DNA of 64,000 bases. It comes from Thermoanaerobaculia bacterium. GTDB taxonomy: Bacteria; Acidobacteriota; Thermoanaerobaculia; UBA5066. Below, in pieces: positions 1 through 64,000 of this stretch. How positions within the stretch are numbered: position 1 is the first letter of the stretch; every line of letters starts with the position of its first letter. A program made the position numbers and the translations under genes. The notes beneath the pieces are model-generated. The model had not been told where the DNA came from and made no database searches. It saw only the letters and a list, made by a program, of their open reading frames with translations. The stretch is from contig JBBRRY010000002.1 of the NCBI GenBank assembly GCA_038245905.1, forward strand, positions 160,001-224,000. Reading direction: 5' to 3'.

Positions 1-231
1 TTCACGGCGATCGCGACCCTGAAGAAGAACGCGAAGACGAAGAGCATCGCGGTCGTGGGCTACTACGAGCACGTCCGCAAGGACCTTCTGGAAAAGGGCG
101 GGAAGGCCGGCTGCGACCAGGTCCTCCCCCGCGCGGCCTTCTCCCAGCACCTGGGCGACATCGTCATGAAGTACGCCCTCCCCGGCGGCGTCCGCGCCGA
201 AGAAGAAGAGAACGACCTGCCGGAGGAGTAG
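1..231 (+). CDS. Partial (3' end) response-regulator receiver-like protein
   Basis: Frame 1 is open to TAG at 229-231: ...IATLKKNAKTKSIAVVGYYEHVRKDLLEKGGKAGCDQVLPRAAF..., resembling the C-terminal half of a receiver domain. Confidence 0.55.
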   Translation, partial: FTAIATLKKNAKTKSIAVVGYYEHVRKDLLEKGGKAGCDQVLPRAAFSQHLGDIVMKYALPGGVRAEEEENDLPEE

Positions 232-268
232 CGCGCCGGGCCGGGTGATCTCAGCTATCGTTCCGCCC

Positions 269-1372
269 ATGCCGACTACACGCCGCCGCTTCCTCGAGGC
301 CGCCGCCGCGGCCTCCGTCGCCACCGTCCTGCCCTCTTCGCCCTTCGAAGAGGAACTCGAGGCGCAGAGCCCCGCCACGCCGGGAACAGCTCCCGCCGCC
401 GACGGCTACGTCCTCGTAACGTCCGCCAACGGCGTCGAGGCCGCGAAAGCTGCGCGGCAGGCGCTCATCCAGGGCTACGACCCCCTCGACGCCGCGATCG
501 CGGGCGTGAACATCAACGAGCTGGACCCGAACGACATGAGCGTCGGGTACGGCGGCGTCCCGAACGAGGAAGGCGTCGTCCAGCTCGACGCGTGCGTCAT
601 GGACGGGCGGACGATGCGCGCGGGCGCCGTCGGAGCGATGGAAGGGTGCAAGACGCCCTCGAAGCTCGCGAAGCTCGTCATGGAGCGCACCGACCGCGTC
701 TTCCTCGTCGGGGAAGGCGCGCGGAAGTTCGCGACGGCGCACGGCTATCCGGTCGAAGACCTCCTCACGGCGAAGACGCGGAAGATCTGGCTCTACTGGA
801 AAGAGCGCCTCTCGGACACGGACGACTGGATCGAGGCCGGCAAGGAAGCCGAGGACCCCGACATCAAGGAGTTCATCAAGAAGTACGGCAACGAGTACTT
901 CCGGCCGCAGGGCACGATCCACATGTCCGTCCGAAGCGCCAAGGGCGATCTCGTGGGCGTCACGACGACGTCCGGGCTCTTCTTCAAGATTCCGGGCCGA
1001 CTCGGCGACTCGCCCGTCGTCGGCGCTGGCATCTACAGCGAGAATGGCGTCGGCAGCTGCGGATCGACGGGGCGCGGCGAAGCGAACCTCGTGACCTGCG
1101 GCTCCCATACGGTCGTCGAGTTCATGCGGCAGGGGAAGAGCGTCGAAGACGCGTGCCTCCTGGCTCTCAAGCGTATCTCCGAGAAGACCCACCTCGTCCC
1201 TCGCCACCGCGACGCGCAAGGGCGGCCGAAGTTCAACGTCAACTTCTATGCGGTCGACGCGAAGGGCAAGACCGCCGGTGCCGCGATCTGGAGCGGCAAC
1301 AAGCACGTCGTGGGGAACAACGACGGGGTGAAGGTGCTGGAGTCGGCGTATCTGTACAAGCGGGATAAGTAG
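269..1372 (+). CDS. Tat-exported N(4)-(beta-N-acetylglucosaminyl)-L-asparaginase / Ntn-hydrolase
   Basis: TRRRFL twin-arginine signal; SVGYGG, QLDACVMDG, GTI nucleophile site, TTTSG, GRLGDSP and STGRGE motifs. Confidence 0.9.
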   Translation: MPTTRRRFLEAAAAASVATVLPSSPFEEELEAQSPATPGTAPAADGYVLVTSANGVEAAKAARQALIQGYDPLDAAIAGVNINELDPNDMSVGYGGVPNEEGVVQLDACVMDGRTMRAGAVGAMEGCKTPSKLAKLVMERTDRVFLVGEGARKFATAHGYPVEDLLTAKTRKIWLYWKERLSDTDDWIEAGKEAEDPDIKEFIKKYGNEYFRPQGTIHMSVRSAKGDLVGVTTTSGLFFKIPGRLGDSPVVGAGIYSENGVGSCGSTGRGEANLVTCGSHTVVEFMRQGKSVEDACLLALKRISEKTHLVPRHRDAQGRPKFNVNFYAVDAKGKTAGAAIWSGNKHVVGNNDGVKVLESAYLYKRDK

Positions 1373-1390
1373 CAGCCCGTCTGGTGTCGG

Positions 1391-2254
1391 CTAAGGTTGC
1401 GACGTCAGCCCCACCGCATCCACCACCGGCCGCTCGCGGCCGGGGATGCGATCGTGGATCGGGACGTTGACGACCTTCGGGCCTGAGCCGGTGTTCACGA
1501 CGAGCGTGGAAGACCCGCCGCCGTCGAGGTTGATCGCGTCCGTGGCGCCGAGGCCCTGGAGCATCTCCTTCAGCTCGTCCAGCGTCGCACCTTCGCTCAC
1601 GCCTTCCTGCCGCCCGTCCGCGACGAGAAGCCAGACCTTCTTCTTCGCCGCGTCCACGCCAACCGCCGTCCGCGGGTGGCGGAGTGACTTGAAGATCTTG
1701 TCCGCGAACTCCGTGTCCATCCGCTGACCCCCGAGGAGCAGCACCGGGCCGGAGGCGACGCCGTACGCCGCGCCCTTGCACTGGAATCCCTTCTCGACGC
1801 GCGCGGTGCGCCCGTCGAGGCAGAGCGCCCCGTCGATGAGCGTCGAGCCCTTCCCTTTCGCAACCGTCTTCCCCTCGAGGATCAGCCCTCCAACGACCTC
1901 GGCGCGCTCGCCCGCCCGTGGGTACTTGCCGTCGGGCACCCGGAAGAAACTCGCGTTCACGGCGAGCGAGAGCCGGTGCCGCACAGCGAGATCGCGAACA
2001 GTCGTCGCGACGAGATTCCCCTCTGCATCGCGATTGGCGACGACCATCAGCACACCCGGCGCCTCCGCGAGGTCGATCGCGACGACGTGCGCGACGAGCG
2101 GGGTCGGCAACGCCCGCGCGATCGTCCGCACTTCGACCCCCGGGATCTCCGGAGCGGGCGCCGCCGCGACTGGCGCGGCGATGCGCGACGAGGGCTCGGG
2201 CGTGCAGGAAAAGAGAGTGAGGAGCGCGGGCAGGCCCGCGTGGAGCCTCTTCAA
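1391..2254 (-). CDS. Phosphodiester glycosidase (NAGPA-like) family protein, probable lipoprotein
   Basis: AVNASFF, HPRTAVG, VADGRQ and AINLDGGGSS motifs. Probable TTG start overlaps the vapC stop; LLTLFSC is lipobox-like. Confidence 0.8.
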   Translation of the reverse strand: MKRLHAGLPALLTLFSCTPEPSSRIAAPVAAAPAPEIPGVEVRTIARALPTPLVAHVVAIDLAEAPGVLMVVANRDAEGNLVATTVRDLAVRHRLSLAVNASFFRVPDGKYPRAGERAEVVGGLILEGKTVAKGKGSTLIDGALCLDGRTARVEKGFQCKGAAYGVASGPVLLLGGQRMDTEFADKIFKSLRHPRTAVGVDAAKKKVWLLVADGRQEGVSEGATLDELKEMLQGLGATDAINLDGGGSSTLVVNTGSGPKVVNVPIHDRIPGRERPVVDAVGLTSQP

Positions 2255-2691
2255 GCGCGTGGCGACGTCGCGCCAAGCCGCGCCTGGGCGAGCACGCGAC
2301 AGAGAACGAGGCCGGGAACTCTCTCGAAATGCCGGATATTGCCCGTGACGAGCTCGAGACGGTGGCGGATCGCGGTCGCGGCGATCTGGAGATCGGCGTC
2401 CGCGAGAGGGCGGCCGCCCTTCTTCAGCCCGGCCTCGATCTCGCCGTAAACGCGCGCAACGGCCACGTCGAATGGGAGGACCGTGACCCTGGGCAACATG
2501 CGCCTCTCGATGTTCTCGAGGTGGAATCGGGCTCGCTCGGACCGAAACGCCCCCTTGTAGAGCTCCGCCGCGACGACCGCGCTCGTGAACTGGTCCTCGC
2601 GCGGCACGGTTCGAAGCCACTCGAGGTATGCAGGTGCGGGCCGCTTCCGAAGGACCTCGGAAATGGCGTCGGTGTCGAAGAGAAAGGCCAC
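2251..2691 (-). CDS. vapC: PIN-domain VapC toxin
   Basis: FLFDTDAISE, AELYKG, DLQIAATA and LVTGNIRHF PIN motifs. Confidence 0.9.
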   Translation of the reverse strand: MAFLFDTDAISEVLRKRPAPAYLEWLRTVPREDQFTSAVVAAELYKGAFRSERARFHLENIERRMLPRVTVLPFDVAVARVYGEIEAGLKKGGRPLADADLQIAATAIRHRLELVTGNIRHFERVPGLVLCRVLAQARLGATSPRA

Positions 2692-2985
2692 TCAGCTCCC
2701 GAGGCGTGGCCGCCGGCGCGGAGGAGACCTTCGGATCGCGCTCGTGTGCGCGACGAGCTCCTCAGAGCCGCTCCAACCACCCGCGACGGCCGCGAGGCCC
2801 TTTTCCGGCCCGGCGGCCCGGAGCCGGTTGACCCGCTCGGCATCCTTTGCGGGCACGACCGCCGCAACGTCCCTGCCGTGCCGCCGGATCATGACGATGG
2901 CGCCGGCCTCGGCTTCGCGGACGACCTCGGAGAAGCGTGCCTTCGCTTCGACGACGGAAACGAGACGAATCGGGTGGGCGCTCAT
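2692..2985 (-). CDS. Phd/YefM-family antitoxin paired with VapC
   Basis: VSVVEAKARFSEVVREAEAG...IRRHGRDVAAVVP; abuts vapC; AGAAAGG ribosome-binding site before the ATG. Confidence 0.85.
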   Translation of the reverse strand: MSAHPIRLVSVVEAKARFSEVVREAEAGAIVMIRRHGRDVAAVVPAKDAERVNRLRAAGPEKGLAAVAGGWSGSEELVAHTSAIRRSPPRRRPRLGS

Positions 2986-3020
2986 ATGACCTTTCTGGTC
3001 ATTATGATCTTTCAGGGCCG
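2986..3020 (-). promoter_or_regulatory. Putative operator/promoter of the phd-vapC pair
   Basis: Palindrome ATGACC-TTTCT-GGTCAT at 2986-3002, a degenerate copy 18 bp away, and CATAAT on the minus strand. Confidence 0.5.
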
Positions 3021-3062
3021 TTTCTTCAACGGAAGGCGGTGACTCCACCGCGGGCCGGGGTC

Positions 3063-3102
3063 TTGATCTGCGATCCATATTCTTGTACAGTACCCGTGTA
3101 CA
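3063..3102 (+). promoter_or_regulatory. yefM-yoeB promoter with two TGTACA operator cores
   Basis: TTGATC-17bp-TACAGT; TGTACA at 3084-3089 and 3097-3102, the core known from the E. coli yefM-yoeB operator. Confidence 0.7.
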
Positions 3103-3111
3103 TGTGACGCA

Positions 3112-3408
3112 ATGGCCATCGAAACGACCTACACACACGCCCGCGCCCACTTCGCCTCGCTCTGCGACGCGGTCATTCAGGATCGCAATTCCGTGATCAT
3201 CCGCCGGCGCGGCGCCGAGGATGTTGCGCTCGTGTCAGCGGCGGAGCTCAGGAGCCTCGAGGAAACCGCGCACCTTCTTCGGTCGCCAAAGAACGCGGCC
3301 CGGCTCCTCGCGGCCCTCAGCAGAGCGACGAGCCGCAGGTTGAAGCCCTCCTCGCCGGGTGCTCTCCGGACGAAGCTCGGCCTTCGTCCGGCGCGTCCAG
3401 GGCGTTGA
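3112..3408 (+). CDS. yefM: YefM antitoxin
   Basis: TTYTHARAHFASLCDAV...SLEETAHLLRSPKNAARL. Confidence 0.9.
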   Translation: MAIETTYTHARAHFASLCDAVIQDRNSVIIRRRGAEDVALVSAAELRSLEETAHLLRSPKNAARLLAALSRATSRRLKPSSPGALRTKLGLRPARPGR

Positions 3409-3674
3409 GCAGCGGGAAGCGACTCGCCGTCTTCCACCAGGAATTCCTGGAGGATCTTCGTTTCTGGGTGGACACGAATCGGAAGACCGCGCTGCGGGCT
3501 CTCGATCTCGTCGAAGAAATTCTCCGTGATCCCTTCGAAGGGATCGGAAAGCCGGAGCCGCTCAGACACCTCTACAAGGGGGCCTGGTCGCGCCGCCTGA
3601 CCGAGGAACACCGGCTGGTCTACCTTGTCCGGGAGGACCGCATCGACTTCCTTCAGGCGCGCTACCACTATTGA
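3405..3674 (+). CDS. yoeB: Txe/YoeB mRNA interferase toxin
   Basis: DPFEGIGKPEPL, WSRRLTEEHRLVY and C-terminal RYHY. Confidence 0.92.
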   Translation: MSSGKRLAVFHQEFLEDLRFWVDTNRKTALRALDLVEEILRDPFEGIGKPEPLRHLYKGAWSRRLTEEHRLVYLVREDRIDFLQARYHY

Positions 3675-3692
3675 GCGCGACGAAGCCGCGGG

Positions 3693-4277
<585 letters not shown>

Positions 4278-4282
4278 GGCGG

Positions 4283-4777
4283 CTACTCGCGGAAGAGGCT
4301 GTCGATGTCTTCGTCGGTGATCTCGGCGAAGGGCGAGTCGTAGCCCTCCTGGCGCCGCGTCTTCTCGCTCTCGACTTTCTTCTGGATCGTGTCGAAGATG
4401 CGCTCGAGCTCGCTGTTCGCCTTGCGCACCCGGAGGCGCACGAGGCCGAGGGACGAGCGTTCGTCGAAGATGACGACGAGGATGACCCGCTGTCCGACGA
4501 TCGAGATGTAGACGTTGTCGCGCTCACCCTCGTGGAACAGGACCGGAAATTCCTTCTCGCCGATGAGGCGCGCGAGGCCGTCCGTCGCGGCCACGTTGCC
4601 GGCCGTGAGCGAGGCGAGTGACGTCGTGTCGAGGGATTCCATGTCGCCCATGGCCGCGATCTGCTGCCCGTTTTTGTCGACGATGAAGACGACTTTCGCC
4701 TGCGCGTCCGCCTTCAGACGTCCGATGACGTCCTTGATCTGATGAAACTCCTCGTCAAACAGAATGAAATCGGACAT
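4283..4777 (-). CDS. mglB: MglB roadblock/LC7 GAP
   Basis: [23 protein letters not shown] and [10 protein letters not shown]. Confidence 0.95.
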
Positions 4778-4804
4778 GGGCCTTCGAGGGCCAAGTCTAC
4801 CCGA

Positions 4805-5413
4805 TCAGATCTCCCGGCGGCCCGAAAGGGACCTCGAGAGGGTGACTTCGTCGGCAAACTCGAGCGCGGCGCCCACCGGCAGGCCCAGTGCGAGGCGCGT
4901 CACTCGTACGCCGAGGGGCTTGAGCCGGCGCGCGAGATAGAGGGCCGTGGACTCCCCTTCAACGTTCGGATTCGTCGCGAGGAGGACCTCGTCGACGGCT
5001 TCCCCCTCGGCGGGATGCTCGACGCGCGCGACGAGATCGGCGACGTGGAGGTCGTCCGGCCCGATGCCGCGAAGCGGCGCAAGCACCCCGGCGAGCACGT
5101 GATAGCGGCCGCGGAACTCGTGGGTCCGCTCGAGAACGTAGACGTCCGCGGCGTCCTCGACGACCGCGAGAAGCCGCCGGTCGCGCGTCGGATCCGTGCA
5201 GATGTTGCAGGGATCGGTCTCGGTGAGGGCGTGGCAGATCGAGCACGAACGCATGCGCTCCCGCGCCTCGGCGACCGCCGCCGTGAGGGCCCCGGCCTCG
5301 TGCTCGGGAGCGGCGAGGAGGTAGTACGCGAGCCGGCGTGCGCTCTTCGGCCCGATGCCGGGCAGCCTCTCGAGAGCCGCCACGAGGCGCTCGAACGCCG
5401 GAAGCGCGGCCAT
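4805..5413 (-). CDS. recR: Recombination mediator RecR
   Basis: LPGIGPKSARRLA, C4 zinc finger, TOPRIM motif ATNPNVEGESTA. Confidence 0.95.
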   Translation of the reverse strand: MAALPAFERLVAALERLPGIGPKSARRLAYYLLAAPEHEAGALTAAVAEARERMRSCSICHALTETDPCNICTDPTRDRRLLAVVEDAADVYVLERTHEFRGRYHVLAGVLAPLRGIGPDDLHVADLVARVEHPAEGEAVDEVLLATNPNVEGESTALYLARRLKPLGVRVTRLALGLPVGAALEFADEVTLSRSLSGRREI

Positions 5414-5416
5414 TCG

Positions 5417-7237
5417 TCAGCGGCCCTTCGCCCGGTCGGGGCCGCCGTCACGTTTCACGTCGGCGATCTCGCCGCCGAAGAGATCCATCATCCTCTTGAC
5501 GCGCTCGTCGGTCGCAACTTTCATCTTCAGATGCTCCCTTTCGAGGGTCTGGGGGTCTGCGTTTTCGGCAGCCGCGGTGAGATCGCCGGCCGGCGGGGAC
5601 ACGCTTTCGACGGCCACCCGGGCACCGCGCCCGAGGACGGCGACGGCGGCTTCCTCGAGGACCTTCAGCATCGCCGGCTCGGCGAGGCGCCTTTCGGCGA
5701 CGGGGCTCGGAGGATCGAGAAACACGAGAACGGTCTTCCCCTCGAAGCGGATCGACGCGTCGTCGAGGACGGCCCCGAGCTGCGAGTGTTTCTTCTCCAC
5801 GGCGGCGCGGAACGCGCCCGCGGGATCGGGCGTCGAGAGAGGCTCGGGAACGATCTCCAGCGGCGTCAGACCGACGAAGCGGGGCACGTCGGAAGAAGAG
5901 GAAGAATCTTCTGTTTCGGACGGCGACGGGTGGCGGCTTCCCGATCCGTGCTTTGCCGCAGCAGCCGCAGCGTCCGAAGGAGATTTCTTAGAAGGGGAAG
6001 AAAGAGGAGAAGAAGAACCCGGGGCTCCCTTTCCTCCTCCTCCGGTTCCCGAATTTCTCCCAGCAAGAAATTCTTCTATCGGGATGAGCCTCGGCAGCTC
6101 CGCGAGCTTCAGGAGCAGCACCTCGAAGGCGAGGGCGGGCACGTCCGAACGCCTGAGCGTGCCGTCGGATTCGGACAGGAGAGAGAGCAGCCGGAGGAGC
6201 GTAGCGTATGGCGTCGTCCGCGCGAACTCGCGGATGCGTTCGGCGCCTTCTTCCGAGAGCCCGGCGGGCGGCGGAGCGCTCGCGTCGGCCGCGAGACGGA
6301 CGGCGCCGCGCACGAGAGCCGTGAAATCGTGGAGCGTGGCGCGGGGCTCGGCGCCCGCGGCCTCCAGCTCGGCGCAGCCCTTGAAGACGGCGATGCGGTT
6401 CGAGGCCAGTACCGCGCCGAGAAGCACCACGAGTTGGGTACGGTCCGGCGTTCCGAGGAGAGCTTCCACGTCTCGCACGGCAACGCCGCTTCCGGAGCGT
6501 ACGGCGGCCTGGTCGAAGAGCGAGAGGCCGTCCCTGAGGCTGCCCGTCGCGGCCGCGGCCAGGGCGGCAAGAGCGGCGCGCTCGACGACGGGTTTCTTTC
6601 CTTTCGCCTCGCGTCCCCCGTCCACGATTTCGAAGCCTTCGCGCCCGGCAATGTCGACGAGGCGGCCCGCGACCTCGTCATCCGTGAGGCGGCGGAAGTC
6701 GAAGCGCTGACAGCGCGACAGGATCGTCGCGGGGATCTTGTGCCTCTCGGTCGTCGCGAGAATGAAGACGGCGTGAGATGGCGGCTCTTCGAGAGTCTTC
6801 AGGAGCGCCTGAAAGGCGGCCGAGGAGATCGCGTGGACCTCGTCGATGATGAAGACTTTGCGGCGGTCGCGAGACGGAGCGTACGAGACGATCTCGATGA
6901 GGTCGCGCGCCTGGTCGACCTTCCCGTGCGTGGCGCCGTCGATCTCGAGCGTGTCGAGCGACCGGCCTTCGAGGACTTCCAGGCACGACGCGCACGTGCC
7001 GCACGGCGTCGCGGTGGGACGGTCCGAGGTGTTGCAGTTGATGGCCGCGGCGAGGAGGCGCGCCGTCGTGGTCTTGCCCACGCCGCGCGGCCCCGAGAAG
7101 AGGTACGCGTGCGCCAGCCGGTCGGCCGAGACAGCATTCGTCAGGGCGCGGACGATCTCTTCCTGCCCGACGACGTCCGCAAAAGTGCGGGGCCGCCACT
7201 TGCGGGCGAGGGGGACGTAGGCCGGGGAATCGCTCAC
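5417..7237 (-). CDS. dnaX: DNA polymerase III subunit gamma/tau
   Basis: LARKWRP, GPRGVGKTT, CGTCASC, IIDEVH, LLKTLEEPP and SRCQ. GTG start at 7237; the longer ORF runs across ffs. Confidence 0.95.
   Translation of the reverse strand: MSDSPAYVPLARKWRPRTFADVVGQEEIVRALTNAVSADRLAHAYLFSGPRGVGKTTTARLLAAAINCNTSDRPTATPCGTCASCLEVLEGRSLDTLEIDGATHGKVDQARDLIEIVSYAPSRDRRKVFIIDEVHAISSAAFQALLKTLEEPPSHAVFILATTERHKIPATILSRCQRFDFRRLTDDEVAGRLVDIAGREGFEIVDGGREAKGKKPVVERAALAALAAAATGSLRDGLSLFDQAAVRSGSGVAVRDVEALLGTPDRTQLVVLLGAVLASNRIAVFKGCAELEAAGAEPRATLHDFTALVRGAVRLAADASAPPPAGLSEEGAERIREFARTTPYATLLRLLSLLSESDGTLRRSDVPALAFEVLLLKLAELPRLIPIEEFLAGRNSGTGGGGKGAPGSSSPLSSPSKKSPSDAAAAAAKHGSGSRHPSPSETEDSSSSSDVPRFVGLTPLEIVPEPLSTPDPAGAFRAAVEKKHSQLGAVLDDASIRFEGKTVLVFLDPPSPVAERRLAEPAMLKVLEEAAVAVLGRGARVAVESVSPPAGDLTAAAENADPQTLEREHLKMKVATDERVKRMMDLFGGEIADVKRDGGPDRAKGR
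5983..6002 (+). repeat. Dispersed AT-rich motif copy 1 (ATTTCTTAGAAGGGGAAGAA)
   Basis: 16 bp identical to 46349-46364; 18 of 19 positions match the reverse complement of 53166-53184. Confidence 0.75.
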
Positions 7238-7258
7238 GGTCCTCGACTGTACTCGATT

Positions 7259-7392
7259 CCCCCGAGCCCCCCGATGAGTCCGGGCTATCCGCGGCGCCCG
7301 GGCCTTTCTCCTGAGTGCTGCTTCCTTCCGGATCTGACACGGTTCGGAGGGGACCGTCGCGCGGGACCCGAACTCATCCGGGGGCCCGGGGG
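7259..7392 (-). ncRNA. ffs: SRP RNA (4.5S type)
   Basis: Minus-strand TGTCAGATCCGGAAGGAAGCAGCA domain IV motif within a long hairpin, directly upstream of dnaX. Confidence 0.9.
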
Positions 7393-7456
7393 GCCGCGAT
7401 TCTAGCAGCCGGGCCCCACTTGTGTCCGGCCGCTCGCGACGGTAAAACGCGAGGAC

Positions 7457-9604
7457 GTGACCGCACCGCCCCTCCGCGTCGTCTTCATCTGGCATTTCCA
7501 TCAGCCGTGGTACCCGACCTTCGACGGCGTGCCTCCCGCGCTCCCGTGGGTGCGCCTCCACGCGCTGAAGGACTATTACGACCTCCCCGCTCTCTTGACC
7601 GAGGAGCCCCGCGTCCACCACACGGCGAACCTCGTGCCCGCTCTCCTCGACCAGATCGACCTTCTCGCGCGCGGCGGGAGCGACGCCTTCCTCGAGATCG
7701 CCCGCACGCCGACTTCGGAATGGGACGCGGCCACCGTTCGATTCGTGCGCGGAAATTTCTTCTCCGTCCATCCGCGCATCCTCGAGCGCCATCCGCGGCT
7801 GGCCGACCTCCGGAACCGGGTGGGCGCTGGTGAAGCTCTCGGAGCGTCCGACCTCACGGATCTCGTCGTGCTCTTCCATCTCGCGTGGTCCGGGCCGACT
7901 CTGCTGAAAGACCCGCTCCTCGTCCACCTCCGAAAGCGCGGGAAAGGCTTCACGGAATCCGAGAAGAACGCCCTCCTCGACCATCAGGCCGCCTTCCTCG
8001 GCAAGGTGATTCCCGCGTGGAAGCGGGCCTTCGCGTCAGGGATCGTCGAGGCCGCGACGAGCCCCTACCATCACCCGATCCTGCCGCTGCTCCTGGACTC
8101 GAGCGCGGGCCGCGACGCGCGTCCCGACCTGCCCGTTCCAGTGCCGCGTTTTTCTCATCCCGACGACGCCCGCTCGCAGCTCTTCCTCGGGCTCGCGACG
8201 TTCGAGAAGCACTTCGGCTTTCGCCCACGCGGCATGTGGCCGCCCGAGGGCGCGCTTTCGGAAGGCACACTCGCGCTCCTCGGAGAGTCGGGCGTCTCGT
8301 GGACCGCATCGGACGAGGCCGTCCTCCTCCAGTCCCTGCCGGCCGGCAGGCTCGATTTCGGCGAAGGCGACCGCGCGCGCACCGTGTTCCGGCCGTGGCG
8401 TCTCTCGGGCGTCCCGTCGCCGGACATCTTTTTCCGCGACCGGATTCTTTCGGACCGGATCGGCTTCTCGTACGCGACGTGGGATCCAGCCGACGCCGCC
8501 GCCGACTTCGTGGCGCGCCTGTTTTCGATCCGCGCCGCCGCGCCCGAGGCCGAGCTCGTCGTGCCCGTGATTCTCGACGGCGAGAACGCCTGGGAATCCT
8601 ATCCCGATAACGGCGCCCCGTTCCTGCGCGCGCTCGGCTCGGCGCTGGCCTCTCGACAAGACCTCGAAGTCGTCACGCCGTCCGAGGCGCTCGCGCGCCT
8701 CACCGCGCCGCCCGGACACCTCGAGCGCGTCGTCGCGGGCTCGTGGGTGGAGGGAACGCTCGCGACCTGGGTCGGCGCGGCGCCGAAGAACAGGGCGTGG
8801 AGCCTCCTCCACGACGCGCGCGAGGCGCTCGGCGGAGAGATCGCGGCCGCTCCAGTTCTGTCGCCCGCGGACGTACTCGCGGGCGACGCGTCGCCCGCGG
8901 TGGCAAAGGCCGCTCTGTTCGCGGCGGAAGCTTCCGATTGGTTCTGGTGGCTGGGCGACGACCACTCGTCGGCACACGACCTCGTGTTCGACGCGCTGTT
9001 CCGCCGGCATCTCGCCGATGCGTACCGCGCGCTCCATCGCCCGGTTCCGTCCGAGCTCCTCGAGCCCGTGGACCCGGTGCACGCGCCCCTCGTCGATGCG
9101 CCGCAACTGCCTCTCGGGCCGCGCGTGGACGGCGAGCCCGGGGATGCGGGCTGGAGCGGCGCGGGTCGCATCCAGGGGGGAAGCCGCGGAACGATGCAGC
9201 GCAGCGCCGGCCTCGTGAAGGAGCTCCTCTTCGGGGCTTCGGCCTCTGGAGACACCCTGTTCCTGCGCGCCGAGTCGGAAGGCGACGCCTCGAGCTTCCA
9301 CGGACGGACCCTCCGCGTCGAGTTCCTCCCGGGCCGGGACCAGGCGCCCGTCGCGGCGAACCTGCCGCTCCTTCCCGGCGTGACGGGCGAAGGCGACTTG
9401 AAGATCGCGCTCGGCGAGGTGCTCGACGTGCGCCTCCCGTGCCCGCGGGGCGCCCAGGGCGCGATCGCGTTCCGGATTTCGATCCTCGACGCGAGCGGAC
9501 GGCTGATGGAGACCATCCCCGAGGATGGATGGGTGAGATTCCGCCCGCCCGGACCCGCGTCTTCTCCGGGAAGCGTGCGACGAGCCGCGCAAACACCGGC
9601 GTAG
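7457..9604 (+). CDS. GH57 glycoside hydrolase (amylopullulanase/glucanotransferase type)
   Basis: WHFHQP, PYHHPILPLL, GMWPPEG, ILDGENAW and AEASDWFWW motifs. Confidence 0.88.
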   Translation: MTAPPLRVVFIWHFHQPWYPTFDGVPPALPWVRLHALKDYYDLPALLTEEPRVHHTANLVPALLDQIDLLARGGSDAFLEIARTPTSEWDAATVRFVRGNFFSVHPRILERHPRLADLRNRVGAGEALGASDLTDLVVLFHLAWSGPTLLKDPLLVHLRKRGKGFTESEKNALLDHQAAFLGKVIPAWKRAFASGIVEAATSPYHHPILPLLLDSSAGRDARPDLPVPVPRFSHPDDARSQLFLGLATFEKHFGFRPRGMWPPEGALSEGTLALLGESGVSWTASDEAVLLQSLPAGRLDFGEGDRARTVFRPWRLSGVPSPDIFFRDRILSDRIGFSYATWDPADAAADFVARLFSIRAAAPEAELVVPVILDGENAWESYPDNGAPFLRALGSALASRQDLEVVTPSEALARLTAPPGHLERVVAGSWVEGTLATWVGAAPKNRAWSLLHDAREALGGEIAAAPVLSPADVLAGDASPAVAKAALFAAEASDWFWWLGDDHSSAHDLVFDALFRRHLADAYRALHRPVPSELLEPVDPVHAPLVDAPQLPLGPRVDGEPGDAGWSGAGRIQGGSRGTMQRSAGLVKELLFGASASGDTLFLRAESEGDASSFHGRTLRVEFLPGRDQAPVAANLPLLPGVTGEGDLKIALGEVLDVRLPCPRGAQGAIAFRISILDASGRLMETIPEDGWVRFRPPGPASSPGSVRRAAQTPA

Positions 9605-9619
9605 AATCGCCGCCCTTCC

Positions 9620-11221
9620 ATGAAGCGCCCCCCGACGACGCTCGTCCTCGTGCTGCATGGCCACATTCCCGACGTGCTCGGGCACGGGACGTGGCCCCAT
9701 GGAGCGAACTGGCTCTACGAGGCCGCGGCCGAGACGTACCTGCCGTTCCTCGTCGCGGTCGAGCGGCTGCTCGTGGCCGGGATTCCCGTCAAGGCCACGG
9801 TCGGGATGACGCCCGTCCTGTGCGAGCAGCTCCAGGACCCGCGCTTCGCCCCGGGCTTCGACGCTTATCTCGCGCAGCGCGCGCGGGCGGCCCGGGAGGA
9901 CGAAGAACGGCTCCTCGCCGCGGGCGACGCGAGCGCCGCCTCCCTCGCCGCCTCCTGGTCCGCATTCTACGCCGGTCACCGCGCGGATTTCGCGCGCCGT
10001 ACGGACGGCCTCATCCCGGCCTTTCGCCGCCTCGCCGAGCGAGGCGCCCTCGAAATGATCGCGTCCGCCGCGACACACGGCTTCCTGCCGCTTCTCCCGA
10101 ACGACCGCGCAATCGACCGGCAGCTCGACGCCGGGCTCGCGACGCATCGGCGGCACTTCGGCCGCGACGCGCGGGGCGTCTGGCTGCCGGAATGCGCGTA
10201 TCGGCCGGCCGGCCCGTGGACATCCCCGGCGGACGGGCACGTCGAGATCCGGTGCGGACTCGAGGACTTCCTCGCGGCCCGCGGCGTGAAGTACTTCTTC
10301 GTGGAGACGCATCTCGTCACGGGTGGCCGGCACGTGCCGGCGTACGGCGGCGAAACGGATTTGCCCGAGAGCGGCGGCACGCCGTACTGCATCCACTCCG
10401 TGCGCGCCTCACAAGGAGAGAAGGTCGGCGTCTTCGCACGCGACCCGCTCTCGTCGCAGCAGGTCTGGTCCGGCAAGGTCGGCTATCCCGGCGACGGGCG
10501 CTACCTGGAATTTCACAAGAAACGGGCTCCGAGCGGCCACCGCTACTGGCGCGTCACGGACTCGAAGGTCGATCTCGGCGACAAGCTCCCCTACGAGCGC
10601 GCGGCCGTCGCCCTTGCCCTCGCGTCGCATGCGGAGCACTTCGTGAGGCTCCTCGAGAGCGCGCCGCCCCAGCCGGGCGGCGACGCACCCGTAGTCGTCG
10701 CCATGTTCGACTTCGAGCTCTTCGGCCACTGGTGGTTCGAGGGCGTGGACTTCCTCGAAGCCGTCTTCACGCGTCTCGCCGGGAGCGACAAGCTCGTGCC
10801 GCGCACGGCCTCCGAGGCGCTCGCAGCCTCGCCCGTGCCCGACGTTCTCGACCTCTCGAGCGGCACATGGGGCCGGGGCGGCGACTTCCAGGTCTGGTGG
10901 AACGACCACACGATCACCTACTGGAGGGAAGTCGACGCCGTCGAGCGCGCGCTCGAGATGTTCGAGGAGCGCCGCGCGTCGATCCCGCCCCCGCTCTTCG
11001 CGGCGCTCGAGCAGCAGGCGCTGCTTCTCCAGTCGTCCGACTGGCCGTTCCTCATCGACAACGAGGTCTCGAAGGACTACGCCGAGACCCGGATCAAGGA
11101 GCACGTGCGCGACTTCTGGCACCTCGCGCGCATGGCCGAGTCAGGGCTCGTGGACGATGCCGCTTTCGCGGCGATCGCCGACCGCGACCGCCTCTTCGAA
11201 GCCGAGCTCGCGCCCCGCTGA
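9620..11221 (+). CDS. GH57 1,4-alpha-glucan branching enzyme (DUF1957)
   Basis: LHGHIP, ETYLP, GVWLPEC, FDFELFGHWWFEG and QSSDWPF motifs. Confidence 0.88.
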   Translation: MKRPPTTLVLVLHGHIPDVLGHGTWPHGANWLYEAAAETYLPFLVAVERLLVAGIPVKATVGMTPVLCEQLQDPRFAPGFDAYLAQRARAAREDEERLLAAGDASAASLAASWSAFYAGHRADFARRTDGLIPAFRRLAERGALEMIASAATHGFLPLLPNDRAIDRQLDAGLATHRRHFGRDARGVWLPECAYRPAGPWTSPADGHVEIRCGLEDFLAARGVKYFFVETHLVTGGRHVPAYGGETDLPESGGTPYCIHSVRASQGEKVGVFARDPLSSQQVWSGKVGYPGDGRYLEFHKKRAPSGHRYWRVTDSKVDLGDKLPYERAAVALALASHAEHFVRLLESAPPQPGGDAPVVVAMFDFELFGHWWFEGVDFLEAVFTRLAGSDKLVPRTASEALAASPVPDVLDLSSGTWGRGGDFQVWWNDHTITYWREVDAVERALEMFEERRASIPPPLFAALEQQALLLQSSDWPFLIDNEVSKDYAETRIKEHVRDFWHLARMAESGLVDDAAFAAIADRDRLFEAELAPR

Positions 11222-11228
11222 GCCGGAA

Positions 11229-11318
11229 TGGCGGTGAGGGTGGGATTCGAACCCACGTTACCCTTTCAGGTAAAACGGTTTTCGAGACCGTCCTGATCAA
11301 CCACTCCAGCACCTCACC
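11229..11318 (-). tRNA. tRNA-Ser(CGA)
   Basis: GGTGAGG...ACGGT-CTCGAAA-ACCGT, long variable arm, GTTCGAATC, encoded CCA. Confidence 0.95.
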
Positions 11319-11351
11319 GCAGTCGACAGGAGCGGCGAATTATAGGGGCAA

Positions 11352-11813
11352 CTACTTCAGAAAGCTCGCGGTCACCTTCATCTTCACGGCGTTCGGCCAG
11401 TCCACGGTCTTGATCTTCATCGGAAAGCTGAGCGTGTCGCTCGTCTGACCCTTGTCCATCGTGCCCGTCCTTCCGGCGTCGGCGACGACGTTTCCCGAGG
11501 CATCGAGCAGCACGGCGCGGAGGCGCACGCGGTGGTCGACCCAGTCGGAGTTCGCGTAGCGGAATCGCACGAGCAGGAACGTGAGGTCCTTGGGATCGTG
11601 GTCTTTCGCGGCCGCCACGACCTTCTCGTCCGGGTCGTTCTGCGTCTCCACGTCCACGAGAACGCACTTCTCCCAGTGGAGATCCAGCGGAATGCGGGTC
11701 GTGCGCGGGACGTCGACCTCCTTTTCGAGGAGCGGTCCTCCGGCGGCGAGCGCAATCGGCGCGGCAAGGCAGGCAGAAACGGCCAAGACCGCTGAACGAA
11801 GCAGTTTCTTCAT
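11352..11813 (-). CDS. Secreted hypothetical protein (beta-rich)
   Basis: Signal peptide MKKLLRSAVLAVSACLAAPIALA; AAAGAGG ribosome-binding site; typical codon bias. Confidence 0.7.
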   Translation of the reverse strand: MKKLLRSAVLAVSACLAAPIALAAGGPLLEKEVDVPRTTRIPLDLHWEKCVLVDVETQNDPDEKVVAAAKDHDPKDLTFLLVRFRYANSDWVDHRVRLRAVLLDASGNVVADAGRTGTMDKGQTSDTLSFPMKIKTVDWPNAVKMKVTASFLK

Positions 11814-11899
11814 CAGATGGACCTCTTTCCGGCGCCATGGACGGGCACCACACCGGGGAGTGCGAAATGCGTGCCGGATCTTTTCTGCCGATGCGGAGA

Positions 11900-11989
11900 T
11901 GGCGGACAGGGTGGGATTCGAACCCACGGTAACCTTTCAGCTACACACGGCTTCCAACCGTGCTCCTTAAACCACTCGGACACCTGTCC
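11900..11989 (-). tRNA. tRNA-Ser(GGA)
   Basis: GGACAGG...CACGG-TTGGAAG-CCGTG, long variable arm, CCA end. Confidence 0.95.
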
Positions 11990-12019
11990 GCGAGCGACAG
12001 AACGGGGAGGATAGAAGGG

Positions 12020-12039
12020 ATTTCTTCGAATGGGAAGAG
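12020..12039 (+). repeat. Dispersed AT-rich motif copy 2 (ATTTCTTCGAATGGGAAGAG), intergenic
   Basis: One mismatch to the consensus outside the variable position; lies in the tRNA-Ser promoter region. Confidence 0.65.
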
Positions 12040-12040
12040 G

Positions 12041-13259
<1,219 letters not shown>

Positions 13260-13363
13260 TTAAGGCATGGGCCTAGGGGTGATCCGGAGTCCCAGTCTCA
13301 AACGGATAAGATATCAGAAAACGTGCCGCTCGAGTTGTCGCCGGATTTTGAGGAGGACGCCCG

Positions 13364-14719
13364 ATGCAAGGACTTCCGGTTTTCGACGACCTGCCCGGCC
13401 GGCATGCGAAGCTGACGGCGGCTTTCGAAAAGCTCGACCCGAAGCTCCGCGTTCCGACGCAGGCCATCGGACGCCGGTACACGATCGGATGCGTCGCCGT
13501 CGAGATCACACAGCGGTGCAACCTCGACTGCACGCTCTGCTATCTCTCCGAGTCGTCCGAGAAGGTCAAGGACATCCCGATCGCTCTCGTCATGGAGAGG
13601 CTCCACCGGGTTCGCGACCAGTACGGCGACGGCGTGAGCGTCCAGATCACGGGAGGCGACCCCACTCTCCGCAAGCGCGACGAGCTCGTCGCGATCGTCC
13701 GCGAGGCGGCCCGCCTCGGCCTCGAGCCCTCGCTCATGACGAACGGCATCAAGCTCACGCGCGACCTCGCCCGGGAGCTGAAGGAAGCCGGCCTCACGGA
13801 CGTCGCGATCCACGTCGACCTCACGCAGGAGCGGAAGGGCTACGCCACAGAGGAGAGTCTCGACGCGGTCCGCCAGGAGTATGTCGAGCGCATGCGGGGC
13901 CTTGGCCTCCACGTCATCTTCAACACGACCGTCTACGACGGGAACTTCGCCGAGATCCCGGCCCTCATCCGCTTCTTCTCGAAGAACGCCGACGTCGTGG
14001 GCCTCGCCTCGTTCCAGATCCAGGCGGCGACGGGCCGCGGCGTCATCACCGAGAAGACGAGCGCGATCACGCTGCCGAGCGTGCGCAAGCGCATCGAGGA
14101 GGCCTGCGGCGGCACCGCGCTCGGATGGGACAACATCCGCGTCGGCCACCCGGATTGCAACTCGGTTTCCTACGTCCTCCTTGCGAAAGACCGCTTCATC
14201 GACCTGAACGCCGATCCCGAGCTCTTCGCCGCGATCATCCGCGAGACGACGGACATCCGGTACTCCCGCATCAACGCGTTCCGGACGTCTGCCCGCGTCT
14301 TCGCGTGGGCGCTCACGCGCCCCGCGTTCGTCTTCCTGATCCTGAGGCGGCTCCTGGCCTTCACGGCCCGGAACGCGAAGGCGCTCTGGACGGGCCGCGC
14401 GGAGATCCGGAAGCTGACGCTCATCATCCACAACTTCATGGACGCCGCGGAGCTCGACCCCGAGCGCATTGCGGCCTGCAGCTTCATGGTGGCGACGGAC
14501 AGGGGCTTCGTCTCGATGTGCGCGCACAACGCGGCGCGCGAAGCCTTCATCCGCAAGCCTCTCGAGGTCGCGACCGCCGAAGGTATGAAGGTGTGGGACC
14601 CCCTGACGGGGCTGACCCTCCCGGCGGCCGCGCGCGCCGAGCCCGCGCCGCGCATCCTCCCCTCCGTGCTCTCGGAGATCCCCGGCACGTCACTTCCTGT
14701 TTTTGCCGGCGGGAAGTAA
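13364..14719 (+). CDS. Radical SAM protein (MJ0619/Tes-related C-terminus)
   Basis: CNLDCTLC, QITGGDPT, MTNG; C-terminal NFMD...CSFMVAT...SMCAHN; GAGGAGG ribosome-binding site. Confidence 0.85.
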   Translation: MQGLPVFDDLPGRHAKLTAAFEKLDPKLRVPTQAIGRRYTIGCVAVEITQRCNLDCTLCYLSESSEKVKDIPIALVMERLHRVRDQYGDGVSVQITGGDPTLRKRDELVAIVREAARLGLEPSLMTNGIKLTRDLARELKEAGLTDVAIHVDLTQERKGYATEESLDAVRQEYVERMRGLGLHVIFNTTVYDGNFAEIPALIRFFSKNADVVGLASFQIQAATGRGVITEKTSAITLPSVRKRIEEACGGTALGWDNIRVGHPDCNSVSYVLLAKDRFIDLNADPELFAAIIRETTDIRYSRINAFRTSARVFAWALTRPAFVFLILRRLLAFTARNAKALWTGRAEIRKLTLIIHNFMDAAELDPERIAACSFMVATDRGFVSMCAHNAAREAFIRKPLEVATAEGMKVWDPLTGLTLPAAARAEPAPRILPSVLSEIPGTSLPVFAGGK

Positions 14720-14738
14720 CCTGGCTGGCAGCGCTCCT

Positions 14739-15197
14739 TCAGCCTTTTCGAATGCGGTCCCAGGCGTCCTTCACGCCGTCCCGGTAAATGCGCCAATCGT
14801 CGCCGACCGCTTCCCGCTCCTTCCGCCACTCGGCGGCGAGCTCGTTCTCGAGGTCCCCGAAGGAGCGGTGGGCATTTTCCGGCCGTCGCGCGCTCTCCCA
14901 GCCGAAGCGGTAAGCGGGCCCCCAGTGCTCGAAGGTCGTTCCTGGCTGGTAATACGGGCGGAGCCGATACTGGTCCTGCCAGAATCGCTCCTCCTCCGTG
15001 GCATCGAATTCCGAGGCGAAAGTGTTTCCCGCGATGGCGCCGGCGGCCGCACCGACGGCTCCGCCGATCACCGCTCCGAGCGGACCGCCCATCGCAGCAC
15101 CGGCAACGGCCCCCGCGGCGCCCGCGCCCAGCCCACCGATTGCCGTCGCGACCGGATGGTTAGGCGGAACGACGGTTCTCTTTTCACTTTCTTTCAT
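14739..15197 (-). CDS. Glycine-zipper hypothetical protein
   Basis: GLGAGAAGAVAGAAMGGPLGAVIGGAVG, then a W-rich domain (PAYRFGW, AWDR); GGAGG ribosome-binding site. Confidence 0.75.
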   Translation of the reverse strand: MKESEKRTVVPPNHPVATAIGGLGAGAAGAVAGAAMGGPLGAVIGGAVGAAAGAIAGNTFASEFDATEEERFWQDQYRLRPYYQPGTTFEHWGPAYRFGWESARRPENAHRSFGDLENELAAEWRKEREAVGDDWRIYRDGVKDAWDRIRKG

Positions 15198-15219
15198 TGG
15201 AGCCTCCGACGAAAAGTGC

Positions 15220-15234
15220 GCAAGGCCTGTGCCA
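15220..15234 (-). promoter_or_regulatory. Sigma-54 (-24/-12) promoter
   Basis: Minus-strand TGGCACAGGCCTTGC with exact GG-N10-GC spacing, 22 bp upstream of the ATG at 15197. Confidence 0.75.
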
Positions 15235-15314
15235 CTTCGAGCCGCAGGCAGCGCGGCACGCAATGTGCCCACACTCCGGCCGGCGCACATAATGCCGAGA
15301 GGAAGACGAAGACC

Positions 15315-16235
15315 ATGCGCCCAACGCCGACCGCCGCGATCTGTTTTTCTCTCTTCCTCGCCGCTGCCTCAGGTACCGCCCAGAAGCCCGAGTGCTCGAT
15401 CCGCCCCGCTCGGGGCACGGGACAGGCCGAGTTCCGCGGCCTCGCGAGAATCAGCTCGAAGGACGCCGAGGCCCGGGCCGTCGCCTCCGTCGCGCCGAAC
15501 AAGGTGAATTCCGTCATGTCCTCGGAAGTCGAGGTCGTGAACGGCTGCCTCGCCTACCCGTTCGACCTCCGCTTCGCGAACAAGGACGGCGTTCAAGAGG
15601 TCATGGTCGATGCGGGTGACGGGAAGATCCTGTCGTCCGAGTACGAGCCGCCGGCCGGCGGAGCGGCGGCACAAACGGCGCCGTCGACTCCCGCTCCGGG
15701 CGTGCCGGCGATTCCGGAAGGGACGCCGCCCGCGGCCCTTCCCCCCGGCGTCGTCCCCGTGACGGATGCCATCGCCGCCGCGGAGGAGGCGTCGATCCGG
15801 AAGGTGATCGACGCCGAGGAGGACGCGTGGAACCGCGGCGACGCGAAGGCGTTCGCGGCCCGCTTCCAGGAAGAGGGAACGTTCACGGACGTTTTCGGCG
15901 CGGTCTCGCACAGCCGCGCCGAGCTGGAGAAACGCCAGATCGAGTTCTTCGCGTCTCTCTTCAAGGGCAGCCGGTTGGCCCTCAAGGTGCGAAGAGTCCG
16001 CTTCCTCCGTCCGGACGTCGCGATCGTGGAGATCGACACGGAAGTGTCCGGCTTCAAGAAACTTCCTCCGGTCGTGTACGTGGATGCGGAAAGGGTGCTC
16101 CGGACGCGGCTTCAACAGGTGATGGCGAAGGCGGGGACCGGCTGGATGGTCGCGGCGTTCCACAACGTGGACGTCAAGACTCCGCCCGAGACGCTCGTCG
16201 ACCCGGAAGACCCCGCGCGCGTCCGCCGCCGTTAG
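15315..16235 (+). CDS. Secreted PepSY-like plus SnoaL/SgcJ (NTF2-fold) domain protein
   Basis: Signal peptide; EVMVDAGDGKILS (PepSY-like); Pro/Ala linker; AWNRGDAKAFAARF...VRFLRPDVAIV...WMVAAFHN. Confidence 0.75.
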   Translation: MRPTPTAAICFSLFLAAASGTAQKPECSIRPARGTGQAEFRGLARISSKDAEARAVASVAPNKVNSVMSSEVEVVNGCLAYPFDLRFANKDGVQEVMVDAGDGKILSSEYEPPAGGAAAQTAPSTPAPGVPAIPEGTPPAALPPGVVPVTDAIAAAEEASIRKVIDAEEDAWNRGDAKAFAARFQEEGTFTDVFGAVSHSRAELEKRQIEFFASLFKGSRLALKVRRVRFLRPDVAIVEIDTEVSGFKKLPPVVYVDAERVLRTRLQQVMAKAGTGWMVAAFHNVDVKTPPETLVDPEDPARVRRR

Positions 16236-16311
16236 AGTCTGGCCCCCTCGTCACCTCTTCAAGGTTGTGAGTGGTGCGCCCAGTACAGAGGAAAGGATCG
16301 GTCACGTATTC

Positions 16312-16712
16312 ATGATTCTGGTCAAGGCCAACAAGGAAAGCGAAGCGGGGGTCATGCCCGGGAAGGAACTCCTCGCCGCGATGGGGAACTTCAACGAGGA
16401 GCTCGTCAGAGCGGGCGTGCTGCTCGCGGCCGACGGCCTCCAACGGAGCGCGAGGGGCGCGCGCGTCAGGTTCTCGGGCAGCAAGCGAACCGTCGTCGAC
16501 GGCCCCTTCACCGAAACCAAGGAGCTCGTCGGGTGAAGCGCTGCCCAAACCCCCACGAAGGCGATTCCGAGATCGAAATCCGGCCGATTTTCGACGCATC
16601 CGATTTTGACCCGGAGTACGTGGCGGGGCTCATCGAGCGCAGGGAGCGCCTCGCCGCTGAGCTCGCGGCTGCCGGGCGCCCGGTACCGGAGCATCTCAAG
16701 AAGAAGAGCTGA
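16312..16712 (+). pseudogene. YciI/DGPF-family protein, internal deletion plus frameshift
   Basis: ...VVDGPFTETKELVG then stop; another frame resumes VKRCPNPHEGDSEIEIRPIF...KKKS*. The usual GFW...EAIEW block is missing. Confidence 0.75.
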
Positions 16713-16859
16713 CCCTCGACTGGCTCCATCTCGCCGGGACGCTCGTTTCGGAATCGTGCACGCCCGCTCATGCGGGCTGACGCCCCTCGTATAGAGTCCC
16801 TGAATCGTGCCGGACTCCGCTCCGCAGCATTCCGACGCGCCAGGGCTCTGGAGGCTCGT

Positions 16860-19727
16860 TTGACCTCGGAAGAGGCCTACAGACGGCCGGTCGAGGGTGT
16901 GTTGTCCGCCCTCGGGGCCAACCCGCGGGACGGATTGAGCGACGCGGAGGCGCGCGCGCGGCTCGAACGCGACGGCCCGAACGAGCTTCGAGCGAAACGG
17001 GCCGTACCCGTGTGGCGACGGTTTCTCGCTCAGTTCCAGAACGTGCTCGTCATTTTGCTGCTCGTGGCGACCGCGATCTCGGCCGCACTGTGGTTCTACG
17101 AGCGCGACTCCGCCCTGCCTTACGAAGCGCTGACGATCCTGGCCGTGGTGCTGCTCAACGCGGCTCTCGGCACCATCCAGGAGTCGCGCGCCGAGTCCGC
17201 GGTGGCGGCGCTCCGGCAGATGGCCGCCGCGCACGCGCACGTGATTCGCGGGGGCGAGCGGCGTAGCGTCCCGGCGGCCGAGGTCGTGCCCGGCGACATC
17301 GTGATCGTCGAGGAAGGCGACACGATTCCGGCCGACGGGCGGCTCATCCGTGAAACCGCCCTGCAGACCGCAGAGAGCGCTCTCACCGGCGAGAGCCTGC
17401 CGGTCACGAAAGGCGTGTCGCCGATCCTCGAAGATGTCGGGCTGGGCGACCGTCACAACATGCTCTTCAGCGGCACGGCGGTCACGTACGGGCGCGGAAG
17501 GGCGGTCGTAGTCGCGACCGGCATGCAGACCGAGATGGGGCGCATCGCCGGACTGCTCGAGGAAACCCCCGAGGTGCTCACGCCGCTCCAGAAGGACCTC
17601 GACCGCGTCGGAAAGCTCCTCGGCGCGATCGTCGTCGTCATCGCCGTCGTGATGATCGGGACGATCATCCTCGTCGAGCACGTGCGCGGCTTCGCCGCCC
17701 TCTTCGACGTTCTCATCCTGGGCGTCGCCCTTGCGGTCGCGGCCGTTCCGGAGGGCTTGCCGGCGGTCGTCACGGCGGTCCTCTCTCTGGGCGTGCAGCG
17801 CGCCGCGAAGAAGAACGCGATCGTGCGTCATCTCTCCGCGGTCGAGACCCTGGGCTCCGCGAACGTCATCGCATCGGACAAGACGGGCACTCTGACGAAG
17901 AACGAGATGACGGTGCGCGTCGTCGTCACGGCGAGCGGTCGTGTGCGTTTCGGCGGTACGGGCTACTCGCCTGAAGGAGAGATCCTGCGGGACGGCGGCG
18001 GCACGATCGACGGCGCGTTCCGCGTCGAGCTCGAGCGCACCCTAGCGGCCGCCAACCGCGTCAACAACGCCGTCCTGGAGGAGCGCGAGGGGCGCTTTTC
18101 GGTGCAGGGCGATCCGACCGAGGGAGCGTTGATCGTCGCCGCGCGGAAGGCCGGCCTCGAGGAGGAAACCCTCGCCGCTCGGTTCGCGCGCGTTGCGGAG
18201 GTGCCGTTCTCCTCCGAGCGAAAGCTGATGAGCACGATTCACAGCGACGCAGAACGAGGGGAAAGGCTGCTCGCCTTCACGAAGGGCGCGCCCGACGTGC
18301 TGCTCGCGCGATGCACGGGAGAGCTCGTCGGAGAGAAGATCACGCCCCTCACGGAAAAGCGGCGCGCCGAGGTGGCTGGCACCAACGAAAGGCTCGCCGG
18401 CGAGGCCCTGCGCACGCTCGGGGTCGCGTTCCGGTCCTGGCCGAAGGACGCGCTCCAGGTCGAGGACGTCGACGAAGGCGTCGAGGAGGACCTCGTGTTC
18501 CTCGGGCTGATCGGCATGATCGACCCGCCGCGGGACGAGGCGAAGGATGCGGTCGCCCGGGCCCGCGCCGCCGGCATCCGGCCGATCATGATCACCGGCG
18601 ATCATCCCGGCACGGCCGTGGTCATCGCGCAGGAGCTCAGGCTCGTCGAGAACGCCCGGGCGACGACGGGCGCGGAGATCGCGAAGATGACCGACGAGGC
18701 GCTCGACCGCACGGTTCGGGAAGTCTCGGTCTACGCGCGCGTGAATCCCGAGCACAAGCTCCGGATCGTCAAGTCGCTGCAGCGGGGAGGCGCGGTCGTC
18801 GCGATGACGGGCGACGGCGTCAACGACGCGCCCGCCCTCAAGGCCGCGGACATCGGAATCGCGATGGGCATCATGGGAACGGACGTCGCCAAGGAGGCCG
18901 CCGACATGATCCTCGCGGACGACAACTTCGCGACGATCGTCGGGGCCGTCGAAGAGGGACGCACGATCTACTCCAACATCCGGAAGTTCCTCCGCTACCT
19001 CCTCTCGTCGAACCTGGGCGAGGTGATGACGATGTTCTTGGGAGTCGTCTTCGCCCGCACGATTGGCCTGAAGGCGGCGGAAGGCAGCGTCGTGTTGCCG
19101 CTCCTCGCGACGCAGCTTCTCTGGATCAACCTTGTCACGGACGGCGCGCCGGCGCTCGCGCTCGGGGTCGATCCCGCCGACCCGGAACTCATGCGCCTTC
19201 CGCCACGCCCGCTGAGCGAGCGCGTGATCACACGCGCCATGTGGGGAGGGATCTTTCTGGTCGGCGCGGTCATCGCCGCCGGGACGCTGCTCGTGCTGGA
19301 CGCCAGCCTCCCCGGCGGCCTGATCGAGGGGAGCGGCAGCATGCGTTACGCGCAGACGATGGCGTTCACGACGCTGACTTTCTTTTCCCTCTTCACGATC
19401 TTCAATGCGCGTTCCGACGAGCGCAGCGCCTTCACCGGCATGTTCGAGAACGGATGGCTCTGGGCGGCGATCGCACTGTCGGTACTGCTTCAGATCGCCG
19501 TCGTCCACGTGCCCGTCCTGCAGCGGGCGTTTTCGACCGTCAGCCTGAGCCTCCCCGACTGGCTGCGCTGTGCCGCAGTCGCGAGCTCCGTGCTCTGGCT
19601 GCGGGAGCTGACCAAGATCTTGTCCCGCTGGCGTTCGCGGCGCGATTCCTCCTCGCGCGCACTTCCGAACATTGCGACCTCGAGACGAGCTGGTGCCCCC
19701 GGAGGACGAGTTTTGCGGAATAATTGA
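16860..19727 (+). CDS. P-type cation-transporting ATPase (P2A, Ca2+-type)
   Basis: LTGES, VPEGL, DKTGTLT, KGAPD, DPPR, TGDGVND and LWINLVTDG motifs; TTG start after GGAGG. Confidence 0.93.
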   Translation: MTSEEAYRRPVEGVLSALGANPRDGLSDAEARARLERDGPNELRAKRAVPVWRRFLAQFQNVLVILLLVATAISAALWFYERDSALPYEALTILAVVLLNAALGTIQESRAESAVAALRQMAAAHAHVIRGGERRSVPAAEVVPGDIVIVEEGDTIPADGRLIRETALQTAESALTGESLPVTKGVSPILEDVGLGDRHNMLFSGTAVTYGRGRAVVVATGMQTEMGRIAGLLEETPEVLTPLQKDLDRVGKLLGAIVVVIAVVMIGTIILVEHVRGFAALFDVLILGVALAVAAVPEGLPAVVTAVLSLGVQRAAKKNAIVRHLSAVETLGSANVIASDKTGTLTKNEMTVRVVVTASGRVRFGGTGYSPEGEILRDGGGTIDGAFRVELERTLAAANRVNNAVLEEREGRFSVQGDPTEGALIVAARKAGLEEETLAARFARVAEVPFSSERKLMSTIHSDAERGERLLAFTKGAPDVLLARCTGELVGEKITPLTEKRRAEVAGTNERLAGEALRTLGVAFRSWPKDALQVEDVDEGVEEDLVFLGLIGMIDPPRDEAKDAVARARAAGIRPIMITGDHPGTAVVIAQELRLVENARATTGAEIAKMTDEALDRTVREVSVYARVNPEHKLRIVKSLQRGGAVVAMTGDGVNDAPALKAADIGIAMGIMGTDVAKEAADMILADDNFATIVGAVEEGRTIYSNIRKFLRYLLSSNLGEVMTMFLGVVFARTIGLKAAEGSVVLPLLATQLLWINLVTDGAPALALGVDPADPELMRLPPRPLSERVITRAMWGGIFLVGAVIAAGTLLVLDASLPGGLIEGSGSMRYAQTMAFTTLTFFSLFTIFNARSDERSAFTGMFENGWLWAAIALSVLLQIAVVHVPVLQRAFSTVSLSLPDWLRCAAVASSVLWLRELTKILSRWRSRRDSSSRALPNIATSRRAGAPGGRVLRNN

Positions 19728-19783
19728 CGTGACTCGCGCATGGCGTTGGGGATTGCCTTAGGGCTCCCCAGGAGGAGGCCAAG

Positions 19784-20818
19784 ATGAAAGCACTCGTGTA
19801 CGGCGGCCCGGGCAAGATCGAACTCACGGAGGTCCCCAAGCCGAACGTGGAGAAGGCCACAGATGCGGTCGTCAAGATCGTGAAAACGACGATCTGCGGA
19901 ACGGACCTCGGCATCCTGCACGGCAAGACGCCGACCTGCAAGCCGGGGACCACCCTCGGCCACGAGGGCGTGGGGGTCGTCGAGGAAGTGGGGCAAGGTG
20001 TCCGTACGTTCAAGAAGGGGGATCGGGTCATTATTTCCTGCATCACCTCGGACGGCTCCTGCGAGTACTGCAAGAAGCAGCTCTACTCGCACTGCGAGGA
20101 TGGTGGCTGGATCCTCGGCCACTTGATCCACGGGACCCAGGCCGAGTACGTGCGCATTCCGCATGCGGACAACAGCCTCTACAAAATCCCCTCCGGGACG
20201 GATGAGGAATCGCTCGTCATGCTCAGCGACATCCTGCCGACAGGGCACGAGATCGGCGTGCAGAATGGCCGCGTGAAGCCGGGCGACACGATCGCCATCG
20301 TGGGGGCCGGGCCCATCGGCATGTCGGCCCTGCTGACCGCCCAGTTCTACTCTCCGGCGAAGATCTACATGATCGATCTGGACGACAACCGGCTCAAGGC
20401 CGCCAAGAGCTTCGGTGCCACGGAGGTCATCAATTCAGGCAAGGAGGATGCGGTCAAGAAGATCATGGCGGGGACGAAAGACGGCGTGGACGTGGCCATC
20501 GAAGCGGTGGGGATGCCGGCTACCTTCGATATCTGCCAGGCCATCGTCCGCCCCGGCGGCCGCGTCGCGAACGTGGGCGTGCATGGCAAGCCCGTGAACC
20601 TCCAGATCCAGGACCTCTGGATCCGCAACATCACGCTGACCACCGGCCTGGTCAATACGAATACGACCCCCATGCTGCTCAAGACCGTCATCTCCGGCAG
20701 GCTCGACCCGAGCAAGCTGGTGACCCACCACTTCAAGCTGGCAGACATCCTCCACGCCTATGACGTGTTCGGCAACGCGGCGAAGGAGAATGCCATGAAG
20801 GTCATCGTCGAGGTGTGA
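19784..20818 (+). CDS. Zinc-dependent alcohol dehydrogenase (MDR family)
   Basis: TTICGTD, GHEGVG, LSDILPTG and GAGPIG motifs; AGGAGG ribosome-binding site. Confidence 0.92.
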   Translation: MKALVYGGPGKIELTEVPKPNVEKATDAVVKIVKTTICGTDLGILHGKTPTCKPGTTLGHEGVGVVEEVGQGVRTFKKGDRVIISCITSDGSCEYCKKQLYSHCEDGGWILGHLIHGTQAEYVRIPHADNSLYKIPSGTDEESLVMLSDILPTGHEIGVQNGRVKPGDTIAIVGAGPIGMSALLTAQFYSPAKIYMIDLDDNRLKAAKSFGATEVINSGKEDAVKKIMAGTKDGVDVAIEAVGMPATFDICQAIVRPGGRVANVGVHGKPVNLQIQDLWIRNITLTTGLVNTNTTPMLLKTVISGRLDPSKLVTHHFKLADILHAYDVFGNAAKENAMKVIVEV

Positions 20819-20929
20819 GCGTGGGTCCATCCCGGTGGCCGCCCTTGCCAAGGGGCGCGGGCGCGCGGCGAAAAATGCGCTCCTCCCCGTGAGGGCGGCG
20901 GCGATTCCAAGATGCTCTAATCGGGCTCC

Positions 20930-21399
20930 GTGACGGAGCCCGATCCTCATCGCACGATCGAAGCCGTCTGGCGGATCGAGTCGCCGAGGCTCGTCGCCGG
21001 CCTCGCGCGCATGCTTCGGGACGTCGGGCTCGCCGAGGATTTCGCGCAGGACGCGCTCGTCGCCGCTCTCGAGAGGTGGCCCGAGGCGGGCGTTCCCGAT
21101 AACCCCGGCGCCTGGCTCATGGCCACGGCGCTACGCCGCGACGGCCGGGAGCGACTGGACCCGCCCGCAGCACTGCGCGGAAGCGAACGTCGCCGCGCGC
21201 GCGTGACGAGCTCGCGATTCTCTCGCCCTCTCCCGTCGTCGAGCTGAATCGCGGGATCGCGCACGGAATGGCGTTCGGTCCGGCGGCGGGCTTCGAGATC
21301 GTCGACGCACTCTCCGCCGAGCCGGCGCTCACCGAAAACGAGAGAGAGCGGGCGTTCCTTCGAGCCCGCGCGAGCGGAATCGGGGGCGGCTCCTCGTGA
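20930..21399 (+). pseudogene. ECF sigma factor (YciI-associated type), multiply deleted
   Basis: Remnant blocks: IEAVWRIES...PDNPGAWLMATA / YAATAGSDWTRP.HCAEA / SPSPVVELNRGIAHGMAFGPAAG / NERERAFL. Confidence 0.75.
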
Positions 21400-21426
21400 T
21401 CGTGCTTCTGTGGCGAGGGATTGGAT

Positions 21427-21504
21427 TGGTGCGCCCAGGAGGACTCGAACCCCCAACCTTTTGATCCGTAGTCAAACGCTCTGGTCCAGTTGAGCTATGG
21501 GCGC
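21427..21504 (-). tRNA. tRNA-Arg(ACG)
   Basis: GCGCCCATAGCTCAACTGG...TTTGA-CTACGGA-TCAAA...GTTCGAGTC...GGGCGCACCA. Confidence 0.95.
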
Positions 21505-21661
21505 ACGCGAAGATCGCGGGGACGGGGACCTTAACGGAACCCGTGGCCGGGCGCAAGTCCCTGCATTCGACGCCTGTTAGCGGGGCTCGTCCCGCGTCCC
21601 CTAAACTTCGTCCCACTCCGCCCGTATATCCCCCCAGGAACCATCGAGGAGGAAAAGCCGC

Positions 21662-22447
21662 ATGACGGCCGCGATCTCTCTCAAGGGTGTCGTGAAGAGC
21701 TTCGGAAAATTCGCCGCGGTCGATCACCTCGACCTCGAGATCCCGCACGGCACGACGTTCGGCCTCCTCGGCCCGAACGGTGCCGGGAAGACGACGACGA
21801 TCCGGATGATCATGAACATCACGAAGCCGGATTCGGGCGAGATCCGCGTCCTCGGCGAGAAGATGAGCGAGGCGCTGCAGCACCGCATCGGCTACCTGCC
21901 CGAGGAGCGGGGGCTCTATCGCAAGATGAAGGTCCTCGAGCAGCTCCTCTTCTTCGCGGCGATCAAGGACGTCGACAAGGACACGGCCATGAAGCGCCTC
22001 TCGCCGTGGATCGACTCGATGGATCTCCGCCCGTGGCTTCAGAAAAAGACCGAAGAGCTGTCGAAGGGCATGCAGCAGAAGGTCCAGTTTCTCGGCACGC
22101 TCGTGCACGACCCCGACGTCCTCATCCTCGACGAGCCGTTCTCCGGCCTCGATCCGATGAACGTCATCCTCGTGAAGGACTTCCTCACGGAGTTCAAGCG
22201 GCAGGGAAAGACCGTCATTTTCTCGACCCACGTCCTCGAGCAGGCCGAGAGGATGTGCGAGAGCATCGCGCTCCTCTATCGGGGTCGGAAGATCCTCGAC
22301 GGCACGGTCAAGGACATCAAGCACGCCTACCTCGACCGCGTTCCCCTGCCGCCACCCGTCGAGCCCGAGCCCGAACTCGAGAAAATCTTCATCAAGGCGG
22401 TCCAGGAATCGGGCCTCGAGGCCCCCACCGCCGAGGAGCTCAAGTAA
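21662..22447 (+). CDS. ABC transporter ATP-binding protein (NatA-like)
   Basis: GPNGAGKTT, LSKGMQQ, ILDEP and STH motifs. Confidence 0.92.
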   Translation: MTAAISLKGVVKSFGKFAAVDHLDLEIPHGTTFGLLGPNGAGKTTTIRMIMNITKPDSGEIRVLGEKMSEALQHRIGYLPEERGLYRKMKVLEQLLFFAAIKDVDKDTAMKRLSPWIDSMDLRPWLQKKTEELSKGMQQKVQFLGTLVHDPDVLILDEPFSGLDPMNVILVKDFLTEFKRQGKTVIFSTHVLEQAERMCESIALLYRGRKILDGTVKDIKHAYLDRVPLPPPVEPEPELEKIFIKAVQESGLEAPTAEELK

Positions 22448-22449
22448 TC

Positions 22450-23820
22450 ATGAACGCCAAGCTGCTCGCCATCATCAAGCGCGAGTACCTCCAGCAGGTG
22501 CGCACGAAGGCCTTCTGGATCGCGACGTTCCTGATCCCCGGACTCGGCCTCGGCATGATCTTCATCCAGGTCGCGCTCTCGCGCACGCTCGTGGCCAAGG
22601 GCCGCATCGGCGTCGTCGATCTCTCCGGCCGCCTCTACGAGCCGCTCCTCGCGGAATACAAGGCGAGGCCGACCGACGAAGAGGAAGGGACGAAGACCGA
22701 GCCGGGCAAGGACAAGAAGACGCCGGACGCACCGGTGCTCGAGAAGGCGAGCCAGGCGCAGAAGCCGAAGCTCGTCACGAAGCTCGACCTCTTTCAGGTG
22801 AACGCGACGCCCGAGACGCTCCCGGCCGTCCGCACGAAGCTCAACGAAGACGTCCAGAAAGAGCGCATCAAGGCTTACATCGTCCTCACGCCGAAAACGC
22901 TCGAGACGGGTGCCGCCGAGTGGCGCGCGCAGAGCGTGAAGGCCGAGGTCGTCATGCGCGAGCAGATCGCGAACTATCTCTCGCGCGCCGCGACGAAAGA
23001 GCGGCTCCGGGACAAGGGCGTCGATCCGAAGGTCTACGAGGCCGCGCGCGTGCGCGTCGACCTCGAGGCCCACGAGGCGCAGGAGATCGAGAGCGGCGAG
23101 AGCGGCAAGAACGTGGGGTTCAACATCGCCGTCTCGGCCACGTTCTTCTTCCTCATCTACATCTCGATCTTCATGTACGGCGCGTACATCATGCGCGGCG
23201 TCCTCGAGGAGAAGAACAACCGCATCGTCGAGGTCATCGTCTCGTCCGTGCGCCCGACGACGCTCATGCTCGGGAAGATCCTCGGCATCGGCCTCGTGGG
23301 CCTCACGCAGTATGCCGTCTGGGCGGGCCTCGCCATCGCCGTCACACTGCCGGGCGCGGCGGCGGTGATGGGGATGTCGGAGGGGATCCCGCACATTCCC
23401 ACGGGCACGATCGGGGCCTTCGTCCTCTTCTTCGTCCTCGGCTACTTCCTCTACGCGTCGCTCTACGCCGCGCTGACGGCCCCGTTCAACACGGAGCAGG
23501 AGGCGCAGCAGTTCGTGATGATCCCGGGCATGATGCTCATCCTCACGTCCACGACCTGGTTCTTCGCGTTCAACCAGCCGAACGGCACGCTCGCGACGGC
23601 CCTGTCCTTCTTCCCGTTCACGGCGCCGCTCATGATGTTCATGCGCATCAGCGTGCAGACGCCGCCGCTCTGGCAGATCGGCCTCTCCGTCACCATCCTC
23701 CTCGCCACGATCTGGGCCGTGGCCTGGTTCGCGGGACGCGTCTATCGCGTGGGCATCCTCATGTACGGCAAGAAGCCCACGCTGCCCGAGATCTTCCGCT
23801 GGGCGTTTCAGGCGGACTGA
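22450..23820 (+). CDS. ABC-2 type permease (NatB/YhaP-like)
   Basis: IIKREYLQQVRTKAF, EEKNNRIVEV, GKILG and GILMYGK. Confidence 0.9.
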   Translation: MNAKLLAIIKREYLQQVRTKAFWIATFLIPGLGLGMIFIQVALSRTLVAKGRIGVVDLSGRLYEPLLAEYKARPTDEEEGTKTEPGKDKKTPDAPVLEKASQAQKPKLVTKLDLFQVNATPETLPAVRTKLNEDVQKERIKAYIVLTPKTLETGAAEWRAQSVKAEVVMREQIANYLSRAATKERLRDKGVDPKVYEAARVRVDLEAHEAQEIESGESGKNVGFNIAVSATFFFLIYISIFMYGAYIMRGVLEEKNNRIVEVIVSSVRPTTLMLGKILGIGLVGLTQYAVWAGLAIAVTLPGAAAVMGMSEGIPHIPTGTIGAFVLFFVLGYFLYASLYAALTAPFNTEQEAQQFVMIPGMMLILTSTTWFFAFNQPNGTLATALSFFPFTAPLMMFMRISVQTPPLWQIGLSVTILLATIWAVAWFAGRVYRVGILMYGKKPTLPEIFRWAFQAD

Positions 23821-23853
23821 GGGGAGTCACCGAGGGATAGAATCGGAGGCGGC

Positions 23854-24075
23854 ATGAGAAGGTCTCCGACATCCCTTCCCGGTGAGTCCGGCGAGCCCCT
23901 CGACCACGAGGCGATCCGTCGGGCGCTTCTGACCCAGTCGGATCCGGACGCCGACGAGGCGAGCCTCATCCGCGAAAGGCTCGAGTGGTCGCCCGGAGAA
24001 CGACTCGCGGCAAACGACGCCTTCGTGGGTTTCGCGCTCAGCGTACGACCCGAAGGCCCGCTCCTCCGGGACTGA
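23854..24075 (+). CDS. Small hypothetical protein, possible antitoxin
   Basis: TAGAAT and GGAGG upstream; SLIRERLEWSPGERL resembles small partners of nucleotidyltransferases. Confidence 0.55.
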   Translation: MRRSPTSLPGESGEPLDHEAIRRALLTQSDPDADEASLIRERLEWSPGERLAANDAFVGFALSVRPEGPLLRD

Positions 24076-24079
24076 GCGA

Positions 24080-24586
24080 ATGGCCCCGCTGCAGGCCGAG
24101 GAAATTTTCGCCTGCCTGAAGCGGCACGAAGTCGACTACGTCCTCATCGGTGGATTGGCAGCCGTGCTCCATGGGTCGCCCCTCGCAACATTCGATGCCG
24201 ACATCTGCCCGGCTCGCGATTCCGCGAACCTCGAGCGCCTCGCCAGCGCGCTCCGGGAGATGGATGCCCGCATCCGTACGAGCGATGCACCGGGCGGCCT
24301 CCGATTCGGTTGCGATGCCTTCTTCCTCGCGAATGTCTCCCTTCTGAATCTCGTGACACAGTTCGGCGAACTGGATCTGTCGTTCACCCCCTCGGGGACA
24401 CAGGGGTTCTCTGATCTGATGCAACAAGCCCGCCGCCTGAAGCTCCGCGACTTCGAGATTCTCGTGGCGTCTCTGGAAGATGTGATTCGCTCCAAGGAGG
24501 CGGCAAACCGGCCCAGGGACCAGATCGCGCTTCCCCTGCTGCGGCGCCTTAGGGACGAGATCGCGAAGCGCGATTCAAAACTCTAG
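24080..24586 (+). CDS. Nucleotidyltransferase-fold protein (DUF6036/AbiEii-like)
   Basis: YVLIGGLAAVLHG...TFDADI, ASLEDVIRSK and RPRD motifs. Confidence 0.75.
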   Translation: MAPLQAEEIFACLKRHEVDYVLIGGLAAVLHGSPLATFDADICPARDSANLERLASALREMDARIRTSDAPGGLRFGCDAFFLANVSLLNLVTQFGELDLSFTPSGTQGFSDLMQQARRLKLRDFEILVASLEDVIRSKEAANRPRDQIALPLLRRLRDEIAKRDSKL

Positions 24587-24599
24587 TCCCAAGGGCGTC

Positions 24600-24629
24600 A
24601 AAAGCGCCCGTGCCTTGCGGCACGGGCGC
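24600..24629 (-). terminator. Intrinsic terminator after the malic enzyme gene
   Basis: Perfect 11-bp stem GCGCCCGTGCC/GGCACGGGCGC with a 4-nt loop; T4 follows on the minus strand. Confidence 0.7.
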
Positions 24630-24652
24630 GGCGAGCAGTTCCGAAGAGGGCG

Positions 24653-26404
24653 CTACGCGAGGACCGGGGAAAGCGTGGGCATCTCCGCGCGGGTCGGAGC
24701 CGGGACCATCGGGAGATAGGCCGGGTCCCAGATCATCGCGGCGACCGCCTTCGGAATCTCCGCGTCCGGGATCTGCCGCCCGACGCCCGCGTTTCGCGCC
24801 TCGGCCACGACCGCCTCGGCGATTCGCTGGCTGACGCGCCGAATCTCGGTCGCGGACGGGAAGAGACTTCCGGAAGCAAGGTCCGAGGCGCTCACATTGT
24901 CGGCAAGCGTCTGGGCGGCCACCGCGAACATCCCGTCCGTCACTTCTTTCGCCTCCGCCACGAGGGCCCCGAGGCCGACGCCGGGGAAGATGAAGACGTT
25001 GTTCCCCTGGCCGATCGTGATCATGCGGCCCTTATGGGGCACCGGGTCGAACGGGCTTCCGGTGGCGATGAGGGCGCGGCCGTCCGTCCAAGCCACGATG
25101 TCCACGGGCTTCGCCTCGCTCTTGCTCGTCGGGTTCGACATCGGGAAGATGACGGGGCGTTCGACGTGTTTCGCCATCTCCCGGACGATCGCTTCCGTGA
25201 ACGTGCCCGGTTCTCCCGAAGTGCCGATCAGGAACGTGGGCTTCACGGCCCTCACGACGGCCAGGAGGTCCCGCGGCGCGCCCTTCTTCAGTCCCATTTT
25301 CTCCGCGAGAGCCGCCGGCCACGCGAAGTCGCGCTTGTGGACGTCCTTGATCTCGACGTCGTCGACGACGAGCCCCTGACTGTCGAGGTTCGCGATGGCG
25401 CGCGTCAGCGCCTCGCCCGAGAGGCCCGCGCGCCGGAAGGTGTCGCGGAGCAGCCGGGCAATGCCGATCCCGGCCGCACCCGCCCCCAGGATGACGACGC
25501 GCTGGTCCTTGAGCGCGACTCCCGTCGCCCGGCAGCCGGCCATCATCCCCGCCGTGGCCACGGCGGCCGTTCCCTGGATGTCGTCATTGAAGCAGGTGAT
25601 CGACTTCCGGTAGCGGTCCAGCAGCCGGAACGCGTTCACCTTCTTGAAGTCCTCCCACTGCAGGAGCGCTTTCGGGAAACGCTTCTTCACGGCCTGCACG
25701 AATTCCTCGACGAGAGAGTCGTACTCGGGTCCGCGCAGGCGCGGAAGCCGCCAGCCGAGATAGAGCTCGTCCTTCAGGAGCGATTCGTTGTCGGTGCCGA
25801 CGTCGAGGCTGATGGGAAGCGTCTGCGACGGATGGATGCCCGCCGCCGCCGTGTAGAGCGCCAGCTTGCCGATCGGGATCCCCATGCCTCCCGCACCCTG
25901 GTCGCCGAGGCCAAGGATGCGTTCGTTGTCGGTCACGACGATGAGCCTCACGTCGTCGAACGGTGCATTGCCGAGGATCTCGTAGATCCGTCCGCGGTGG
26001 GCCGGGGTGATCCAGAGCCCGCGACCGCGGCGGAAAATGTGACTGAATTCCTGACAGGCCCGCCCCACCGTGGGCGTGTAGACGATCGGCAGGAACTCCT
26101 CGACGTGGTCGATCAGGAGCCGGTAAAAGAGGTGCTCGTTCCGATCCTGAAGAGCCGCCAGGCCGATGAACTTCTCGAGCGGGTCTGGCTTCCGCGAGAT
26201 GTTGTCGTAAACCCTTCGCTCCTGTTGCTCCAGGCTGCTGACCGCGGCAGGCAAGAGCCCTTCCAGCCCGAAGTCCTTTCGTTCCTGTGCATTGAACGCA
26301 GAGCCCTTCGTGTACATGGGATGGCGGAGAAGCCGGGTGCCGCGGAAAGGCACCTCGGAAGATTGTTTTCCCTTGGATTCGAAGCGGAGCGCGAACGTTT
26401 CCAT
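24653..26404 (-). CDS. maeA: NAD-dependent malic enzyme
   Basis: PIVYTPTVG, ILGLGDQG, QWEDF, FNDDIQGT, GAGAAG, SNPT and QGNN motifs. Confidence 0.93.
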   Translation of the reverse strand: METFALRFESKGKQSSEVPFRGTRLLRHPMYTKGSAFNAQERKDFGLEGLLPAAVSSLEQQERRVYDNISRKPDPLEKFIGLAALQDRNEHLFYRLLIDHVEEFLPIVYTPTVGRACQEFSHIFRRGRGLWITPAHRGRIYEILGNAPFDDVRLIVVTDNERILGLGDQGAGGMGIPIGKLALYTAAAGIHPSQTLPISLDVGTDNESLLKDELYLGWRLPRLRGPEYDSLVEEFVQAVKKRFPKALLQWEDFKKVNAFRLLDRYRKSITCFNDDIQGTAAVATAGMMAGCRATGVALKDQRVVILGAGAAGIGIARLLRDTFRRAGLSGEALTRAIANLDSQGLVVDDVEIKDVHKRDFAWPAALAEKMGLKKGAPRDLLAVVRAVKPTFLIGTSGEPGTFTEAIVREMAKHVERPVIFPMSNPTSKSEAKPVDIVAWTDGRALIATGSPFDPVPHKGRMITIGQGNNVFIFPGVGLGALVAEAKEVTDGMFAVAAQTLADNVSASDLASGSLFPSATEIRRVSQRIAEAVVAEARNAGVGRQIPDAEIPKAVAAMIWDPAYLPMVPAPTRAEMPTLSPVLA

Positions 26405-26493
26405 GTTCTCAAACCCCTCCACATGACAACGTGGGTTCCGGGCAGCCGGAAGGGCATGAGTCATCTGGCTCAGGCGTTCTGAAAAGCTGTGGC

Positions 26494-27567
26494 CTATGCG
26501 CTGACCCGAAAGTTGACGACGTCGCCGTCCTGGACGACGTAGTCGCGGCCCTCGACGCGGAGCGTGCCGTGCGTCTTGCAGTGCGCGAAGGAGCCCGCCT
26601 CGACGAGTGTCTGGAACGGCACGACCTCGGCTCTTATGAAGTGCTTTTCGAAGTCCGTGTGGATCGCGGCAGCCGCCTTCGCGGCGTGCGTCCCCTTCGG
26701 GATGGACCACGCGCGGCACTCGTCCTCGCCCGCCGTCAGGAACGACATGAGGCCGAGCAGGTCGTAGGAGGCACGTAAGAGCCGGTCGAGCGCGCGGTCC
26801 GGCAGGCCGAGGTCCTTGAGGAACTCGGCCTGGTCCTCCGGCGACATCGCGGCGATCTCCTGCTCGATCGGCGCCGACACGGCGCTGAACGCGACGTGAG
26901 GCTTGCCTTTCCACGCGTCGAACTTCGCCTTCGCGAGCGCGCCCGCGAGGTCGCCCGCCTCGCTCTCGCCTGCGTTCAGGATCACGAGCATCGCCTTTCG
27001 CGTGAGAAGGCCGAAGCCCTTCACGTACTTCTCCTCCTCGACGTGGACGTCGAGCCCGCGCAGCGTGTCGCCCTTCTCGAGGGCCGCCTTGAAGCGCACG
27101 ACGAGATCTTTCTCGGTCTGGAGCTCGGGCGTCTTCTTCTTCGCGATGTCCTTCTCGATGCGCTCGAGGCGGTTCGAGACGACCGAGAGGTCCGCGAGGA
27201 GCATCTCCGTCTCGAGGAGCTCCAGGTCGCGCGCCGGGTCGACCGAACCCTCCGGATGCGGCACCGCTTCGGACGAGAAGCCGCGGACGACGACCGCGAG
27301 GCCGTCCATCTGCCGCAGCTCGGGGAGGTTCAGGCTCTGGGAGCCGCCCTTCACGACGCCCGGGACGTCCACGAACTTGACGGTCGCGGGTGTGTGCTTC
27401 TTCGGCTTGAACATCGCCGTGAGGCGGTCGAGCCGCGGGTCGGGGACGTGGGCGATCCCGACATGGGCCTCGCGCTTGTGAGGCGTCGCGGCCGCCGCGT
27501 GGCCGGTGAGGAGCGAGAAGATCGTCGTCTTGCCGGAGAGCTCGAGGCCGAGGATTCCGAATTCCAT
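26494..27567 (-). CDS. ychF: YchF/Ola1-family ATPase
   Basis: VPDPRL, FVDVPG, SFLTAG, IHTDF, FIRAE and DYVVQDGDV; atypical G1/G2 region. Confidence 0.85.
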   Translation of the reverse strand: MEFGILGLELSGKTTIFSLLTGHAAAATPHKREAHVGIAHVPDPRLDRLTAMFKPKKHTPATVKFVDVPGVVKGGSQSLNLPELRQMDGLAVVVRGFSSEAVPHPEGSVDPARDLELLETEMLLADLSVVSNRLERIEKDIAKKKTPELQTEKDLVVRFKAALEKGDTLRGLDVHVEEEKYVKGFGLLTRKAMLVILNAGESEAGDLAGALAKAKFDAWKGKPHVAFSAVSAPIEQEIAAMSPEDQAEFLKDLGLPDRALDRLLRASYDLLGLMSFLTAGEDECRAWSIPKGTHAAKAAAAIHTDFEKHFIRAEVVPFQTLVEAGSFAHCKTHGTLRVEGRDYVVQDGDVVNFRVSA

Positions 27568-27674
27568 GGGGGGATTCTCTCCTAACCTCTCGAGTTGTGG
27601 CCGCTCAGGCTCGCATGCTAGATTCCGCGTCCCTGCGGGCCGATAAGGCTCGAGAGGCTCCTGCGGGGACACGT

Positions 27675-27750
27675 GCCGCGTTCGTCTAGCGGTTAGGACG
27701 CCGCCCTCTCAAGGCGGAGATCACGAGTTCAAATCTCGTACGCGGTACCA
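27675..27750 (+). tRNA. tRNA-Glu(CTC)
   Basis: GCCGCGTTCGTCTAGCGG...CCGCC-CTCTCAA-GGCGG...GTTCAAATC...ACGCGGTACCA. Confidence 0.93.
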
Positions 27751-27921
27751 CTTCCCTCCTCAGGAGCCGTTCGGCCGAGATACAGATCTCACCGGAGAGT
27801 TCAGCGCGCCTCGCCGGCGTTCGCTAGCGCGACTAGGTCTCAAGTACGTGATACATCGGCATCATTTGGAGGATTGCCCGCTGATTTGATGATGGCTTCC
27901 TGGTAGAAAAGGGAGGCCCTC

Positions 27922-31542
<3,621 letters not shown>

Positions 31543-31552
31543 GGAGACGACG

Positions 31553-32563
31553 ATGGACCTCACCACCCGCTATCTCGGCCTGACCCTTCCCCACCCATTC
31601 ATGCCCGGCGCCTCGCCGATGGTCGACGACCTCGATCTCGTGCGCCGCCTCGAGGACGCCGGCGCCTCGGCGATCGTCATGAACTCGCTTTTCGAGGAGC
31701 AGATCACCCGCGAGGAGGTCGGCACGATCCGCCAGATGGAGATCGTCTCCGGCTCGTACCCGGAGGCCCTCACGTACTTTCCGGAGCCGGAGGCCTTCAA
31801 GCTCGGCCCCGAGCGGTATCTCGACCGCGTGCGCCTGCTCAAGAAGACCGTCCGCATCCCCGTCATCGCGTCCCTGAACGGTGCGACGCCGGGCGGATGG
31901 GTCTCCTTCGCGGCGCGGATCGCCGAGGCCGGCGCCGACGCGCTCGAGCTGAACCTGTACGACGTCGGCGCGCACGAAGGCGAGCCGGGCTTTTCACTCG
32001 AGCGCCGCCTCCTCGAGATCGTAAGAACCGTGAAGGCCGCGGTGAAGATCCCGGTCGCCGTGAAACTGTCGCCGTTCTTCTCGTCTCTCGGCTCCTTCGC
32101 CTCCGAGCTCGATGCGATGCGCGTGGACGGGCTCGTCCTCTTCAACCGCTTCTATCAGCCTGACATCGATCCCGACAACCTGGAGGTGACGCCCGCGTTG
32201 CGCCTCTCCACGCGGGACGAGCTCCTCCTGCGCATTCGGTGGATCGCGATGCTCTCGGGGCGCGTCCAGGCGTCCCTCGCCGTCACGGGCGGTGTGCACG
32301 ACGCCCGCGACGCAATCAAAGCGATCATGGCCGGCGCCGACGCCGTCCAGATCGTCTCGGCCCTCCTCTTGCGGGGTCCGCGGGCGCTCGCAGAGATCCG
32401 GACCGAGGTCGAAAGGTGGATGGAAGAGCACGAGTACGAATCGCTTGCCCAGATGAAGGGCAGCATGAGCCTGCTCTCGTGCCCGGACCCGGCAGCCTAC
32501 GAGCGCGCGAACTACGCGCGCGTCCTCCAGAGCTACAAGCTCGAGGAGCCCGCCGCGATCTAG
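31553..32563 (+). CDS. Dihydroorotate dehydrogenase-like flavoprotein
   Basis: DLTTRYLGL, PVIASLNG, ELNLY, VKLSPF, FNRFYQPD and YERANY. Confidence 0.88.
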   Translation: MDLTTRYLGLTLPHPFMPGASPMVDDLDLVRRLEDAGASAIVMNSLFEEQITREEVGTIRQMEIVSGSYPEALTYFPEPEAFKLGPERYLDRVRLLKKTVRIPVIASLNGATPGGWVSFAARIAEAGADALELNLYDVGAHEGEPGFSLERRLLEIVRTVKAAVKIPVAVKLSPFFSSLGSFASELDAMRVDGLVLFNRFYQPDIDPDNLEVTPALRLSTRDELLLRIRWIAMLSGRVQASLAVTGGVHDARDAIKAIMAGADAVQIVSALLLRGPRALAEIRTEVERWMEEHEYESLAQMKGSMSLLSCPDPAAYERANYARVLQSYKLEEPAAI

Positions 32564-32567
32564 GGGC

Positions 32568-32586
32568 GATCCCCTTCGGGATCTTT
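32568..32586 (+). terminator. Possible weak terminator
   Basis: GATCCC-CTTC-GGGATC-TTT just after the stop codon. Confidence 0.4.
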
Positions 32587-32683
32587 GCGGACGCCGGGAT
32601 CATCGGAACCGCCTCAAGGTCGAGGCGGTCGTTCACGATGCCGGCGTCTTCCCGGCGCCCGTTGCGGTAGGCTGGCCGGGTTC

Positions 32684-34327
32684 ATGCGCTTCCCAGTCCA
32701 GCGACTCCTCACCGCCTTCGCCCTCGGCGCCCTCCTCCTCGCCAGGGCCCCGCTCGCCGCGCAGCTGACAGGGCTCGCACCCGAGCCGACGCCGTCCGCC
32801 GCCGAGGTCGCCGGTGATCCCTACCGCCGCGAGACGCCCTCCGGAGCGTTTTTCGGCTACATGCGGGCTGCGACCCGCCAGAATTGGGTCCTCGCGGCCG
32901 AGTATCTCCAGTGGCCGAAGGGCGCCAGGACGCCTCGCGAGGAGGTTGCAAAGGAGCTGAAGGCCGTCCTGGACGAGCGCTTCGTCGGCGACCTCGAGAA
33001 GCTCAGCCGCTCGCCGCTCGGCAACGTGAACGACGGCCTCTCCCCCGACCTCGAGCAGGCGGGCGCCATCGAGCGCGGGGACGATTCGTTCGACGTTCTC
33101 CTCGTGCGCACACAGCCGGCCGAAGGCACCGCGATTTGGCTCGTCTCCTCACAGACTCTTCGCGAGGTTCCGGCCGCCTTTCACGACTTGACGACGCCTG
33201 GGCTGGACCGCCTGATGCCGGCGATCCTCCAGCGCCAGGTCGCGGGCACGCTGCGCCTCTGGCAGGTCCTCGCGTTCTGGGTGTTGATTCCCATCGCGTG
33301 GCTCCTCGCGCGCCTCCTCGTCGCCGCCCTTCTCGGCGGCGCGCGCCGCGCGTTCGCACGGCGACCTTTCGCCGAGGGCCTCGCGGGCGGTCTCGTTTCG
33401 TTCCGCGGCCCGCTCGCGCTCCTCGCGGCCGTCCCGCTCCACGCCTTCGCCGTCGCGAAGATCGGCCTTCCGCTGCTCGGCCGGTACAACTACGGCCGAG
33501 CCTGGCGCCTCGTCGTCATCGCCGCCCTCGCGTGGCTCCTCATCCTCGTTCTCCGCTTCCTGACGTCGCGCGCCACGAGGCGACTCCTCGCGTCCGGCGC
33601 CACCGCGGCCTCCTCGCTCACGATCGGCCGCCGCGTCCTCCAGGGCACCGTCGTCCTCCTGGCCCTGCTCGCCGGCCTCGCGAGCCTGGGCGTCAACCTG
33701 ACGGCGACTCTCGCCGGACTCGGCATCGGCGGCGTCGCCCTCGCGTTCGCCGCACAGAAGAGCCTCGAGAACCTCTTCGGCGGCTTCGTCGTCCTCTCGG
33801 ACAAGATCCTCCGCGTCGGCGACACCGTCCGCATCGGCACGGCGGTTGGCGAGATCGAGGACGTGACGCTCTACGCGACGCGCCTCCGCGCCTTCGACCG
33901 CTCCGTCGTTACGATTCCGAACGGCTCTCTCATCACGGCTCAGATCGAGAACCGGAGCCGCCGCGACAAATTCTTGTTCAATCCCACGCTCGGCCTCGTG
34001 TACGAGACGACGGCGGAGCAGATGCGCGCGGTCCTGGGGAACCTGCGCGCGCGGCTGGCGTCGGACTCCCACGTCGAGAAGGGCACGATGCGCGTCCGCT
34101 TCGTGCGCCTGAACTCCTCAAGCCTCGACGTGGAGGTCTTCGCATACCTCCTCGTCCCCGACTACACGACGTTCCTTGCCATGCAGGAGGAGCTTCTCCT
34201 CATGCTCCTCGACGTCGTCGAGAAGGCCGGAACGTGCCTCGCGTTCCCGTCGCAGACGACGTACGTGGCGGGCGAGGCGGCGTCTCCGCTCGCGGCCCGG
34301 CCCGCACGGGCCGCCCCGGCCCCATGA
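32684..34327 (+). CDS. MscS-family mechanosensitive channel
   Basis: LAGLGIGGVALAFAAQKSLENLFGG, VGD and IPNG; N-terminal periplasmic domain. Confidence 0.9.
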   Translation: MRFPVQRLLTAFALGALLLARAPLAAQLTGLAPEPTPSAAEVAGDPYRRETPSGAFFGYMRAATRQNWVLAAEYLQWPKGARTPREEVAKELKAVLDERFVGDLEKLSRSPLGNVNDGLSPDLEQAGAIERGDDSFDVLLVRTQPAEGTAIWLVSSQTLREVPAAFHDLTTPGLDRLMPAILQRQVAGTLRLWQVLAFWVLIPIAWLLARLLVAALLGGARRAFARRPFAEGLAGGLVSFRGPLALLAAVPLHAFAVAKIGLPLLGRYNYGRAWRLVVIAALAWLLILVLRFLTSRATRRLLASGATAASSLTIGRRVLQGTVVLLALLAGLASLGVNLTATLAGLGIGGVALAFAAQKSLENLFGGFVVLSDKILRVGDTVRIGTAVGEIEDVTLYATRLRAFDRSVVTIPNGSLITAQIENRSRRDKFLFNPTLGLVYETTAEQMRAVLGNLRARLASDSHVEKGTMRVRFVRLNSSSLDVEVFAYLLVPDYTTFLAMQEELLLMLLDVVEKAGTCLAFPSQTTYVAGEAASPLAARPARAAPAP

Positions 34328-36372
34328 GGACGACCCGGACCTTCAGAGTCTCGGGCCTCGTCCTCCTCGCGGGAGCGTTGCTCTGCGCCGTGCCGGCGGT
34401 CCGCCCCGTAGGAATCTTCGCCCTCGTGTGCAGCGTGCCCGTGTTCGCTGTCAGCGCGACCCGGCATCTCCTGCGCGGCCTCCTGTGGCGCGTCGGGAGC
34501 CGGCTTCTCGTCTCGTACCTCCTCCTCGTCTCGGCGGTCGTCTTCGCGGCTTTCTTCGTCGGTGCGGCCGTTCTCGTCATTGCGGGCCAGCTCGGGACGC
34601 GCCGCGTCGAGACCGCGCTCGGGAAGCGACGCGCCACCCTCGCGGAGCTTGCGCACGATCTCGCGCCGCGGATCGAGACGGCGCACGATTCGGCCGCGCG
34701 GGCGCGAGCGTTCACCGAGGCGGCGGTCTCGTCGCCGTTACCGGCAGAGATCGGGATGGTCTGGCAGCCTAAAGGCGGGGCCGTCGAGAGGGCCGGCGCC
34801 GCGATTGCCCCGAACCTCGCGCCGCGGCCGTGGATGACGTCGCGCGCGACCGTCCTCGCGAAGTGGTCCGATCAGGTCTTCGCGGCAGCGATCGAGCCGC
34901 GCTCCGCCGGCACGCTCGTTCTCACGCTAGGCCTCCATTCGGCGCTCCGCCGCGAGCTCGAGAAGGATACCGGCAACATCATTCGCTTCCGCGGCGCGGT
35001 CACGGTGAAGGAACTCCCAGCGGACACGCCCAAGGGCGGCGTGCATATCACGCTCGATACGGGCGAGAAGGGCAAGACGACGAGCGTCACAGGTGCACCC
35101 GACTCCGGCGGTGAGCAGGCGGCGTCCGGCGAGACGGCGGCACCGCCCGCCGGCTCGGGCCCCTGGTCCGGGCGCTGGACCGCGTTCCCACTCTTCCTGT
35201 CCGAGCCGGTCCTCGACTGGGAGACGGGCCAGCTGCTCGAAGGGCGGCCCATCCTCATCCTGGTGAGGACCTCTCTCGACCGGGAAGCGCACGCGCTCTT
35301 CGGGGACCTCAGGATCGCGGGCTCCCAGCGACTCCAGATGAGCCGCGTCGTCCTCGCCGTGATGGGCTCTCTCGGCTTCGCGACGATCCTCGTCTTCTTC
35401 GGTGCGTCTCTCCTCGCCGCCCTCCTCGTCTACCGGATCGCACGGGCGACGCGGCGGCTCTCGCTCGGCTTCACGGAGATCGAGAAAGGCAACTTTGCGC
35501 ACCGCATCGTCTTCAAGGGTCACGACCAGCTCGCGGCCCTCGTCGCGAGCTTCAACGCGATGGCGGTGCATCTCGGCGCGAGCGTCGAGGAAAAAGCCGA
35601 AAAGGAGGCTCTCGAGCACGAGCTGTCCGTCGCGCGCGACCTCCAGCGGCGCCTCCTCCCGCCCGCCGACTTCGCGTGCCCGGGCGTCGAGATCGCGGTC
35701 GACTTCGCGCCCGCGGCCGCGATCGGCGGCGACTTCTACGACCTGTCGTACGCCGAACGCGTCCTGACGGTTTCCGTGGCCGACGTGTCGGGCCACGGGC
35801 TCCCGACGGGGCTCGTGATGGCCGCCGCGAAGGCGTCTCTCGGCATGCTGGCCCGCACGGGCTCGGAAGGCGTCCGGCTCATGGAGCTGCTGCACGAGGA
35901 GATCGTCCGGACGACCGAACGCCGGACCTTCGTCACGCTCGCGCACCTCGTGTTCGACCTCGCGAAAGGGACCGTCTCCTATACGAACGCCGGGCATCCG
36001 TATCCCTACCGCGTGCGGAAGGACGGAACCGCTCAGGCCCTCGTGAATCCCGCGCGGCCCCTCGGCCTCCATCTTTCGGGCGGGTGGCACACCGTCATCG
36101 AGCCGCTCACCGCGGGCGATTGCTGGGTGGTTTTCTCGGACGGGCTCATCGAGGCAACGCGCGGAAAGGCCGACGGATCCGATGGATCCGACGAATCCTG
36201 GGGCTTTGAGCGCCTCGAAGAGGTGTTGCGCGCGGGCCCTTTCGAAAGCGCCGCCGCGCTGAAGGTCCGCATCCTGGATGCGCAGCGCGCGTTTACGCAG
36301 AAGACGGACACCGAGGACGACCGGACGCTTCTCGTCCTCCGGATCGACGGCGCCGTCAGCGCCGAAGCGTGA
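34324..36372 (+). CDS. Membrane HAMP plus PP2C/SpoIIE (RsbU-like) phosphatase
   Basis: TM segments, HAMP, IGGDFYD, VADVSGHG, NAGHP, FSDGL and DDRT. Confidence 0.9.
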   Translation: MRTTRTFRVSGLVLLAGALLCAVPAVRPVGIFALVCSVPVFAVSATRHLLRGLLWRVGSRLLVSYLLLVSAVVFAAFFVGAAVLVIAGQLGTRRVETALGKRRATLAELAHDLAPRIETAHDSAARARAFTEAAVSSPLPAEIGMVWQPKGGAVERAGAAIAPNLAPRPWMTSRATVLAKWSDQVFAAAIEPRSAGTLVLTLGLHSALRRELEKDTGNIIRFRGAVTVKELPADTPKGGVHITLDTGEKGKTTSVTGAPDSGGEQAASGETAAPPAGSGPWSGRWTAFPLFLSEPVLDWETGQLLEGRPILILVRTSLDREAHALFGDLRIAGSQRLQMSRVVLAVMGSLGFATILVFFGASLLAALLVYRIARATRRLSLGFTEIEKGNFAHRIVFKGHDQLAALVASFNAMAVHLGASVEEKAEKEALEHELSVARDLQRRLLPPADFACPGVEIAVDFAPAAAIGGDFYDLSYAERVLTVSVADVSGHGLPTGLVMAAAKASLGMLARTGSEGVRLMELLHEEIVRTTERRTFVTLAHLVFDLAKGTVSYTNAGHPYPYRVRKDGTAQALVNPARPLGLHLSGGWHTVIEPLTAGDCWVVFSDGLIEATRGKADGSDGSDESWGFERLEEVLRAGPFESAAALKVRILDAQRAFTQKTDTEDDRTLLVLRIDGAVSAEA

Positions 36373-37849
36373 ACGCGCGCGTGAAACCGTCCGACGTGTC
36401 CGTCACGGTCACCGACACGGCACCCTCACTGCCAAGCGCGTAGGTCTCCACGACCTCCGGGCCGTTCGCCCGGCGCACGATCGACGCCCGCTCCAGCTGC
36501 GCCTCCCGGAGTCCGGACTCGAACGGCACGAAGACCTCGTCCCATGGCGTCACGTCTCCGTCGGGCCGCCCGCCGGTGAGGCGCGTGCACTCGAGGAAAC
36601 GGAAATGGCCCACGTTGTGAGCGGCGCGATAGCGGCGCACGACCGTCACGGGAGCCGCCCCCGCTTCCGGAAGCGAAGTGTCCTTCGGAAAAATCGGGTC
36701 GAAGACGACGTCCGTGCCCGCATCGCTCTCGCGGAATACGCCGAAGTGGCGGGACAGCTTGTCCGAAAGCGTCCAGCCCGCCTCCCGGTCGAGGAACACG
36801 GCGAGCCCCATCGCCGTCGCGGCGAAAGGATGCGGCGACCGGCGGACCCGCTTCTCGCCGAAGCGCTCCTTGAGGACGCGCGTCACGAGCGGGAAGAGGG
36901 CTCCGCCCCCCACGACGTACACCCCCGCTACGTCGCTCCAGAGGATCGCGCCGCTTTCCGAGCCCGCGAGAAGGGGCTCGACAGCCTCCAGCGAGCGCTG
37001 CACGAGCGGCGCGCACGCCGCGTAGATCTCGTCGACGGGGAGGACGAGCGGCTCCTTGCCAATCGCTCCGAGATCCACGAGAACGCGCCGCGTGTTCGGG
37101 CTGAGGCTCTCCTTCTGACGCACGCACTCCTCGAGAACGAGGGCCCTCTCTTCGCCGGCAAGCGTGCCGGTGGACGCCCGCTCGAGGACGAGGCCGAGGA
37201 TCGCCTCGTCAAAATCGTCGCCCCCGAGCCGCCGCACGCCGTTTGTCGTCACGACCTCGTTCGTCTTCCCCGTCATCCGGAGCAGTGAGGCGTCGAACGT
37301 GCCTCCGCCGAGGTCGTAGACGACGAGGTGCTCTCGCTTCGGGTCGAGGCGCCGGTAGCGATGCGCGTACTCGAAGCCCGCCGCCGAGGGCTCGTTGAGG
37401 AGGGCCTCCACCGCGAAGCCGCCGGCCTTGAACGCTTCGAGCGTGAGAAACCGCTGGGCCGTCGTGGCGTTCGCCGGAACCGAAACGGCGGCCGTGAGCG
37501 CCTCGTCCGCCGTCAACCCCGCGTTCGAGGCTTCGACGAGCTCGCGGTGGAGCGCGGAGAAGAATCCCGAGAGGAGCGAGCCGAGAGGGAGGCGCCAGCG
37601 GCCGATCGAAAGCTCCGTCTCGGGGCCGGCCCCGTCGAGAAGCCGCTTGAGCGAGCGGATGAGGGTCCAGCCGGGCTCGTGCCGTACCGCGAAGGCGTCC
37701 CATCCGTAGCGTCTCTCGCCGGTCGCCTCCTCGACGGCGACGAGCGACGGGACGAAGTCGCCTCCCTCGAAGGACACGACGGGCGTGTTCCCGCGGTCCA
37801 CGAGGGCGACGACCGTGTGCGTCGTACCGAAGTCGATGCCGATCCTCAC
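36356..37849 (-). CDS. Hsp70-family protein (atypical, short C-terminus)
   Basis: GIDFGTT, NEPSAA, YDLGGGTFD, LGGDDFD and VVGGG motifs. Confidence 0.88.
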   Translation of the reverse strand: MRIGIDFGTTHTVVALVDRGNTPVVSFEGGDFVPSLVAVEEATGERRYGWDAFAVRHEPGWTLIRSLKRLLDGAGPETELSIGRWRLPLGSLLSGFFSALHRELVEASNAGLTADEALTAAVSVPANATTAQRFLTLEAFKAGGFAVEALLNEPSAAGFEYAHRYRRLDPKREHLVVYDLGGGTFDASLLRMTGKTNEVVTTNGVRRLGGDDFDEAILGLVLERASTGTLAGEERALVLEECVRQKESLSPNTRRVLVDLGAIGKEPLVLPVDEIYAACAPLVQRSLEAVEPLLAGSESGAILWSDVAGVYVVGGGALFPLVTRVLKERFGEKRVRRSPHPFAATAMGLAVFLDREAGWTLSDKLSRHFGVFRESDAGTDVVFDPIFPKDTSLPEAGAAPVTVVRRYRAAHNVGHFRFLECTRLTGGRPDGDVTPWDEVFVPFESGLREAQLERASIVRRANGPEVVETYALGSEGAVSVTVTDTSDGFTRAFTLRR

Positions 37850-37876
37850 CGCGTTAGTTTAGTTAAAATGACTTTC
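37850..37876. promoter_or_regulatory. Compact bidirectional promoter
   Basis: TAAAAT (+, 37864-37869) lies 7 nt before ATG 37877; TAAACT (-, 37856-37861) lies 6 nt before GTG 37849. Confidence 0.6.
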
Positions 37877-40000
37877 ATGACGATCTCACGTGCTCTTGTC
37901 GCTGTTGCGTCGTGCGCCCTCGCGCTTCCGGCCTCGCTCCCCGCCCAGGCCCAGCCGAAGCCCGCGGTGGCCGCGACGATGGTCGTCTCGGCCACGAAGA
38001 GGCCCGAGGACCCGCTGGAGATCGCCGCCCCGGTCTCGGTCGTTTCGGGGGACGAGCTGCGCAGGCGCGGCGCGAAGACCGTCGCGGACGCGCTTCAGGA
38101 CGTCGCGGGCCTCGACACGGGGAGCGGCTCGGACAACGGCAACCGGCTCGCGAACATCGGGGTCTGGGGCCTGAAGGAATTCGACGCGCTCCTCGTCACG
38201 GTGGACGGCGTTCCGGTGGGCGGGCCTTTCAACCCGTCGCTCGCCCAGATCTCGGTCGAGGACATCGACCGGATCGAGATCGTGAAGGGGCCGCAAGGCA
38301 CGCTCTACGGCGTCTCGGCCTTCGCCGGAATGATCCAGGTCTTCACGCGGCATCCGAAGGAAGCCGGCGGGTCCCTCACGCTCGGCGGCGGTTCCTTCTC
38401 GGACAAGCACGGCAACCTCTCGTATGTGGCCGCGAGCGGCGACCAGACGATCCACCTCTTCGGCTCGATGGGACGGAGCAGAGGCTGGCAGGACGGGACG
38501 GACGCCTCATCGGACCGGCTCTCTCTCGGCTTCAGCCAGCGAACGAAAGAGGGCTCGGTCGACGTGACCGCGACCGTTCTTCGCGACACGAACTATTTCG
38601 GCTCGCCGCTTCCCGTCGACGGCGGGCAGAGAGCGCCCGGGTTCGAGATCGACCGGAACTATGCGATTGGCGGCGGACGGCTCGATCACCGCTTGTATTC
38701 GCTCTCGTCCACCGTGTCGCAGCCGCTGTCGGCGACCGTCCGCCTCGAAAACACCATGGGCCTCACGCGCGACGAGCAGATCTCCGTGCGCTCCTTCATC
38801 AACGCGGCTGACGTCACGAGCGCCACGGCGACCGGCACGTCCCTGACGCCTCTCGAGACGACGCTCTTCGACGACGCCCGAATCGTCGCCGACCTCACGG
38901 CCGCGGGTCGCCACCGCCTCGTGGCCGGAATCGCGTACACCTCGGGCAAGACGACCCTCGAGGGGACCGGCTTCGACTTCTCGCTCCTCACGGGACCGCA
39001 TCCCGTGGTGCCGACTCTCGACGCGGTCCCCGTGGGCGACCACCGCTCCGCCGAGGACAGCCGGACGTTCTGGGGCTTCTACGTGAACGACGCGTGGACA
39101 CCATGGAAGGCCCTGACGCTCACGTTCGGGGCCCGATACGACCGCACCTCCGAGTCTCTCGACGCGACGGTCGCCGAGGTCGGCGCGCCCGCGCCGGACA
39201 TCGCGGCGGACAGCCGGACGGACGGGAAGTGGTCGGGCGGCGTCGCCGCGATGGTCCGAATCGTCGACAAGCCGCGCGCCTCCGTGCTCGACGCCTTGAA
39301 CGTCTATGTCTCTCTCAAGAGCAACTTCAAGCCCGCGGCCCCGAACATCCTCGAGGCCGAGAGCGCGCGCATCCTCGAGCCGGAAAGGACCCGCTCGAGC
39401 GAGATCGGCTTCAAGACGCGGTGGGCGCGCGGCACGTTGTCTTTCGACGTCACGTTCTTCCACATGAACTTCGAGAACCTCGTCGTTTCGACGGCGGGTC
39501 CCAACGGTGGGCCATTCCTCACGAATGCCGGTGAAGAGAGGTTCCAGGGCATGGACGCCGAGCTCGGCTGGGCGCTTCCGAAGTTCGAGGGCTGGTCGCT
39601 GGCGGCGGGCTACGGCCACCACGACGCCACGTACGTGAGCTTCTCGTTCCTCACCCCCGACGGCGAGCTCCGCGTCGTGGATGGCAAGCGGCTGGAGCTC
39701 GTGCCGCGGGATCTCTGGAACGCACGCGTCTCGTATGCCCCGAAAACGGGACCCGGTCTATGGGGCGCCGTGCGGCATCAGAACATCCGGCCGCTCACGC
39801 GGAGGAACACGTTCTACACGGACTCTTTCTACGAGTGGGACGCCGGAGCGTCGTGGGAGTTCTCGTGGGGGCGCGTTTCGCTCGTCGGCCGCAACCTCGG
39901 CGACGACCGCCACTACACGTCCGACAGCGAGATCGGCGACAGCCAGTTCTACGTCGCGCCGCCGCGGCGGTTCCTGGGAGAAATCACGCTGAAGTTCTAA
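37877..40000 (+). CDS. TonB-dependent receptor
   Basis: Signal peptide, TMVVSATKR TonB box, IDRIEIVKGPQGTLYG plug motif, NL.D..Y and terminal F. Confidence 0.92.
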   Translation: MTISRALVAVASCALALPASLPAQAQPKPAVAATMVVSATKRPEDPLEIAAPVSVVSGDELRRRGAKTVADALQDVAGLDTGSGSDNGNRLANIGVWGLKEFDALLVTVDGVPVGGPFNPSLAQISVEDIDRIEIVKGPQGTLYGVSAFAGMIQVFTRHPKEAGGSLTLGGGSFSDKHGNLSYVAASGDQTIHLFGSMGRSRGWQDGTDASSDRLSLGFSQRTKEGSVDVTATVLRDTNYFGSPLPVDGGQRAPGFEIDRNYAIGGGRLDHRLYSLSSTVSQPLSATVRLENTMGLTRDEQISVRSFINAADVTSATATGTSLTPLETTLFDDARIVADLTAAGRHRLVAGIAYTSGKTTLEGTGFDFSLLTGPHPVVPTLDAVPVGDHRSAEDSRTFWGFYVNDAWTPWKALTLTFGARYDRTSESLDATVAEVGAPAPDIAADSRTDGKWSGGVAAMVRIVDKPRASVLDALNVYVSLKSNFKPAAPNILEAESARILEPERTRSSEIGFKTRWARGTLSFDVTFFHMNFENLVVSTAGPNGGPFLTNAGEERFQGMDAELGWALPKFEGWSLAAGYGHHDATYVSFSFLTPDGELRVVDGKRLELVPRDLWNARVSYAPKTGPGLWGAVRHQNIRPLTRRNTFYTDSFYEWDAGASWEFSWGRVSLVGRNLGDDRHYTSDSEIGDSQFYVAPPRRFLGEITLKF

Positions 40001-40131
40001 GGCTTTGGCTCGGGCCCGCGAGAACGCGTCATCTCGACGCCGGACGCGACGAGGCTCGCGGGTGCGATGCGTCTCATGGGAATGAATCTTAGCTCGGGCG
40101 CGTTAGGATGGACGTTCGAGAGGAGATCCAG

Positions 40132-40854
40132 ATGCCCACCGAGCTGCCCCCGAGGTCCTTCGATTCCCCCCAGCCGATCAGCCCGTCGGCGGCCGTCGCG
40201 ATTCCCACGTTCCTCGCGCGCGTCTACGCGTGGATGGCCGCGGGTCTCATGACGACGGCCCTCGCCGCTTTCCTGACCGTCTCGAACCCGGTGATCTTCA
40301 ACGCCGTCTTCGGAAACCGCCTCGTGTTCTATGGCCTCCTCTTCGCCGAGCTCGGCCTCGTCGTATGGCTGTCCGGCCTCGTCGGAAAACTCTCGTCGGG
40401 CGCGGCCTCGGCCGTGTTCCTCTTCTACTCCGCCCTGAACGGCTTGACGATGGCGAGCATCTTCGCCATCTACACGGGCTCCTCCATCGCGTCGACGTTC
40501 GCGGTCGCGGGCGGCACGTTCGCGGCCATGAGCGTCTTCGGGCTCGTGACGAAGCGCTCCCTCGACGGGCTCGGCTCCTTCGCGTCCATGGGCCTCATCG
40601 GTGTTCTCCTCGCGATGGTCGTGAACTTCTTCCTGAAGTCCAGCATGCTTCAGTTCGTTGTTTCCTGTGTTGGCGTGATCGTGTTCGTCGCGCTCACCGC
40701 GTACGACACGCGGAAGCTCAAGATGATGGCGGCGACGGTCGATGCCGCATCCGAAGAGGGCCGCCGTGGTGCGATCTCCGGCGCGCTCGCGCTCTACCTG
40801 GACTTCATCAACCTGTTCCTCATGATGCTCCGGCTGGTCGGAAACAGAAGGTAA
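40132..40854 (+). CDS. Bax inhibitor-1/YccA family membrane protein
   Basis: FLARVYAWM, LTAYDT and ALALYLDFINLF. Confidence 0.92.
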   Translation: MPTELPPRSFDSPQPISPSAAVAIPTFLARVYAWMAAGLMTTALAAFLTVSNPVIFNAVFGNRLVFYGLLFAELGLVVWLSGLVGKLSSGAASAVFLFYSALNGLTMASIFAIYTGSSIASTFAVAGGTFAAMSVFGLVTKRSLDGLGSFASMGLIGVLLAMVVNFFLKSSMLQFVVSCVGVIVFVALTAYDTRKLKMMAATVDAASEEGRRGAISGALALYLDFINLFLMMLRLVGNRR

Positions 40855-40858
40855 GCCC

Positions 40859-41137
40859 ATCCCCGAGCCCGGAACGTTCGACTCGTTCCTCGCGTGGGCG
40901 GTGTCCGTCGTTGGAATCGCCACGGGCGCGGCCTATGTTCCTCAGGCCGCGCGCATCTGGCGGCGCAAGAGCTCCGAGGACGTCTCCGTGCTCACATACG
41001 CGATGTTCCTGGGCGGGCAAGTCATCTACCTCGTCTACGGAATCCGCTTCCACCAGACCCCGATCGTGATCGGTATGGCGGCGAACATCGCGGGGAGCCT
41101 CGCCGTCATCGGGGCCGCGCTCAAGTTCCGGGCGTGA
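40859..41137 (+). CDS. SemiSWEET/PQ-loop transporter (start uncertain: 40859 ATC or 40901 GTG)
   Basis: YVPQAARIWRRKSSEDVS...LVYG...AN; three-TM pattern. Confidence 0.75.
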   Translation: MPEPGTFDSFLAWAVSVVGIATGAAYVPQAARIWRRKSSEDVSVLTYAMFLGGQVIYLVYGIRFHQTPIVIGMAANIAGSLAVIGAALKFRA

Positions 41138-41874
41138 CGTTTCAGCTGCTTCCCCAGCCTCCTGGCTCGGCGGCGTATCTCGCCGTCGACAAACGGCCCG
41201 GAATCGCGGTGCACGGCCCGGGCGGCCTGCTCGGCGCGTTGCGCGAGGAGTTCGGAACAGACCTCGCGCTCGTCCACCGCCTCGACAAGGAGACGTCGGG
41301 CGTCCTCCTCCTCGCGCGGAACGTAGAGGCGCTTCGTGCCGCGCACGCCGCATGGCCGACGAGCGTCGTGAAGACCTACCTCGCCGTCACACGGGGCGTC
41401 CCCACTCCTCCCGAGGGGTGCGTGGATGCTCCGCTTCTCGAGCACCGCACCTCGCGGCCGGACCTCCTGAAGCGCGCCGTCAAGGCGGCCTACGGCCCTT
41501 CGCGGGCGGGACACCTCCTCTCGGGCCGCCGCGTTCTCGCGATCCAGCCCCTGCCTCCGCCCGGACGAACCGCCGTTCATCCTGCGGGCCGACAAGCCGT
41601 GACGCGCTATCGCGTACTCGAGGACCGAGGCGCCACCGCGCTCGTGGAGCTCGTGCCGGAGACGGGCCGCATGCACCAGCTCCGCATTCATCTCTTGCAC
41701 CTCGGCACGCCGCTCCTCGGGGACCCCGCCTATGACCCTGGGCGCGCCGACGGCGATCCTCCCCCGCAGCTGCACGCGGCGCGCCTCGTCTGGACGGATC
41801 CTCCCGGCATGCCTCCGGACACCTCGTGGGTCTGGGAGGCGCCGCGCCCCCGCGAGGCCGTTCCTAGGCCATGA
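41134..41874 (+). CDS. RluA-family pseudouridine synthase
   Basis: VDKRPG, VHRLDKETSG, TGRMHQLRIH, GDPAY and LHA motifs. Confidence 0.9.
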   Translation: MTFQLLPQPPGSAAYLAVDKRPGIAVHGPGGLLGALREEFGTDLALVHRLDKETSGVLLLARNVEALRAAHAAWPTSVVKTYLAVTRGVPTPPEGCVDAPLLEHRTSRPDLLKRAVKAAYGPSRAGHLLSGRRVLAIQPLPPPGRTAVHPAGRQAVTRYRVLEDRGATALVELVPETGRMHQLRIHLLHLGTPLLGDPAYDPGRADGDPPPQLHAARLVWTDPPGMPPDTSWVWEAPRPREAVPRP

Positions 41875-41881
41875 TGCGGGC

Positions 41882-42700
41882 GTGACCGGGCCGACGCTTC
41901 CTCCCGAGACGCTCGCCGCGCTCTCCGCGCTCACGGGCGAGCGGCCGCTGGTCGTCTTCGACCTCGAGACGACGGGAGCCGACCGGCTGACGGACCGGAT
42001 CGTCGAGATCGCGGCCGTGCGATTCGGCCCCGGCGGCGCCATTGCCGTGTGGGAATCCCGTGTGAACCCCGGCGTGAAGATCCCCCGGGAGTCTACGCGC
42101 GTCCACGGCATCGGGGACGCCGACGTGGCGGGCGCGCCGTCGTTCCCCGAGATCGCGGGGCAGATCCTGGAGTTCTTCGGCGACGCCGACCTCGCGGGAT
42201 ACAACGTGCGCTCCTTCGACATCCCTGTGCTCCTCCGTGAGTTCGCGCTCGCTAACCTCGCCTTCTCGATCGAGAGCCGCCGCGTCGTCGACATGCAGAC
42301 GATTTACTTCAAGAAGGAGCCACGTGATCTCTCGGCGGCGGTCCGCTTTTTTGCCGGGCGCGAGCACGCGGGCGCGCACGCGGCGCTCACGGACGTCCTT
42401 GCGTCCGCCGAAGTACTTGCGGGCCAGCTCCGGCGCTACCCGGACCTTCCGCGCGACGTCGCGGCGCTGCACGAGATTTCGCGGCCGCCCGAGGGCCGCT
42501 TCGCCGATCCCGACAAGCGCTTCCTCTGGCGGGACGGCGAGATCGTGTTCGCCTTCAGCGAGCACCGCGGAAAGACGCTGGCCGAAGTTGCCGAGAAGCA
42601 CCCGGGCTTCCTCGACTGGATGATCACGAAGAGCTTCTCCGAGGAGTCCAAGCAGATCGCGCGCGACGCCCGAAAGGGCGTCTTCCCCCGAAAGGAATGA
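41882..42700 (+). CDS. DEDDh 3'-5' exonuclease (DnaQ-like)
   Basis: FDLETTG, YNVRSFD and AHAALTD motifs. Confidence 0.9.
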   Translation: MTGPTLPPETLAALSALTGERPLVVFDLETTGADRLTDRIVEIAAVRFGPGGAIAVWESRVNPGVKIPRESTRVHGIGDADVAGAPSFPEIAGQILEFFGDADLAGYNVRSFDIPVLLREFALANLAFSIESRRVVDMQTIYFKKEPRDLSAAVRFFAGREHAGAHAALTDVLASAEVLAGQLRRYPDLPRDVAALHEISRPPEGRFADPDKRFLWRDGEIVFAFSEHRGKTLAEVAEKHPGFLDWMITKSFSEESKQIARDARKGVFPRKE

Positions 42701-42999
42701 GCGAGCCTCGGCCGCGCGGCCTCGCGAGGCGGCGGAGCCGGACGGCGCGGATCGCCCTCCTCACTCTCGGGTGGGTTCTCCTCGTGCTCGGCTTGATCGG
42801 CGGCCTTCTTCCCGTGATTCAGGGCTGGCCATTCGGCGTCGCGGGCGCCGCGATCCTCTACGTCGAGAGCCGATGGGTGCAGCGCAAGGTTCGCCGCTTC
42901 CGGCAGCGAAACCCGAAGTTCGAGCGCACCTGGCTCAAGGCGCGCGGGTGGCTGCGCGAGCGGCGGCGGAAAAAGGCAAAGGCGCAGGCCGTCCCCTGA
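42697..42999 (+). CDS. Small membrane protein (PGPGW-like)
   Basis: GWVLLVLGLIGGLLPVIQGW followed by a basic tail. Confidence 0.65.
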   Translation: MSEPRPRGLARRRSRTARIALLTLGWVLLVLGLIGGLLPVIQGWPFGVAGAAILYVESRWVQRKVRRFRQRNPKFERTWLKARGWLRERRRKKAKAQAVP

Positions 43000-43018
43000 C
43001 GACCCGCGCCGTTTTCCA

Positions 43019-44230
43019 TCAGTCCATTTGACGACGCAAGAACGTCGGAATGTCGAAGATGTCCTCGCGCGGGTCGCGCATGTTGATGAGGTTGACTCCG
43101 TAGCCGTGGTCTTCCGGAGACGGCACGTCGGGCGCGGTGCGCGCACGCTCGCGGTCCCTTTCTCCGCGATCCACCACTTGACGGGCACCGCTCGGCGTCA
43201 CCGGCAGCGAGACCTCGCGGCGCGAGGCGAGCGCCGCGGGCGCGTCGAATCCCGTCGCAATGACGCTGATCTTGACCTCGTCCTTCATGTCCTTGTCCAT
43301 GACGAGTCCGAAGATGACGTTTGCTTCCTCGTCGGCTGCCGCCTGGATGATCGCGCAGGCCTCGTTCACCTCGGCGAGCGTCAGATCCTCTCCCCCGGTC
43401 ACGTTGATGAGGATCGCGCGGGCGCCCTGGATGGACTGCTCTTCGAGGAGCGGGTTCGAGATCGCGCGCTGCGCTGCCTCGACCGCGCGGTGCTCGCCGG
43501 ACGCGGTACCCGTGCCCATGAGGGCCATACCCATGTTCTCCATGACGGTCTTCACGTCGGCGAAGTCGAGGTTCACGACGCCGGGGACGGTGATGAGGTC
43601 GCTGATGCCCTGAACAGCCTGCCGGAGGACGTCGTCCGCGATGCGGAAGGCCTCCCACGTCGTCACGTTGCGGTCCACGAACGAATAGAGGCGCTCGTTC
43701 GGGATCGTGATGAGCGTGTCGACGTACTCGCGGAGCTCGGCGATGCCGTCCTCGGCGTAGCGCAGCTTGCGCCGGCCCTCGAAGGAGAAGGGCTTCGACA
43801 CGATGGCGACGACGAGCGCACCCGCCTCGGACGCGAGCCGCGCCACGACCGGGGCCGCGCCGGTGCCCGTTCCGCCGCCCATCCCGGCCGTCACGAAGAC
43901 CATGTCCGAGCCCGCGAGAACCTGCGTGATCCTCTCGGCATCCTCGAGCGCGGCGTTGCGTCCGACGTCGGGGTTCGACCCCGCGCCCATGCCGCGCGAC
44001 GTCGTCAGCCCGAGCTGGAGCTTCGTCGCGGCGCGATTGACGCGCAGCACCTGGAGGTCCGTGTTCGCGGCCACGAAGTCGATCCCCTTGATGCCAGCCT
44101 GGATCATCCGGTTGACGGCATTGCCACCGCCCCCGCCGACGCCCACGACCTTGATCTTCGCGGGCGGAGAAGCGTCGTCGTTCAGGGAGATGGAAAGCGA
44201 CGCGCGGGGCTCGTCGTCGAAAAGGATCAT
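43019..44230 (-). CDS. ftsZ: Cell division protein FtsZ
   Basis: [26 protein letters not shown] and DIPTFLR. Confidence 0.97.
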
Positions 44231-44249
44231 CTTCTTTCCTCCATCGATA

Positions 44250-45497
44250 TCACAGAGCGGTGGACGCGGGGAACAAGTTCTTGAGGGAGCCTTTGAGTTT
44301 GTCGAAGAAACCCGATCCGGTGCCACGCAAGCGCCTCTTCGAGGCGGCGGCGCTGCCGCGCCCGTAGAGCAGGAGGCCCGCGGCGCAGGCCCACTCCGGC
44401 GAGGCGACGACGTCCGTGAGCCCGCCGAGACCGCGGGGCACGCCCCGGCGCACGGCGACGCCAAGGACCTGTTCCGCCACGTCGAGGATGCCGTCCAGCT
44501 CGGCGCCGCCCCCCGTGAGGACGAGGCCGGCCCTCAGCTCCGAGGCCGGCACTTCCCGAACCGACTCTTCCCAAAGCAGCGTGAGGAGCTCCTCGGCGCG
44601 CGGCTGGAGGATCTCGGCGATCTCGCGCCGCTTGACCGGGTGGACGCCGCGGCCGCCCGTCAGAGGCACGTCGATCGACTCGCTCTCGTTGACGAGGGCG
44701 GCCATGGCCGCACCGTATTTGCGCTTCAGGCGCTCGGCGTCGGGCACCGGCGTCTTGAGGACGACCGCGAGGTCGTTCGTGAAGTGGTCTCCCCCAACGG
44801 GCAGGACCGACGTGTGCGCGAGCGCGCCATGTCGCCAGACGGCGATCTCGGTCGTGCCGCCTCCGATGTCCGCGAGGACGACGCCCAGCTCCTTTTCGTC
44901 GGGCGTCAGGACGGCCTCCCCGGCCGCGAGCGGCTCCAGGACCATCTCGAGCACCTCGATGCCCGCCCGATTGACGCAGTTCAACAGATTCTGCGTCGTG
45001 GCGACCGGCACCGTGACCACGTGGACGTCGGCCTCGAGCCGGCTCCCGACCATCCCGAGCGGATCGGCGACGCCGTCCTGCCCGTCCACGACGAATTCCC
45101 GAGGGAGCACGTGGAGGATCTCGAATTCCGAGGGGATCGGGACCGAGCGCGCCGCGTCGAGCGAACGCTGGATGTCCTCGCGTGTGATCTCGCGGTTCTT
45201 CGCCGCCACTGCGACGACCTGGCGGCTGTTGAACGACTTCACGGCGGGACCGGCGACGCCCACGACGGCACGCTCGATCTGGGCCCCCGCCATGATTTCG
45301 GCTTCCTCGGTCGCGCGTTTGATCGCGTCGACGGTGGCGGGTACGTCGATGATGGCGCCCTTGCGCGCCCCTTTGTGAGAGGCCGTTCCCTTTCCGATGA
45401 TGTCCACGCGGCCCGTCGCGTCCTGTTCCGCGATGAGCGCGCACACTTTCGTCGATCCGATGTCCAGACTCACAAGGTACGAAGCGGGCTTGGGCAT
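44250..45497 (-). CDS. ftsA: Cell division protein FtsA
   Basis: [15 protein letters not shown] and VLTGGG. Confidence 0.96.
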
Positions 45498-45508
45498 TCG
45501 GCGTCCTC

Positions 45509-46318
45509 TCAGGTCTTCCCGCGCCCGGAATCAGCGGGCGCTTTGAGCACGATGCGGCCCGCGAAGCGCAGGTCCGCCTCGGTCGCGGACAGGGCGTGGC
45601 GGTCGAGTTCGGGGCGAAGGGCGAGGAACGCGCGCCACAGCGGCGCGGCCTTCCCCTGTTCGGCGGCGTCGGGACCAAAGAGAAGGCGCGCCCGGGCGAC
45701 GCGGTCCGTCACGGCGAACCCCTCGGGGACGAGGGCCACGTCCGAGACGCGCGCGAGAAGCGCGGGGTCTTCCGCGCGGATGGACTCGAGGAACGCGGCG
45801 CCCCGCGTGAGCGCCGCGGCGTCGGACGCGCCGGAGAGGATGACGAAATCGTCGCTCTTCGACAGGGCCCGCCCGGAATAAGGTCCGGTAAAGCCGCCGC
45901 CGCGGTCGATCGTCCACAGCTCCCCGTCCTTGTCGGCGCGCGCGACGAGCGCGACGGGTGGCCGCGCGACGACGCGCACGGCGATCGTGTCCGGCACGAT
46001 GCGGCGCGCCGACGCGGCCGCGACCCACGACCTTTTCGAGAGCTCGGCCACCGGCTGCTGGAGATCGAGAAAAAGAAGCGGACGCCCGATCCAGGCATCC
46101 GTCAGCTCCTCGGTCTCGGCCCGGCGCGCCTCCGGCACGCCGTCCAGGACGACCCGGTTCACGGCGAAGCGCGGATGCACGCGAAGAACGACGATGCCCG
46201 AGAGCGCGGCCGTCGCCGCCAAGAGGACCAGGAGGGCGGGCAGGATCAGCCGGTGGCCCGGGCGCCGCCGGCTGGGGCGGACGGTGCGGGACGCGGGGGG
46301 GCGGTAAAAAGAACTCAT
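45509..46318 (-). CDS. ftsQ: Cell division protein FtsQ/DivIB
   Basis: Single TM, POTRA-like region, DLRF motif; located before ftsA. Confidence 0.85.
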   Translation of the reverse strand: MSSFYRPPASRTVRPSRRRPGHRLILPALLVLLAATAALSGIVVLRVHPRFAVNRVVLDGVPEARRAETEELTDAWIGRPLLFLDLQQPVAELSKRSWVAAASARRIVPDTIAVRVVARPPVALVARADKDGELWTIDRGGGFTGPYSGRALSKSDDFVILSGASDAAALTRGAAFLESIRAEDPALLARVSDVALVPEGFAVTDRVARARLLFGPDAAEQGKAAPLWRAFLALRPELDRHALSATEADLRFAGRIVLKAPADSGRGKT

Positions 46319-47727
46319 TTGGATTTTGCTTCGGATTCGGAGGAAGACGATTTCTTAGAAGGGGGAGAGAGAAGAAAATCTTCTCCGAAATGATTGACGT
46401 CGCCCGCGCCCATCGTGAGAAGGAGGTCGCCCTCTCTCATCTCGTCTTCCAGCGCCGGTGCGATTTCCGCGCGATCCGCCAGGAAACGCGCGGCGCGATG
46501 TCCGCGCGCCGTCGCGGCGTCCGCGACCAGGGCGCCCGTCACGCCCTCCCGCGGAGCCTCCCTCGAGCCATACACCGGCGTCACGAGAAGTACGTCCGCG
46601 TTCAGGAACGCCGCCCCGAACGCCGCCGCGAAGTCCTTCGTGCGGGAATAGAGATGCGGCTGGAAGAGCGCGACGACGCGGCGGTCCGGGTACGACTGGC
46701 GCGCGGCCGCGAGCGTCGCCGCGACTTCGGTCGGGTGGTGGGCGTAGTCGTCGATGACGACGACGCCGGCGCGCTCCCCCTTCTTCTCGAAGCGCCGGAT
46801 GACGCCCTTGAATTCCTCGAGGGCGCGCGCCGCGATCCCGAACGGGATCGAGAGCTCGCGCGCGATCGCGAGCGCTCCCAGCGCATTCTTCACGTTGTGG
46901 AGGCCCGGCACCTTGAGTGCGACGGGTCCCATGAACTCGCGGCCGGCGGTCGCGATGAACCGCGATCCGGAGCGCTCGAGCACGAGATCGCGCACCGTGA
47001 CGTCGGCCTGGGGCGTGATTCCGAACGTGACGACGCGGCGCGGCACGAGCGGCCGGATCTCCTGCACGTTCGGGTCGTCCAGGCCGAGGATCGCGGCGCC
47101 GAAGAACGGCACGCTCCGCGCGAAGCGCGCGAACGTCTCCTGGATGTCCGCGAGGTCGCGGTACGTGTCCAGGTGCTCGAGGTCGATGTTGTTGACGAGC
47201 GCCAGCATGGGCGAGAGCGCCAGGAACGAGCGGTCGAACTCGTCGGCCTCGGCCACGAGATACTCCCCGTGCCCGAGCCGCGCCGTCCCCACCTCGCGCA
47301 TCCGGCCGCCCACGATGATCGTGGGATCGAGGCCCGCCGCCATGAGGATCGCGCCCGTCATGGACGTCGTCGTGGTCTTGCCGTGCGTTCCGGCGATCGC
47401 GATGCCGCGTTTGACGCGCATGACCTCGGCGAGCATTTCCGCCCGCTTGATCACCGGGATCCCGGCGGAACGCGCGGCCGCCACCTCCGGGTTGCTCTCG
47501 TGGACGGCGCTCGAATAGACCACGACGTCCGCACCGGCGACGTTTTCGGCTCGATGGCCCTGGTGGACCTTGATGCCGAGTCCGATGAGGCGCTCGGACG
47601 TCTCGCCGAGCACGAGGTCCGAGCCCGTGACCTCGAGCCCGACGCTCTTGAGGAGCTCGGCGAGGCCGCACATGCCGATCCCGCCGATGCCGACGAAGTG
47701 GAGCCGTTTCACTCGGAGGAAATTCAA
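46315..47727 (-). CDS. murC: UDP-N-acetylmuramate--L-alanine ligase
   Basis: HFVGIGGIGM, GTHGKTTT, EADE, DDYAHHP and FQPH; TTG start overlaps the murG stop. Confidence 0.95.
   Translation of the reverse strand: MNFLRVKRLHFVGIGGIGMCGLAELLKSVGLEVTGSDLVLGETSERLIGLGIKVHQGHRAENVAGADVVVYSSAVHESNPEVAAARSAGIPVIKRAEMLAEVMRVKRGIAIAGTHGKTTTTSMTGAILMAAGLDPTIIVGGRMREVGTARLGHGEYLVAEADEFDRSFLALSPMLALVNNIDLEHLDTYRDLADIQETFARFARSVPFFGAAILGLDDPNVQEIRPLVPRRVVTFGITPQADVTVRDLVLERSGSRFIATAGREFMGPVALKVPGLHNVKNALGALAIARELSIPFGIAARALEEFKGVIRRFEKKGERAGVVVIDDYAHHPTEVAATLAAARQSYPDRRVVALFQPHLYSRTKDFAAAFGAAFLNADVLLVTPVYGSREAPREGVTGALVADAATARGHRAARFLADRAEIAPALEDEMREGDLLLTMGAGDVNHFGEDFLLSPPSKKSSSSESEAKSK
46350..46369 (+). 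repeat. Dispersed AT-rich motif copy 3 (ATTTCTTAGAAGGGGGAGAG)
   Basis: Lies in the MurC C-terminal extension; 16 bp identical to the dnaX copy. Confidence 0.75.
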
Positions 47728-48839
47728 GCGGCCTCCACTTCGAAGAGAAGATCGCAAAGGCGGGAAGCCGCATCCGGCGCGGCCGCGGCCGAGCGGCGCG
47801 CGGCTTCGCCCATCGTGAGAAGCCGCAGCGGATCCCGGAGGAGACTCGACAGGGCGGACGCCAGAGATTCCTCCGTCGCCTCCGCCTCCGTGACGACGAC
47901 GGCGGCGCCCTCGGACTCCAGGGCTCGCCCGTTCGCCTCCTGGTGCCCGTGCGCCGCGGCCGCAAACGGCACGAGGAGGGCGGGGCGTCCCGCTGCCGCG
48001 ACCTCGGCGACCGTCATCGCGCCCGCGCGCGAAACGACGAGGTCGGCGGACGCGTACGCCGCCGCCATGTCGTCGAGGAACTCGTGGACGAACGTGCGGT
48101 CGTGAGCGATGCCCCGCTTCGCGTAGGCCGCCACGACCTCACCGGCGCGGCCCTTCCCCGCCTGGTGGACGACGTCGAACGCGATTCCACCCGCGGCGAC
48201 ACGCAGAAGCGCGCCCGGCATGAGCCGATTCAGGATCTCGGCTCCCTGGCTGCCGCCGACGACGAGGATCCGGAGCCGCCGTTCCTTCGACCTCGAGACG
48301 AGAGAGGGAATCTCGAAAAACGCAGGACGGACGGGATTGCCCGTGAAGATCGCCCCCGGCAGTGCCGCCGCGCCCCGAGCAGTTCCGACCGCGACGCGGC
48401 GCGCGAGACGCGCCAGGATCCGGTTCGTGAGACCCGGGATGGCGTTCTGCTCGTGGATGAGCGTCGGAATTCTCCAGGCCCACGCCGTGGCCACGAGCGG
48501 ACCGGAGGCGTAGCCACCCACGCCGACGACCGCGCGCGGCGCGTGCCTCGCGAGGAGGCGCAGGGAGTCGAGGAACGCGAAAGGGAGCGTGAAGAGACCG
48601 TCGAGACGCGCGCGCCAGCCCTTGCCGACGAGCCCTTTCGCGCGCACGAGCTCGAGAGGGAAGCCGGCCTTCGGGACGAGCGTCGTCTCGAGCCCGCGCG
48701 CCGTTCCGACGAACACGATCGACGCGCCGGGCCGGCGCCGCCGGATCTCGCCCGCGAGCGCGAGGGCCGGGAAGACGTGCCCGCCCGTTCCCCCGCCCGC
48801 GATCAGAAATCCCCTTTCGTTCAGAGTGTGCTCCGTCAT
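47724..48839 (-). CDS. murG: MurG GlcNAc transferase
   Basis: GGGTGGH, HEQN, GNPVR, GGSQGA and HQEAN. Confidence 0.96.
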   Translation of the reverse strand: MTEHTLNERGFLIAGGGTGGHVFPALALAGEIRRRRPGASIVFVGTARGLETTLVPKAGFPLELVRAKGLVGKGWRARLDGLFTLPFAFLDSLRLLARHAPRAVVGVGGYASGPLVATAWAWRIPTLIHEQNAIPGLTNRILARLARRVAVGTARGAAALPGAIFTGNPVRPAFFEIPSLVSRSKERRLRILVVGGSQGAEILNRLMPGALLRVAAGGIAFDVVHQAGKGRAGEVVAAYAKRGIAHDRTFVHEFLDDMAAAYASADLVVSRAGAMTVAEVAAAGRPALLVPFAAAAHGHQEANGRALESEGAAVVVTEAEATEESLASALSSLLRDPLRLLTMGEAARRSAAAAPDAASRLCDLLFEVEAA

Positions 48840-49942
48840 GACGCGTGCTGCGAGAGGTTGAGGAGAATCCCGACCGCGAGGAGATCGGCCCAGAGCGCCG
48901 ATCCGCCGTACGAGAGAAACGGAAGCGGGATTCCCTTGGTGGGAAGCAGCGCGAGCACGACGGAGATGTTGACGAGCGCCTGCACGACGATCATCACCGA
49001 GAAGCCGATGCCGAGGAGCCGGCCGAAGGAGTCCGGCGCGTTCGCGGCGGCACGCACGCCGCGCGCGAAGAGGAACCCGAAGAGCGCGAGCACCGCGACG
49101 CAGCCGAGAAGCCCCAGCTCCTCGCCCACGATCGCGTAGATGAAGTCCGTGTACGGGTACGGAAGGAAGAACAGCTTCTGCTTCCCGTGCCCGAGGCCGA
49201 GGCCCGTGGCACCCCCCGTTCCCACGGCAATGAGCGACTGGATCGCGTGAAAACCCTTGCCGAGCGGGTCCGCCTCCGGGTGCAGGAAGGCGTGAAGACG
49301 GTCCCGCCGGTACTGCGCCATCCCCACGTAGGCCGAGAGCGTGGGCACGAGGAGGAGCGCCGACACGAGGAAGTACTTGAGGGGCAGGCCGGCGAAATAG
49401 AGCATCGCGGCGGCGATCACGAAGTACGTCAGCGCGGTCCCGAAATCGGGCTCGAGGAGGACGAGGCCCGCGAAGAGGACGACGAGCCCCGCGATCGGCA
49501 GAAGGGTCCGCGTCGGGTGGGTGACCTCTCCCTCCCGCCGCGAGAGGAGCGCCGCGAGCGCGATGACGAGCCCGATCTTCGCGAACTCGGACGGCTGCAC
49601 GGACTTGATGACGCCGAGGGACAGCCAGCGCCGTGCGCCGTTCACGGGAGCCCGGAGCAGGACGGCGACGAGCGCCCCGATTAGGAGAACGAGCCCGGCC
49701 GTGACGAGGCGAGGGTCGTTCAGGCGGCGGTAGTCGATCGACATCGCCAGGAACGCGAGCACGCCGCCGACGACGACGGCGACCGTCTGCTTGATCACGA
49801 AAAAGTACGCGCCCGCAGGAGCCGCCGACGTCGGCAGGTAGATCTGCATCGCGGACGCGCTGTAAATCATGAGGAGCCCCGTCAGGACGAGCAGCACGAC
49901 GGAGGCGAACAGGAGGCGGTCGAACGCCAGCTTCCTCGCCAT
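48836..49942 (-). CDS. ftsW: SEDS protein FtsW
   Basis: NGARRW, QPSEFAK, EPDFG, TDFI and LPFLSYGGS. Confidence 0.95.
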   Translation of the reverse strand: MARKLAFDRLLFASVVLLVLTGLLMIYSASAMQIYLPTSAAPAGAYFFVIKQTVAVVVGGVLAFLAMSIDYRRLNDPRLVTAGLVLLIGALVAVLLRAPVNGARRWLSLGVIKSVQPSEFAKIGLVIALAALLSRREGEVTHPTRTLLPIAGLVVLFAGLVLLEPDFGTALTYFVIAAAMLYFAGLPLKYFLVSALLLVPTLSAYVGMAQYRRDRLHAFLHPEADPLGKGFHAIQSLIAVGTGGATGLGLGHGKQKLFFLPYPYTDFIYAIVGEELGLLGCVAVLALFGFLFARGVRAAANAPDSFGRLLGIGFSVMIVVQALVNISVVLALLPTKGIPLPFLSYGGSALWADLLAVGILLNLSQHAS

Positions 49943-51354
49943 CAGCGCGTCCCCGCCGGCGCAGGCTCTTGCAGCGCCTTCACGAGCGCCTCGAAGACCT
50001 CGCCCCGATGCTCGAAGTCGCGGAACTGGTCGAACGACGCGCACGCCGGCGACAGGAGAACGGCGTCTCCCGGCGTGGCGTGGCGGGCGGCGTCCTCGAG
50101 AGCCTTCTCGAGCGTGCCCGCGACCTCGAGTGCGACGCCCGGCAGACCTCCGAGCGCCTTGGCGATGCCGGGCGCCGCCTTCCCGATCGCGAGAATGCGC
50201 CTCGCTTTCCGGGACGCCAGGGGCGCGAGCCGCGCGAAGTCGTCCCCCTTGTCCTTCCCGCCGAGGATGAGGTGGACCTTCCCGTCCGGGAACCCCTCGA
50301 GGCTCTTCAACGTGGCGTCCACGTTCGTCCCCTTCGAGTCGTTCCAGTAGCCGACGCCGTTCACCGTGCGCACGAGCGCCGTCCGGTGCGGGAGCCCGCG
50401 GAACGATCGCAGCGTCTCGACGGCCGTCTCGGGTGTGACGCCGAGCGGAAGGGTCGCGGCGAGCGCGGCAAGCGCGTTCTCGACGTTGTGCGCGCCCGGA
50501 AGCGCGAGGTCCGACCGTTTCGCCACGACGCGCGGGCCCTTGCCCGTCACGTCGGCGACGAAGAGGTCGTCCGCGAGCCACGCGCCCATTCCCCCGGACG
50601 ACGGAGCCCCGCGCCGCGAGAAAGCGAGGCGTCGCGCCCGCGGGCGAATCCGCGCGACGAGGGGGTCGTCCGCATTCAGGACTGCGACCTGCGCGTCGCG
50701 CTGGTTCTCGAAGATCCGCGCCTTGGCGGCACCGTAGTCGTCCATCGAGCGGTACCGGTCGAGATGATCGGGCGTCAAATTGAGATGGACGGCCACGTCG
50801 GGCGCGAAACGCCGGATCCCTTCGAGCTGGAAGGAGGACAGCTCGACGACCCACGTGCGCGGCGCCGTGCCGTTTCCGTTCGCGCCTTCTTTCGTCGCGA
50901 AGTGGATCCAGGGCGTCCCGAAGTTTCCGCAGGCGACGGCCGCGTGGCCGGCACCCCGGAGGAGCGCCGCCGCGAGGGCCGTCGTCGTCGATTTTCCGTT
51001 CGTGCCGGTCACGCCGACAGCGACTCCCGGCAGGAGGCGCGACGCGAGCTCGATCTCCGCGACGACGGGAATCGCGCGCGCCCGCGCCGCGTCGAAAACG
51101 GGAAGCGTCAGCGGGATGCCGGGCGACACGACGACGAGGTCGACGCCGTCGAGGAGCGCATCGGGATGCCCGCCGAGGACGTACCGCACGCCCGGACGCT
51201 CGGCGAGCCCCGTGAGGTCCGGCTTCGCGTCCGTGCCGACGACTTCCACGCCGCGCTCCTGGAGCGCCGCCACGGCGGCGCGGCCCGAGCGCGCGAGCCC
51301 GAAGACCGCCGCGGAGCGGATCTCGGGAAGGTCGGGGCCCAGGGACAGCGTCAT
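49942..51354 (-). CDS. murD: UDP-MurNAc-L-Ala--D-glutamate ligase
   Basis: TGTNGKSTT, ELSSFQL, DHLDR, NDSKGTN and SPACASFD. Confidence 0.96.
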   Translation of the reverse strand: MTLSLGPDLPEIRSAAVFGLARSGRAAVAALQERGVEVVGTDAKPDLTGLAERPGVRYVLGGHPDALLDGVDLVVVSPGIPLTLPVFDAARARAIPVVAEIELASRLLPGVAVGVTGTNGKSTTTALAAALLRGAGHAAVACGNFGTPWIHFATKEGANGNGTAPRTWVVELSSFQLEGIRRFAPDVAVHLNLTPDHLDRYRSMDDYGAAKARIFENQRDAQVAVLNADDPLVARIRPRARRLAFSRRGAPSSGGMGAWLADDLFVADVTGKGPRVVAKRSDLALPGAHNVENALAALAATLPLGVTPETAVETLRSFRGLPHRTALVRTVNGVGYWNDSKGTNVDATLKSLEGFPDGKVHLILGGKDKGDDFARLAPLASRKARRILAIGKAAPGIAKALGGLPGVALEVAGTLEKALEDAARHATPGDAVLLSPACASFDQFRDFEHRGEVFEALVKALQEPAPAGTR

Positions 51355-52436
51355 CGGAGCTTCAACGTCGAAAGCGCAAAGAGCGCGAAAAGGATCGCGA
51401 CGATCCAGAAACGGATGATGACCTTCGATTCCGGCCAACCGGCGAGCTCGAAGTGGTGATGGAGGGGCGCCATCCGGAAGATGCGCTTGCCGCGCAGCTT
51501 GAAGGAGCCCACCTGCAGGATCACGGAGACGGCCTCGACGACGAAGAGGCCGCCCACGAGGACGAGCAGGATCTCCTGCTTGATGAGGACGGCGACGGTC
51601 CCGAGCGCCGCGCCGAGGGCGAGCGAACCCGTATCCCCCATGAAGACTTCGGCCGGATGGCTGTTGAACCAGAGAAAGCCGAGCGACGCGCCCACGATGG
51701 CGGCGCAAAACACGGCGAGCTCCCCCGTTCCCGGAACGTAGGGCACGAGGAGGTAATTTGCGGTTTTCGCGTTGCCGGCGATGTACGCGAGGATCGCGAA
51801 CGTTCCCGAGGCGACCAGCGTGGCTCCGATCGCGAGACCGTCGAGGCCGTCCGTGAGGTTGACGGCGTTCGACGAGCCGACGACGACGATCGCGGCGAAG
51901 AGGATGTAGAAGATCCCGAGCTCCGGATGGACGTTCTTGAGGAACGGCAGCGTGATGCGCGTCGCGTCCGCGCGCCCCTCGAACAGCTTCACCGACGCCC
52001 AGGCGACGCCGAGCCCGATTGCGGTCTGCAGGACGAGCTTCTGGCGCCCCGAGAGGCCGCGGTTGTTCTGGCGCGACACTTTTCGCCAGTCGTCCCCGAT
52101 GCCGATGAGCATCGCGAGAACGGTCGCCGCGAGGGCGACCCACACGTAGCGGTTGGAGAGATCGGCGAACACGAGGGTCGGGACGAGGATCGCGAGGTTG
52201 ATGAGGACGCCGCCCATCGTGGGCGTTCCGGCCTTCACGAGATGGCCTTTCGGCCCCTCCTCGCGAATCGACTGGCCGATCTGGCGGGCGCGCAGCCAGC
52301 GGATGAGCGCCGGGCCGAGAAAGATCGAAAGGAGGAGCGCCATCAACGCCGCGTTCGCCGCGCGAAACGTGATGTAACGGAACACGTTGAGGAGCGGGAA
52401 TCGGCTGTGCAAAGGGTAGAGCAGCCAGAGGATCAT
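51351..52436 (-). CDS. mraY: Phospho-MurNAc-pentapeptide transferase
   Basis: GTPTMGG, NLTDGLDG, FMGDTG and APLHHHFE. Confidence 0.97.
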   Translation of the reverse strand: MILWLLYPLHSRFPLLNVFRYITFRAANAALMALLLSIFLGPALIRWLRARQIGQSIREEGPKGHLVKAGTPTMGGVLINLAILVPTLVFADLSNRYVWVALAATVLAMLIGIGDDWRKVSRQNNRGLSGRQKLVLQTAIGLGVAWASVKLFEGRADATRITLPFLKNVHPELGIFYILFAAIVVVGSSNAVNLTDGLDGLAIGATLVASGTFAILAYIAGNAKTANYLLVPYVPGTGELAVFCAAIVGASLGFLWFNSHPAEVFMGDTGSLALGAALGTVAVLIKQEILLVLVGGLFVVEAVSVILQVGSFKLRGKRIFRMAPLHHHFELAGWPESKVIIRFWIVAILFALFALSTLKLR

Positions 52437-54004
52437 CGTGCCGCTCCCCTGCGTTCCTCGAGCAGCGCTTTCGCCACGAGCCGGTCGTCAAAGGGCAGCT
52501 CGCGGTCGCCCACGACCTGACACGTCTCGTGCCCCTTCCCCGCGACGAGGACGACGTCTCCCGACCGCGCGAGAGAGAAGGCCTCGGCGAGCGCCTCGCG
52601 GCGGTCCACGAAGTAGCGCGCGGACTTCCCCGCCGCCTCCACGCCGGCGCGCACGTCCCGAAGGATCGCCTCGGGATCCTCGGAGCGCGGGTTGTCGGAG
52701 GTGACGACGACCTCGTCGGCGAGGAGAGCCGCGATGCGGCCCATCTCGGGGCGCTTGCCCTTGTCGCGGTCGCCACCGCATCCGAAAACGGCGATCACGC
52801 GGCCGCCGCGCGCCGCGGCGAGGGTGCGCACCGTCTGGAGCGCGCCCTCGAGAGCGGCCGGCTTGTGCGCGTAGTCGACGAGGACCGTCAGGCCGAGCGC
52901 GTTCGGCACGGCTTCGAGGCGGCCCGGGACGCTCGCGACGGCGCCCAGCCCTGCCGAGATCTCTCGAGGCGAAAGCCCGAGAGCAAGGCCGGCAGCCGCC
53001 GCGGCGAGCAGGTTCTCGGCGTTCGGGCGGCCGAGAAGAGGGGAATTTATGCTGAAGAGAAGACTTTCTTTGAAGGTGAATGTGCCAGCCACTTTGACCT
53101 CGAGGCGCGTCCCCGCGATCCCCAGCGTCGCGCGCCCGACGACGAGCGACGAGAGGCCCTTCCCCTCTTCCCCTTCAAAGAAATATTCCTGTTTTTTCTT
53201 CTCTGTCTTCTCTTCACCTTCCAAGCAAAAACCAACGACCCGATTTGCTTCGAGTCTGCTCGCGAGCTTCATCCCGTACGCGTCCCCAAGATTGACGACC
53301 GCTTTGCCGTTCTTCTTGAGCAAGCCGAAGAGCCGCGCCTTCGCCTCGAAGTAGTCGTCCATGTCGCGATGGAAATCGAGATGCTCGTGTGAGAGGTTCA
53401 GAAACACCGCGACGTCGAACGCGCAGCCCGCGAGACGCTCCAGGACGAGCGCGTGCGAAGAGCACTCGATGATCGCGGCTGTGCCGCCGTCCGCAACCAG
53501 GGCCTGAAGCATGGGCTGAAGATCCGTGGCTTCCGGGGTCGTGTGGGGGGACGCGATCGCCGCCGCGTCGCCGCCCGCGCCCCGGTAGACGATCGTGCCG
53601 AAGAAACCGCGCTTCGGGTGACGCCCCGCGAGAAGTCCCTCGAGAAGGTACGTCGTCGTCGTCTTGCCGCTCGTGCCGGTCACACCCGCCATCACGAGCC
53701 TTTCCGACGGCCTTCCGGCGAGGAGCGCCGCCACGAGACCTGCCGAGCGCCGGGGGTTCTCGACCTCGAGATACGGCACGGAGGCGGTCGCCGGCGCGGG
53801 CGCAAGTCCGAGCGCTGCCACGGCGCCTCGCCGCACGGCATCGGCGATGAAGTGACGGCCGTCCGCCTTCAAGCCGGGAAGCGCGGCGAAGAGCGTTCCC
53901 GGAGTTGCCGCACGCGAGTCGTGCGTGACCGAGAGGACCTCGGGGTCCCCCGGAGGTCCCGCGCGATGGTGCGGAACGTCCGCCGTGAGCGCGGAGAGCC
54001 TCAT
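52433..54004 (-). CDS. murE: MurE (meso-DAP-type ligase) with AT-rich in-frame insertions
   Basis: TGTSGKTTT, HTTP, SSH, EHLDFH, DYAH, GCGGDRD, DNPR and AGKGHE. Confidence 0.95.
   Translation of the reverse strand: MRLSALTADVPHHRAGPPGDPEVLSVTHDSRAATPGTLFAALPGLKADGRHFIADAVRRGAVAALGLAPAPATASVPYLEVENPRRSAGLVAALLAGRPSERLVMAGVTGTSGKTTTTYLLEGLLAGRHPKRGFFGTIVYRGAGGDAAAIASPHTTPEATDLQPMLQALVADGGTAAIIECSSHALVLERLAGCAFDVAVFLNLSHEHLDFHRDMDDYFEAKARLFGLLKKNGKAVVNLGDAYGMKLASRLEANRVVGFCLEGEEKTEKKKQEYFFEGEEGKGLSSLVVGRATLGIAGTRLEVKVAGTFTFKESLLFSINSPLLGRPNAENLLAAAAAGLALGLSPREISAGLGAVASVPGRLEAVPNALGLTVLVDYAHKPAALEGALQTVRTLAAARGGRVIAVFGCGGDRDKGKRPEMGRIAALLADEVVVTSDNPRSEDPEAILRDVRAGVEAAGKSARYFVDRREALAEAFSLARSGDVVLVAGKGHETCQVVGDRELPFDDRLVAKALLEERRGAAR
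53064..53229. repeat. Three copies of the AT-rich motif in murE (+53064-53083, -53165-53184, -53210-53229)
   Basis: CTTTCTTTGAAGGTGAATGT; ATTTCTTTGAAGGGGAAGAG; TTTGCTTGGAAGGTGAAGAG. Confidence 0.7.
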
Positions 54005-56037
54005 GGCGTATCTCCCGCCGCGGGCGCGAGCACGAGCGCACAGCTTCCGCCCCGCTCGGCGGCAGCGCCCGCGGGCGGTTCCTGGGACACGACGAACCCG
54101 GTTCCCGAAACGTGTGCCGCAAGTCCGCGTGCCGCGAGGAGCCTGACCGCGTCGCGCGCGCTCCGGCCGGAAACATCCGGCACGCGATCCTCAGCCTCGC
54201 CCGCGCGTTCCGGACGGTTCGACATGGGCACGACGTCGTCGGCATGGAGGCGGGCGCTCAGCGCGGCAGCCGCGGCCCCTCCGGCGAGATCGGCCGTGAG
54301 GATCGAGGGACGCGCCGCCCCGACCGGAGCCGCGGGCTCACGCAGGATGCGAAGCGTGTCCGCGCCGATCGCGGCGAATACGGGCGCCGCGACTTCGCCG
54401 CCGTACGTCCTTCCCTTCGGCTCGTCCACCACGACGGCGATCACCACGCGGGGATGGTCGGCTGGAGTGAACCCGATGAAGGACGCCACGTACTTCTCCC
54501 GGGAGTAGCCACCACCCGGCATCGCTTTCTGCGCCGTACCGGTCTTGCCGGCTGCGGTGTAACCCGGAATCGCGGCCGCTTTCCCCGTTCCCATCTCGAC
54601 GACCCTCTGGAGGAGGACCCGCATCACGCGTGCCGTTTCCGCGCTCATGAGGCGCCGCGGCGCTGGGCCCTCGATGCTCCGTTCCGGCGCACCTGGGATC
54701 TGAATCGCATGAACCATGTGCACTGCGGGAAGCACGCCGCCGTTCGCGATCGCCGCGTACGCCCGCGCCATCTGCAGGACCGTGACACCAATTTCCTGGC
54801 CGAACGCCATCGTCGGTAGCGTCAGAGAGCTCCATCCGGCCTTGTCCTGGAGGATGCCCGCGGTCTCACCTTCGAGCTCGACGCCCGTCTTCTGGCCGAA
54901 TCCGAAGTCCCTGACCGACTTGTAGAACGGGGCCCGGCCGATCGTCATGGCGACGTGGGCGATTCCGATATTCGAGGAGTGCGCGAGGATGTCCCCGATC
55001 GTGAGCGCGCTCCAACCCTTGCCTCCGTGCTCGTGAATCGTGCTGGATCCGATCGTGAGCGTGCCGCCGCCACAGTCGATCGGGTCGTCGAGAGAGATCG
55101 TGCCCGACTCGAGCGCGGTCGCGGCGGCCACGATCTTGAACGTCGATCCCGGTTCGTAGGCGTCCGCGAGCGGCCGGCAGCGCCGCGCATCGGCGTCCAC
55201 CTCCGAGAACCGGTTCGGGTCGAACGTGGGATACGAGGCGAGCGCGAGGATCGCTCCCGTCGCCGGATCGAGAACCACCGCCGAGGCCCCCTTCGCGTGC
55301 GATTCGGCGACGACCTTCGCGAGCTCGCGTTCGGCCGTGTGCTGGATGGCGGTCTGGAGCGTGAGGGTGAGCGACGCTCCCTCGTTGCCCTCGGCCGGAG
55401 CGTCGCCGCCGCCACGCGCCCGCGCCGAGTACGGGCGCTGCGCCGCGTCTTTAAGAAGCGTGACGAGGGCCGGCTTGCCGCGGACGTCGGCGTCGAAGCG
55501 ATATTCGAGCCCCGCGAGCCCCTGGTTGTCGGTGCCGACGTAGCCGAGAACCGCCGCCGCGAGCACGCCCTCGGGATAGCGCCGGGCCGATTCCGCGACG
55601 AGCTGGATCCCGGGGAGTCGCTTTTCGGCGATGAGGGTCTTGACGCGCGCGGCCACTCCGTCGCTCACGCGCCTGGCGATCCAGATGAAGTCGCGGTCCG
55701 GACTCTCGAGCTTCCGGGCGAGCTCTTTGGCCGAATGCTTGAGCAGGGGCGCGAGGAGGGCGGCCTCCTTGTCGGCGTCGGCGACGTCCGACGGAATCGC
55801 GAACACGGACTCGGCGCGGGCGTTGATCGCGAGGTAGGTGCCGTCGGCGGCCTTGATGACGCCGCGCCGCGGGGCGAGCTCGACGGTGCGCTCCTGCTGT
55901 CTGGCGGCACGGCGCGTGAACTCGTCCTTCCGGAGGACCTGCAGGTCGACGAGACGCACAAGGAGAACGAGAATCCACAGCCCGACACCCGCGAGCATGA
56001 CGAGAGCGCGGCGGTCCGGGCTCGGGGCGACGCTCAA
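54001..56037 (-). CDS. ftsI: PBP3/FtsI with PASTA domain
   Basis: EPGSTFK (SxxK), SSN and KTGT motifs; C-terminal PASTA domain. Confidence 0.95.
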   Translation of the reverse strand: MSVAPSPDRRALVMLAGVGLWILVLLVRLVDLQVLRKDEFTRRAARQQERTVELAPRRGVIKAADGTYLAINARAESVFAIPSDVADADKEAALLAPLLKHSAKELARKLESPDRDFIWIARRVSDGVAARVKTLIAEKRLPGIQLVAESARRYPEGVLAAAVLGYVGTDNQGLAGLEYRFDADVRGKPALVTLLKDAAQRPYSARARGGGDAPAEGNEGASLTLTLQTAIQHTAERELAKVVAESHAKGASAVVLDPATGAILALASYPTFDPNRFSEVDADARRCRPLADAYEPGSTFKIVAAATALESGTISLDDPIDCGGGTLTIGSSTIHEHGGKGWSALTIGDILAHSSNIGIAHVAMTIGRAPFYKSVRDFGFGQKTGVELEGETAGILQDKAGWSSLTLPTMAFGQEIGVTVLQMARAYAAIANGGVLPAVHMVHAIQIPGAPERSIEGPAPRRLMSAETARVMRVLLQRVVEMGTGKAAAIPGYTAAGKTGTAQKAMPGGGYSREKYVASFIGFTPADHPRVVIAVVVDEPKGRTYGGEVAAPVFAAIGADTLRILREPAAPVGAARPSILTADLAGGAAAAALSARLHADDVVPMSNRPERAGEAEDRVPDVSGRSARDAVRLLAARGLAAHVSGTGFVVSQEPPAGAAAERGGSCALVLAPAAGDTP

Positions 56038-56429
56038 GGCACGGCCTTGCCGGGTGCGGGCGCGGACGGAAGCGGAGAGACAGGAGACACGAGCGCCGTG
56101 TCCTTCACGAGGATGACCTGGTCGAGGGTGGGGGGCACGAGGCCCAGCGTGCCTCGCGCGATGGGCTCCACTCGCGCGAGCGCCGCGGCCTGGGCGCGGT
56201 CCATCTCGAGACGGTGCTTCCTCTCGAGCAGCGCGTCACGGTTCTTCGAGACGCCGGCGAGCTGGTATCCGAGGCCGACGGTTTCAAGATTCGCCCAGAT
56301 CGCAAGGAACAGGACCACCGCCGGCGGCACCGCGGCCAGAACGAGGGCGAGGAGCTCACGCGTCCGCCTGCGGTCGCGCTCACGCACGAGATAGAGATTT
56401 TCGACCGGGCGGCGGACCGCGTACGCCAT
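56034..56429 (-). CDS. ftsL: Cell division protein FtsL
   Basis: Single TM plus coiled coil, RVEPIAR..LGL; located between rsmH and ftsI. Confidence 0.8.
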   Translation of the reverse strand: MAYAVRRPVENLYLVRERDRRRTRELLALVLAAVPPAVVLFLAIWANLETVGLGYQLAGVSKNRDALLERKHRLEMDRAQAAALARVEPIARGTLGLVPPTLDQVILVKDTALVSPVSPLPSAPAPGKAVP

Positions 56430-56440
56430 GGGCGGAATTC

Positions 56441-57412
56441 CTACCGTTGGGGCGTGCCCGGACCGGCGCCGTCCTCGGCGACGCGCTCGAGGACGCGCAT
56501 CCGCGCCGAGCGCGCGCGGGGGTTTTCGCCGAGCTCGGCGAGCGTGGGGCGAAGCGACTTGCGCGTGACGAGCGCCATGACGCGGCGCCGCGAGCACACG
56601 CATACGGGGAACGACGGCGGGCACGAGCAACCCGCCGTGTGGCGGAGGAACGTGTGCTTGACGATGCGATCCTCGAGCGAGTGGTACGACAGGACGGAGA
56701 GACGCGCGCCGAGCGCCAGACGCTCGACCGCGTCGTCGAGGAAGCGCTCGAGCTCGACGAGCTCGCGGTTCGTCGCGATGCGCAGAGCCTGGAAAACGCG
56801 GGTCGCGGGGTCCTTGTGCATCGGGCGCTTCGGCCTCAGAACCTTCAGCACGAGGTTTCTCATCTCGCCGGTCGTCCGGATGGGCGCCGTGTTCCGAGCC
56901 TCTACGACCTTTCGAGCGATCGGTCCCGCCATGCGCTCCTCCCCCCACTCGCGGAAGATCCGCGTCAACTCTTCGCGTGAGGCCGTCGCCACGAGGTCGG
57001 CGGCCGAAGGTCCCGAAGCGCCCATGCGCATGTCCAGCGGACCTTCCTTCATGAACGAAAACCCCCGCTCCGGGAGGTCCAGCTGCATCGAGGAGACCCC
57101 GAGGTCCGCGAGGATGCCGTCCACGCGCGGCAGGTCGAGACCATCGAGATGGGCCGCGAGATCCTCGTGCCGCCCCTCGACCGTGACGAGCCGGTCGCCG
57201 AACGAGGCGAGCCGCTCGCGGGCGATCCGGAGCGCCTCGGGGTCGCGGTCGATCCCGACGACGCGCGTCTCCGGAGAGGCCTCGAGAAGAGCCCGCGCGT
57301 GTCCGCCGAGGCCGAGCGTCGCGTCGACATAGATCCCGCCCCGCTCCGGCCGGAGCGCCGCGACGACCTCCCGAAGGAGGACGGGGACGTGAACCGCGCC
57401 GGCTTCGGGCAT
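56441..57412 (-). CDS. rsmH: 16S rRNA m4C1402 methyltransferase
   Basis: HVPVL, DATLGLGGH, DLGVSSMQLD, LDMRM and YHSLEDR. Confidence 0.97.
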   Translation of the reverse strand: MPEAGAVHVPVLLREVVAALRPERGGIYVDATLGLGGHARALLEASPETRVVGIDRDPEALRIARERLASFGDRLVTVEGRHEDLAAHLDGLDLPRVDGILADLGVSSMQLDLPERGFSFMKEGPLDMRMGASGPSAADLVATASREELTRIFREWGEERMAGPIARKVVEARNTAPIRTTGEMRNLVLKVLRPKRPMHKDPATRVFQALRIATNRELVELERFLDDAVERLALGARLSVLSYHSLEDRIVKHTFLRHTAGCSCPPSFPVCVCSRRRVMALVTRKSLRPTLAELGENPRARSARMRVLERVAEDGAGPGTPQR

Positions 57413-57418
57413 AGCGCG

Positions 57419-57865
57419 TCAGACGAGATGGCGTGCGAGTTCGTCGTAGTCCTCATCCGTGATCACGGCCGTGCGGAGGTTCTTGAGATGTTTCGTGCGG
57501 TCGACGAGCTTCAGGTGGTCGGTCTGTCCGAGCACGAGGGCGCCTCCCTCGATCCCCGAGACCTCGCGCAGGAGCGAGGGAACGAGGAGGCGGCCCTGCG
57601 CGTCAATGCGTGCCACCTGCCCATAGGTGTTGAGGCGCTCCTGAAACTTCGCTTTCGCGCGGTGGATCGCCGGCATCGCGGCCAGCTTTTCCTCCAGCGC
57701 GTTCCAGACCGGCATCGGAAAGACCAGAACATCGACACCGGAAATGGACGTCAGGAAGAATTCGGGCCCGAACGTGTCCTCGATCGGCGCGCGAAAAACG
57801 GAAGGGACCTTGAAGCGGCCCTTCTCATCCACCGTTGTTTCCGCGCTGCCCCGAAGGCGGTCCAT
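57419..57865 (-). CDS. mraZ: Transcriptional regulator MraZ
   Basis: Two DxxGR motifs (DEKGR, DAQGR); first gene of the dcw cluster. Confidence 0.92.
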   Translation of the reverse strand: MDRLRGSAETTVDEKGRFKVPSVFRAPIEDTFGPEFFLTSISGVDVLVFPMPVWNALEEKLAAMPAIHRAKAKFQERLNTYGQVARIDAQGRLLVPSLLREVSGIEGGALVLGQTDHLKLVDRTKHLKNLRTAVITDEDYDELARHLV

Positions 57866-57909
57866 ACTCTTCCCCTGGAAAAGAAGTTCGCGGGCGGCGT
57901 CGCGGAAAT

Positions 57910-57963
57910 CCCCCGGTTACCCGGGCAACCCACAAGACGCCACTGTTGACCACTTATTTCCAC
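57910..57963 (-). promoter_or_regulatory. MraZ-binding GTGG repeats, 10-bp period
   Basis: CCAC at 57930, 57940, 57950 and 57960; degenerate CCCC/CCCG at 57910 and 57920. Confidence 0.8.
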
Positions 57964-58059
57964 GGCGAGTATCCGGCTCGAATCGGGCTGGCGTCAAGCG
58001 AAATCCCTCAGGCGGAGCACGTTGCGGACCCGCCACTGCCCCGGTGTACCCTCGGGGCG

Positions 58060-59199
58060 GTGACGGACTCTTCCCCTCTCAGTGGTGTTCGCCTCGTCTC
58101 CGAAGCCGGGTCGTTCGGTGCGCTCCTCACCGCGCTCGACGAGAGCGTCGGCGCCGACGTCGCGCTCGACACGGAGGCGGACTCTTTTCATCACTACTTC
58201 GAGAAGGTGTGCCTCCTACAGCTCTCGTGGGACGGAAGGGCCCACCTCGTGGACCCGCTGCAGTCACTCGACGTCGGTGCCCTCCTCGCGCGGCTCGCGC
58301 CGCGCCGGCTTCTCATGCACGGGGCGGACTACGACCTGAGGCTCCTCTTTCGCGGATACGGCTTTCGCGCGACGTCGCTCTTCGATACGATGTTCGCGGC
58401 CCAGCTTCTCGGCGAGAAGGAGATCGGCCTCGCGGCGCTCCTTCAGGCGCGCGTCGGCGTGACGCTCGACAAGGCGCATCAGCGAGCCGACTGGAGCGAG
58501 CGGCCGCTCACGCCTCCACTCGTCGCTTACGCGGCGGCCGACGTCCTCCACCTCGCGGCGCTCGTCGAGTCGATGGCGCGGGACCTCGAAGCGAAGGGCC
58601 GCCTCGCGTGGCACGCCGAGGAGTGCGCGCGCCTCGCCGCCGCGACTTTCCCGCAGGGACGCGACGCGGATCCCGAGAACGACTGGCGGATCAAGGGCTC
58701 GAACGGCCTGACGGACAAGGAGCGCGCCTTCGCGCGCGCTCTCTGGGAGGCGCGCGACGCCCGCGCCCGCGCCCTCGACCGCCCCCCGTTCCGCGTTCTC
58801 ACGAACGAGCGGCTGCTTCTCGCCGCGAAGCCGGCCGCCGCAGGCGAGAAGGATCTTTCGAAGCTCTTCCCGGGCCCCCGCCCGCTGCCCGACGCCTTCG
58901 CCCGCGCGCTGCGCGAGGCCCTGGAGGGCGCCGCCGCCCTTCCGCCGTCCGAATGGCCGCGGGTCCGCCGCGGCGAACGTGTCGAGTCCGACCCCGCGCT
59001 CGAACGCGACGTTGAGGCCCTGAAGAAGTCCCGGGACGCGAAGGCCACCGCGCTCGGCCTCGATCCAGGAGTCCTCGCCTCCCGCGCGGTCCTCACGACG
59101 GCGGCGAAGACGCGCCGCGCGAATGGACGCCTGACGGCTGACCTCCTCGTCACCGAGGGCGGGCTCTCGCGCTGGCGCGCCGAGCTCCTCGCGGTCTGA
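58060..59199 (+). CDS. rnd: Ribonuclease D (with HRDC)
   Basis: ALDTE, LLQL, HGADYD, FDT, DWSERPL, YAAADV and ARALDRPPFRVL. Confidence 0.9.
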   Translation: MTDSSPLSGVRLVSEAGSFGALLTALDESVGADVALDTEADSFHHYFEKVCLLQLSWDGRAHLVDPLQSLDVGALLARLAPRRLLMHGADYDLRLLFRGYGFRATSLFDTMFAAQLLGEKEIGLAALLQARVGVTLDKAHQRADWSERPLTPPLVAYAAADVLHLAALVESMARDLEAKGRLAWHAEECARLAAATFPQGRDADPENDWRIKGSNGLTDKERAFARALWEARDARARALDRPPFRVLTNERLLLAAKPAAAGEKDLSKLFPGPRPLPDAFARALREALEGAAALPPSEWPRVRRGERVESDPALERDVEALKKSRDAKATALGLDPGVLASRAVLTTAAKTRRANGRLTADLLVTEGGLSRWRAELLAV

Positions 59200-59208
59200 C
59201 GCGCCGGC

Positions 59209-60885
59209 CTAGAACCTCGCGATGAGGCCGCCGTAGGCGTCGCCCTGGTTGAGGTAGTTCGTGTCGTAGTAGTTGTAGCACCCGTAGACCGGGTCGCAGG
59301 ACGCGGACGCGCCGCTCGCCGAGTTGATGTAGACGGGCAGCCAGCGCGCGCCGAGGCGGAGTCCGAAGTGGTCGCCAAGGTAGTACTTGATCCCGCCGCC
59401 GATGCTCGCCGAGAAGCGCGAGAGCGTCGAGAGCTCGGGCGAAGGCGTCAGGATCGTGACCCCGAACAGGACGTCGAAGTAGAGGCGGGCTTTGTTGCTC
59501 GGGTCGCCCGACATCCACATCCCGCCGAGTTGGATCGTGTCGACGTTCAAGTGGGAGAGTTTCTCGTCGTTCCCGATCCCGGCCGCCGTGAACTTCGCTG
59601 TGAGATTCGTGTTCTGGTGGCTCCAGAGGGCCTCGAGGGAGCCCCATGGCGTCACGGCGTATTCGACCGTCAATCCCCAGCTCAGCGAATCCTTCACGTC
59701 TACCTTCTCGATATACGCCGTGGCGGACTCCGACGTCGTGCCGCCGAAACGCCAGCCCGCGGTGGGGGTGATCTCGAAGACCGGGAGGCGCAAGGCCGTC
59801 GTCACCGGACCGGTACTGACTCCCGCGATCCCGGCGGCCTGGTCGGCCACGCCGGGACCCGCGGCCTGCGAGAAGCCCGGGGGCGGAGGGGGAGGCGTGA
59901 AGTAGGGCCGGGCCTCGGCGTTCACCTTGATGAACGCTTCGCGCTTGAGCTTGTCGAGGTACTCGGCGAGCTTCTTCTGGAACTGGGTGTCCTGCTCGCG
60001 CTTGAGGAGCCCCGCCTTCACGTCGCCGAACGGCTTGTATGAGACGGGGACCTTCTCGATGACCTTCACGAGGTGCCAGCCGAATTTCGTCCCGATCGGG
60101 TCCGACACCGTTCCCACGGCCAACGAGAACACCGCTTTGTCGATCTCGGCTGTGAGCTCGCCGCGCGCCACCGTGCCGAGATCGCCGCCCCGCGCCTTCG
60201 TGGCCCCGTCCGAATAGTCCTTCACGACGGCCTCGAATTTCGCGCCGCCCTTGACGAGGTCCGAGGCCTCTTTCGCGCGGCGCGCCGCCCGCGCGGGGTC
60301 GTCGCCGTTCGACACGAGGATCTCGGCGAGATGCGCCTTCTCGGGCACGCGCCACGTCTCCTTCTCGCGCTCGTAGATGATGCGCAGGGCGTCGTCCGAC
60401 AGGTCGACCTTGCTGTTCACCTCGCGGCCGACGACGCGCTGAAGCGTTACGGTGCGGCGCAGCTGGTCGCGCAGGCGGTCGATCGTGAGGCCGGATTGCG
60501 CGAGCCCCTTCGCAAAGTCCTCGTCCGTCGTGACGTTGTTCTGCTCTTTGAGCCGCTTGATCTGGTCCTCGATCTCGGCGTCCGACGTGACGAGGTCGAG
60601 CTCCTTTGCGCGGTCCTCGAGGAGCGCCTCGTTCACGAGCTCTTCGAGGACGCTCTTTTTCATCTCCTCGCGCTTGGCCGCGTTGGGCGGGGGGCCCGAC
60701 TCGCGGATGGTCTGATCGATCCGCGCGTCGAACTGGCTCTGCGTGATGATCCGCGAGTTCACGTGCACGAGGATGCTGTTGACGACCTCGCCGGCCCGAA
60801 GAGGCGCCGCGGCGAGACAGACGGTAAGAGCCGCAAAGAGAAATACTACGGAAAAGAGGACACGGGGGAGCCGAAATGACTTCAC
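59209..60885 (-). CDS. SurA-like parvulin PPIase fused to a C-terminal outer-membrane beta-barrel
   Basis: Signal peptide, SurA_N-like region (VNSRIITQSQF), rotamase (HLAEIL, GGDLG, FGWHLV), P6 linker, amphipathic strands ending GGLIARF. Confidence 0.85.
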   Translation of the reverse strand: MKSFRLPRVLFSVVFLFAALTVCLAAAPLRAGEVVNSILVHVNSRIITQSQFDARIDQTIRESGPPPNAAKREEMKKSVLEELVNEALLEDRAKELDLVTSDAEIEDQIKRLKEQNNVTTDEDFAKGLAQSGLTIDRLRDQLRRTVTLQRVVGREVNSKVDLSDDALRIIYEREKETWRVPEKAHLAEILVSNGDDPARAARRAKEASDLVKGGAKFEAVVKDYSDGATKARGGDLGTVARGELTAEIDKAVFSLAVGTVSDPIGTKFGWHLVKVIEKVPVSYKPFGDVKAGLLKREQDTQFQKKLAEYLDKLKREAFIKVNAEARPYFTPPPPPPGFSQAAGPGVADQAAGIAGVSTGPVTTALRLPVFEITPTAGWRFGGTTSESATAYIEKVDVKDSLSWGLTVEYAVTPWGSLEALWSHQNTNLTAKFTAAGIGNDEKLSHLNVDTIQLGGMWMSGDPSNKARLYFDVLFGVTILTPSPELSTLSRFSASIGGGIKYYLGDHFGLRLGARWLPVYINSASGASASCDPVYGCYNYYDTNYLNQGDAYGGLIARF

Positions 60886-60933
60886 GGCACGCAGTCTAGC
60901 GAAAACCGGGCCGAACTCCCCGCCCCCCCGGCC

Positions 60934-61812
60934 TCAGCGCGATTCAGCGCTCTTGGCGTTCGATCCGACGTACGGGAACGGGAGATGATCCTCGACCACC
61001 GACACCGGAAAGCGCAGGCGGGCTCCGGCGATGGCCTCTCCGACCGCCCGTGCGCTGCGGTCCTCGGCGACCACGATCCGAAGCCCCGGAAGAGCCTCCT
61101 CGAACGTCACGTCGCGCGCATCGAGGCGCTCGTCGACGCGAAACACGTGGAAACCGTGGGGCGTCGCCAGCACGGTGCTCGTCTTTCCGGTGGAAAGGCT
61201 CCACACCGCCTTTTCGAACTCGCGGGGCAGGTCGAGGCGTCCGAGGAGGCCCAGCGAGCCACCAGACGCCGCGTTGGGCGCGACGCTCGAGGCGCGCGAC
61301 ACGTCTCCCCAGCTCTCGCCCATGGCGAGGCGTTTCACCGAGGCGTCGGCATCCTCCCGCGTGCGGAACATGAGCTGCGACACGCGCACGAGGGCGGGCC
61401 TCCTGTAGCGCGCGGGATGGGCGTCGTACTCCCTCCTGAAGTCTGCGTCCTCGAGCGTTTCGAGCCCGGCGACACGATTCAGGAACGCGCGGCGCTTCTC
61501 CCGGAGAGTCGTGCCGGGAACCTTCGGCTCGGCGGCTTCCACGGCTCGCGCGAGAAGCACCTCGTCGAGGTACTGGTCGAGAAGGCTCGAGAGAACGCGC
61601 GGCGAGATGTTCTTCGAGTCTTCGCTCGTCGCCGTCTTCACCCATGCCATGAATGCGTTCAGGGTGACCGGCCGATCGCCCGCCATCGCGATCGTTTCCG
61701 GCCGCGACAGCGCGGGTGGGCCGCTCTTCGGCGCGCAGCCCTCCGAAACGAGGGCCGCGGCGGCCGCCGCAACGAGAGCCACGAGAGCAAATGAAGGCCC
61801 GGTGCGCCTCAT
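60934..61812 (-). CDS. Parvulin-type PPIase lipoprotein
   Basis: Lipobox-like VSEGC; GGSLG and TPHGFHVF motifs. Confidence 0.85.
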   Translation of the reverse strand: MRRTGPSFALVALVAAAAAALVSEGCAPKSGPPALSRPETIAMAGDRPVTLNAFMAWVKTATSEDSKNISPRVLSSLLDQYLDEVLLARAVEAAEPKVPGTTLREKRRAFLNRVAGLETLEDADFRREYDAHPARYRRPALVRVSQLMFRTREDADASVKRLAMGESWGDVSRASSVAPNAASGGSLGLLGRLDLPREFEKAVWSLSTGKTSTVLATPHGFHVFRVDERLDARDVTFEEALPGLRIVVAEDRSARAVGEAIAGARLRFPVSVVEDHLPFPYVGSNAKSAESR

Positions 61813-64000
61813 GCCGATCCCACGAGGAACGAGCCCGGCGCGCCGGGCAGCGCCGCGAGAACCCTTGGGTGCGCAAGGTCGAGGAGGACGCGCGCCACGC
61901 GCTCCGAGACCCCTTGCCCGTCGGCTCCGAGTCCGGCGAACGCCCTCGGAATCCGGAAGGCGTCCGGGCCCGACGCGAAGAGATCGCCCCCTTTCAGCGC
62001 CGCGACGACCCGTTCCGGATCGAGACCGTGTTCTTTCTCGAGCGTCGCGGCCAGCTCGTCGCCGCGCCGTTGAACGGCCTTGACGCCAAGAGTGCGCGCG
62101 AGGAGCCGGAGCCGCGCGATCTCGAGAAGCCTCTCGAAGGCCGGGGGCGGCGTGCCGTACCGGTCGGCGGCCGTCGCCGCTTCGCGGAGGAGCGTTTCCG
62201 CGTCGGAGGCGGCCGCGATCTTCTTGTAGAGCGCCATGCGGAGGCTCTCCTCCGGGATCCACGCGGACGGAAGGGCAAGGGGGATGCCGAGCTGAAGCGT
62301 CACGTCGCGCGTCTCGGGCACCGGCTCACCCTTGATCGCGGCCATCGCCTCCTCGAGCAGATTCACATAGGTTTCGAACCCGACGGATTCGATGTGGCCC
62401 GACTGCTCGCCGCCGAGAAGGTTTCCGGCGCCCCGGATCTCCAGGTCCTTTGCCGCGATGCGAAAGCCCGCGCCGAGATCCGAGAACTCCTGGATCGCCC
62501 GGAGGCGCCGGCGCGCGTCGTCCGACAGCGGCATGCCGGGCGGCACCAACAGCCAGCAGGAGGCGGCCTTGTCACTCCGGCCAACGCGCCCGCGCAGCTG
62601 ATAGAGCTGCGAGAGGCCGTACAGGTCCGCGCGGTCGATGAGCATCGTGTTCGCGGATGGGATGTCGAGTCCGTTCTCGACGATCGTCGTCGCGAGGAGG
62701 ACGTCGGCCGCGCGCGTCACGAACGCGCGCATCGCGCGCTCGAGCTCGCCTTCCGACATCTGCCCGTGCGCCGTCACGACGCGGACGTCCGGAACGAGGG
62801 ACGCCAGCTTCTCGCGCCAGAAACCCAGCGAGTCGATGCGGTTGTGGACGACGAATACCTGCCCGCCGCGGTCCACCTCGGCGCGGATCGCGTCGCGGAT
62901 GACGTCGTCGTTCACGGGCACGACGTGCGTCGCGATCGCAAGCCGGTCCTTCGGAGGCGTCTCGATGACGGAGAGGTCGCGGATGCCGGCAAGAGAGAGG
63001 TGGAGCGACCGGGGGATCGGCGTCGCCGACATCGAGAGGACGTCGACCGACGCGCGCCATCCCTTGATGCGCTCTTTCTGCGCGACACCGAAGCGTTGCT
63101 CCTCGTCTACCACGAGGAGGCCGAGGTCCTTGAACGCGACGTCCTTGCTGAGCAGGCGGTGCGTTCCCACGACGACATCGAGCGTTCCCTCGGCGAGGCG
63201 CCGGAGCAGCTCCTTCTGGTCGTCCTTTCCGCGGAAGCGCGACAGGATGTCGATGGAGACGGGAAATGCCGCGAACCTCCGCTTCAACGTCCGGAAATGC
63301 TGGTCCGCGAGAATCGTCGTCGGCGCGAGGAGGGCGGCCTGCTTGCCGTCCAGCACGCACTTGAACATCGCGCGCATCCCGACCTCGGTCTTCCCGTAAC
63401 CGACGTCGCCGCACAGGAGCCGGTCCATCGGCTTGTCGGACTCCATGTCCCGTTTCACGTCCCGGATGGCAGCAGCCTGGTCAGGCGTCTCTGTGTACTC
63501 GAACGCTTCCTCGAACTCTTTCTGCCACGGCGAGTCCTTCGAGAACGCGTGGCCCGGTGCGGCCGCGCGCCTGGCGTAGAGCTTCAGGAGCTGGTCGGCG
63601 ATGTCCTTGACGGCCTTCCGCACCGACGATTTCCGCCTCTCCCAGCCGAGGCCGCCCAGCTTGTCGAGCGCGGGCAGAGCTCCTTCCCCCGCCGACGCGT
63701 ATTTCTGGATCAGGTCCAGCCGTTCGACGGGCACCAGCAGCTTCGCGTCTCCCGCGTAGCGGAGGTCCACCATCTCGCGCACGAGGCCCGCGTCCTCGAT
63801 GCGCGCGAGGCCCGCGAACATCCCGAGGCCGTAGTCGCGATGTACGACAACGTCCCCGACCCTGAGGTCGCGGAGGTCCGACAGGAACGCCTCCGACGCG
63901 GACCTCCGGCGCGGCGCCGAGGAGCGGGGCTCGCCGAAGAGGTCCGTCGCCGTCAGGAGCAGAACCCCCGCAGGCCGGAAGAGGAACCCCGAGCGCGGTC
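61809..64000 (-). CDS. mfd: Transcription-repair coupling factor (5' end outside the window)
   Basis: GDVGYGKTE, DEEQRFG, SATPIPR and QLRGRVGR motifs; TRCF domain. Confidence 0.96.
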   Translation of the reverse strand, partial: PRSGFLFRPAGVLLLTATDLFGEPRSSAPRRRSASEAFLSDLRDLRVGDVVVHRDYGLGMFAGLARIEDAGLVREMVDLRYAGDAKLLVPVERLDLIQKYASAGEGALPALDKLGGLGWERRKSSVRKAVKDIADQLLKLYARRAAAPGHAFSKDSPWQKEFEEAFEYTETPDQAAAIRDVKRDMESDKPMDRLLCGDVGYGKTEVGMRAMFKCVLDGKQAALLAPTTILADQHFRTLKRRFAAFPVSIDILSRFRGKDDQKELLRRLAEGTLDVVVGTHRLLSKDVAFKDLGLLVVDEEQRFGVAQKERIKGWRASVDVLSMSATPIPRSLHLSLAGIRDLSVIETPPKDRLAIATHVVPVNDDVIRDAIRAEVDRGGQVFVVHNRIDSLGFWREKLASLVPDVRVVTAHGQMSEGELERAMRAFVTRAADVLLATTIVENGLDIPSANTMLIDRADLYGLSQLYQLRGRVGRSDKAASCWLLVPPGMPLSDDARRRLRAIQEFSDLGAGFRIAAKDLEIRGAGNLLGGEQSGHIESVGFETYVNLLEEAMAAIKGEPVPETRDVTLQLGIPLALPSAWIPEESLRMALYKKIAAASDAETLLREAATAADRYGTPPPAFERLLEIARLRLLARTLGVKAVQRRGDELAATLEKEHGLDPERVVAALKGGDLFASGPDAFRIPRAFAGLGADGQGVSERVARVLLDLAHPRVLAALPGAPGSFLVGSA

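Follow-up and report, generated by a model that had tools for sequence, protein, structure and literature searches.

An AT-rich word in essential genes

The window analysed here, namely the whole stretch of 64,000 nucleotides from a Thermoanaerobaculia bacterium, raises the question of why a single AT-rich word recurs in essential genes, in different frames and on both strands, and what keeps it there. The initial annotation listed six copies. Five of these (5983+, 12020+, 46350+, 53165- and 53210-) match its consensus with at most three mismatches (chance 0.02), while the sixth, at 53064+, is present but weaker, with 25.5 bits on a 26-nt matrix that was built from the genome's own copies and on which the copies, hereafter arms, are scored in bits. 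The word is GATTTCTTWGAAGGKGAAGAGGG, 22 bases long and AT-rich, with about 18 purines 5' to it; the arm is asymmetric, and its self-complementary part consists of TTCT-T-AGAA only.

In the 3.8-Mb genome, which has 68% GC, 236 copies reach at least 24 bits against 18 in the reversed-genome control, corresponding to about one word per 16 kb, and in 19 genomes this non-palindromic word has similar counts in forward and reverse orientation. Most of the copies (172/236) lie in called genes, where only 14-19 remain after synonymous-codon shuffling (5 shuffles), and with this roughly tenfold genome-wide excess over a codon-shuffled null, the check that the initial annotation had set itself does not refute it. 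The other 64 of the 236 are non-coding, about a fourfold enrichment considering that non-coding sequence makes up about 7% of the genome. As had been claimed from the window, genes read the word in more than one frame and from either strand: the 172 coding copies divide into 94 antisense and 78 sense, and every frame that stays open is used. Moreover, the base W of the word is A in 45 of the 64 intergenic copies, but in 0/24 and 0/35 copies of the two frames in which A would create TAG or TAA; the stop-making base is swapped out wherever it falls in frame. The sequence shared among copies extends over about 26-40 nt only. Among 23 host genes checked by Pfam, 20 have family matches, and the hosts further include DnaE, UvrD, RsmH, MnmE and kinase paralogues. 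The genes flanking 10 strong intergenic arms have ordinary housekeeping functions; a reader of the word was not found, which is the chief point against the reading preferred below.

Arms within the window

The hosts dnaX, murC and murE, as named previously, are confirmed by Pfam, and all three lie on the minus strand. For dnaX, the start is taken from the gene call made in the present analysis.

5417..7237, minus strand: dnaX host gene (Pfam DNA_pol3_delta2, DNA_pol3_gamma3, DNAX_ATPase_lid)
5980..6005, plus strand: strong arm of 41.0 bits in the dnaX linker, antisense to the gene, read SSPSKKS
6065..6079, minus strand: degenerate facing half-arm (purine tract and ATTTCTT) on the conserved DnaX peptide IEEFL, codons ATA GAA GAA TTT CTT
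7275-7373: SRP RNA, upstream of dnaX

The strong arm is found in 3/3 DnaX loci of the genus and in 0/7 sister-genus loci. The half-arm scores below 8 bits on the matrix and is recognised from codon comparison alone, in which the seven sister-genus dnaX loci write IE(E/D)xL as ATC GAG GAG/GAC followed by GC-rich codons.

Outside the coding sequence, one arm occupies the spacer next to a tRNA gene.

11900-11989, minus strand: tRNA-Ser(GGA)
12017..12042, plus strand: arm of 32.9 bits in a spacer of 51 nt that separates the zinc-ribbon gene from tRNA-Ser(GGA)
12041-12598, minus strand: zinc-ribbon gene
12157..12182, minus strand: weak partner that faces the 12017 arm (9.1 bits, one base missing), 140 bp off inside the zinc-ribbon gene
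332..357, minus strand: weak echo of 8.1 bits inside an asparaginase-family gene, at chance level

The spacer copy had been placed in a tRNA-Ser promoter; this label is unsupported, as a sigma-70-like match was not found there. As for the two weaker echoes noted earlier, the one at 12157-12182(-) fits the pair rule described below in both position and orientation, although its 9.1 bits taken alone do not rise above noise; that at 332-357(-) is indistinguishable from noise, as the reversed window gives 5 matches of at least 8 bits.

In murC, whose stop overlaps the start of an ftsQ-like gene (ATGA, 46315-46318), a full arm and a truncated one abut each other.

46315..47712, minus strand: murC host gene (Pfam Mur_ligase, Mur_ligase_M, Mur_ligase_C)
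46347..46372, plus strand: arm of 35.4 bits in the extended C-terminal tail, antisense, read SPPSKKS
46372..46386, minus strand: truncated facing half-arm on the conserved MurC C-terminal peptide GEDFL (GGA GAA GAT TTT CTT), abutting the previous arm

The murC tail carries a minus arm of at least 17 bits in 3/6 loci of the genus; 9 sister-genus loci lack this tail and terminate in GEExLxxGGxx*. At the place of the half-arm, the same codons form a full arm of 22.6 bits in a relative (G003), and sister genera have GGC GAG GAG TGG CTC.

In murE, one antisense arm faces two sense arms.

52433..54004, minus strand: murE host gene (Pfam Mur_ligase, Mur_ligase_M, Mur_ligase_C)
53061..53086, plus strand: arm of 25.5 bits, antisense, read TFTFKES, facing the two arms below
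53162..53187, minus strand: arm of 41.5 bits, sense, read YFFEGEEG, second tandem copy
53207..53232, minus strand: arm of 28.6 bits, sense, read GFCLEGEE, at an orthologous site kept in the genus (GFFLEGEEG)

A sense arm of at least 18 bits occurs at murE nt 763-817 in 18/19 loci of the genus and in 0/11 outgroup loci, and the place of 53061..53086 holds a minus arm (in gene orientation) of at least 18 bits in 13/19 genus loci, whereas the tandem arm is limited to the source genome and one relative. Across the genus, the sense arm is written with the codons TTT/TTC TTA/TTG GAA GGN GAA GAG, while four sister genera encode F-S-L-E-G-like MurE peptides with GC-rich codons.

The arms form head-to-head pairs

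The functional unit comprises two arms placed head to head, each pointing towards the other. A facing partner (at least 16 bits, within 400 bp) accompanies 79 of the 154 strong arms, against a back-to-back one for 4 and same-strand ones for 11 and 6. Likewise, neighbouring sites 30-500 bp apart are ordered plus-minus in 65 cases, minus-plus in 4, plus-plus in 15 and minus-minus in 4, and facing pairs predominate within genes too. The spacing covers 35-424 bp, with a start-to-start median of 125 bp, and helical phasing of the pair spacing was not found. Such variable, unphased spacing is unusual for two touching proteins. A further 62 of the 154 strong arms, about 40%, are solo in the sense that no partner of at least 12 bits is detectable; this, like the spacing, is a counterpoint to the reading that we prefer below. 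The pairs, together with the degenerate half-arms in dnaX and murC and the genus specificity, had been missed in the initial annotation.

Between the arms, there is nothing common. BLAST of 150-nt flanks matched partner arms only, and interiors and flanks share nothing else. Several interiors are native conserved coding sequence, as seen for the MurE beta-hairpin, for segments of RsmH and MnmE and for the kinase segment between arms. Moreover, the two arms of a pair are not matched to each other, with an identity of 18.12 for true partners vs 17.85 +/- 0.23 for shuffled ones and a duplex energy of -31.73 kcal/mol vs -31.77 +/- 0.58 for permuted ones. For single strands that span a pair, long hairpins are nonetheless predicted (-68.9 and -81.8 kcal/mol, with z about -3.6), which leave room for a structural role and are in this respect another counterpoint to the preferred reading.

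Restriction to one genus and turnover of sites

The word is restricted to one genus of Thermoanaerobaculia. It is found in 19/19 genus genomes searched (the source genome and 18 relatives); a 19-mer with at most one mismatch occurs in 18/18 relatives with 31-167 copies each, and in 0/12 genomes from two other families. A 12-mer core occurs 58-187 times in each of the genus genomes sampled (8/8) and is found in 0/4 sister genera; in the remaining 108 genomes of the class, its level is that of the control. In a 400-kb sample of one sister genus (G072), an AT-rich enriched word was not found.

In a closed relative (G011), the copies lie across the chromosome with random spacing (CV 0.99 vs 0.98 +/- 0.11), and a strand switch along its length was not seen. 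The strand of the arms does not follow local GC skew, which is a weak proxy here (51/30 vs 41/26, p = 0.87). These observations bear on two kinds of chromosomal sites. Polar words such as Chi or KOPS are disfavoured as there is no strand bias with replication direction, judged by this weak proxy and by the G011 chromosome. Sites of the matS, NBS, SBS or parS kind, among them the candidates matS, SBS and NBS of the initial annotation, are palindromic and number some tens of copies within a limited region; such a site is not supported in detail for a word that is non-palindromic, has hundreds of copies and is randomly spread over the G011 chromosome.

From other genus genomes, 127 strong sites were mapped, of which 92 are retained in the source genome. 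Of the 35 absent ones, 29 differ by clean indels of 28-188 nt, which span either one arm or both arms of a pair together with the unique, GC-rich sequence between them; for example, between close relatives, an indel of about 100 bp lies in an operon spacer with flanks that are 94% identical. The edges show no clear target duplication and are ambiguous in low-complexity sequence. These clean indels resemble insertion or precise loss, as a mobile element would give, and in that sense run counter to the preferred reading.

The arms are also written into existing sequence. They overlie conserved peptides such as IEEFL, GEEFL and FSLEG, for which sister genera use GC-rich codons; RsmH and MnmE each have one arm with length unchanged relative to PDB homologues, and the kinase paralogues have the pair with no evident insertion in their sequence. 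Arms are made either by recoding to rare AT-rich codons, synonymous or nearly so, or through small insertions, and they sit wherever the sequence tolerates them, i.e. in operon spacers, linkers, tails and conserved peptides. The patches are not lineage-specific insertions alone, but a mixture of recoding and small insertions.

Comparison with known repeats and signals

The word fits no described family, in agreement with the earlier view of it as uncharacterised. The closest analogues are DNA uptake signals of the USS/DUS kind (USS in Pasteurellaceae, DUS in Neisseriaceae). Read in this way, a competence receptor of the genus would prefer the word, and biased uptake with homologous recombination would spread copies via mutation and small indels in any tolerated frame. 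USS/DUS have a density of about one per kb; the word, at about one per 16 kb, is roughly tenfold sparser and, with about 22 nt and a purine tract besides, also longer. In PMC2817400, USS/DUS are described as arising through mutation and recombination rather than insertion, with about as many copies in one orientation as in the other, a strong reading-frame bias, placement at poorly conserved residues, and dyad-symmetry pairs outside genes. These traits are seen for our word too, which is likewise short, non-palindromic, lineage-specific, over-represented on both strands and written, at least in part by mutation, into tolerant coding frames and residues, with copies spread over the closed relative's chromosome. 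Frame bias, stop avoidance and recoding of conserved peptides are clear, yet 29/35 missing sites differ by indels. PMC2817400 also reports USS/DUS to be spaced more evenly than random, in contrast to the random spacing in G011. ComEC (PF03772) is present in 12/12 genus genomes searched, but also in 25/29 sister-genus genomes without the word, and is thus non-discriminating. Of 80 record titles, all of them MAGs, none names a cultured strain. Above all, biased uptake leaves unexplained why in-gene arms face each other 79 times against 4 back-to-back, over 35-424 bp: here pairs in a single strict orientation are the rule in genes too, and they are not terminators and form no terminator hairpin. 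We therefore consider uptake unlikely as the explanation, though it deserves some weight. On the alternative view of a selfish non-autonomous mobile element (MITE- or RPE-like), the arms would be terminal inverted repeats inserted by a transposase in trans, with old copies harmless. The layout is that of terminal inverted repeats; whole compact pairs come and go as clean indels between close relatives; non-coding sequence is about fourfold enriched in arms; and rve-type transposases occur in 5/5 genus genomes searched. MITEs (PMC11602168) are likewise small, have terminal repeats that face each other and differ between relatives by presence/absence indels. Unlike in MITEs, a conserved body and a uniform length are lacking here: interiors are unique, variable in length and in several cases native coding sequence, and many arms are recoded without length change. 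At transposon-like distances of 0.5-5 kb there is no excess of facing pairs (11 plus-minus vs 30 minus-plus), no autonomous element with the same ends was found among these or at rve loci, and in the source genome (G000) 0/236 sites lie within 6 kb of its two rve loci (IS21-like and IS3/IS481-like). The RAYT-type Y1 transposase (Y1_Tnp, PF01797) is missing in 11/12 genus genomes, being absent from G000 and present in 1/11 others, while two sister genera have it in 12/12 (g12) and 7/8 (g10) genomes; RVT_1 is missing in 8/8 genus genomes, and DDE_Tnp_1 and DDE_3 are patchy. Moreover, an AT-rich 22-bp word kept at 92/127 orthologous places in a 68% GC genome is not neutral decay, and a mobile element seems distinctly unlikely to us. 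Rickettsia palindromic elements are 100-150 bp long, conserved over their full length, and enter genes as one piece. Our word resembles them as a repeat within open reading frames that is read through as peptide in different frames; however, with 26-40 nt shared, no conserved body and many copies made of recoded native codons by substitution without length change, the RPE-like in-frame repeat suggested by the initial annotation is disfavoured. REPs are individually palindromic, lie outside genes with fixed doublet spacing and are accompanied by a RAYT gene, unlike the asymmetric, variably spaced and mostly intragenic arms found here. With REP, BIME and REPIN, which RAYT transposases mobilise (PMC3733652), the word has in common that a genome holds short repeats by the hundred, frequently arranged as inverted doublets.

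The remaining two readings concern what happens between the arms. At the RNA level, a transcript crossing the pair would meet a purine-rich arm and then a pyrimidine-rich one, and the arms might serve as a pause signal, as a target of RNase or as the two sides of a long-range stem. This symmetry would account for the facing-only layout whatever the gene strand (arms sense 78, antisense 94), and the stems predicted above are strong; but a DNA-tracking reader yields the same symmetry, true partners have no excess complementarity, about 40% of strong arms are solo, a match to an Rfam family was not found, and a 22-40 bp stem in essential frames would hinder translation, all of which makes an RNA element quite improbable. 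As intragenic invertons, the interior would be flipped between the arms by a recombinase, giving phase-variable protein forms. Inverted repeats around short in-gene segments, with a consensus common to many loci, are indeed the architecture named in bioRxiv 10.1101/2023.03.11.532203. Yet the MurE interior, a conserved part of an essential enzyme, has an identical orientation in 19/19 genus loci as assembled in contigs, with the inverted form in none. The hosts are essential enzymes, and flipping would destroy DnaE, DnaX, MurC, UvrD and RsmH. Inversion needs inverted repeats but leaves the facing-only pairs unexplained. Invertons are accordingly a highly improbable reading. Since true partners pair no better than shuffled ones, and a conserved body, a RAYT and a reverse transcriptase are all lacking, the hairpin, MITE, REPIN and RPE readings are disfavoured. 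We take the word to be no transposon and no hairpin.

A facing pair, proposed to be read one arm at a time

Our preferred reading, held tentatively and with somewhat less than even confidence, is that of a genus-specific cis-acting DNA word in facing pairs, each arm of which is read singly by a lineage-specific factor. Each arm would be recognised alone, by its sequence, and the factor, most likely a DNA-binding protein, would have arisen or changed its specificity at the base of the genus. Two bound readers might face and touch each other across the interior, forming a synapse or bridge. Otherwise, a DNA-tracking machine such as RNA polymerase, the replisome or a translocase might meet an 'entry' arm and then an 'exit' arm in whichever direction it travels. 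The facing 22-base words may, with the same reserve, represent a new class of chromosomal cis-element, a direction-independent 'bracket' that a putative machine particular to this genus would read, be it a DNA-binding protein that forms a bridge or a factor carried by a polymerase or translocase. If so, the pressure for its upkeep would be strong enough to recode conserved residues of the essential genes for MurE, MurC, DnaX, DnaE, RsmH and MnmE with rare codons, and this in all species of the genus.

Whatever the factor, a force acting on the DNA itself maintains the word at its sites in no fewer than 19 species of a single genus. The earlier claim that conservation is at the DNA level rather than the peptide level is upheld, as the AT-rich codons are kept within the genus, and orthologues encode similar peptides with GC-rich codons only outside it. 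Over 16 orthologous sites, the core positions are 62-100% identical, against about 40% in the adjacent 60 nt by ungapped comparison.

A dispersed AT-rich word in the genome

The window belongs to a genome, G000, of 3,797,265 bp in 113 contigs with 67.8% GC, which like all genomes compared here is a MAG, and in which our own crude gene caller finds 3,232 genes covering 93% of the sequence. The 20-mer proposed in the initial annotation is found at five places of the window with at most three mismatches, as against 0.02 expected; the sixth copy proposed there, at 53064 (+), is weaker, at 25.5 bits on the matrix described below. In the whole of G000 the same consensus has 3, 23, 65 and 122 matches with at most 0, 1, 2 and 3 mismatches, respectively. 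In an alignment of 154 copies about 18 purines, which as a tract are only weakly conserved, lead into a core with sharp boundaries, (A/T)TTTCTTWGAAGGKGAAGAGGG. Conservation stops outside these two parts, and no conserved flanks or body are found around such copies, hereafter called arms. With a 26-nt matrix derived from this alignment, 236 copies of at least 24 bits are detected in G000 and 18 in the reversed genome. The features of the window that concern us besides the genes dnaX, murC and murE (all on the - strand) are:

7275-7373 (-), bacterial small SRP RNA (66.6 bits), directly upstream of dnaX
11229-11318 (-), tRNA-Ser with anticodon CGA
11900-11989 (-), tRNA-Ser with anticodon GGA, 580 bp from the former, with a 153-aa ORF between the two
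12017-12042 (+), intergenic arm beside the tRNA-Ser (GGA)
46315-46318, overlap (ATGA) of the murC stop with the start of an ftsQ-like gene

Most of the copies (172 of 236) are intragenic, 94 of them antisense and 78 sense, while the other 64 lie between genes or at their edges. Pfam agrees with the naming of dnaX, murC and murE as the hosts in the window, and outside it the hosts include LigD, DnaE, UvrD, MnmE, RsmH, alanine racemase, acyl-CoA synthetase, glycosyltransferases and Ser/Thr kinases. Under the codon-shuffled null that the initial annotation had suggested, five within-gene synonymous shuffles give only 14-19 intragenic copies as against 172 observed, and therefore the signal is one of DNA, not of protein. 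A mark of the reading frame is seen at the position W (A or T): 45 of the 64 intergenic copies have A there, whereas no copy does in the two frames in which TAG or TAA would result (0 of 24 and 0 of 35), and none has T in the frame in which this would give TGA (0 of 7). As for the intergenic arm, the role as promoter of tRNA-Ser that had been assigned to it is not supported, there being no sigma-70-like match.

The facing pair as the unit

The unit is the facing pair, namely two head-to-head arms (+-) enclosing an interior. Among the 154 arms of at least 28 bits, 79 have an opposite-strand partner of at least 16 bits within 400 bp downstream, while only 4 have a back-to-back partner (-+), and same-strand partners are found 11 times downstream and 6 times upstream. 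Neighbouring sites of at least 20 bits that lie 30-500 bp apart are likewise 65 +-, 4 -+, 15 ++ and 4 --, and at 0.5-5 kb there is no facing excess (11 +- vs 30 -+). In the 85 pairs of G000 the start-to-start distance ranges from 35 to 424 bp (median 125 bp), and a robust helical period is seen neither in these nor in 100 pairs taken from other loci. In the window, murE carries a pair with an extra tandem arm, and the copy in the tRNA-Ser spacer has a weak partner 140 bp off. The apparent solo arms turn out to have degenerate partners: in dnaX a half-arm on the conserved IEEFL (codons ATA GAA GAA TTT CTT), and in murC a half-arm on the conserved GEDFL (GGA GAA GAT TTT CTT) that abuts the strong arm.

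Taxonomic range

Within the genomes sampled the word extends over one genus and no further, appearing abruptly at its base. The exact 22-mer occurs in at least 118 stretches of a species-representative genome collection, and among the matches listed all 80 record titles are those of Thermoanaerobaculia or Acidobacteriota MAGs. With at most one mismatch, a 19-mer is found in all 18 other genus genomes searched, with 31-167 copies each, and in none of 12 genomes from two other families of the order. The 12-mer core has 120 copies in G000 and 58-187 in each of eight other genomes of the genus, no copy in four genomes representing four sister genera of the same family, and 0-9 in the other 108 genomes of the class, which is not above the backwards control. 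Nor does the sister genus G072 have an enriched AT-rich 12-mer, or dialect, of its own in 400 kb, about a tenth, of one genome. In viral contigs the single exact 19-mer match, inside a coding sequence of a phage contig of 42% GC, is dismissed as a chance look-alike. Full-text literature searches on repeats of Thermoanaerobaculia and Acidobacteria returned no description of the motif.

Arms in orthologous genes

The MurE alignment comprises 30 loci, of which 19 belong to the genus and 11 to other families (among the latter G019 and G024 are unpublished, and no result rests on either). A sense arm of at least 18 bits occupies a common position in 18 of the 19 genus loci and the facing arm is found in 13, while arms are present in none of the 11 outgroup loci. 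Throughout the genus the peptide GFFLEGEEG is written TTT TTC TTA GAA GGN GAA GAG GGG; in four sister genera an F-S-L-E-G-like peptide at this site uses GC-rich codons (TTC TCG CTC GAA GGC in G072), and the segment has 54-56 residues there vs 80 here. The interior between the arms is the conserved beta-hairpin of the enzyme itself. Beside the first arm, 13 of the 19 genus loci (L011, L012 and others) also have a GC-rich insertion absent from the outgroups, which in 12 loci encodes (A/T)EQTRPAALAGAV... or VEHTRPAAL... and in the genus relative G008 is frame-shifted. The DNA of this insertion is not repeated elsewhere in G000, and the second local motifs of MurE (the PLKRE and EQTRPAAL stretches) are not dispersed in it. 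In G008 murE (L015) the frame is out of register across the conserved interior and is then restored, which may be either an artefact of indels in long reads or a genuine disruption.

In MurC (15 of 25 loci compared, 6 from the genus and 9 from sister genera) the GEEFL arm reaches 22.6 bits in the relative G003, the facing arm in the tail extension is present in 3 of 6 genus loci, and neither is found in the 9 sister-genus loci; since the murC stop overlaps the start of the ftsQ-like gene, the AT-rich tail lies wholly within coding sequence. Among the 10 DnaX loci that were aligned, out of 17, the arm occurs in all 3 from the genus and in none of the 7 from sister genera, and the linkers are of similar length across them. 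In RsmH and MnmE, as compared with solved homologues, one arm brings no change of length and the other comes with an insertion of 8-9 residues. Four kinase paralogues of G000 share the offset of their arm, 133 nt from the start; the one read fully (C24:11311-14058) has its pair between the VL(K) and HP motifs, without evident insertion and with what we take to be normal spacing.

Turnover and origin of arms

Turnover was followed at 118 loci of other genomes of the genus, with 184 strong sites (at least 30 bits), 127 of them mappable onto G000. An orthologous motif of at least 16 bits is present in G000 at 92 of the 127 sites and missing at 35, counts that are not independent because the loci were chosen by exact match and several are the same places in different MAGs. 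At 29 of the 35 missing sites the difference is a clean indel of 28-188 nt, which spans either one arm or the complete pair together with a GC-rich interior unique to it; in one instance, an operon spacer with flanks of 94% identity differs by a compact pair of about 100 bp. Core identity at 16 orthologous sites is 62-100%, as against about 40% in the adjoining 60 nt on each side (ungapped), and therefore the core is maintained as the sequence around it diverges. Arms have therefore been made by both substitution and insertion.

Candidate systems and mechanism

Several known systems were considered and rejected. Mobilisation of the REPIN/RAYT type is rejected as the Y1 transposase (PF01797) is absent from G000 and present in only 1 of 11 other genus genomes, while PF01797 (RAYT/IS200-type) is in nearly all genomes of the sister genera g12 (12 of 12) and g10 (7 of 8); templated writing by a reverse transcriptase is rejected likewise, RVT_1 being absent from all eight genus genomes searched. 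Both kinds of mobile-element enzyme seem to have been lost by the genus that acquired the word. In a search of five genus genomes every one had transposases of the rve type, and the distribution of DDE_Tnp_1 and DDE_3 is patchy; both rve loci of G000 belong to ordinary IS elements, with none of the 236 sites nearby, and give no sign of a transposon with arms as its ends. The word is not polar, as arm strand shows no link with GC skew (p = 0.87) and does not switch along the closed chromosome of the relative G011, nor is it a regularly spaced anchor, the coefficient of variation of gaps in G011 being 0.99 vs 0.98 +/- 0.11 for random placement. Beside the dense clusters and 10 strong intergenic arms only housekeeping genes are found, and no master or reader gene.

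A long asymmetric word, arms that appear to be read singly, strict facing with free spacing, permissive placement and a sharp onset point to a lineage-specific reader of the sequence, possibly two readers in contact or a tracking machine, an interpretation that we hold tentatively. A facing pair presents the same view from either side, so that two readers might touch over the intervening stretch, or a machine that tracks the DNA might encounter one and the same arm first whichever way it travels. Of the phenomena described so far, the DNA uptake signal comes closest. Such signals are described, in parts of PMC2817400, as of mutational origin and occurring in both orientations, with frame bias, a preference for poorly conserved residues and intergenic dyad pairs. 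ComEC is present, but the intragenic pair rule, the low density and the random spacing are left unexplained, so that a role in uptake appears rather unlikely. A selfish element of TIR type would account for the indels and the orientation; we nevertheless judge it unlikely, as it leaves the native interiors, the recoding and the lack of any body unexplained.

Action of the arms at the RNA level is quite unlikely. Single strands spanning a pair are predicted to form long stems (z about -3.6), yet the arms do not look selected for mutual pairing: core identity between the arms of true pairs is 18.12 positions vs 17.85 +/- 0.23 for arms of different pairs, the duplex energy of true partners is -31.73 vs -31.77 +/- 0.58 kcal/mol for permuted ones, and there is no arm-to-arm covariation beyond the consensus. 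Rfam gives no family on eight pair-bearing genes, with two weak matches (E about 0.7) far below threshold, and its only matches in the window are the SRP RNA and the tRNAs. Intragenic inversion between facing arms seems very unlikely. The assembled contigs of four DNA runs give no evidence of excision or inversion, and contig X4/17 spans the murC arm ungapped.

Significance and further observations

Chi, KOPS, USS/DUS, REP and parS have each opened a piece of core chromosome biology, and the word described here, though of like scale, matches the full definition of none of them. If a lineage-specific reader exists, the sharp onset, with every genome of one genus having the word and the sister genera lacking it, should make it findable by phylogenetic profiling. 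The recoded genes also show the extent to which, in essential genes, pressure at the DNA level can prevail over codon bias and indeed over the sequence of the protein. In practice, the word is a specific marker for an uncultured genus, and its arms appear to break short-read assemblies and to give rise, in annotations, to apparent tails and fusions of genes. In other public runs contigs end at or beside arms (window positions 46350, 53176 and 53315), as expected of a repeated word breaking short-read graphs.

The Ser/Thr kinase-PD40 paralogues, with their arm at an offset of 133 nt, form a tandem array in G000 (C24:11311-30014, and C35:12897) and in G011 (C1:2,298,768-2,319,738), where the seven copies lie about 2.6 kb apart, all on one strand. 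Two further genes of G000 are single open frames that unite functions normally kept separate. One, at C7:91016-92800, joins NamZ and MobB and has a motif pair in and just after its C-terminal MobB part; the other, at C2:70296-71840, joins a solute-binding domain and an ABC permease, with a motif pair in the joint of the domains. Arms in operon spacers may fuse or extend reading frames.

Follow-up and report, generated by a model that had tools for sequence, protein, structure and literature searches.

The gene located on the minus strand at 59209..60885 of the 64,000-nucleotide stretch of Thermoanaerobaculia DNA analysed here (the window) is likely to encode a single exported chain in which a complete one-parvulin SurA is joined, through a linker of ~40 residues, to an eight-stranded beta-barrel that tethers it at the outer membrane. 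The open reading frame has a GTG start and a stop codon at 59209-59211, is 558 aa long and is a 100% match to its own genome (G000:C2:219212-220885), a metagenome-assembled, 96%-complete genome of 113 contigs.

The initial annotation, which had been made from the letters alone, described an uninterrupted ORF with a signal peptide, SurA_N-like and parvulin domains and a linker with PPPPPP and Ala-Gly stretches, and each of these elements was recovered here (all coordinates are on the minus strand unless given otherwise). The predicted Sec signal peptide (residues 1-31, 60793..60885), read from the sequence, comprises a basic N-terminal end beginning M-K-S-F-R, a hydrophobic core and a terminal LRA followed by G, and the homologues start alike. 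It is followed by the SurA N-terminal chaperone domain (residues 35-160, 60406..60783), to which three Pfam families matched above their cut-offs when the whole protein was searched, namely SurA_N_3 (residues 24-151, 62.4 bits against 27.2), SurA_N_2 (43.1 bits against 28.5) and SurA_N (residues 35-151, 42.9 bits against 30.8). The single parvulin (PpiC-type) domain (residues 175-280, 60046..60363) was identified by Rotamase (residues 195-276, 73 bits against a cut-off of 21.7), by Rotamase_3 (65.3 bits) and Rotamase_2 (59.6 bits), and by PDB sequence matches to the parvulin domains of PrsA, SurA and Pin1. H271 and E188 are invariant in all 93 aligned sequences and H185 is present in 50 of them, the region of the first histidine being either misaligned in the PDB sequence alignments or located before their start.

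After the parvulin domain, the SurA core is completed by a helix and a short strand (residues 286-321, 59923..60030), assigned by DSSP of the AlphaFold2 model to 286-316 and 319-321, respectively, with pLDDT values of 81-86. Next in the chain is a flexible Pro/Ala/Gly-rich linker that includes the hexaproline (residues 329-369, 59779..59901). Its length in 93 sequences ranges from 32 to 50 residues (median 39), with a composition of 18.5% P, 17.2% A and 10.1% G, and its dN/dS from 0.08 to 1.9. When the full-length protein was modelled with AlphaFold2, pLDDT was 81-93 in the SurA part and ~90 in the barrel, and values below 50 were found only at residues 1-34 and 336-367. A Foldseek search with the SurA part gave SurA of the BAM-SurA complex as the best structural match (9hg5_F, E 1.9e-16, TMt 0.50), along with SurA entries 2pv3_A (TMt 0.53) and 1m5y, the one-parvulin SurA-like proteins 3nrk and 3rfw, and PrsA; the high rmsd of these alignments (11-23 A) arises because the domains are hinged.

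The C-terminal 189 residues (370-558, 59212..59778), beginning at F370 (window position 59778), form a barrel of the OmpA/OmpW/OmpX-like type. The initial annotation had proposed roughly eight strands here, and the AlphaFold2 model of the barrel alone is a closed antiparallel eight-stranded structure with a mean pLDDT of 90.0 and a pTM of 0.83, a model of the fold that is not in itself proof of membrane insertion. Its best Foldseek matches are eight-stranded outer-membrane barrels, namely the OmpA transmembrane domain (9fzc_A, TMq 0.64, TMt 0.72), with further matches to OmpW (2f1v_A), NspA (1p4t), the OprF N-domain (4rlc), Ail and OmpX. With Pfam, all three parts of the expected SurA_N, Rotamase and OMP_b-brl architecture were recovered, the last of them around its cut-off: PF13505 (residues 376-514) scored 25.9 bits in the whole protein, under the cut-off of 28.7, and 29.0 bits, just above it, with the C-terminal 196 aa alone. 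In the model, the loops on one side of the barrel are 18, 9, 6 and 24 residues long, the turns on the opposite side are 4, 7 and 4, and both chain ends are on the short-turn side. The strands are more conserved than the loops. The long loop L4 carries a two-Cys motif (residues 530-536, 59278..59298), with C530 and C536 present in 93/93 aligned sequences, and these two residues probably form a disulphide on the cell-surface side. The consensus beta-signal for BAM has a C-terminal aromatic residue, and the end of the fusion protein (residues 551-558, 59212..59235) resembles such a signal, having Gly at -5 (G553, in 86/93 sequences), a hydrophobic residue at -2 and a terminal Phe (F558, in all 93). 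As had been noted before, no signal peptide precedes the barrel, whereas its stand-alone homologues do carry one.

That the fusion is a real gene was established from a separately built contig and from relatives. This contig, a 2064-nt Logan contig from run X1, spans 59100-60741 at a depth of 58.9, shows 0 differences and joins the end of the neighbouring rnd gene, the barrel, the linker and surA. The same in-frame architecture was found in at least 97 further long proteins of diverse source among the 120 matches listed, and in 21 of the 43 genomes of one Thermoanaerobaculia family, across six genera; since it recurs in this manner, the fusion is not due to chance. When the fused genes were extracted from related genomes, all 16 were single open frames of 544-563 aa. 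A merger of two adjoining genes by a frameshift or a chimeric contig is therefore hardly credible, even though the assembly to which the window belongs is metagenomic and split into 113 contigs, and one database relative, P0271, is a frameshifted call; in addition to the bridging contig and the in-frame relatives, by which an artefact is effectively refuted, the barrel part lacks a start codon that would open a signal peptide of its own. P0271 (756 aa) had also been considered as a different architecture and was rejected as a frameshifted gene call. All of the longer proteins found with this barrel (52/52) are members of this one SurA fusion family, and PF13505 is shown for only five of these 52 in the precomputed Pfam list. 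In the ESM Atlas, only the protein's own cluster was found (86 members, Acidobacteriota). Databases label the fusion proteins merely as "peptidylprolyl isomerase" or "SurA".

Runs X2-X20 hold less than 0.15 of the sampled words, and the contigs of X2 are from relatives only. In the RNA runs X18 and X20, contigs were found over the SurA part only, at 85-90% likeness, with none over the barrel; at this likeness they derive from relatives and so speak neither for nor against transcription. In 12 pairs, the barrel had dN/dS values of 0.10-0.71 and the SurA part values of 0.12-0.56, which indicate that the fusion is kept under purifying selection in the 21 genomes and that its SurA part is more strongly constrained than its barrel.

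The gene lies in a conserved setting. Upstream, 48 nt away and on the same strand, is a parvulin protein of 292 aa (60934..61812, minus strand; Rotamase_2, 61.7 bits), whose position is conserved in all family loci that reach that far. The initial annotation had called this neighbour a lipoprotein PPIase; its parvulin domain was borne out, and its lipobox, a reading of the N-terminus only, probably makes it a lipoprotein. Downstream and convergent is the RNase D gene rnd (57835..59199, plus strand; Pfam DNA_pol_A_exo1 98.3 bits, HRDC 35 bits), also in conserved synteny, whose stop is 9 nt from that of the fusion gene. Elsewhere in the genome, which encodes BamA with an adjoining skp, the SurA_N_3 domain occurs in only one other protein, which is PpiD-like and has a membrane helix at its N-terminus. 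As no protein of the genome apart from that PpiD-like one and the fusion has a SurA N-domain, the fusion presumably has to serve all clients.

A point missed in the initial annotation is that the barrel is optional. The remaining family genomes with an orthologue, 21 of the 43 and among them the nearest kin of the window, have it in a barrel-less form of 322-379 aa, which in most cases ends in a Lys-rich tail. Congeners may thus differ in whether the gene includes the barrel, although its synteny is identical. By comparison of these genes, the barrel is a 3' cassette that alternates with a barrel-less, Lys-tailed allele in close relatives. As half of the family genomes do without it, the tether is not essential to SurA function. 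Five genomes whose rnd groups with that of the window at 100 carry the barrel-less form, and trees show that the window's barrel has a history differing from that of the adjoining rnd gene, which suggests recombination. From the segment identity table and the junction alignment, similarity to the short-form group gives way to similarity to the all-fused clade at approximately residues 321-329 (59900..59925, minus strand). When the SurA part was taken alone, a clade of the window with the ten all-fused rows was not rejected (p-AU 0.655), and the tree so constrained was 3.75 log units better on the N-terminal data, the tree of these N-terminal 330 residues being from a quick search. The SurA part alone is therefore no proof of a mosaic; it is the discordance of barrel and rnd, together with the identity switch, that suggests recombination.

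As to the origin of the barrel, 980 representative homologues were collected, mostly stand-alone proteins of 200-240 aa. Stand-alone homologues have a signal peptide of their own, and in the alignment their mature part begins at the first strand of the fused barrel. A single group on the tree unites the 16 fused barrels (SH-aLRT 94). The barrel was derived from stand-alone small outer-membrane proteins and apparently fused once within one Thermoanaerobaculia family. Such stand-alone PF13505 proteins of Thermoanaerobaculia (e.g., a 235-aa frame in locus L041, 50% identical) are homologous over the whole barrel and share with it the two-Cys loop, the terminal Arg/Lys-Phe and the mature start; they differ in having their own signal peptide, in lacking a chaperone module and in occurring at other loci.

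Beyond the architecture, fold, conservation and distribution described so far, we infer how the protein would be inserted, oriented, tethered and active as a chaperone. The signal peptide would route the chain through Sec, and BAM would recognise the C-terminal beta-signal and place the barrel in the outer membrane. Both ends of an OmpA-type barrel are on the short-turn side, which is the periplasmic side, and the SurA module would thus stay in the periplasm. Most likely, the barrel keeps this module close under the outer membrane, with the linker holding it within roughly 13 nm of the inner face. Stationed there and not freely diffusing, the SurA module would hold unfolded outer-membrane proteins and pass them to BamA, which may amount to the distinct OMP-assembly arrangement suggested in the initial annotation.

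Each part of this arrangement has counterparts in known systems. Escherichia coli SurA (1m5y, 2pv3; in the BAM-SurA complexes 9hg5 and 8pz1) shares the N-domain, parvulin, core-closing C-terminal element and signal peptide (predicted here) with the fusion, but it is soluble and has two parvulin domains, whereas the fusion has one parvulin, the ~40-residue linker and the outer-membrane barrel, at an identity of 15-20% in the structural alignments. SurA of the known type binds unfolded outer-membrane proteins and docks on POTRA-1 of BamA, and outer-membrane protein assembly is impaired when it is lost. Closer in the number of parvulin domains are Leptospira LIC12922 (3nrk), Campylobacter PEB4 and Cj1289 (3rfw, 3rgc) and Helicobacter HP0175 (5ez1), which were Foldseek matches with an N-domain and a single parvulin; their PDB titles describe them as soluble, either periplasmic or secreted, and none has a barrel. 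PrsA, a Gram-positive lipoprotein (4wo7, 1zk6) to which the parvulin domain gave its best sequence match (E 3e-14), and PpiD are likewise parvulin chaperones held at a membrane surface. Their anchor is an N-terminal lipid or alpha-helix in the cytoplasmic membrane, while that of the fusion would be a C-terminal beta-barrel in the outer membrane.

Anchoring by such a barrel has been described for Dma1, which is fixed in the outer membrane by an eight-stranded C-terminal barrel that follows a disordered linker (PMC10927553). Dma1 shares with the fusion the OMP_b-brl-type eight-stranded C-terminal barrel and a long disordered region, and its barrel was located experimentally in the outer membrane and vesicles (PMC10927553). 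The N-terminal part of Dma1 is an anti-sigma factor with its anchor in the inner membrane, and the protein thus spans the whole envelope, whereas that of the fusion is a chaperone with a predicted cleavable signal peptide. A dual-spanning protein of the Dma type was considered and rejected, as the fusion has a predicted signal peptide and a SurA module and no anti-sigma domain.

The closest likeness is to laboratory constructs. Recent cryo-EM studies built SurA-OmpX, SurA-EspP and SurA-BamA chimeras to catch the hand-over of clients (PMC11366764, PMC13545206). Engineered fusions of both kinds, SurA-OMP and SurA-BamA, are reported to be exported and to engage BAM, and OmpX joined directly to SurA is described as not able to complete folding, for which a longer linker is needed according to the authors (PMC11366764). 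The order of parts in SurA-OmpX and SurA-EspP (PMC11366764; PDB 8qpv, 8qp5) and in the N-terminal SurA-BamA fusion (PMC13545206) is the same as here, SurA and then the barrel, and OmpX is also eight-stranded. These chimeras are constructs that trap folding intermediates, in contrast to the natural fusion with its linker of 32-50 residues and a conserved barrel that is presumably fully folded. No description of a natural SurA-barrel fusion was found in the literature searched (CC-licensed PMC papers and bioRxiv).

Other explanations for the fusion were weighed against tethering. The exposed linker may be cut, and if this took place after export, soluble SurA and a small outer-membrane protein would be released, with the fusion serving only to couple their synthesis. 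We consider this unlikely, although the linker is disordered (pLDDT <50), variable and nearly unconstrained (dN/dS up to 1.9), each half exists as a functional stand-alone protein in relatives, and Dma1, a known barrel-on-linker protein, gives C-terminal fragments (PMC10927553). Across the 93 sequences the linker shows no conserved cleavage motif, only its length (32-50) and composition being kept, and a cleaved barrel would gain nothing by fusion because each of its stand-alone kin is exported by a signal peptide of its own. To our knowledge, there is also no precedent for SurA of coupling two unrelated products in one chain.

It is similarly improbable that the barrel is the functional part, as a structural or small-solute outer-membrane protein, with SurA mainly a cis-acting escort that has little general chaperone role after insertion. 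The fusion is the only non-PpiD protein of the genome with a SurA N-domain, its SurA part is the more constrained and has its orthologue in the barrel-less SurA that relatives encode in conserved synteny, and ~980 stand-alone relatives of the barrel do without a private chaperone. On the other side, the engineered SurA-OmpX increases the local client concentration on SurA (PMC11366764), several fused genomes of other genera (G033, G030, G168, G172, G271) keep a related stand-alone barrel too, and G030 has a tandem second surA copy without a barrel. Export of the SurA module to the cell surface by its barrel, in autotransporter fashion, would explain the order of parts, since passenger, linker and C-terminal barrel follow one another as in type Va autotransporters, but we regard it as very improbable. 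Such a system was rejected on the basis of the 8 strands, in place of 12, and the lack of a helix inside the barrel in the AlphaFold2 models; the best structural matches are all eight-stranded, autotransporter translocators score a TMq of only 0.32-0.36 (NalP 1uyn 0.32, EspP 3slj 0.33), and orthologues that lack the barrel are exported SurA proteins of the ordinary kind.

It is debated whether the ATP-independent chaperone brings clients from Sec to BAM as a diffusing shuttle or as a membrane-stationed relay. With the gene described here, nature has made a chain equivalent to the engineered SurA-OMP chimeras, with a linker whose length presumably lets the barrel fold. It would also provide, after the Bacteroides Dma anti-sigma factors, a second and unrelated case of a small eight-stranded barrel as a C-terminal outer-membrane anchor. 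Because some congeners carry this gene with its barrel and others, in identical synteny, without it, the family offers a ready comparison of tethered and free SurA. A wider interpretation, which we put forward as tentative and rather doubtful, is that the sole SurA of this organism would be permanently moored at the outer membrane, with no shuttling across the periplasm, so that clients must reach it beside BAM. Within the family, the barrel and the Lys-rich tail would be interchangeable 3' cassettes that have coexisted since the fusion arose and have been swapped between species by homologous recombination, and selection on the surface loops, for example by phages, may maintain the polymorphism.

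The SurA-barrel protein is coded for by a single uninterrupted open reading frame of 558 aa with a GTG start (59209–60885, minus strand). Searched as a whole against Pfam, it matched SurA_N_3 (residues 24–151, 62.4 bits), SurA_N_2 and SurA_N, Rotamase (residues 195–276, 73 bits) and OMP_b-brl (PF13505, residues 376–514), the last at 25.9 bits against a cut-off of 28.7, a score which stood at 29.0 bits for the C-terminal 196 aa by itself. The combination of SurA_N, Rotamase and outer membrane barrel proposed in the initial annotation was recovered, the barrel close to its cut-off, and the features that it described (a hexaproline run with its Ala/Gly stretch, a loop with two Cys, a Phe at the very C-terminus) were each found in the sequence. 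It had also placed a lipoprotein PPIase next to this gene. A 292-aa parvulin protein is indeed encoded upstream on the same strand (60934–61812); its lipoprotein nature is a sequence reading, the N-terminus resembling a lipoprotein signal with a possible lipobox (...SEGC). Approximately 120 N-terminal residues of this protein are without a Pfam match. The place of its gene beside surA is kept in the family to which the window's genus belongs and in one sister family (f3), with no match at the four loci of the other (f2). On the other side lies the convergent RNase D gene rnd (plus strand), whose stop codon (59197–59199) is 9 nt from that of the fusion gene (59209–59211), leaving no space for separate terminators. 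Beyond rnd is the start of an ordinary division and cell-wall cluster (54001–57865, minus strand), in which mraZ (57419–57865, also matched in relatives), rsmH (56441–57412), a small ftsL-like ORF and an ftsI-type PBP (54001–56037) were recognized from ORF translations.

For a full-length AlphaFold2 model, the window protein was aligned with 92 of its 97 long non-self homologues (P0008, P0012, P0015, P0021, and P0023 were left out). The mean pLDDT of the model was 81.4, with values below 50 only at residues 1–34 and 336–367, and it predicts three parts: a SurA module and a C-terminal domain, both folded, joined by a disordered linker. In Foldseek searches of the PDB, the N-terminal part matched SurA of BAM-SurA complexes (9hg5_F, E 1.9e-16), SurA crystal structures (1m5y, 2pv3), and one-parvulin SurA-like proteins (3nrk, 3rfw, 3rgc and PrsA), while the C-terminal part matched OmpA, OmpW and NspA. 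The barrel was also modeled by itself from 96 sequences (13 fused barrels including that of the window, nine stand-alone barrels from the extracted loci and 74 representatives drawn from the best 150 of 980 homologues), giving a pLDDT of 90.0 and a pTM of 0.83. The top structural matches of this model were all small eight-stranded outer membrane barrels: OmpA (9fzc_A, TMq 0.64, TMt 0.72), OmpW (2f1v_A, TMq 0.60), NspA (1p4t, TMt 0.69), the N-domain of OprF (4rlc, TMt 0.76), Ail and OmpX. The TMq of autotransporter translocators went no higher than 0.32–0.36. These results support the earlier suggestion that the C-terminus forms a barrel of about eight strands.

Among the 93 aligned sequences, the terminal Phe and both residues of the two-Cys loop are present in all 93 and a Gly at position -5 in 86, and the linker, in which Pro, Ala and Gly are abundant, varies from 32 to 50 residues (median 39). 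Purifying selection acts on the SurA part and on the barrel, the linker behaving like a spacer, as judged from dN/dS values of 0.12–0.56, 0.10–0.71 and 0.08–1.9, respectively (Nei-Gojobori, 12 pairs, own script).

That the fusion might be an artefact is hardly credible. A separately assembled 2064-nt contig from sequencing run X1 (depth 58.9) runs from the end of rnd through barrel and linker and across most of surA, spanning 59100–60741 with 0 differences, although X1 is probably the source sample and the contig hence not fully independent. Each of the 16 fused genes extracted from relatives is one open frame, 544–563 aa long, so that the in-frame fusion described initially holds in reads and relatives alike. 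Homologues of 519–575 aa with query coverage of 93–100% and identity of 52–100% account for 98 of the 120 listed (the window's own among them), the others being of 453–486 aa (3) or 333–372 aa (19). The metagenome protein P0271 (756 aa) matches residues 221–491 of the window protein before continuing in another, GC-rich frame, which suggests a frameshift or broken copy. The SurA-barrel protein is a real and conserved variant of SurA with an optional, predicted outer membrane barrel anchor.

The fused gene was found in 16 of the 61 nearest genomes (the window's own counted), comprising 13 of the 29 of its genus and three of other genera of the family. A further 20 family genomes in this set carry the short gene, lacking the barrel, and in the nearest-genome search no orthologue was found in one family member, G028 (90% complete). 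The short gene is present in 24/24 genomes of the two sister families. In a class-wide sample of 251 genomes, 125 were matched at E <= 1e-45; fused genes numbered 13, every one inside the family, and outside it none of the 103 matching genomes had a match extending into the barrel. Short-form counts outside the family take in the unpublished genomes G037, G042, G164, G202, and G206, on which the claims for the fused form do not depend. With both sets united, the 43 family genomes comprise 21 fused (six genera), 21 short and one with neither. In one sister-family genome (G057:C1:1769849–1770768) the SurA match lies in two overlapping pieces in different frames (residues 19–233 and 212–321), which may be a frameshift.

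Both states share one gene order (mfd, the gene for the parvulin protein and putative lipoprotein, surA in either form, convergent rnd, mraZ), and comparison of the family loci revealed no barrel remnant at short-form loci. Short forms in the family are 322–379 aa long, and 18 of the 21 extracted (L017–L034) finish with a Lys/Arg-rich tail behind a Pro/Ala/Thr stretch; sister-family forms (323–336 aa) also have short Lys-containing tails. Such basic tails might be an alternative way of adhering to an anionic surface. Since the Lys-rich ending is common to short forms within the family and beyond it, we take the short allele to be the ancestral one, which would have survived alongside the fused allele instead of arising anew through repeated deletions. 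The X1 sample also contains a relative at a depth of 20.6 (about one third of that of the fused form). It shows 104 differences over 803 nt, and in place of 739 nt that include the barrel (window 59199–59939) it has 157 other letters. In a genome of another genus (locus L040, G030:C44), the fused gene (3532–5139, 544 aa) is directly followed by a barrel-less surA (2525–3442, 379 aa); the N-terminal tree pairs the two copies as sisters (100*), with the short one on a long branch.

On the barrel tree, all 16 fused barrels group together (SH-aLRT 94), which is compatible with a single fusion event. The fused and short states are scattered on the SurA-part tree (seven changes, at least three forced by starred branches) and on the rnd tree (six changes, at least five forced). 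By rnd, the window falls in a clade with five short-form genomes (100*), and its union with a clade of ten genomes that are all fused was rejected (p-AU 7e-5); by the barrel, it groups with those same ten (99*), and its union with the two remaining fused genomes of its group was rejected (p-AU 3e-4). For the SurA part alone, a clade of the window and the ten was not rejected (p-AU 0.655). These trees were quick searches and the tested groups were named after the trees had been seen. Identity of the window protein to the short-form group is 86–100% up to about residue 300 and 80–90% at 301–320, and then 33–57% at residues 321–335, against 73–93% to the all-fused clade. Taken together, the conflict between barrel and rnd trees, the scattered states and this drop in identity point to recombination having moved a linker-plus-barrel cassette between lineages.

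A search of the barrel alone against 1.84 billion representatives returned 980 proteins at E <= 1e-3; of the best 150, nearly all are 200–240 aa long. P0013 is the only full-length SurA fusion representative to appear. The nearest stand-alone homologues (44–50% identity) were found within the window's family; they bear a signal peptide of their own, and in alignments the start of the mature protein falls at the fusion's first barrel strand. Stand-alone barrels 44–53% identical to the fused one occur at other loci of several family genomes (L041 (G031:C1), L042, and L043, and in G168, G172, and G271), in fused-surA genomes and in one short-surA genome (G031). The window's genome holds a second barrel fusion (L003:160–2070, minus strand; G000:C1 ~29128–31038), ordered as signal peptide, N-terminal OMP_b-brl (37.7 bits), Pro/Ala linker and DUF3943 (111.1 bits).

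The reading we favor, and consider probable as a whole, is that the chain would be exported by Sec and its barrel inserted into the outer membrane by BAM, guided by the terminal Phe signal. The SurA module would then hang in the periplasm, tethered by some 39 residues of linker, with a reach of at most ~13 nm (at ~3.4 Å per residue), where it would hold unfolded outer membrane proteins and deliver them close to BAM in the ordinary manner of SurA. In the barrel model the connections are of 18, 9, 6, and 24 residues on one side and of 4, 7, and 4 on the opposite one, with both chain ends at the short-turn side. As this side is periplasmic in OmpA-type barrels, the SurA module should be in the periplasm. 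Display of the module at the cell surface is very improbable. Cleavage of the linker, which would part SurA from its barrel, is unlikely, and so is a function centered on the barrel, with SurA as its private escort. In the 96%-complete genome, the only SurA_N_3 proteins are the fused one and a PpiD-like one with an N-terminal membrane helix, alongside two Omp85 proteins, one being BamA adjoining skp; the fusion thus appears to be the sole SurA-type chaperone besides the PpiD-like protein, an absence not proven by an incomplete genome.

Other parvulin chaperones are tethered to a membrane, PrsA by a lipid anchor and PpiD by a helix; the principle is alike, but theirs is the cytoplasmic membrane. 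Dma1, an anti-sigma factor of Bacteroides, was shown to be anchored in the outer membrane by an eight-stranded barrel that follows a disordered linker at its C-terminus (PMC10927553). Engineered SurA-OmpX, SurA-EspP and SurA-BamA chains are described in PMC11366764 and PMC13545206 (PDB entries of engineered SurA chains: 8qpv, 8qp5). According to the former, OmpX joined directly to SurA cannot finish folding and requires an extra linker, which the natural protein possesses. No description of a natural SurA-barrel fusion was found in CC-licensed PMC papers or bioRxiv, and source annotations read only "peptidylprolyl isomerase," "parvulin-like" or "SurA." The protein thus seems to be a so far undescribed SurA variant with familiar parts and a familiar tethering principle. 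With its function predicted from sequence and models, it is notable to specialists and should be useful for experiments.
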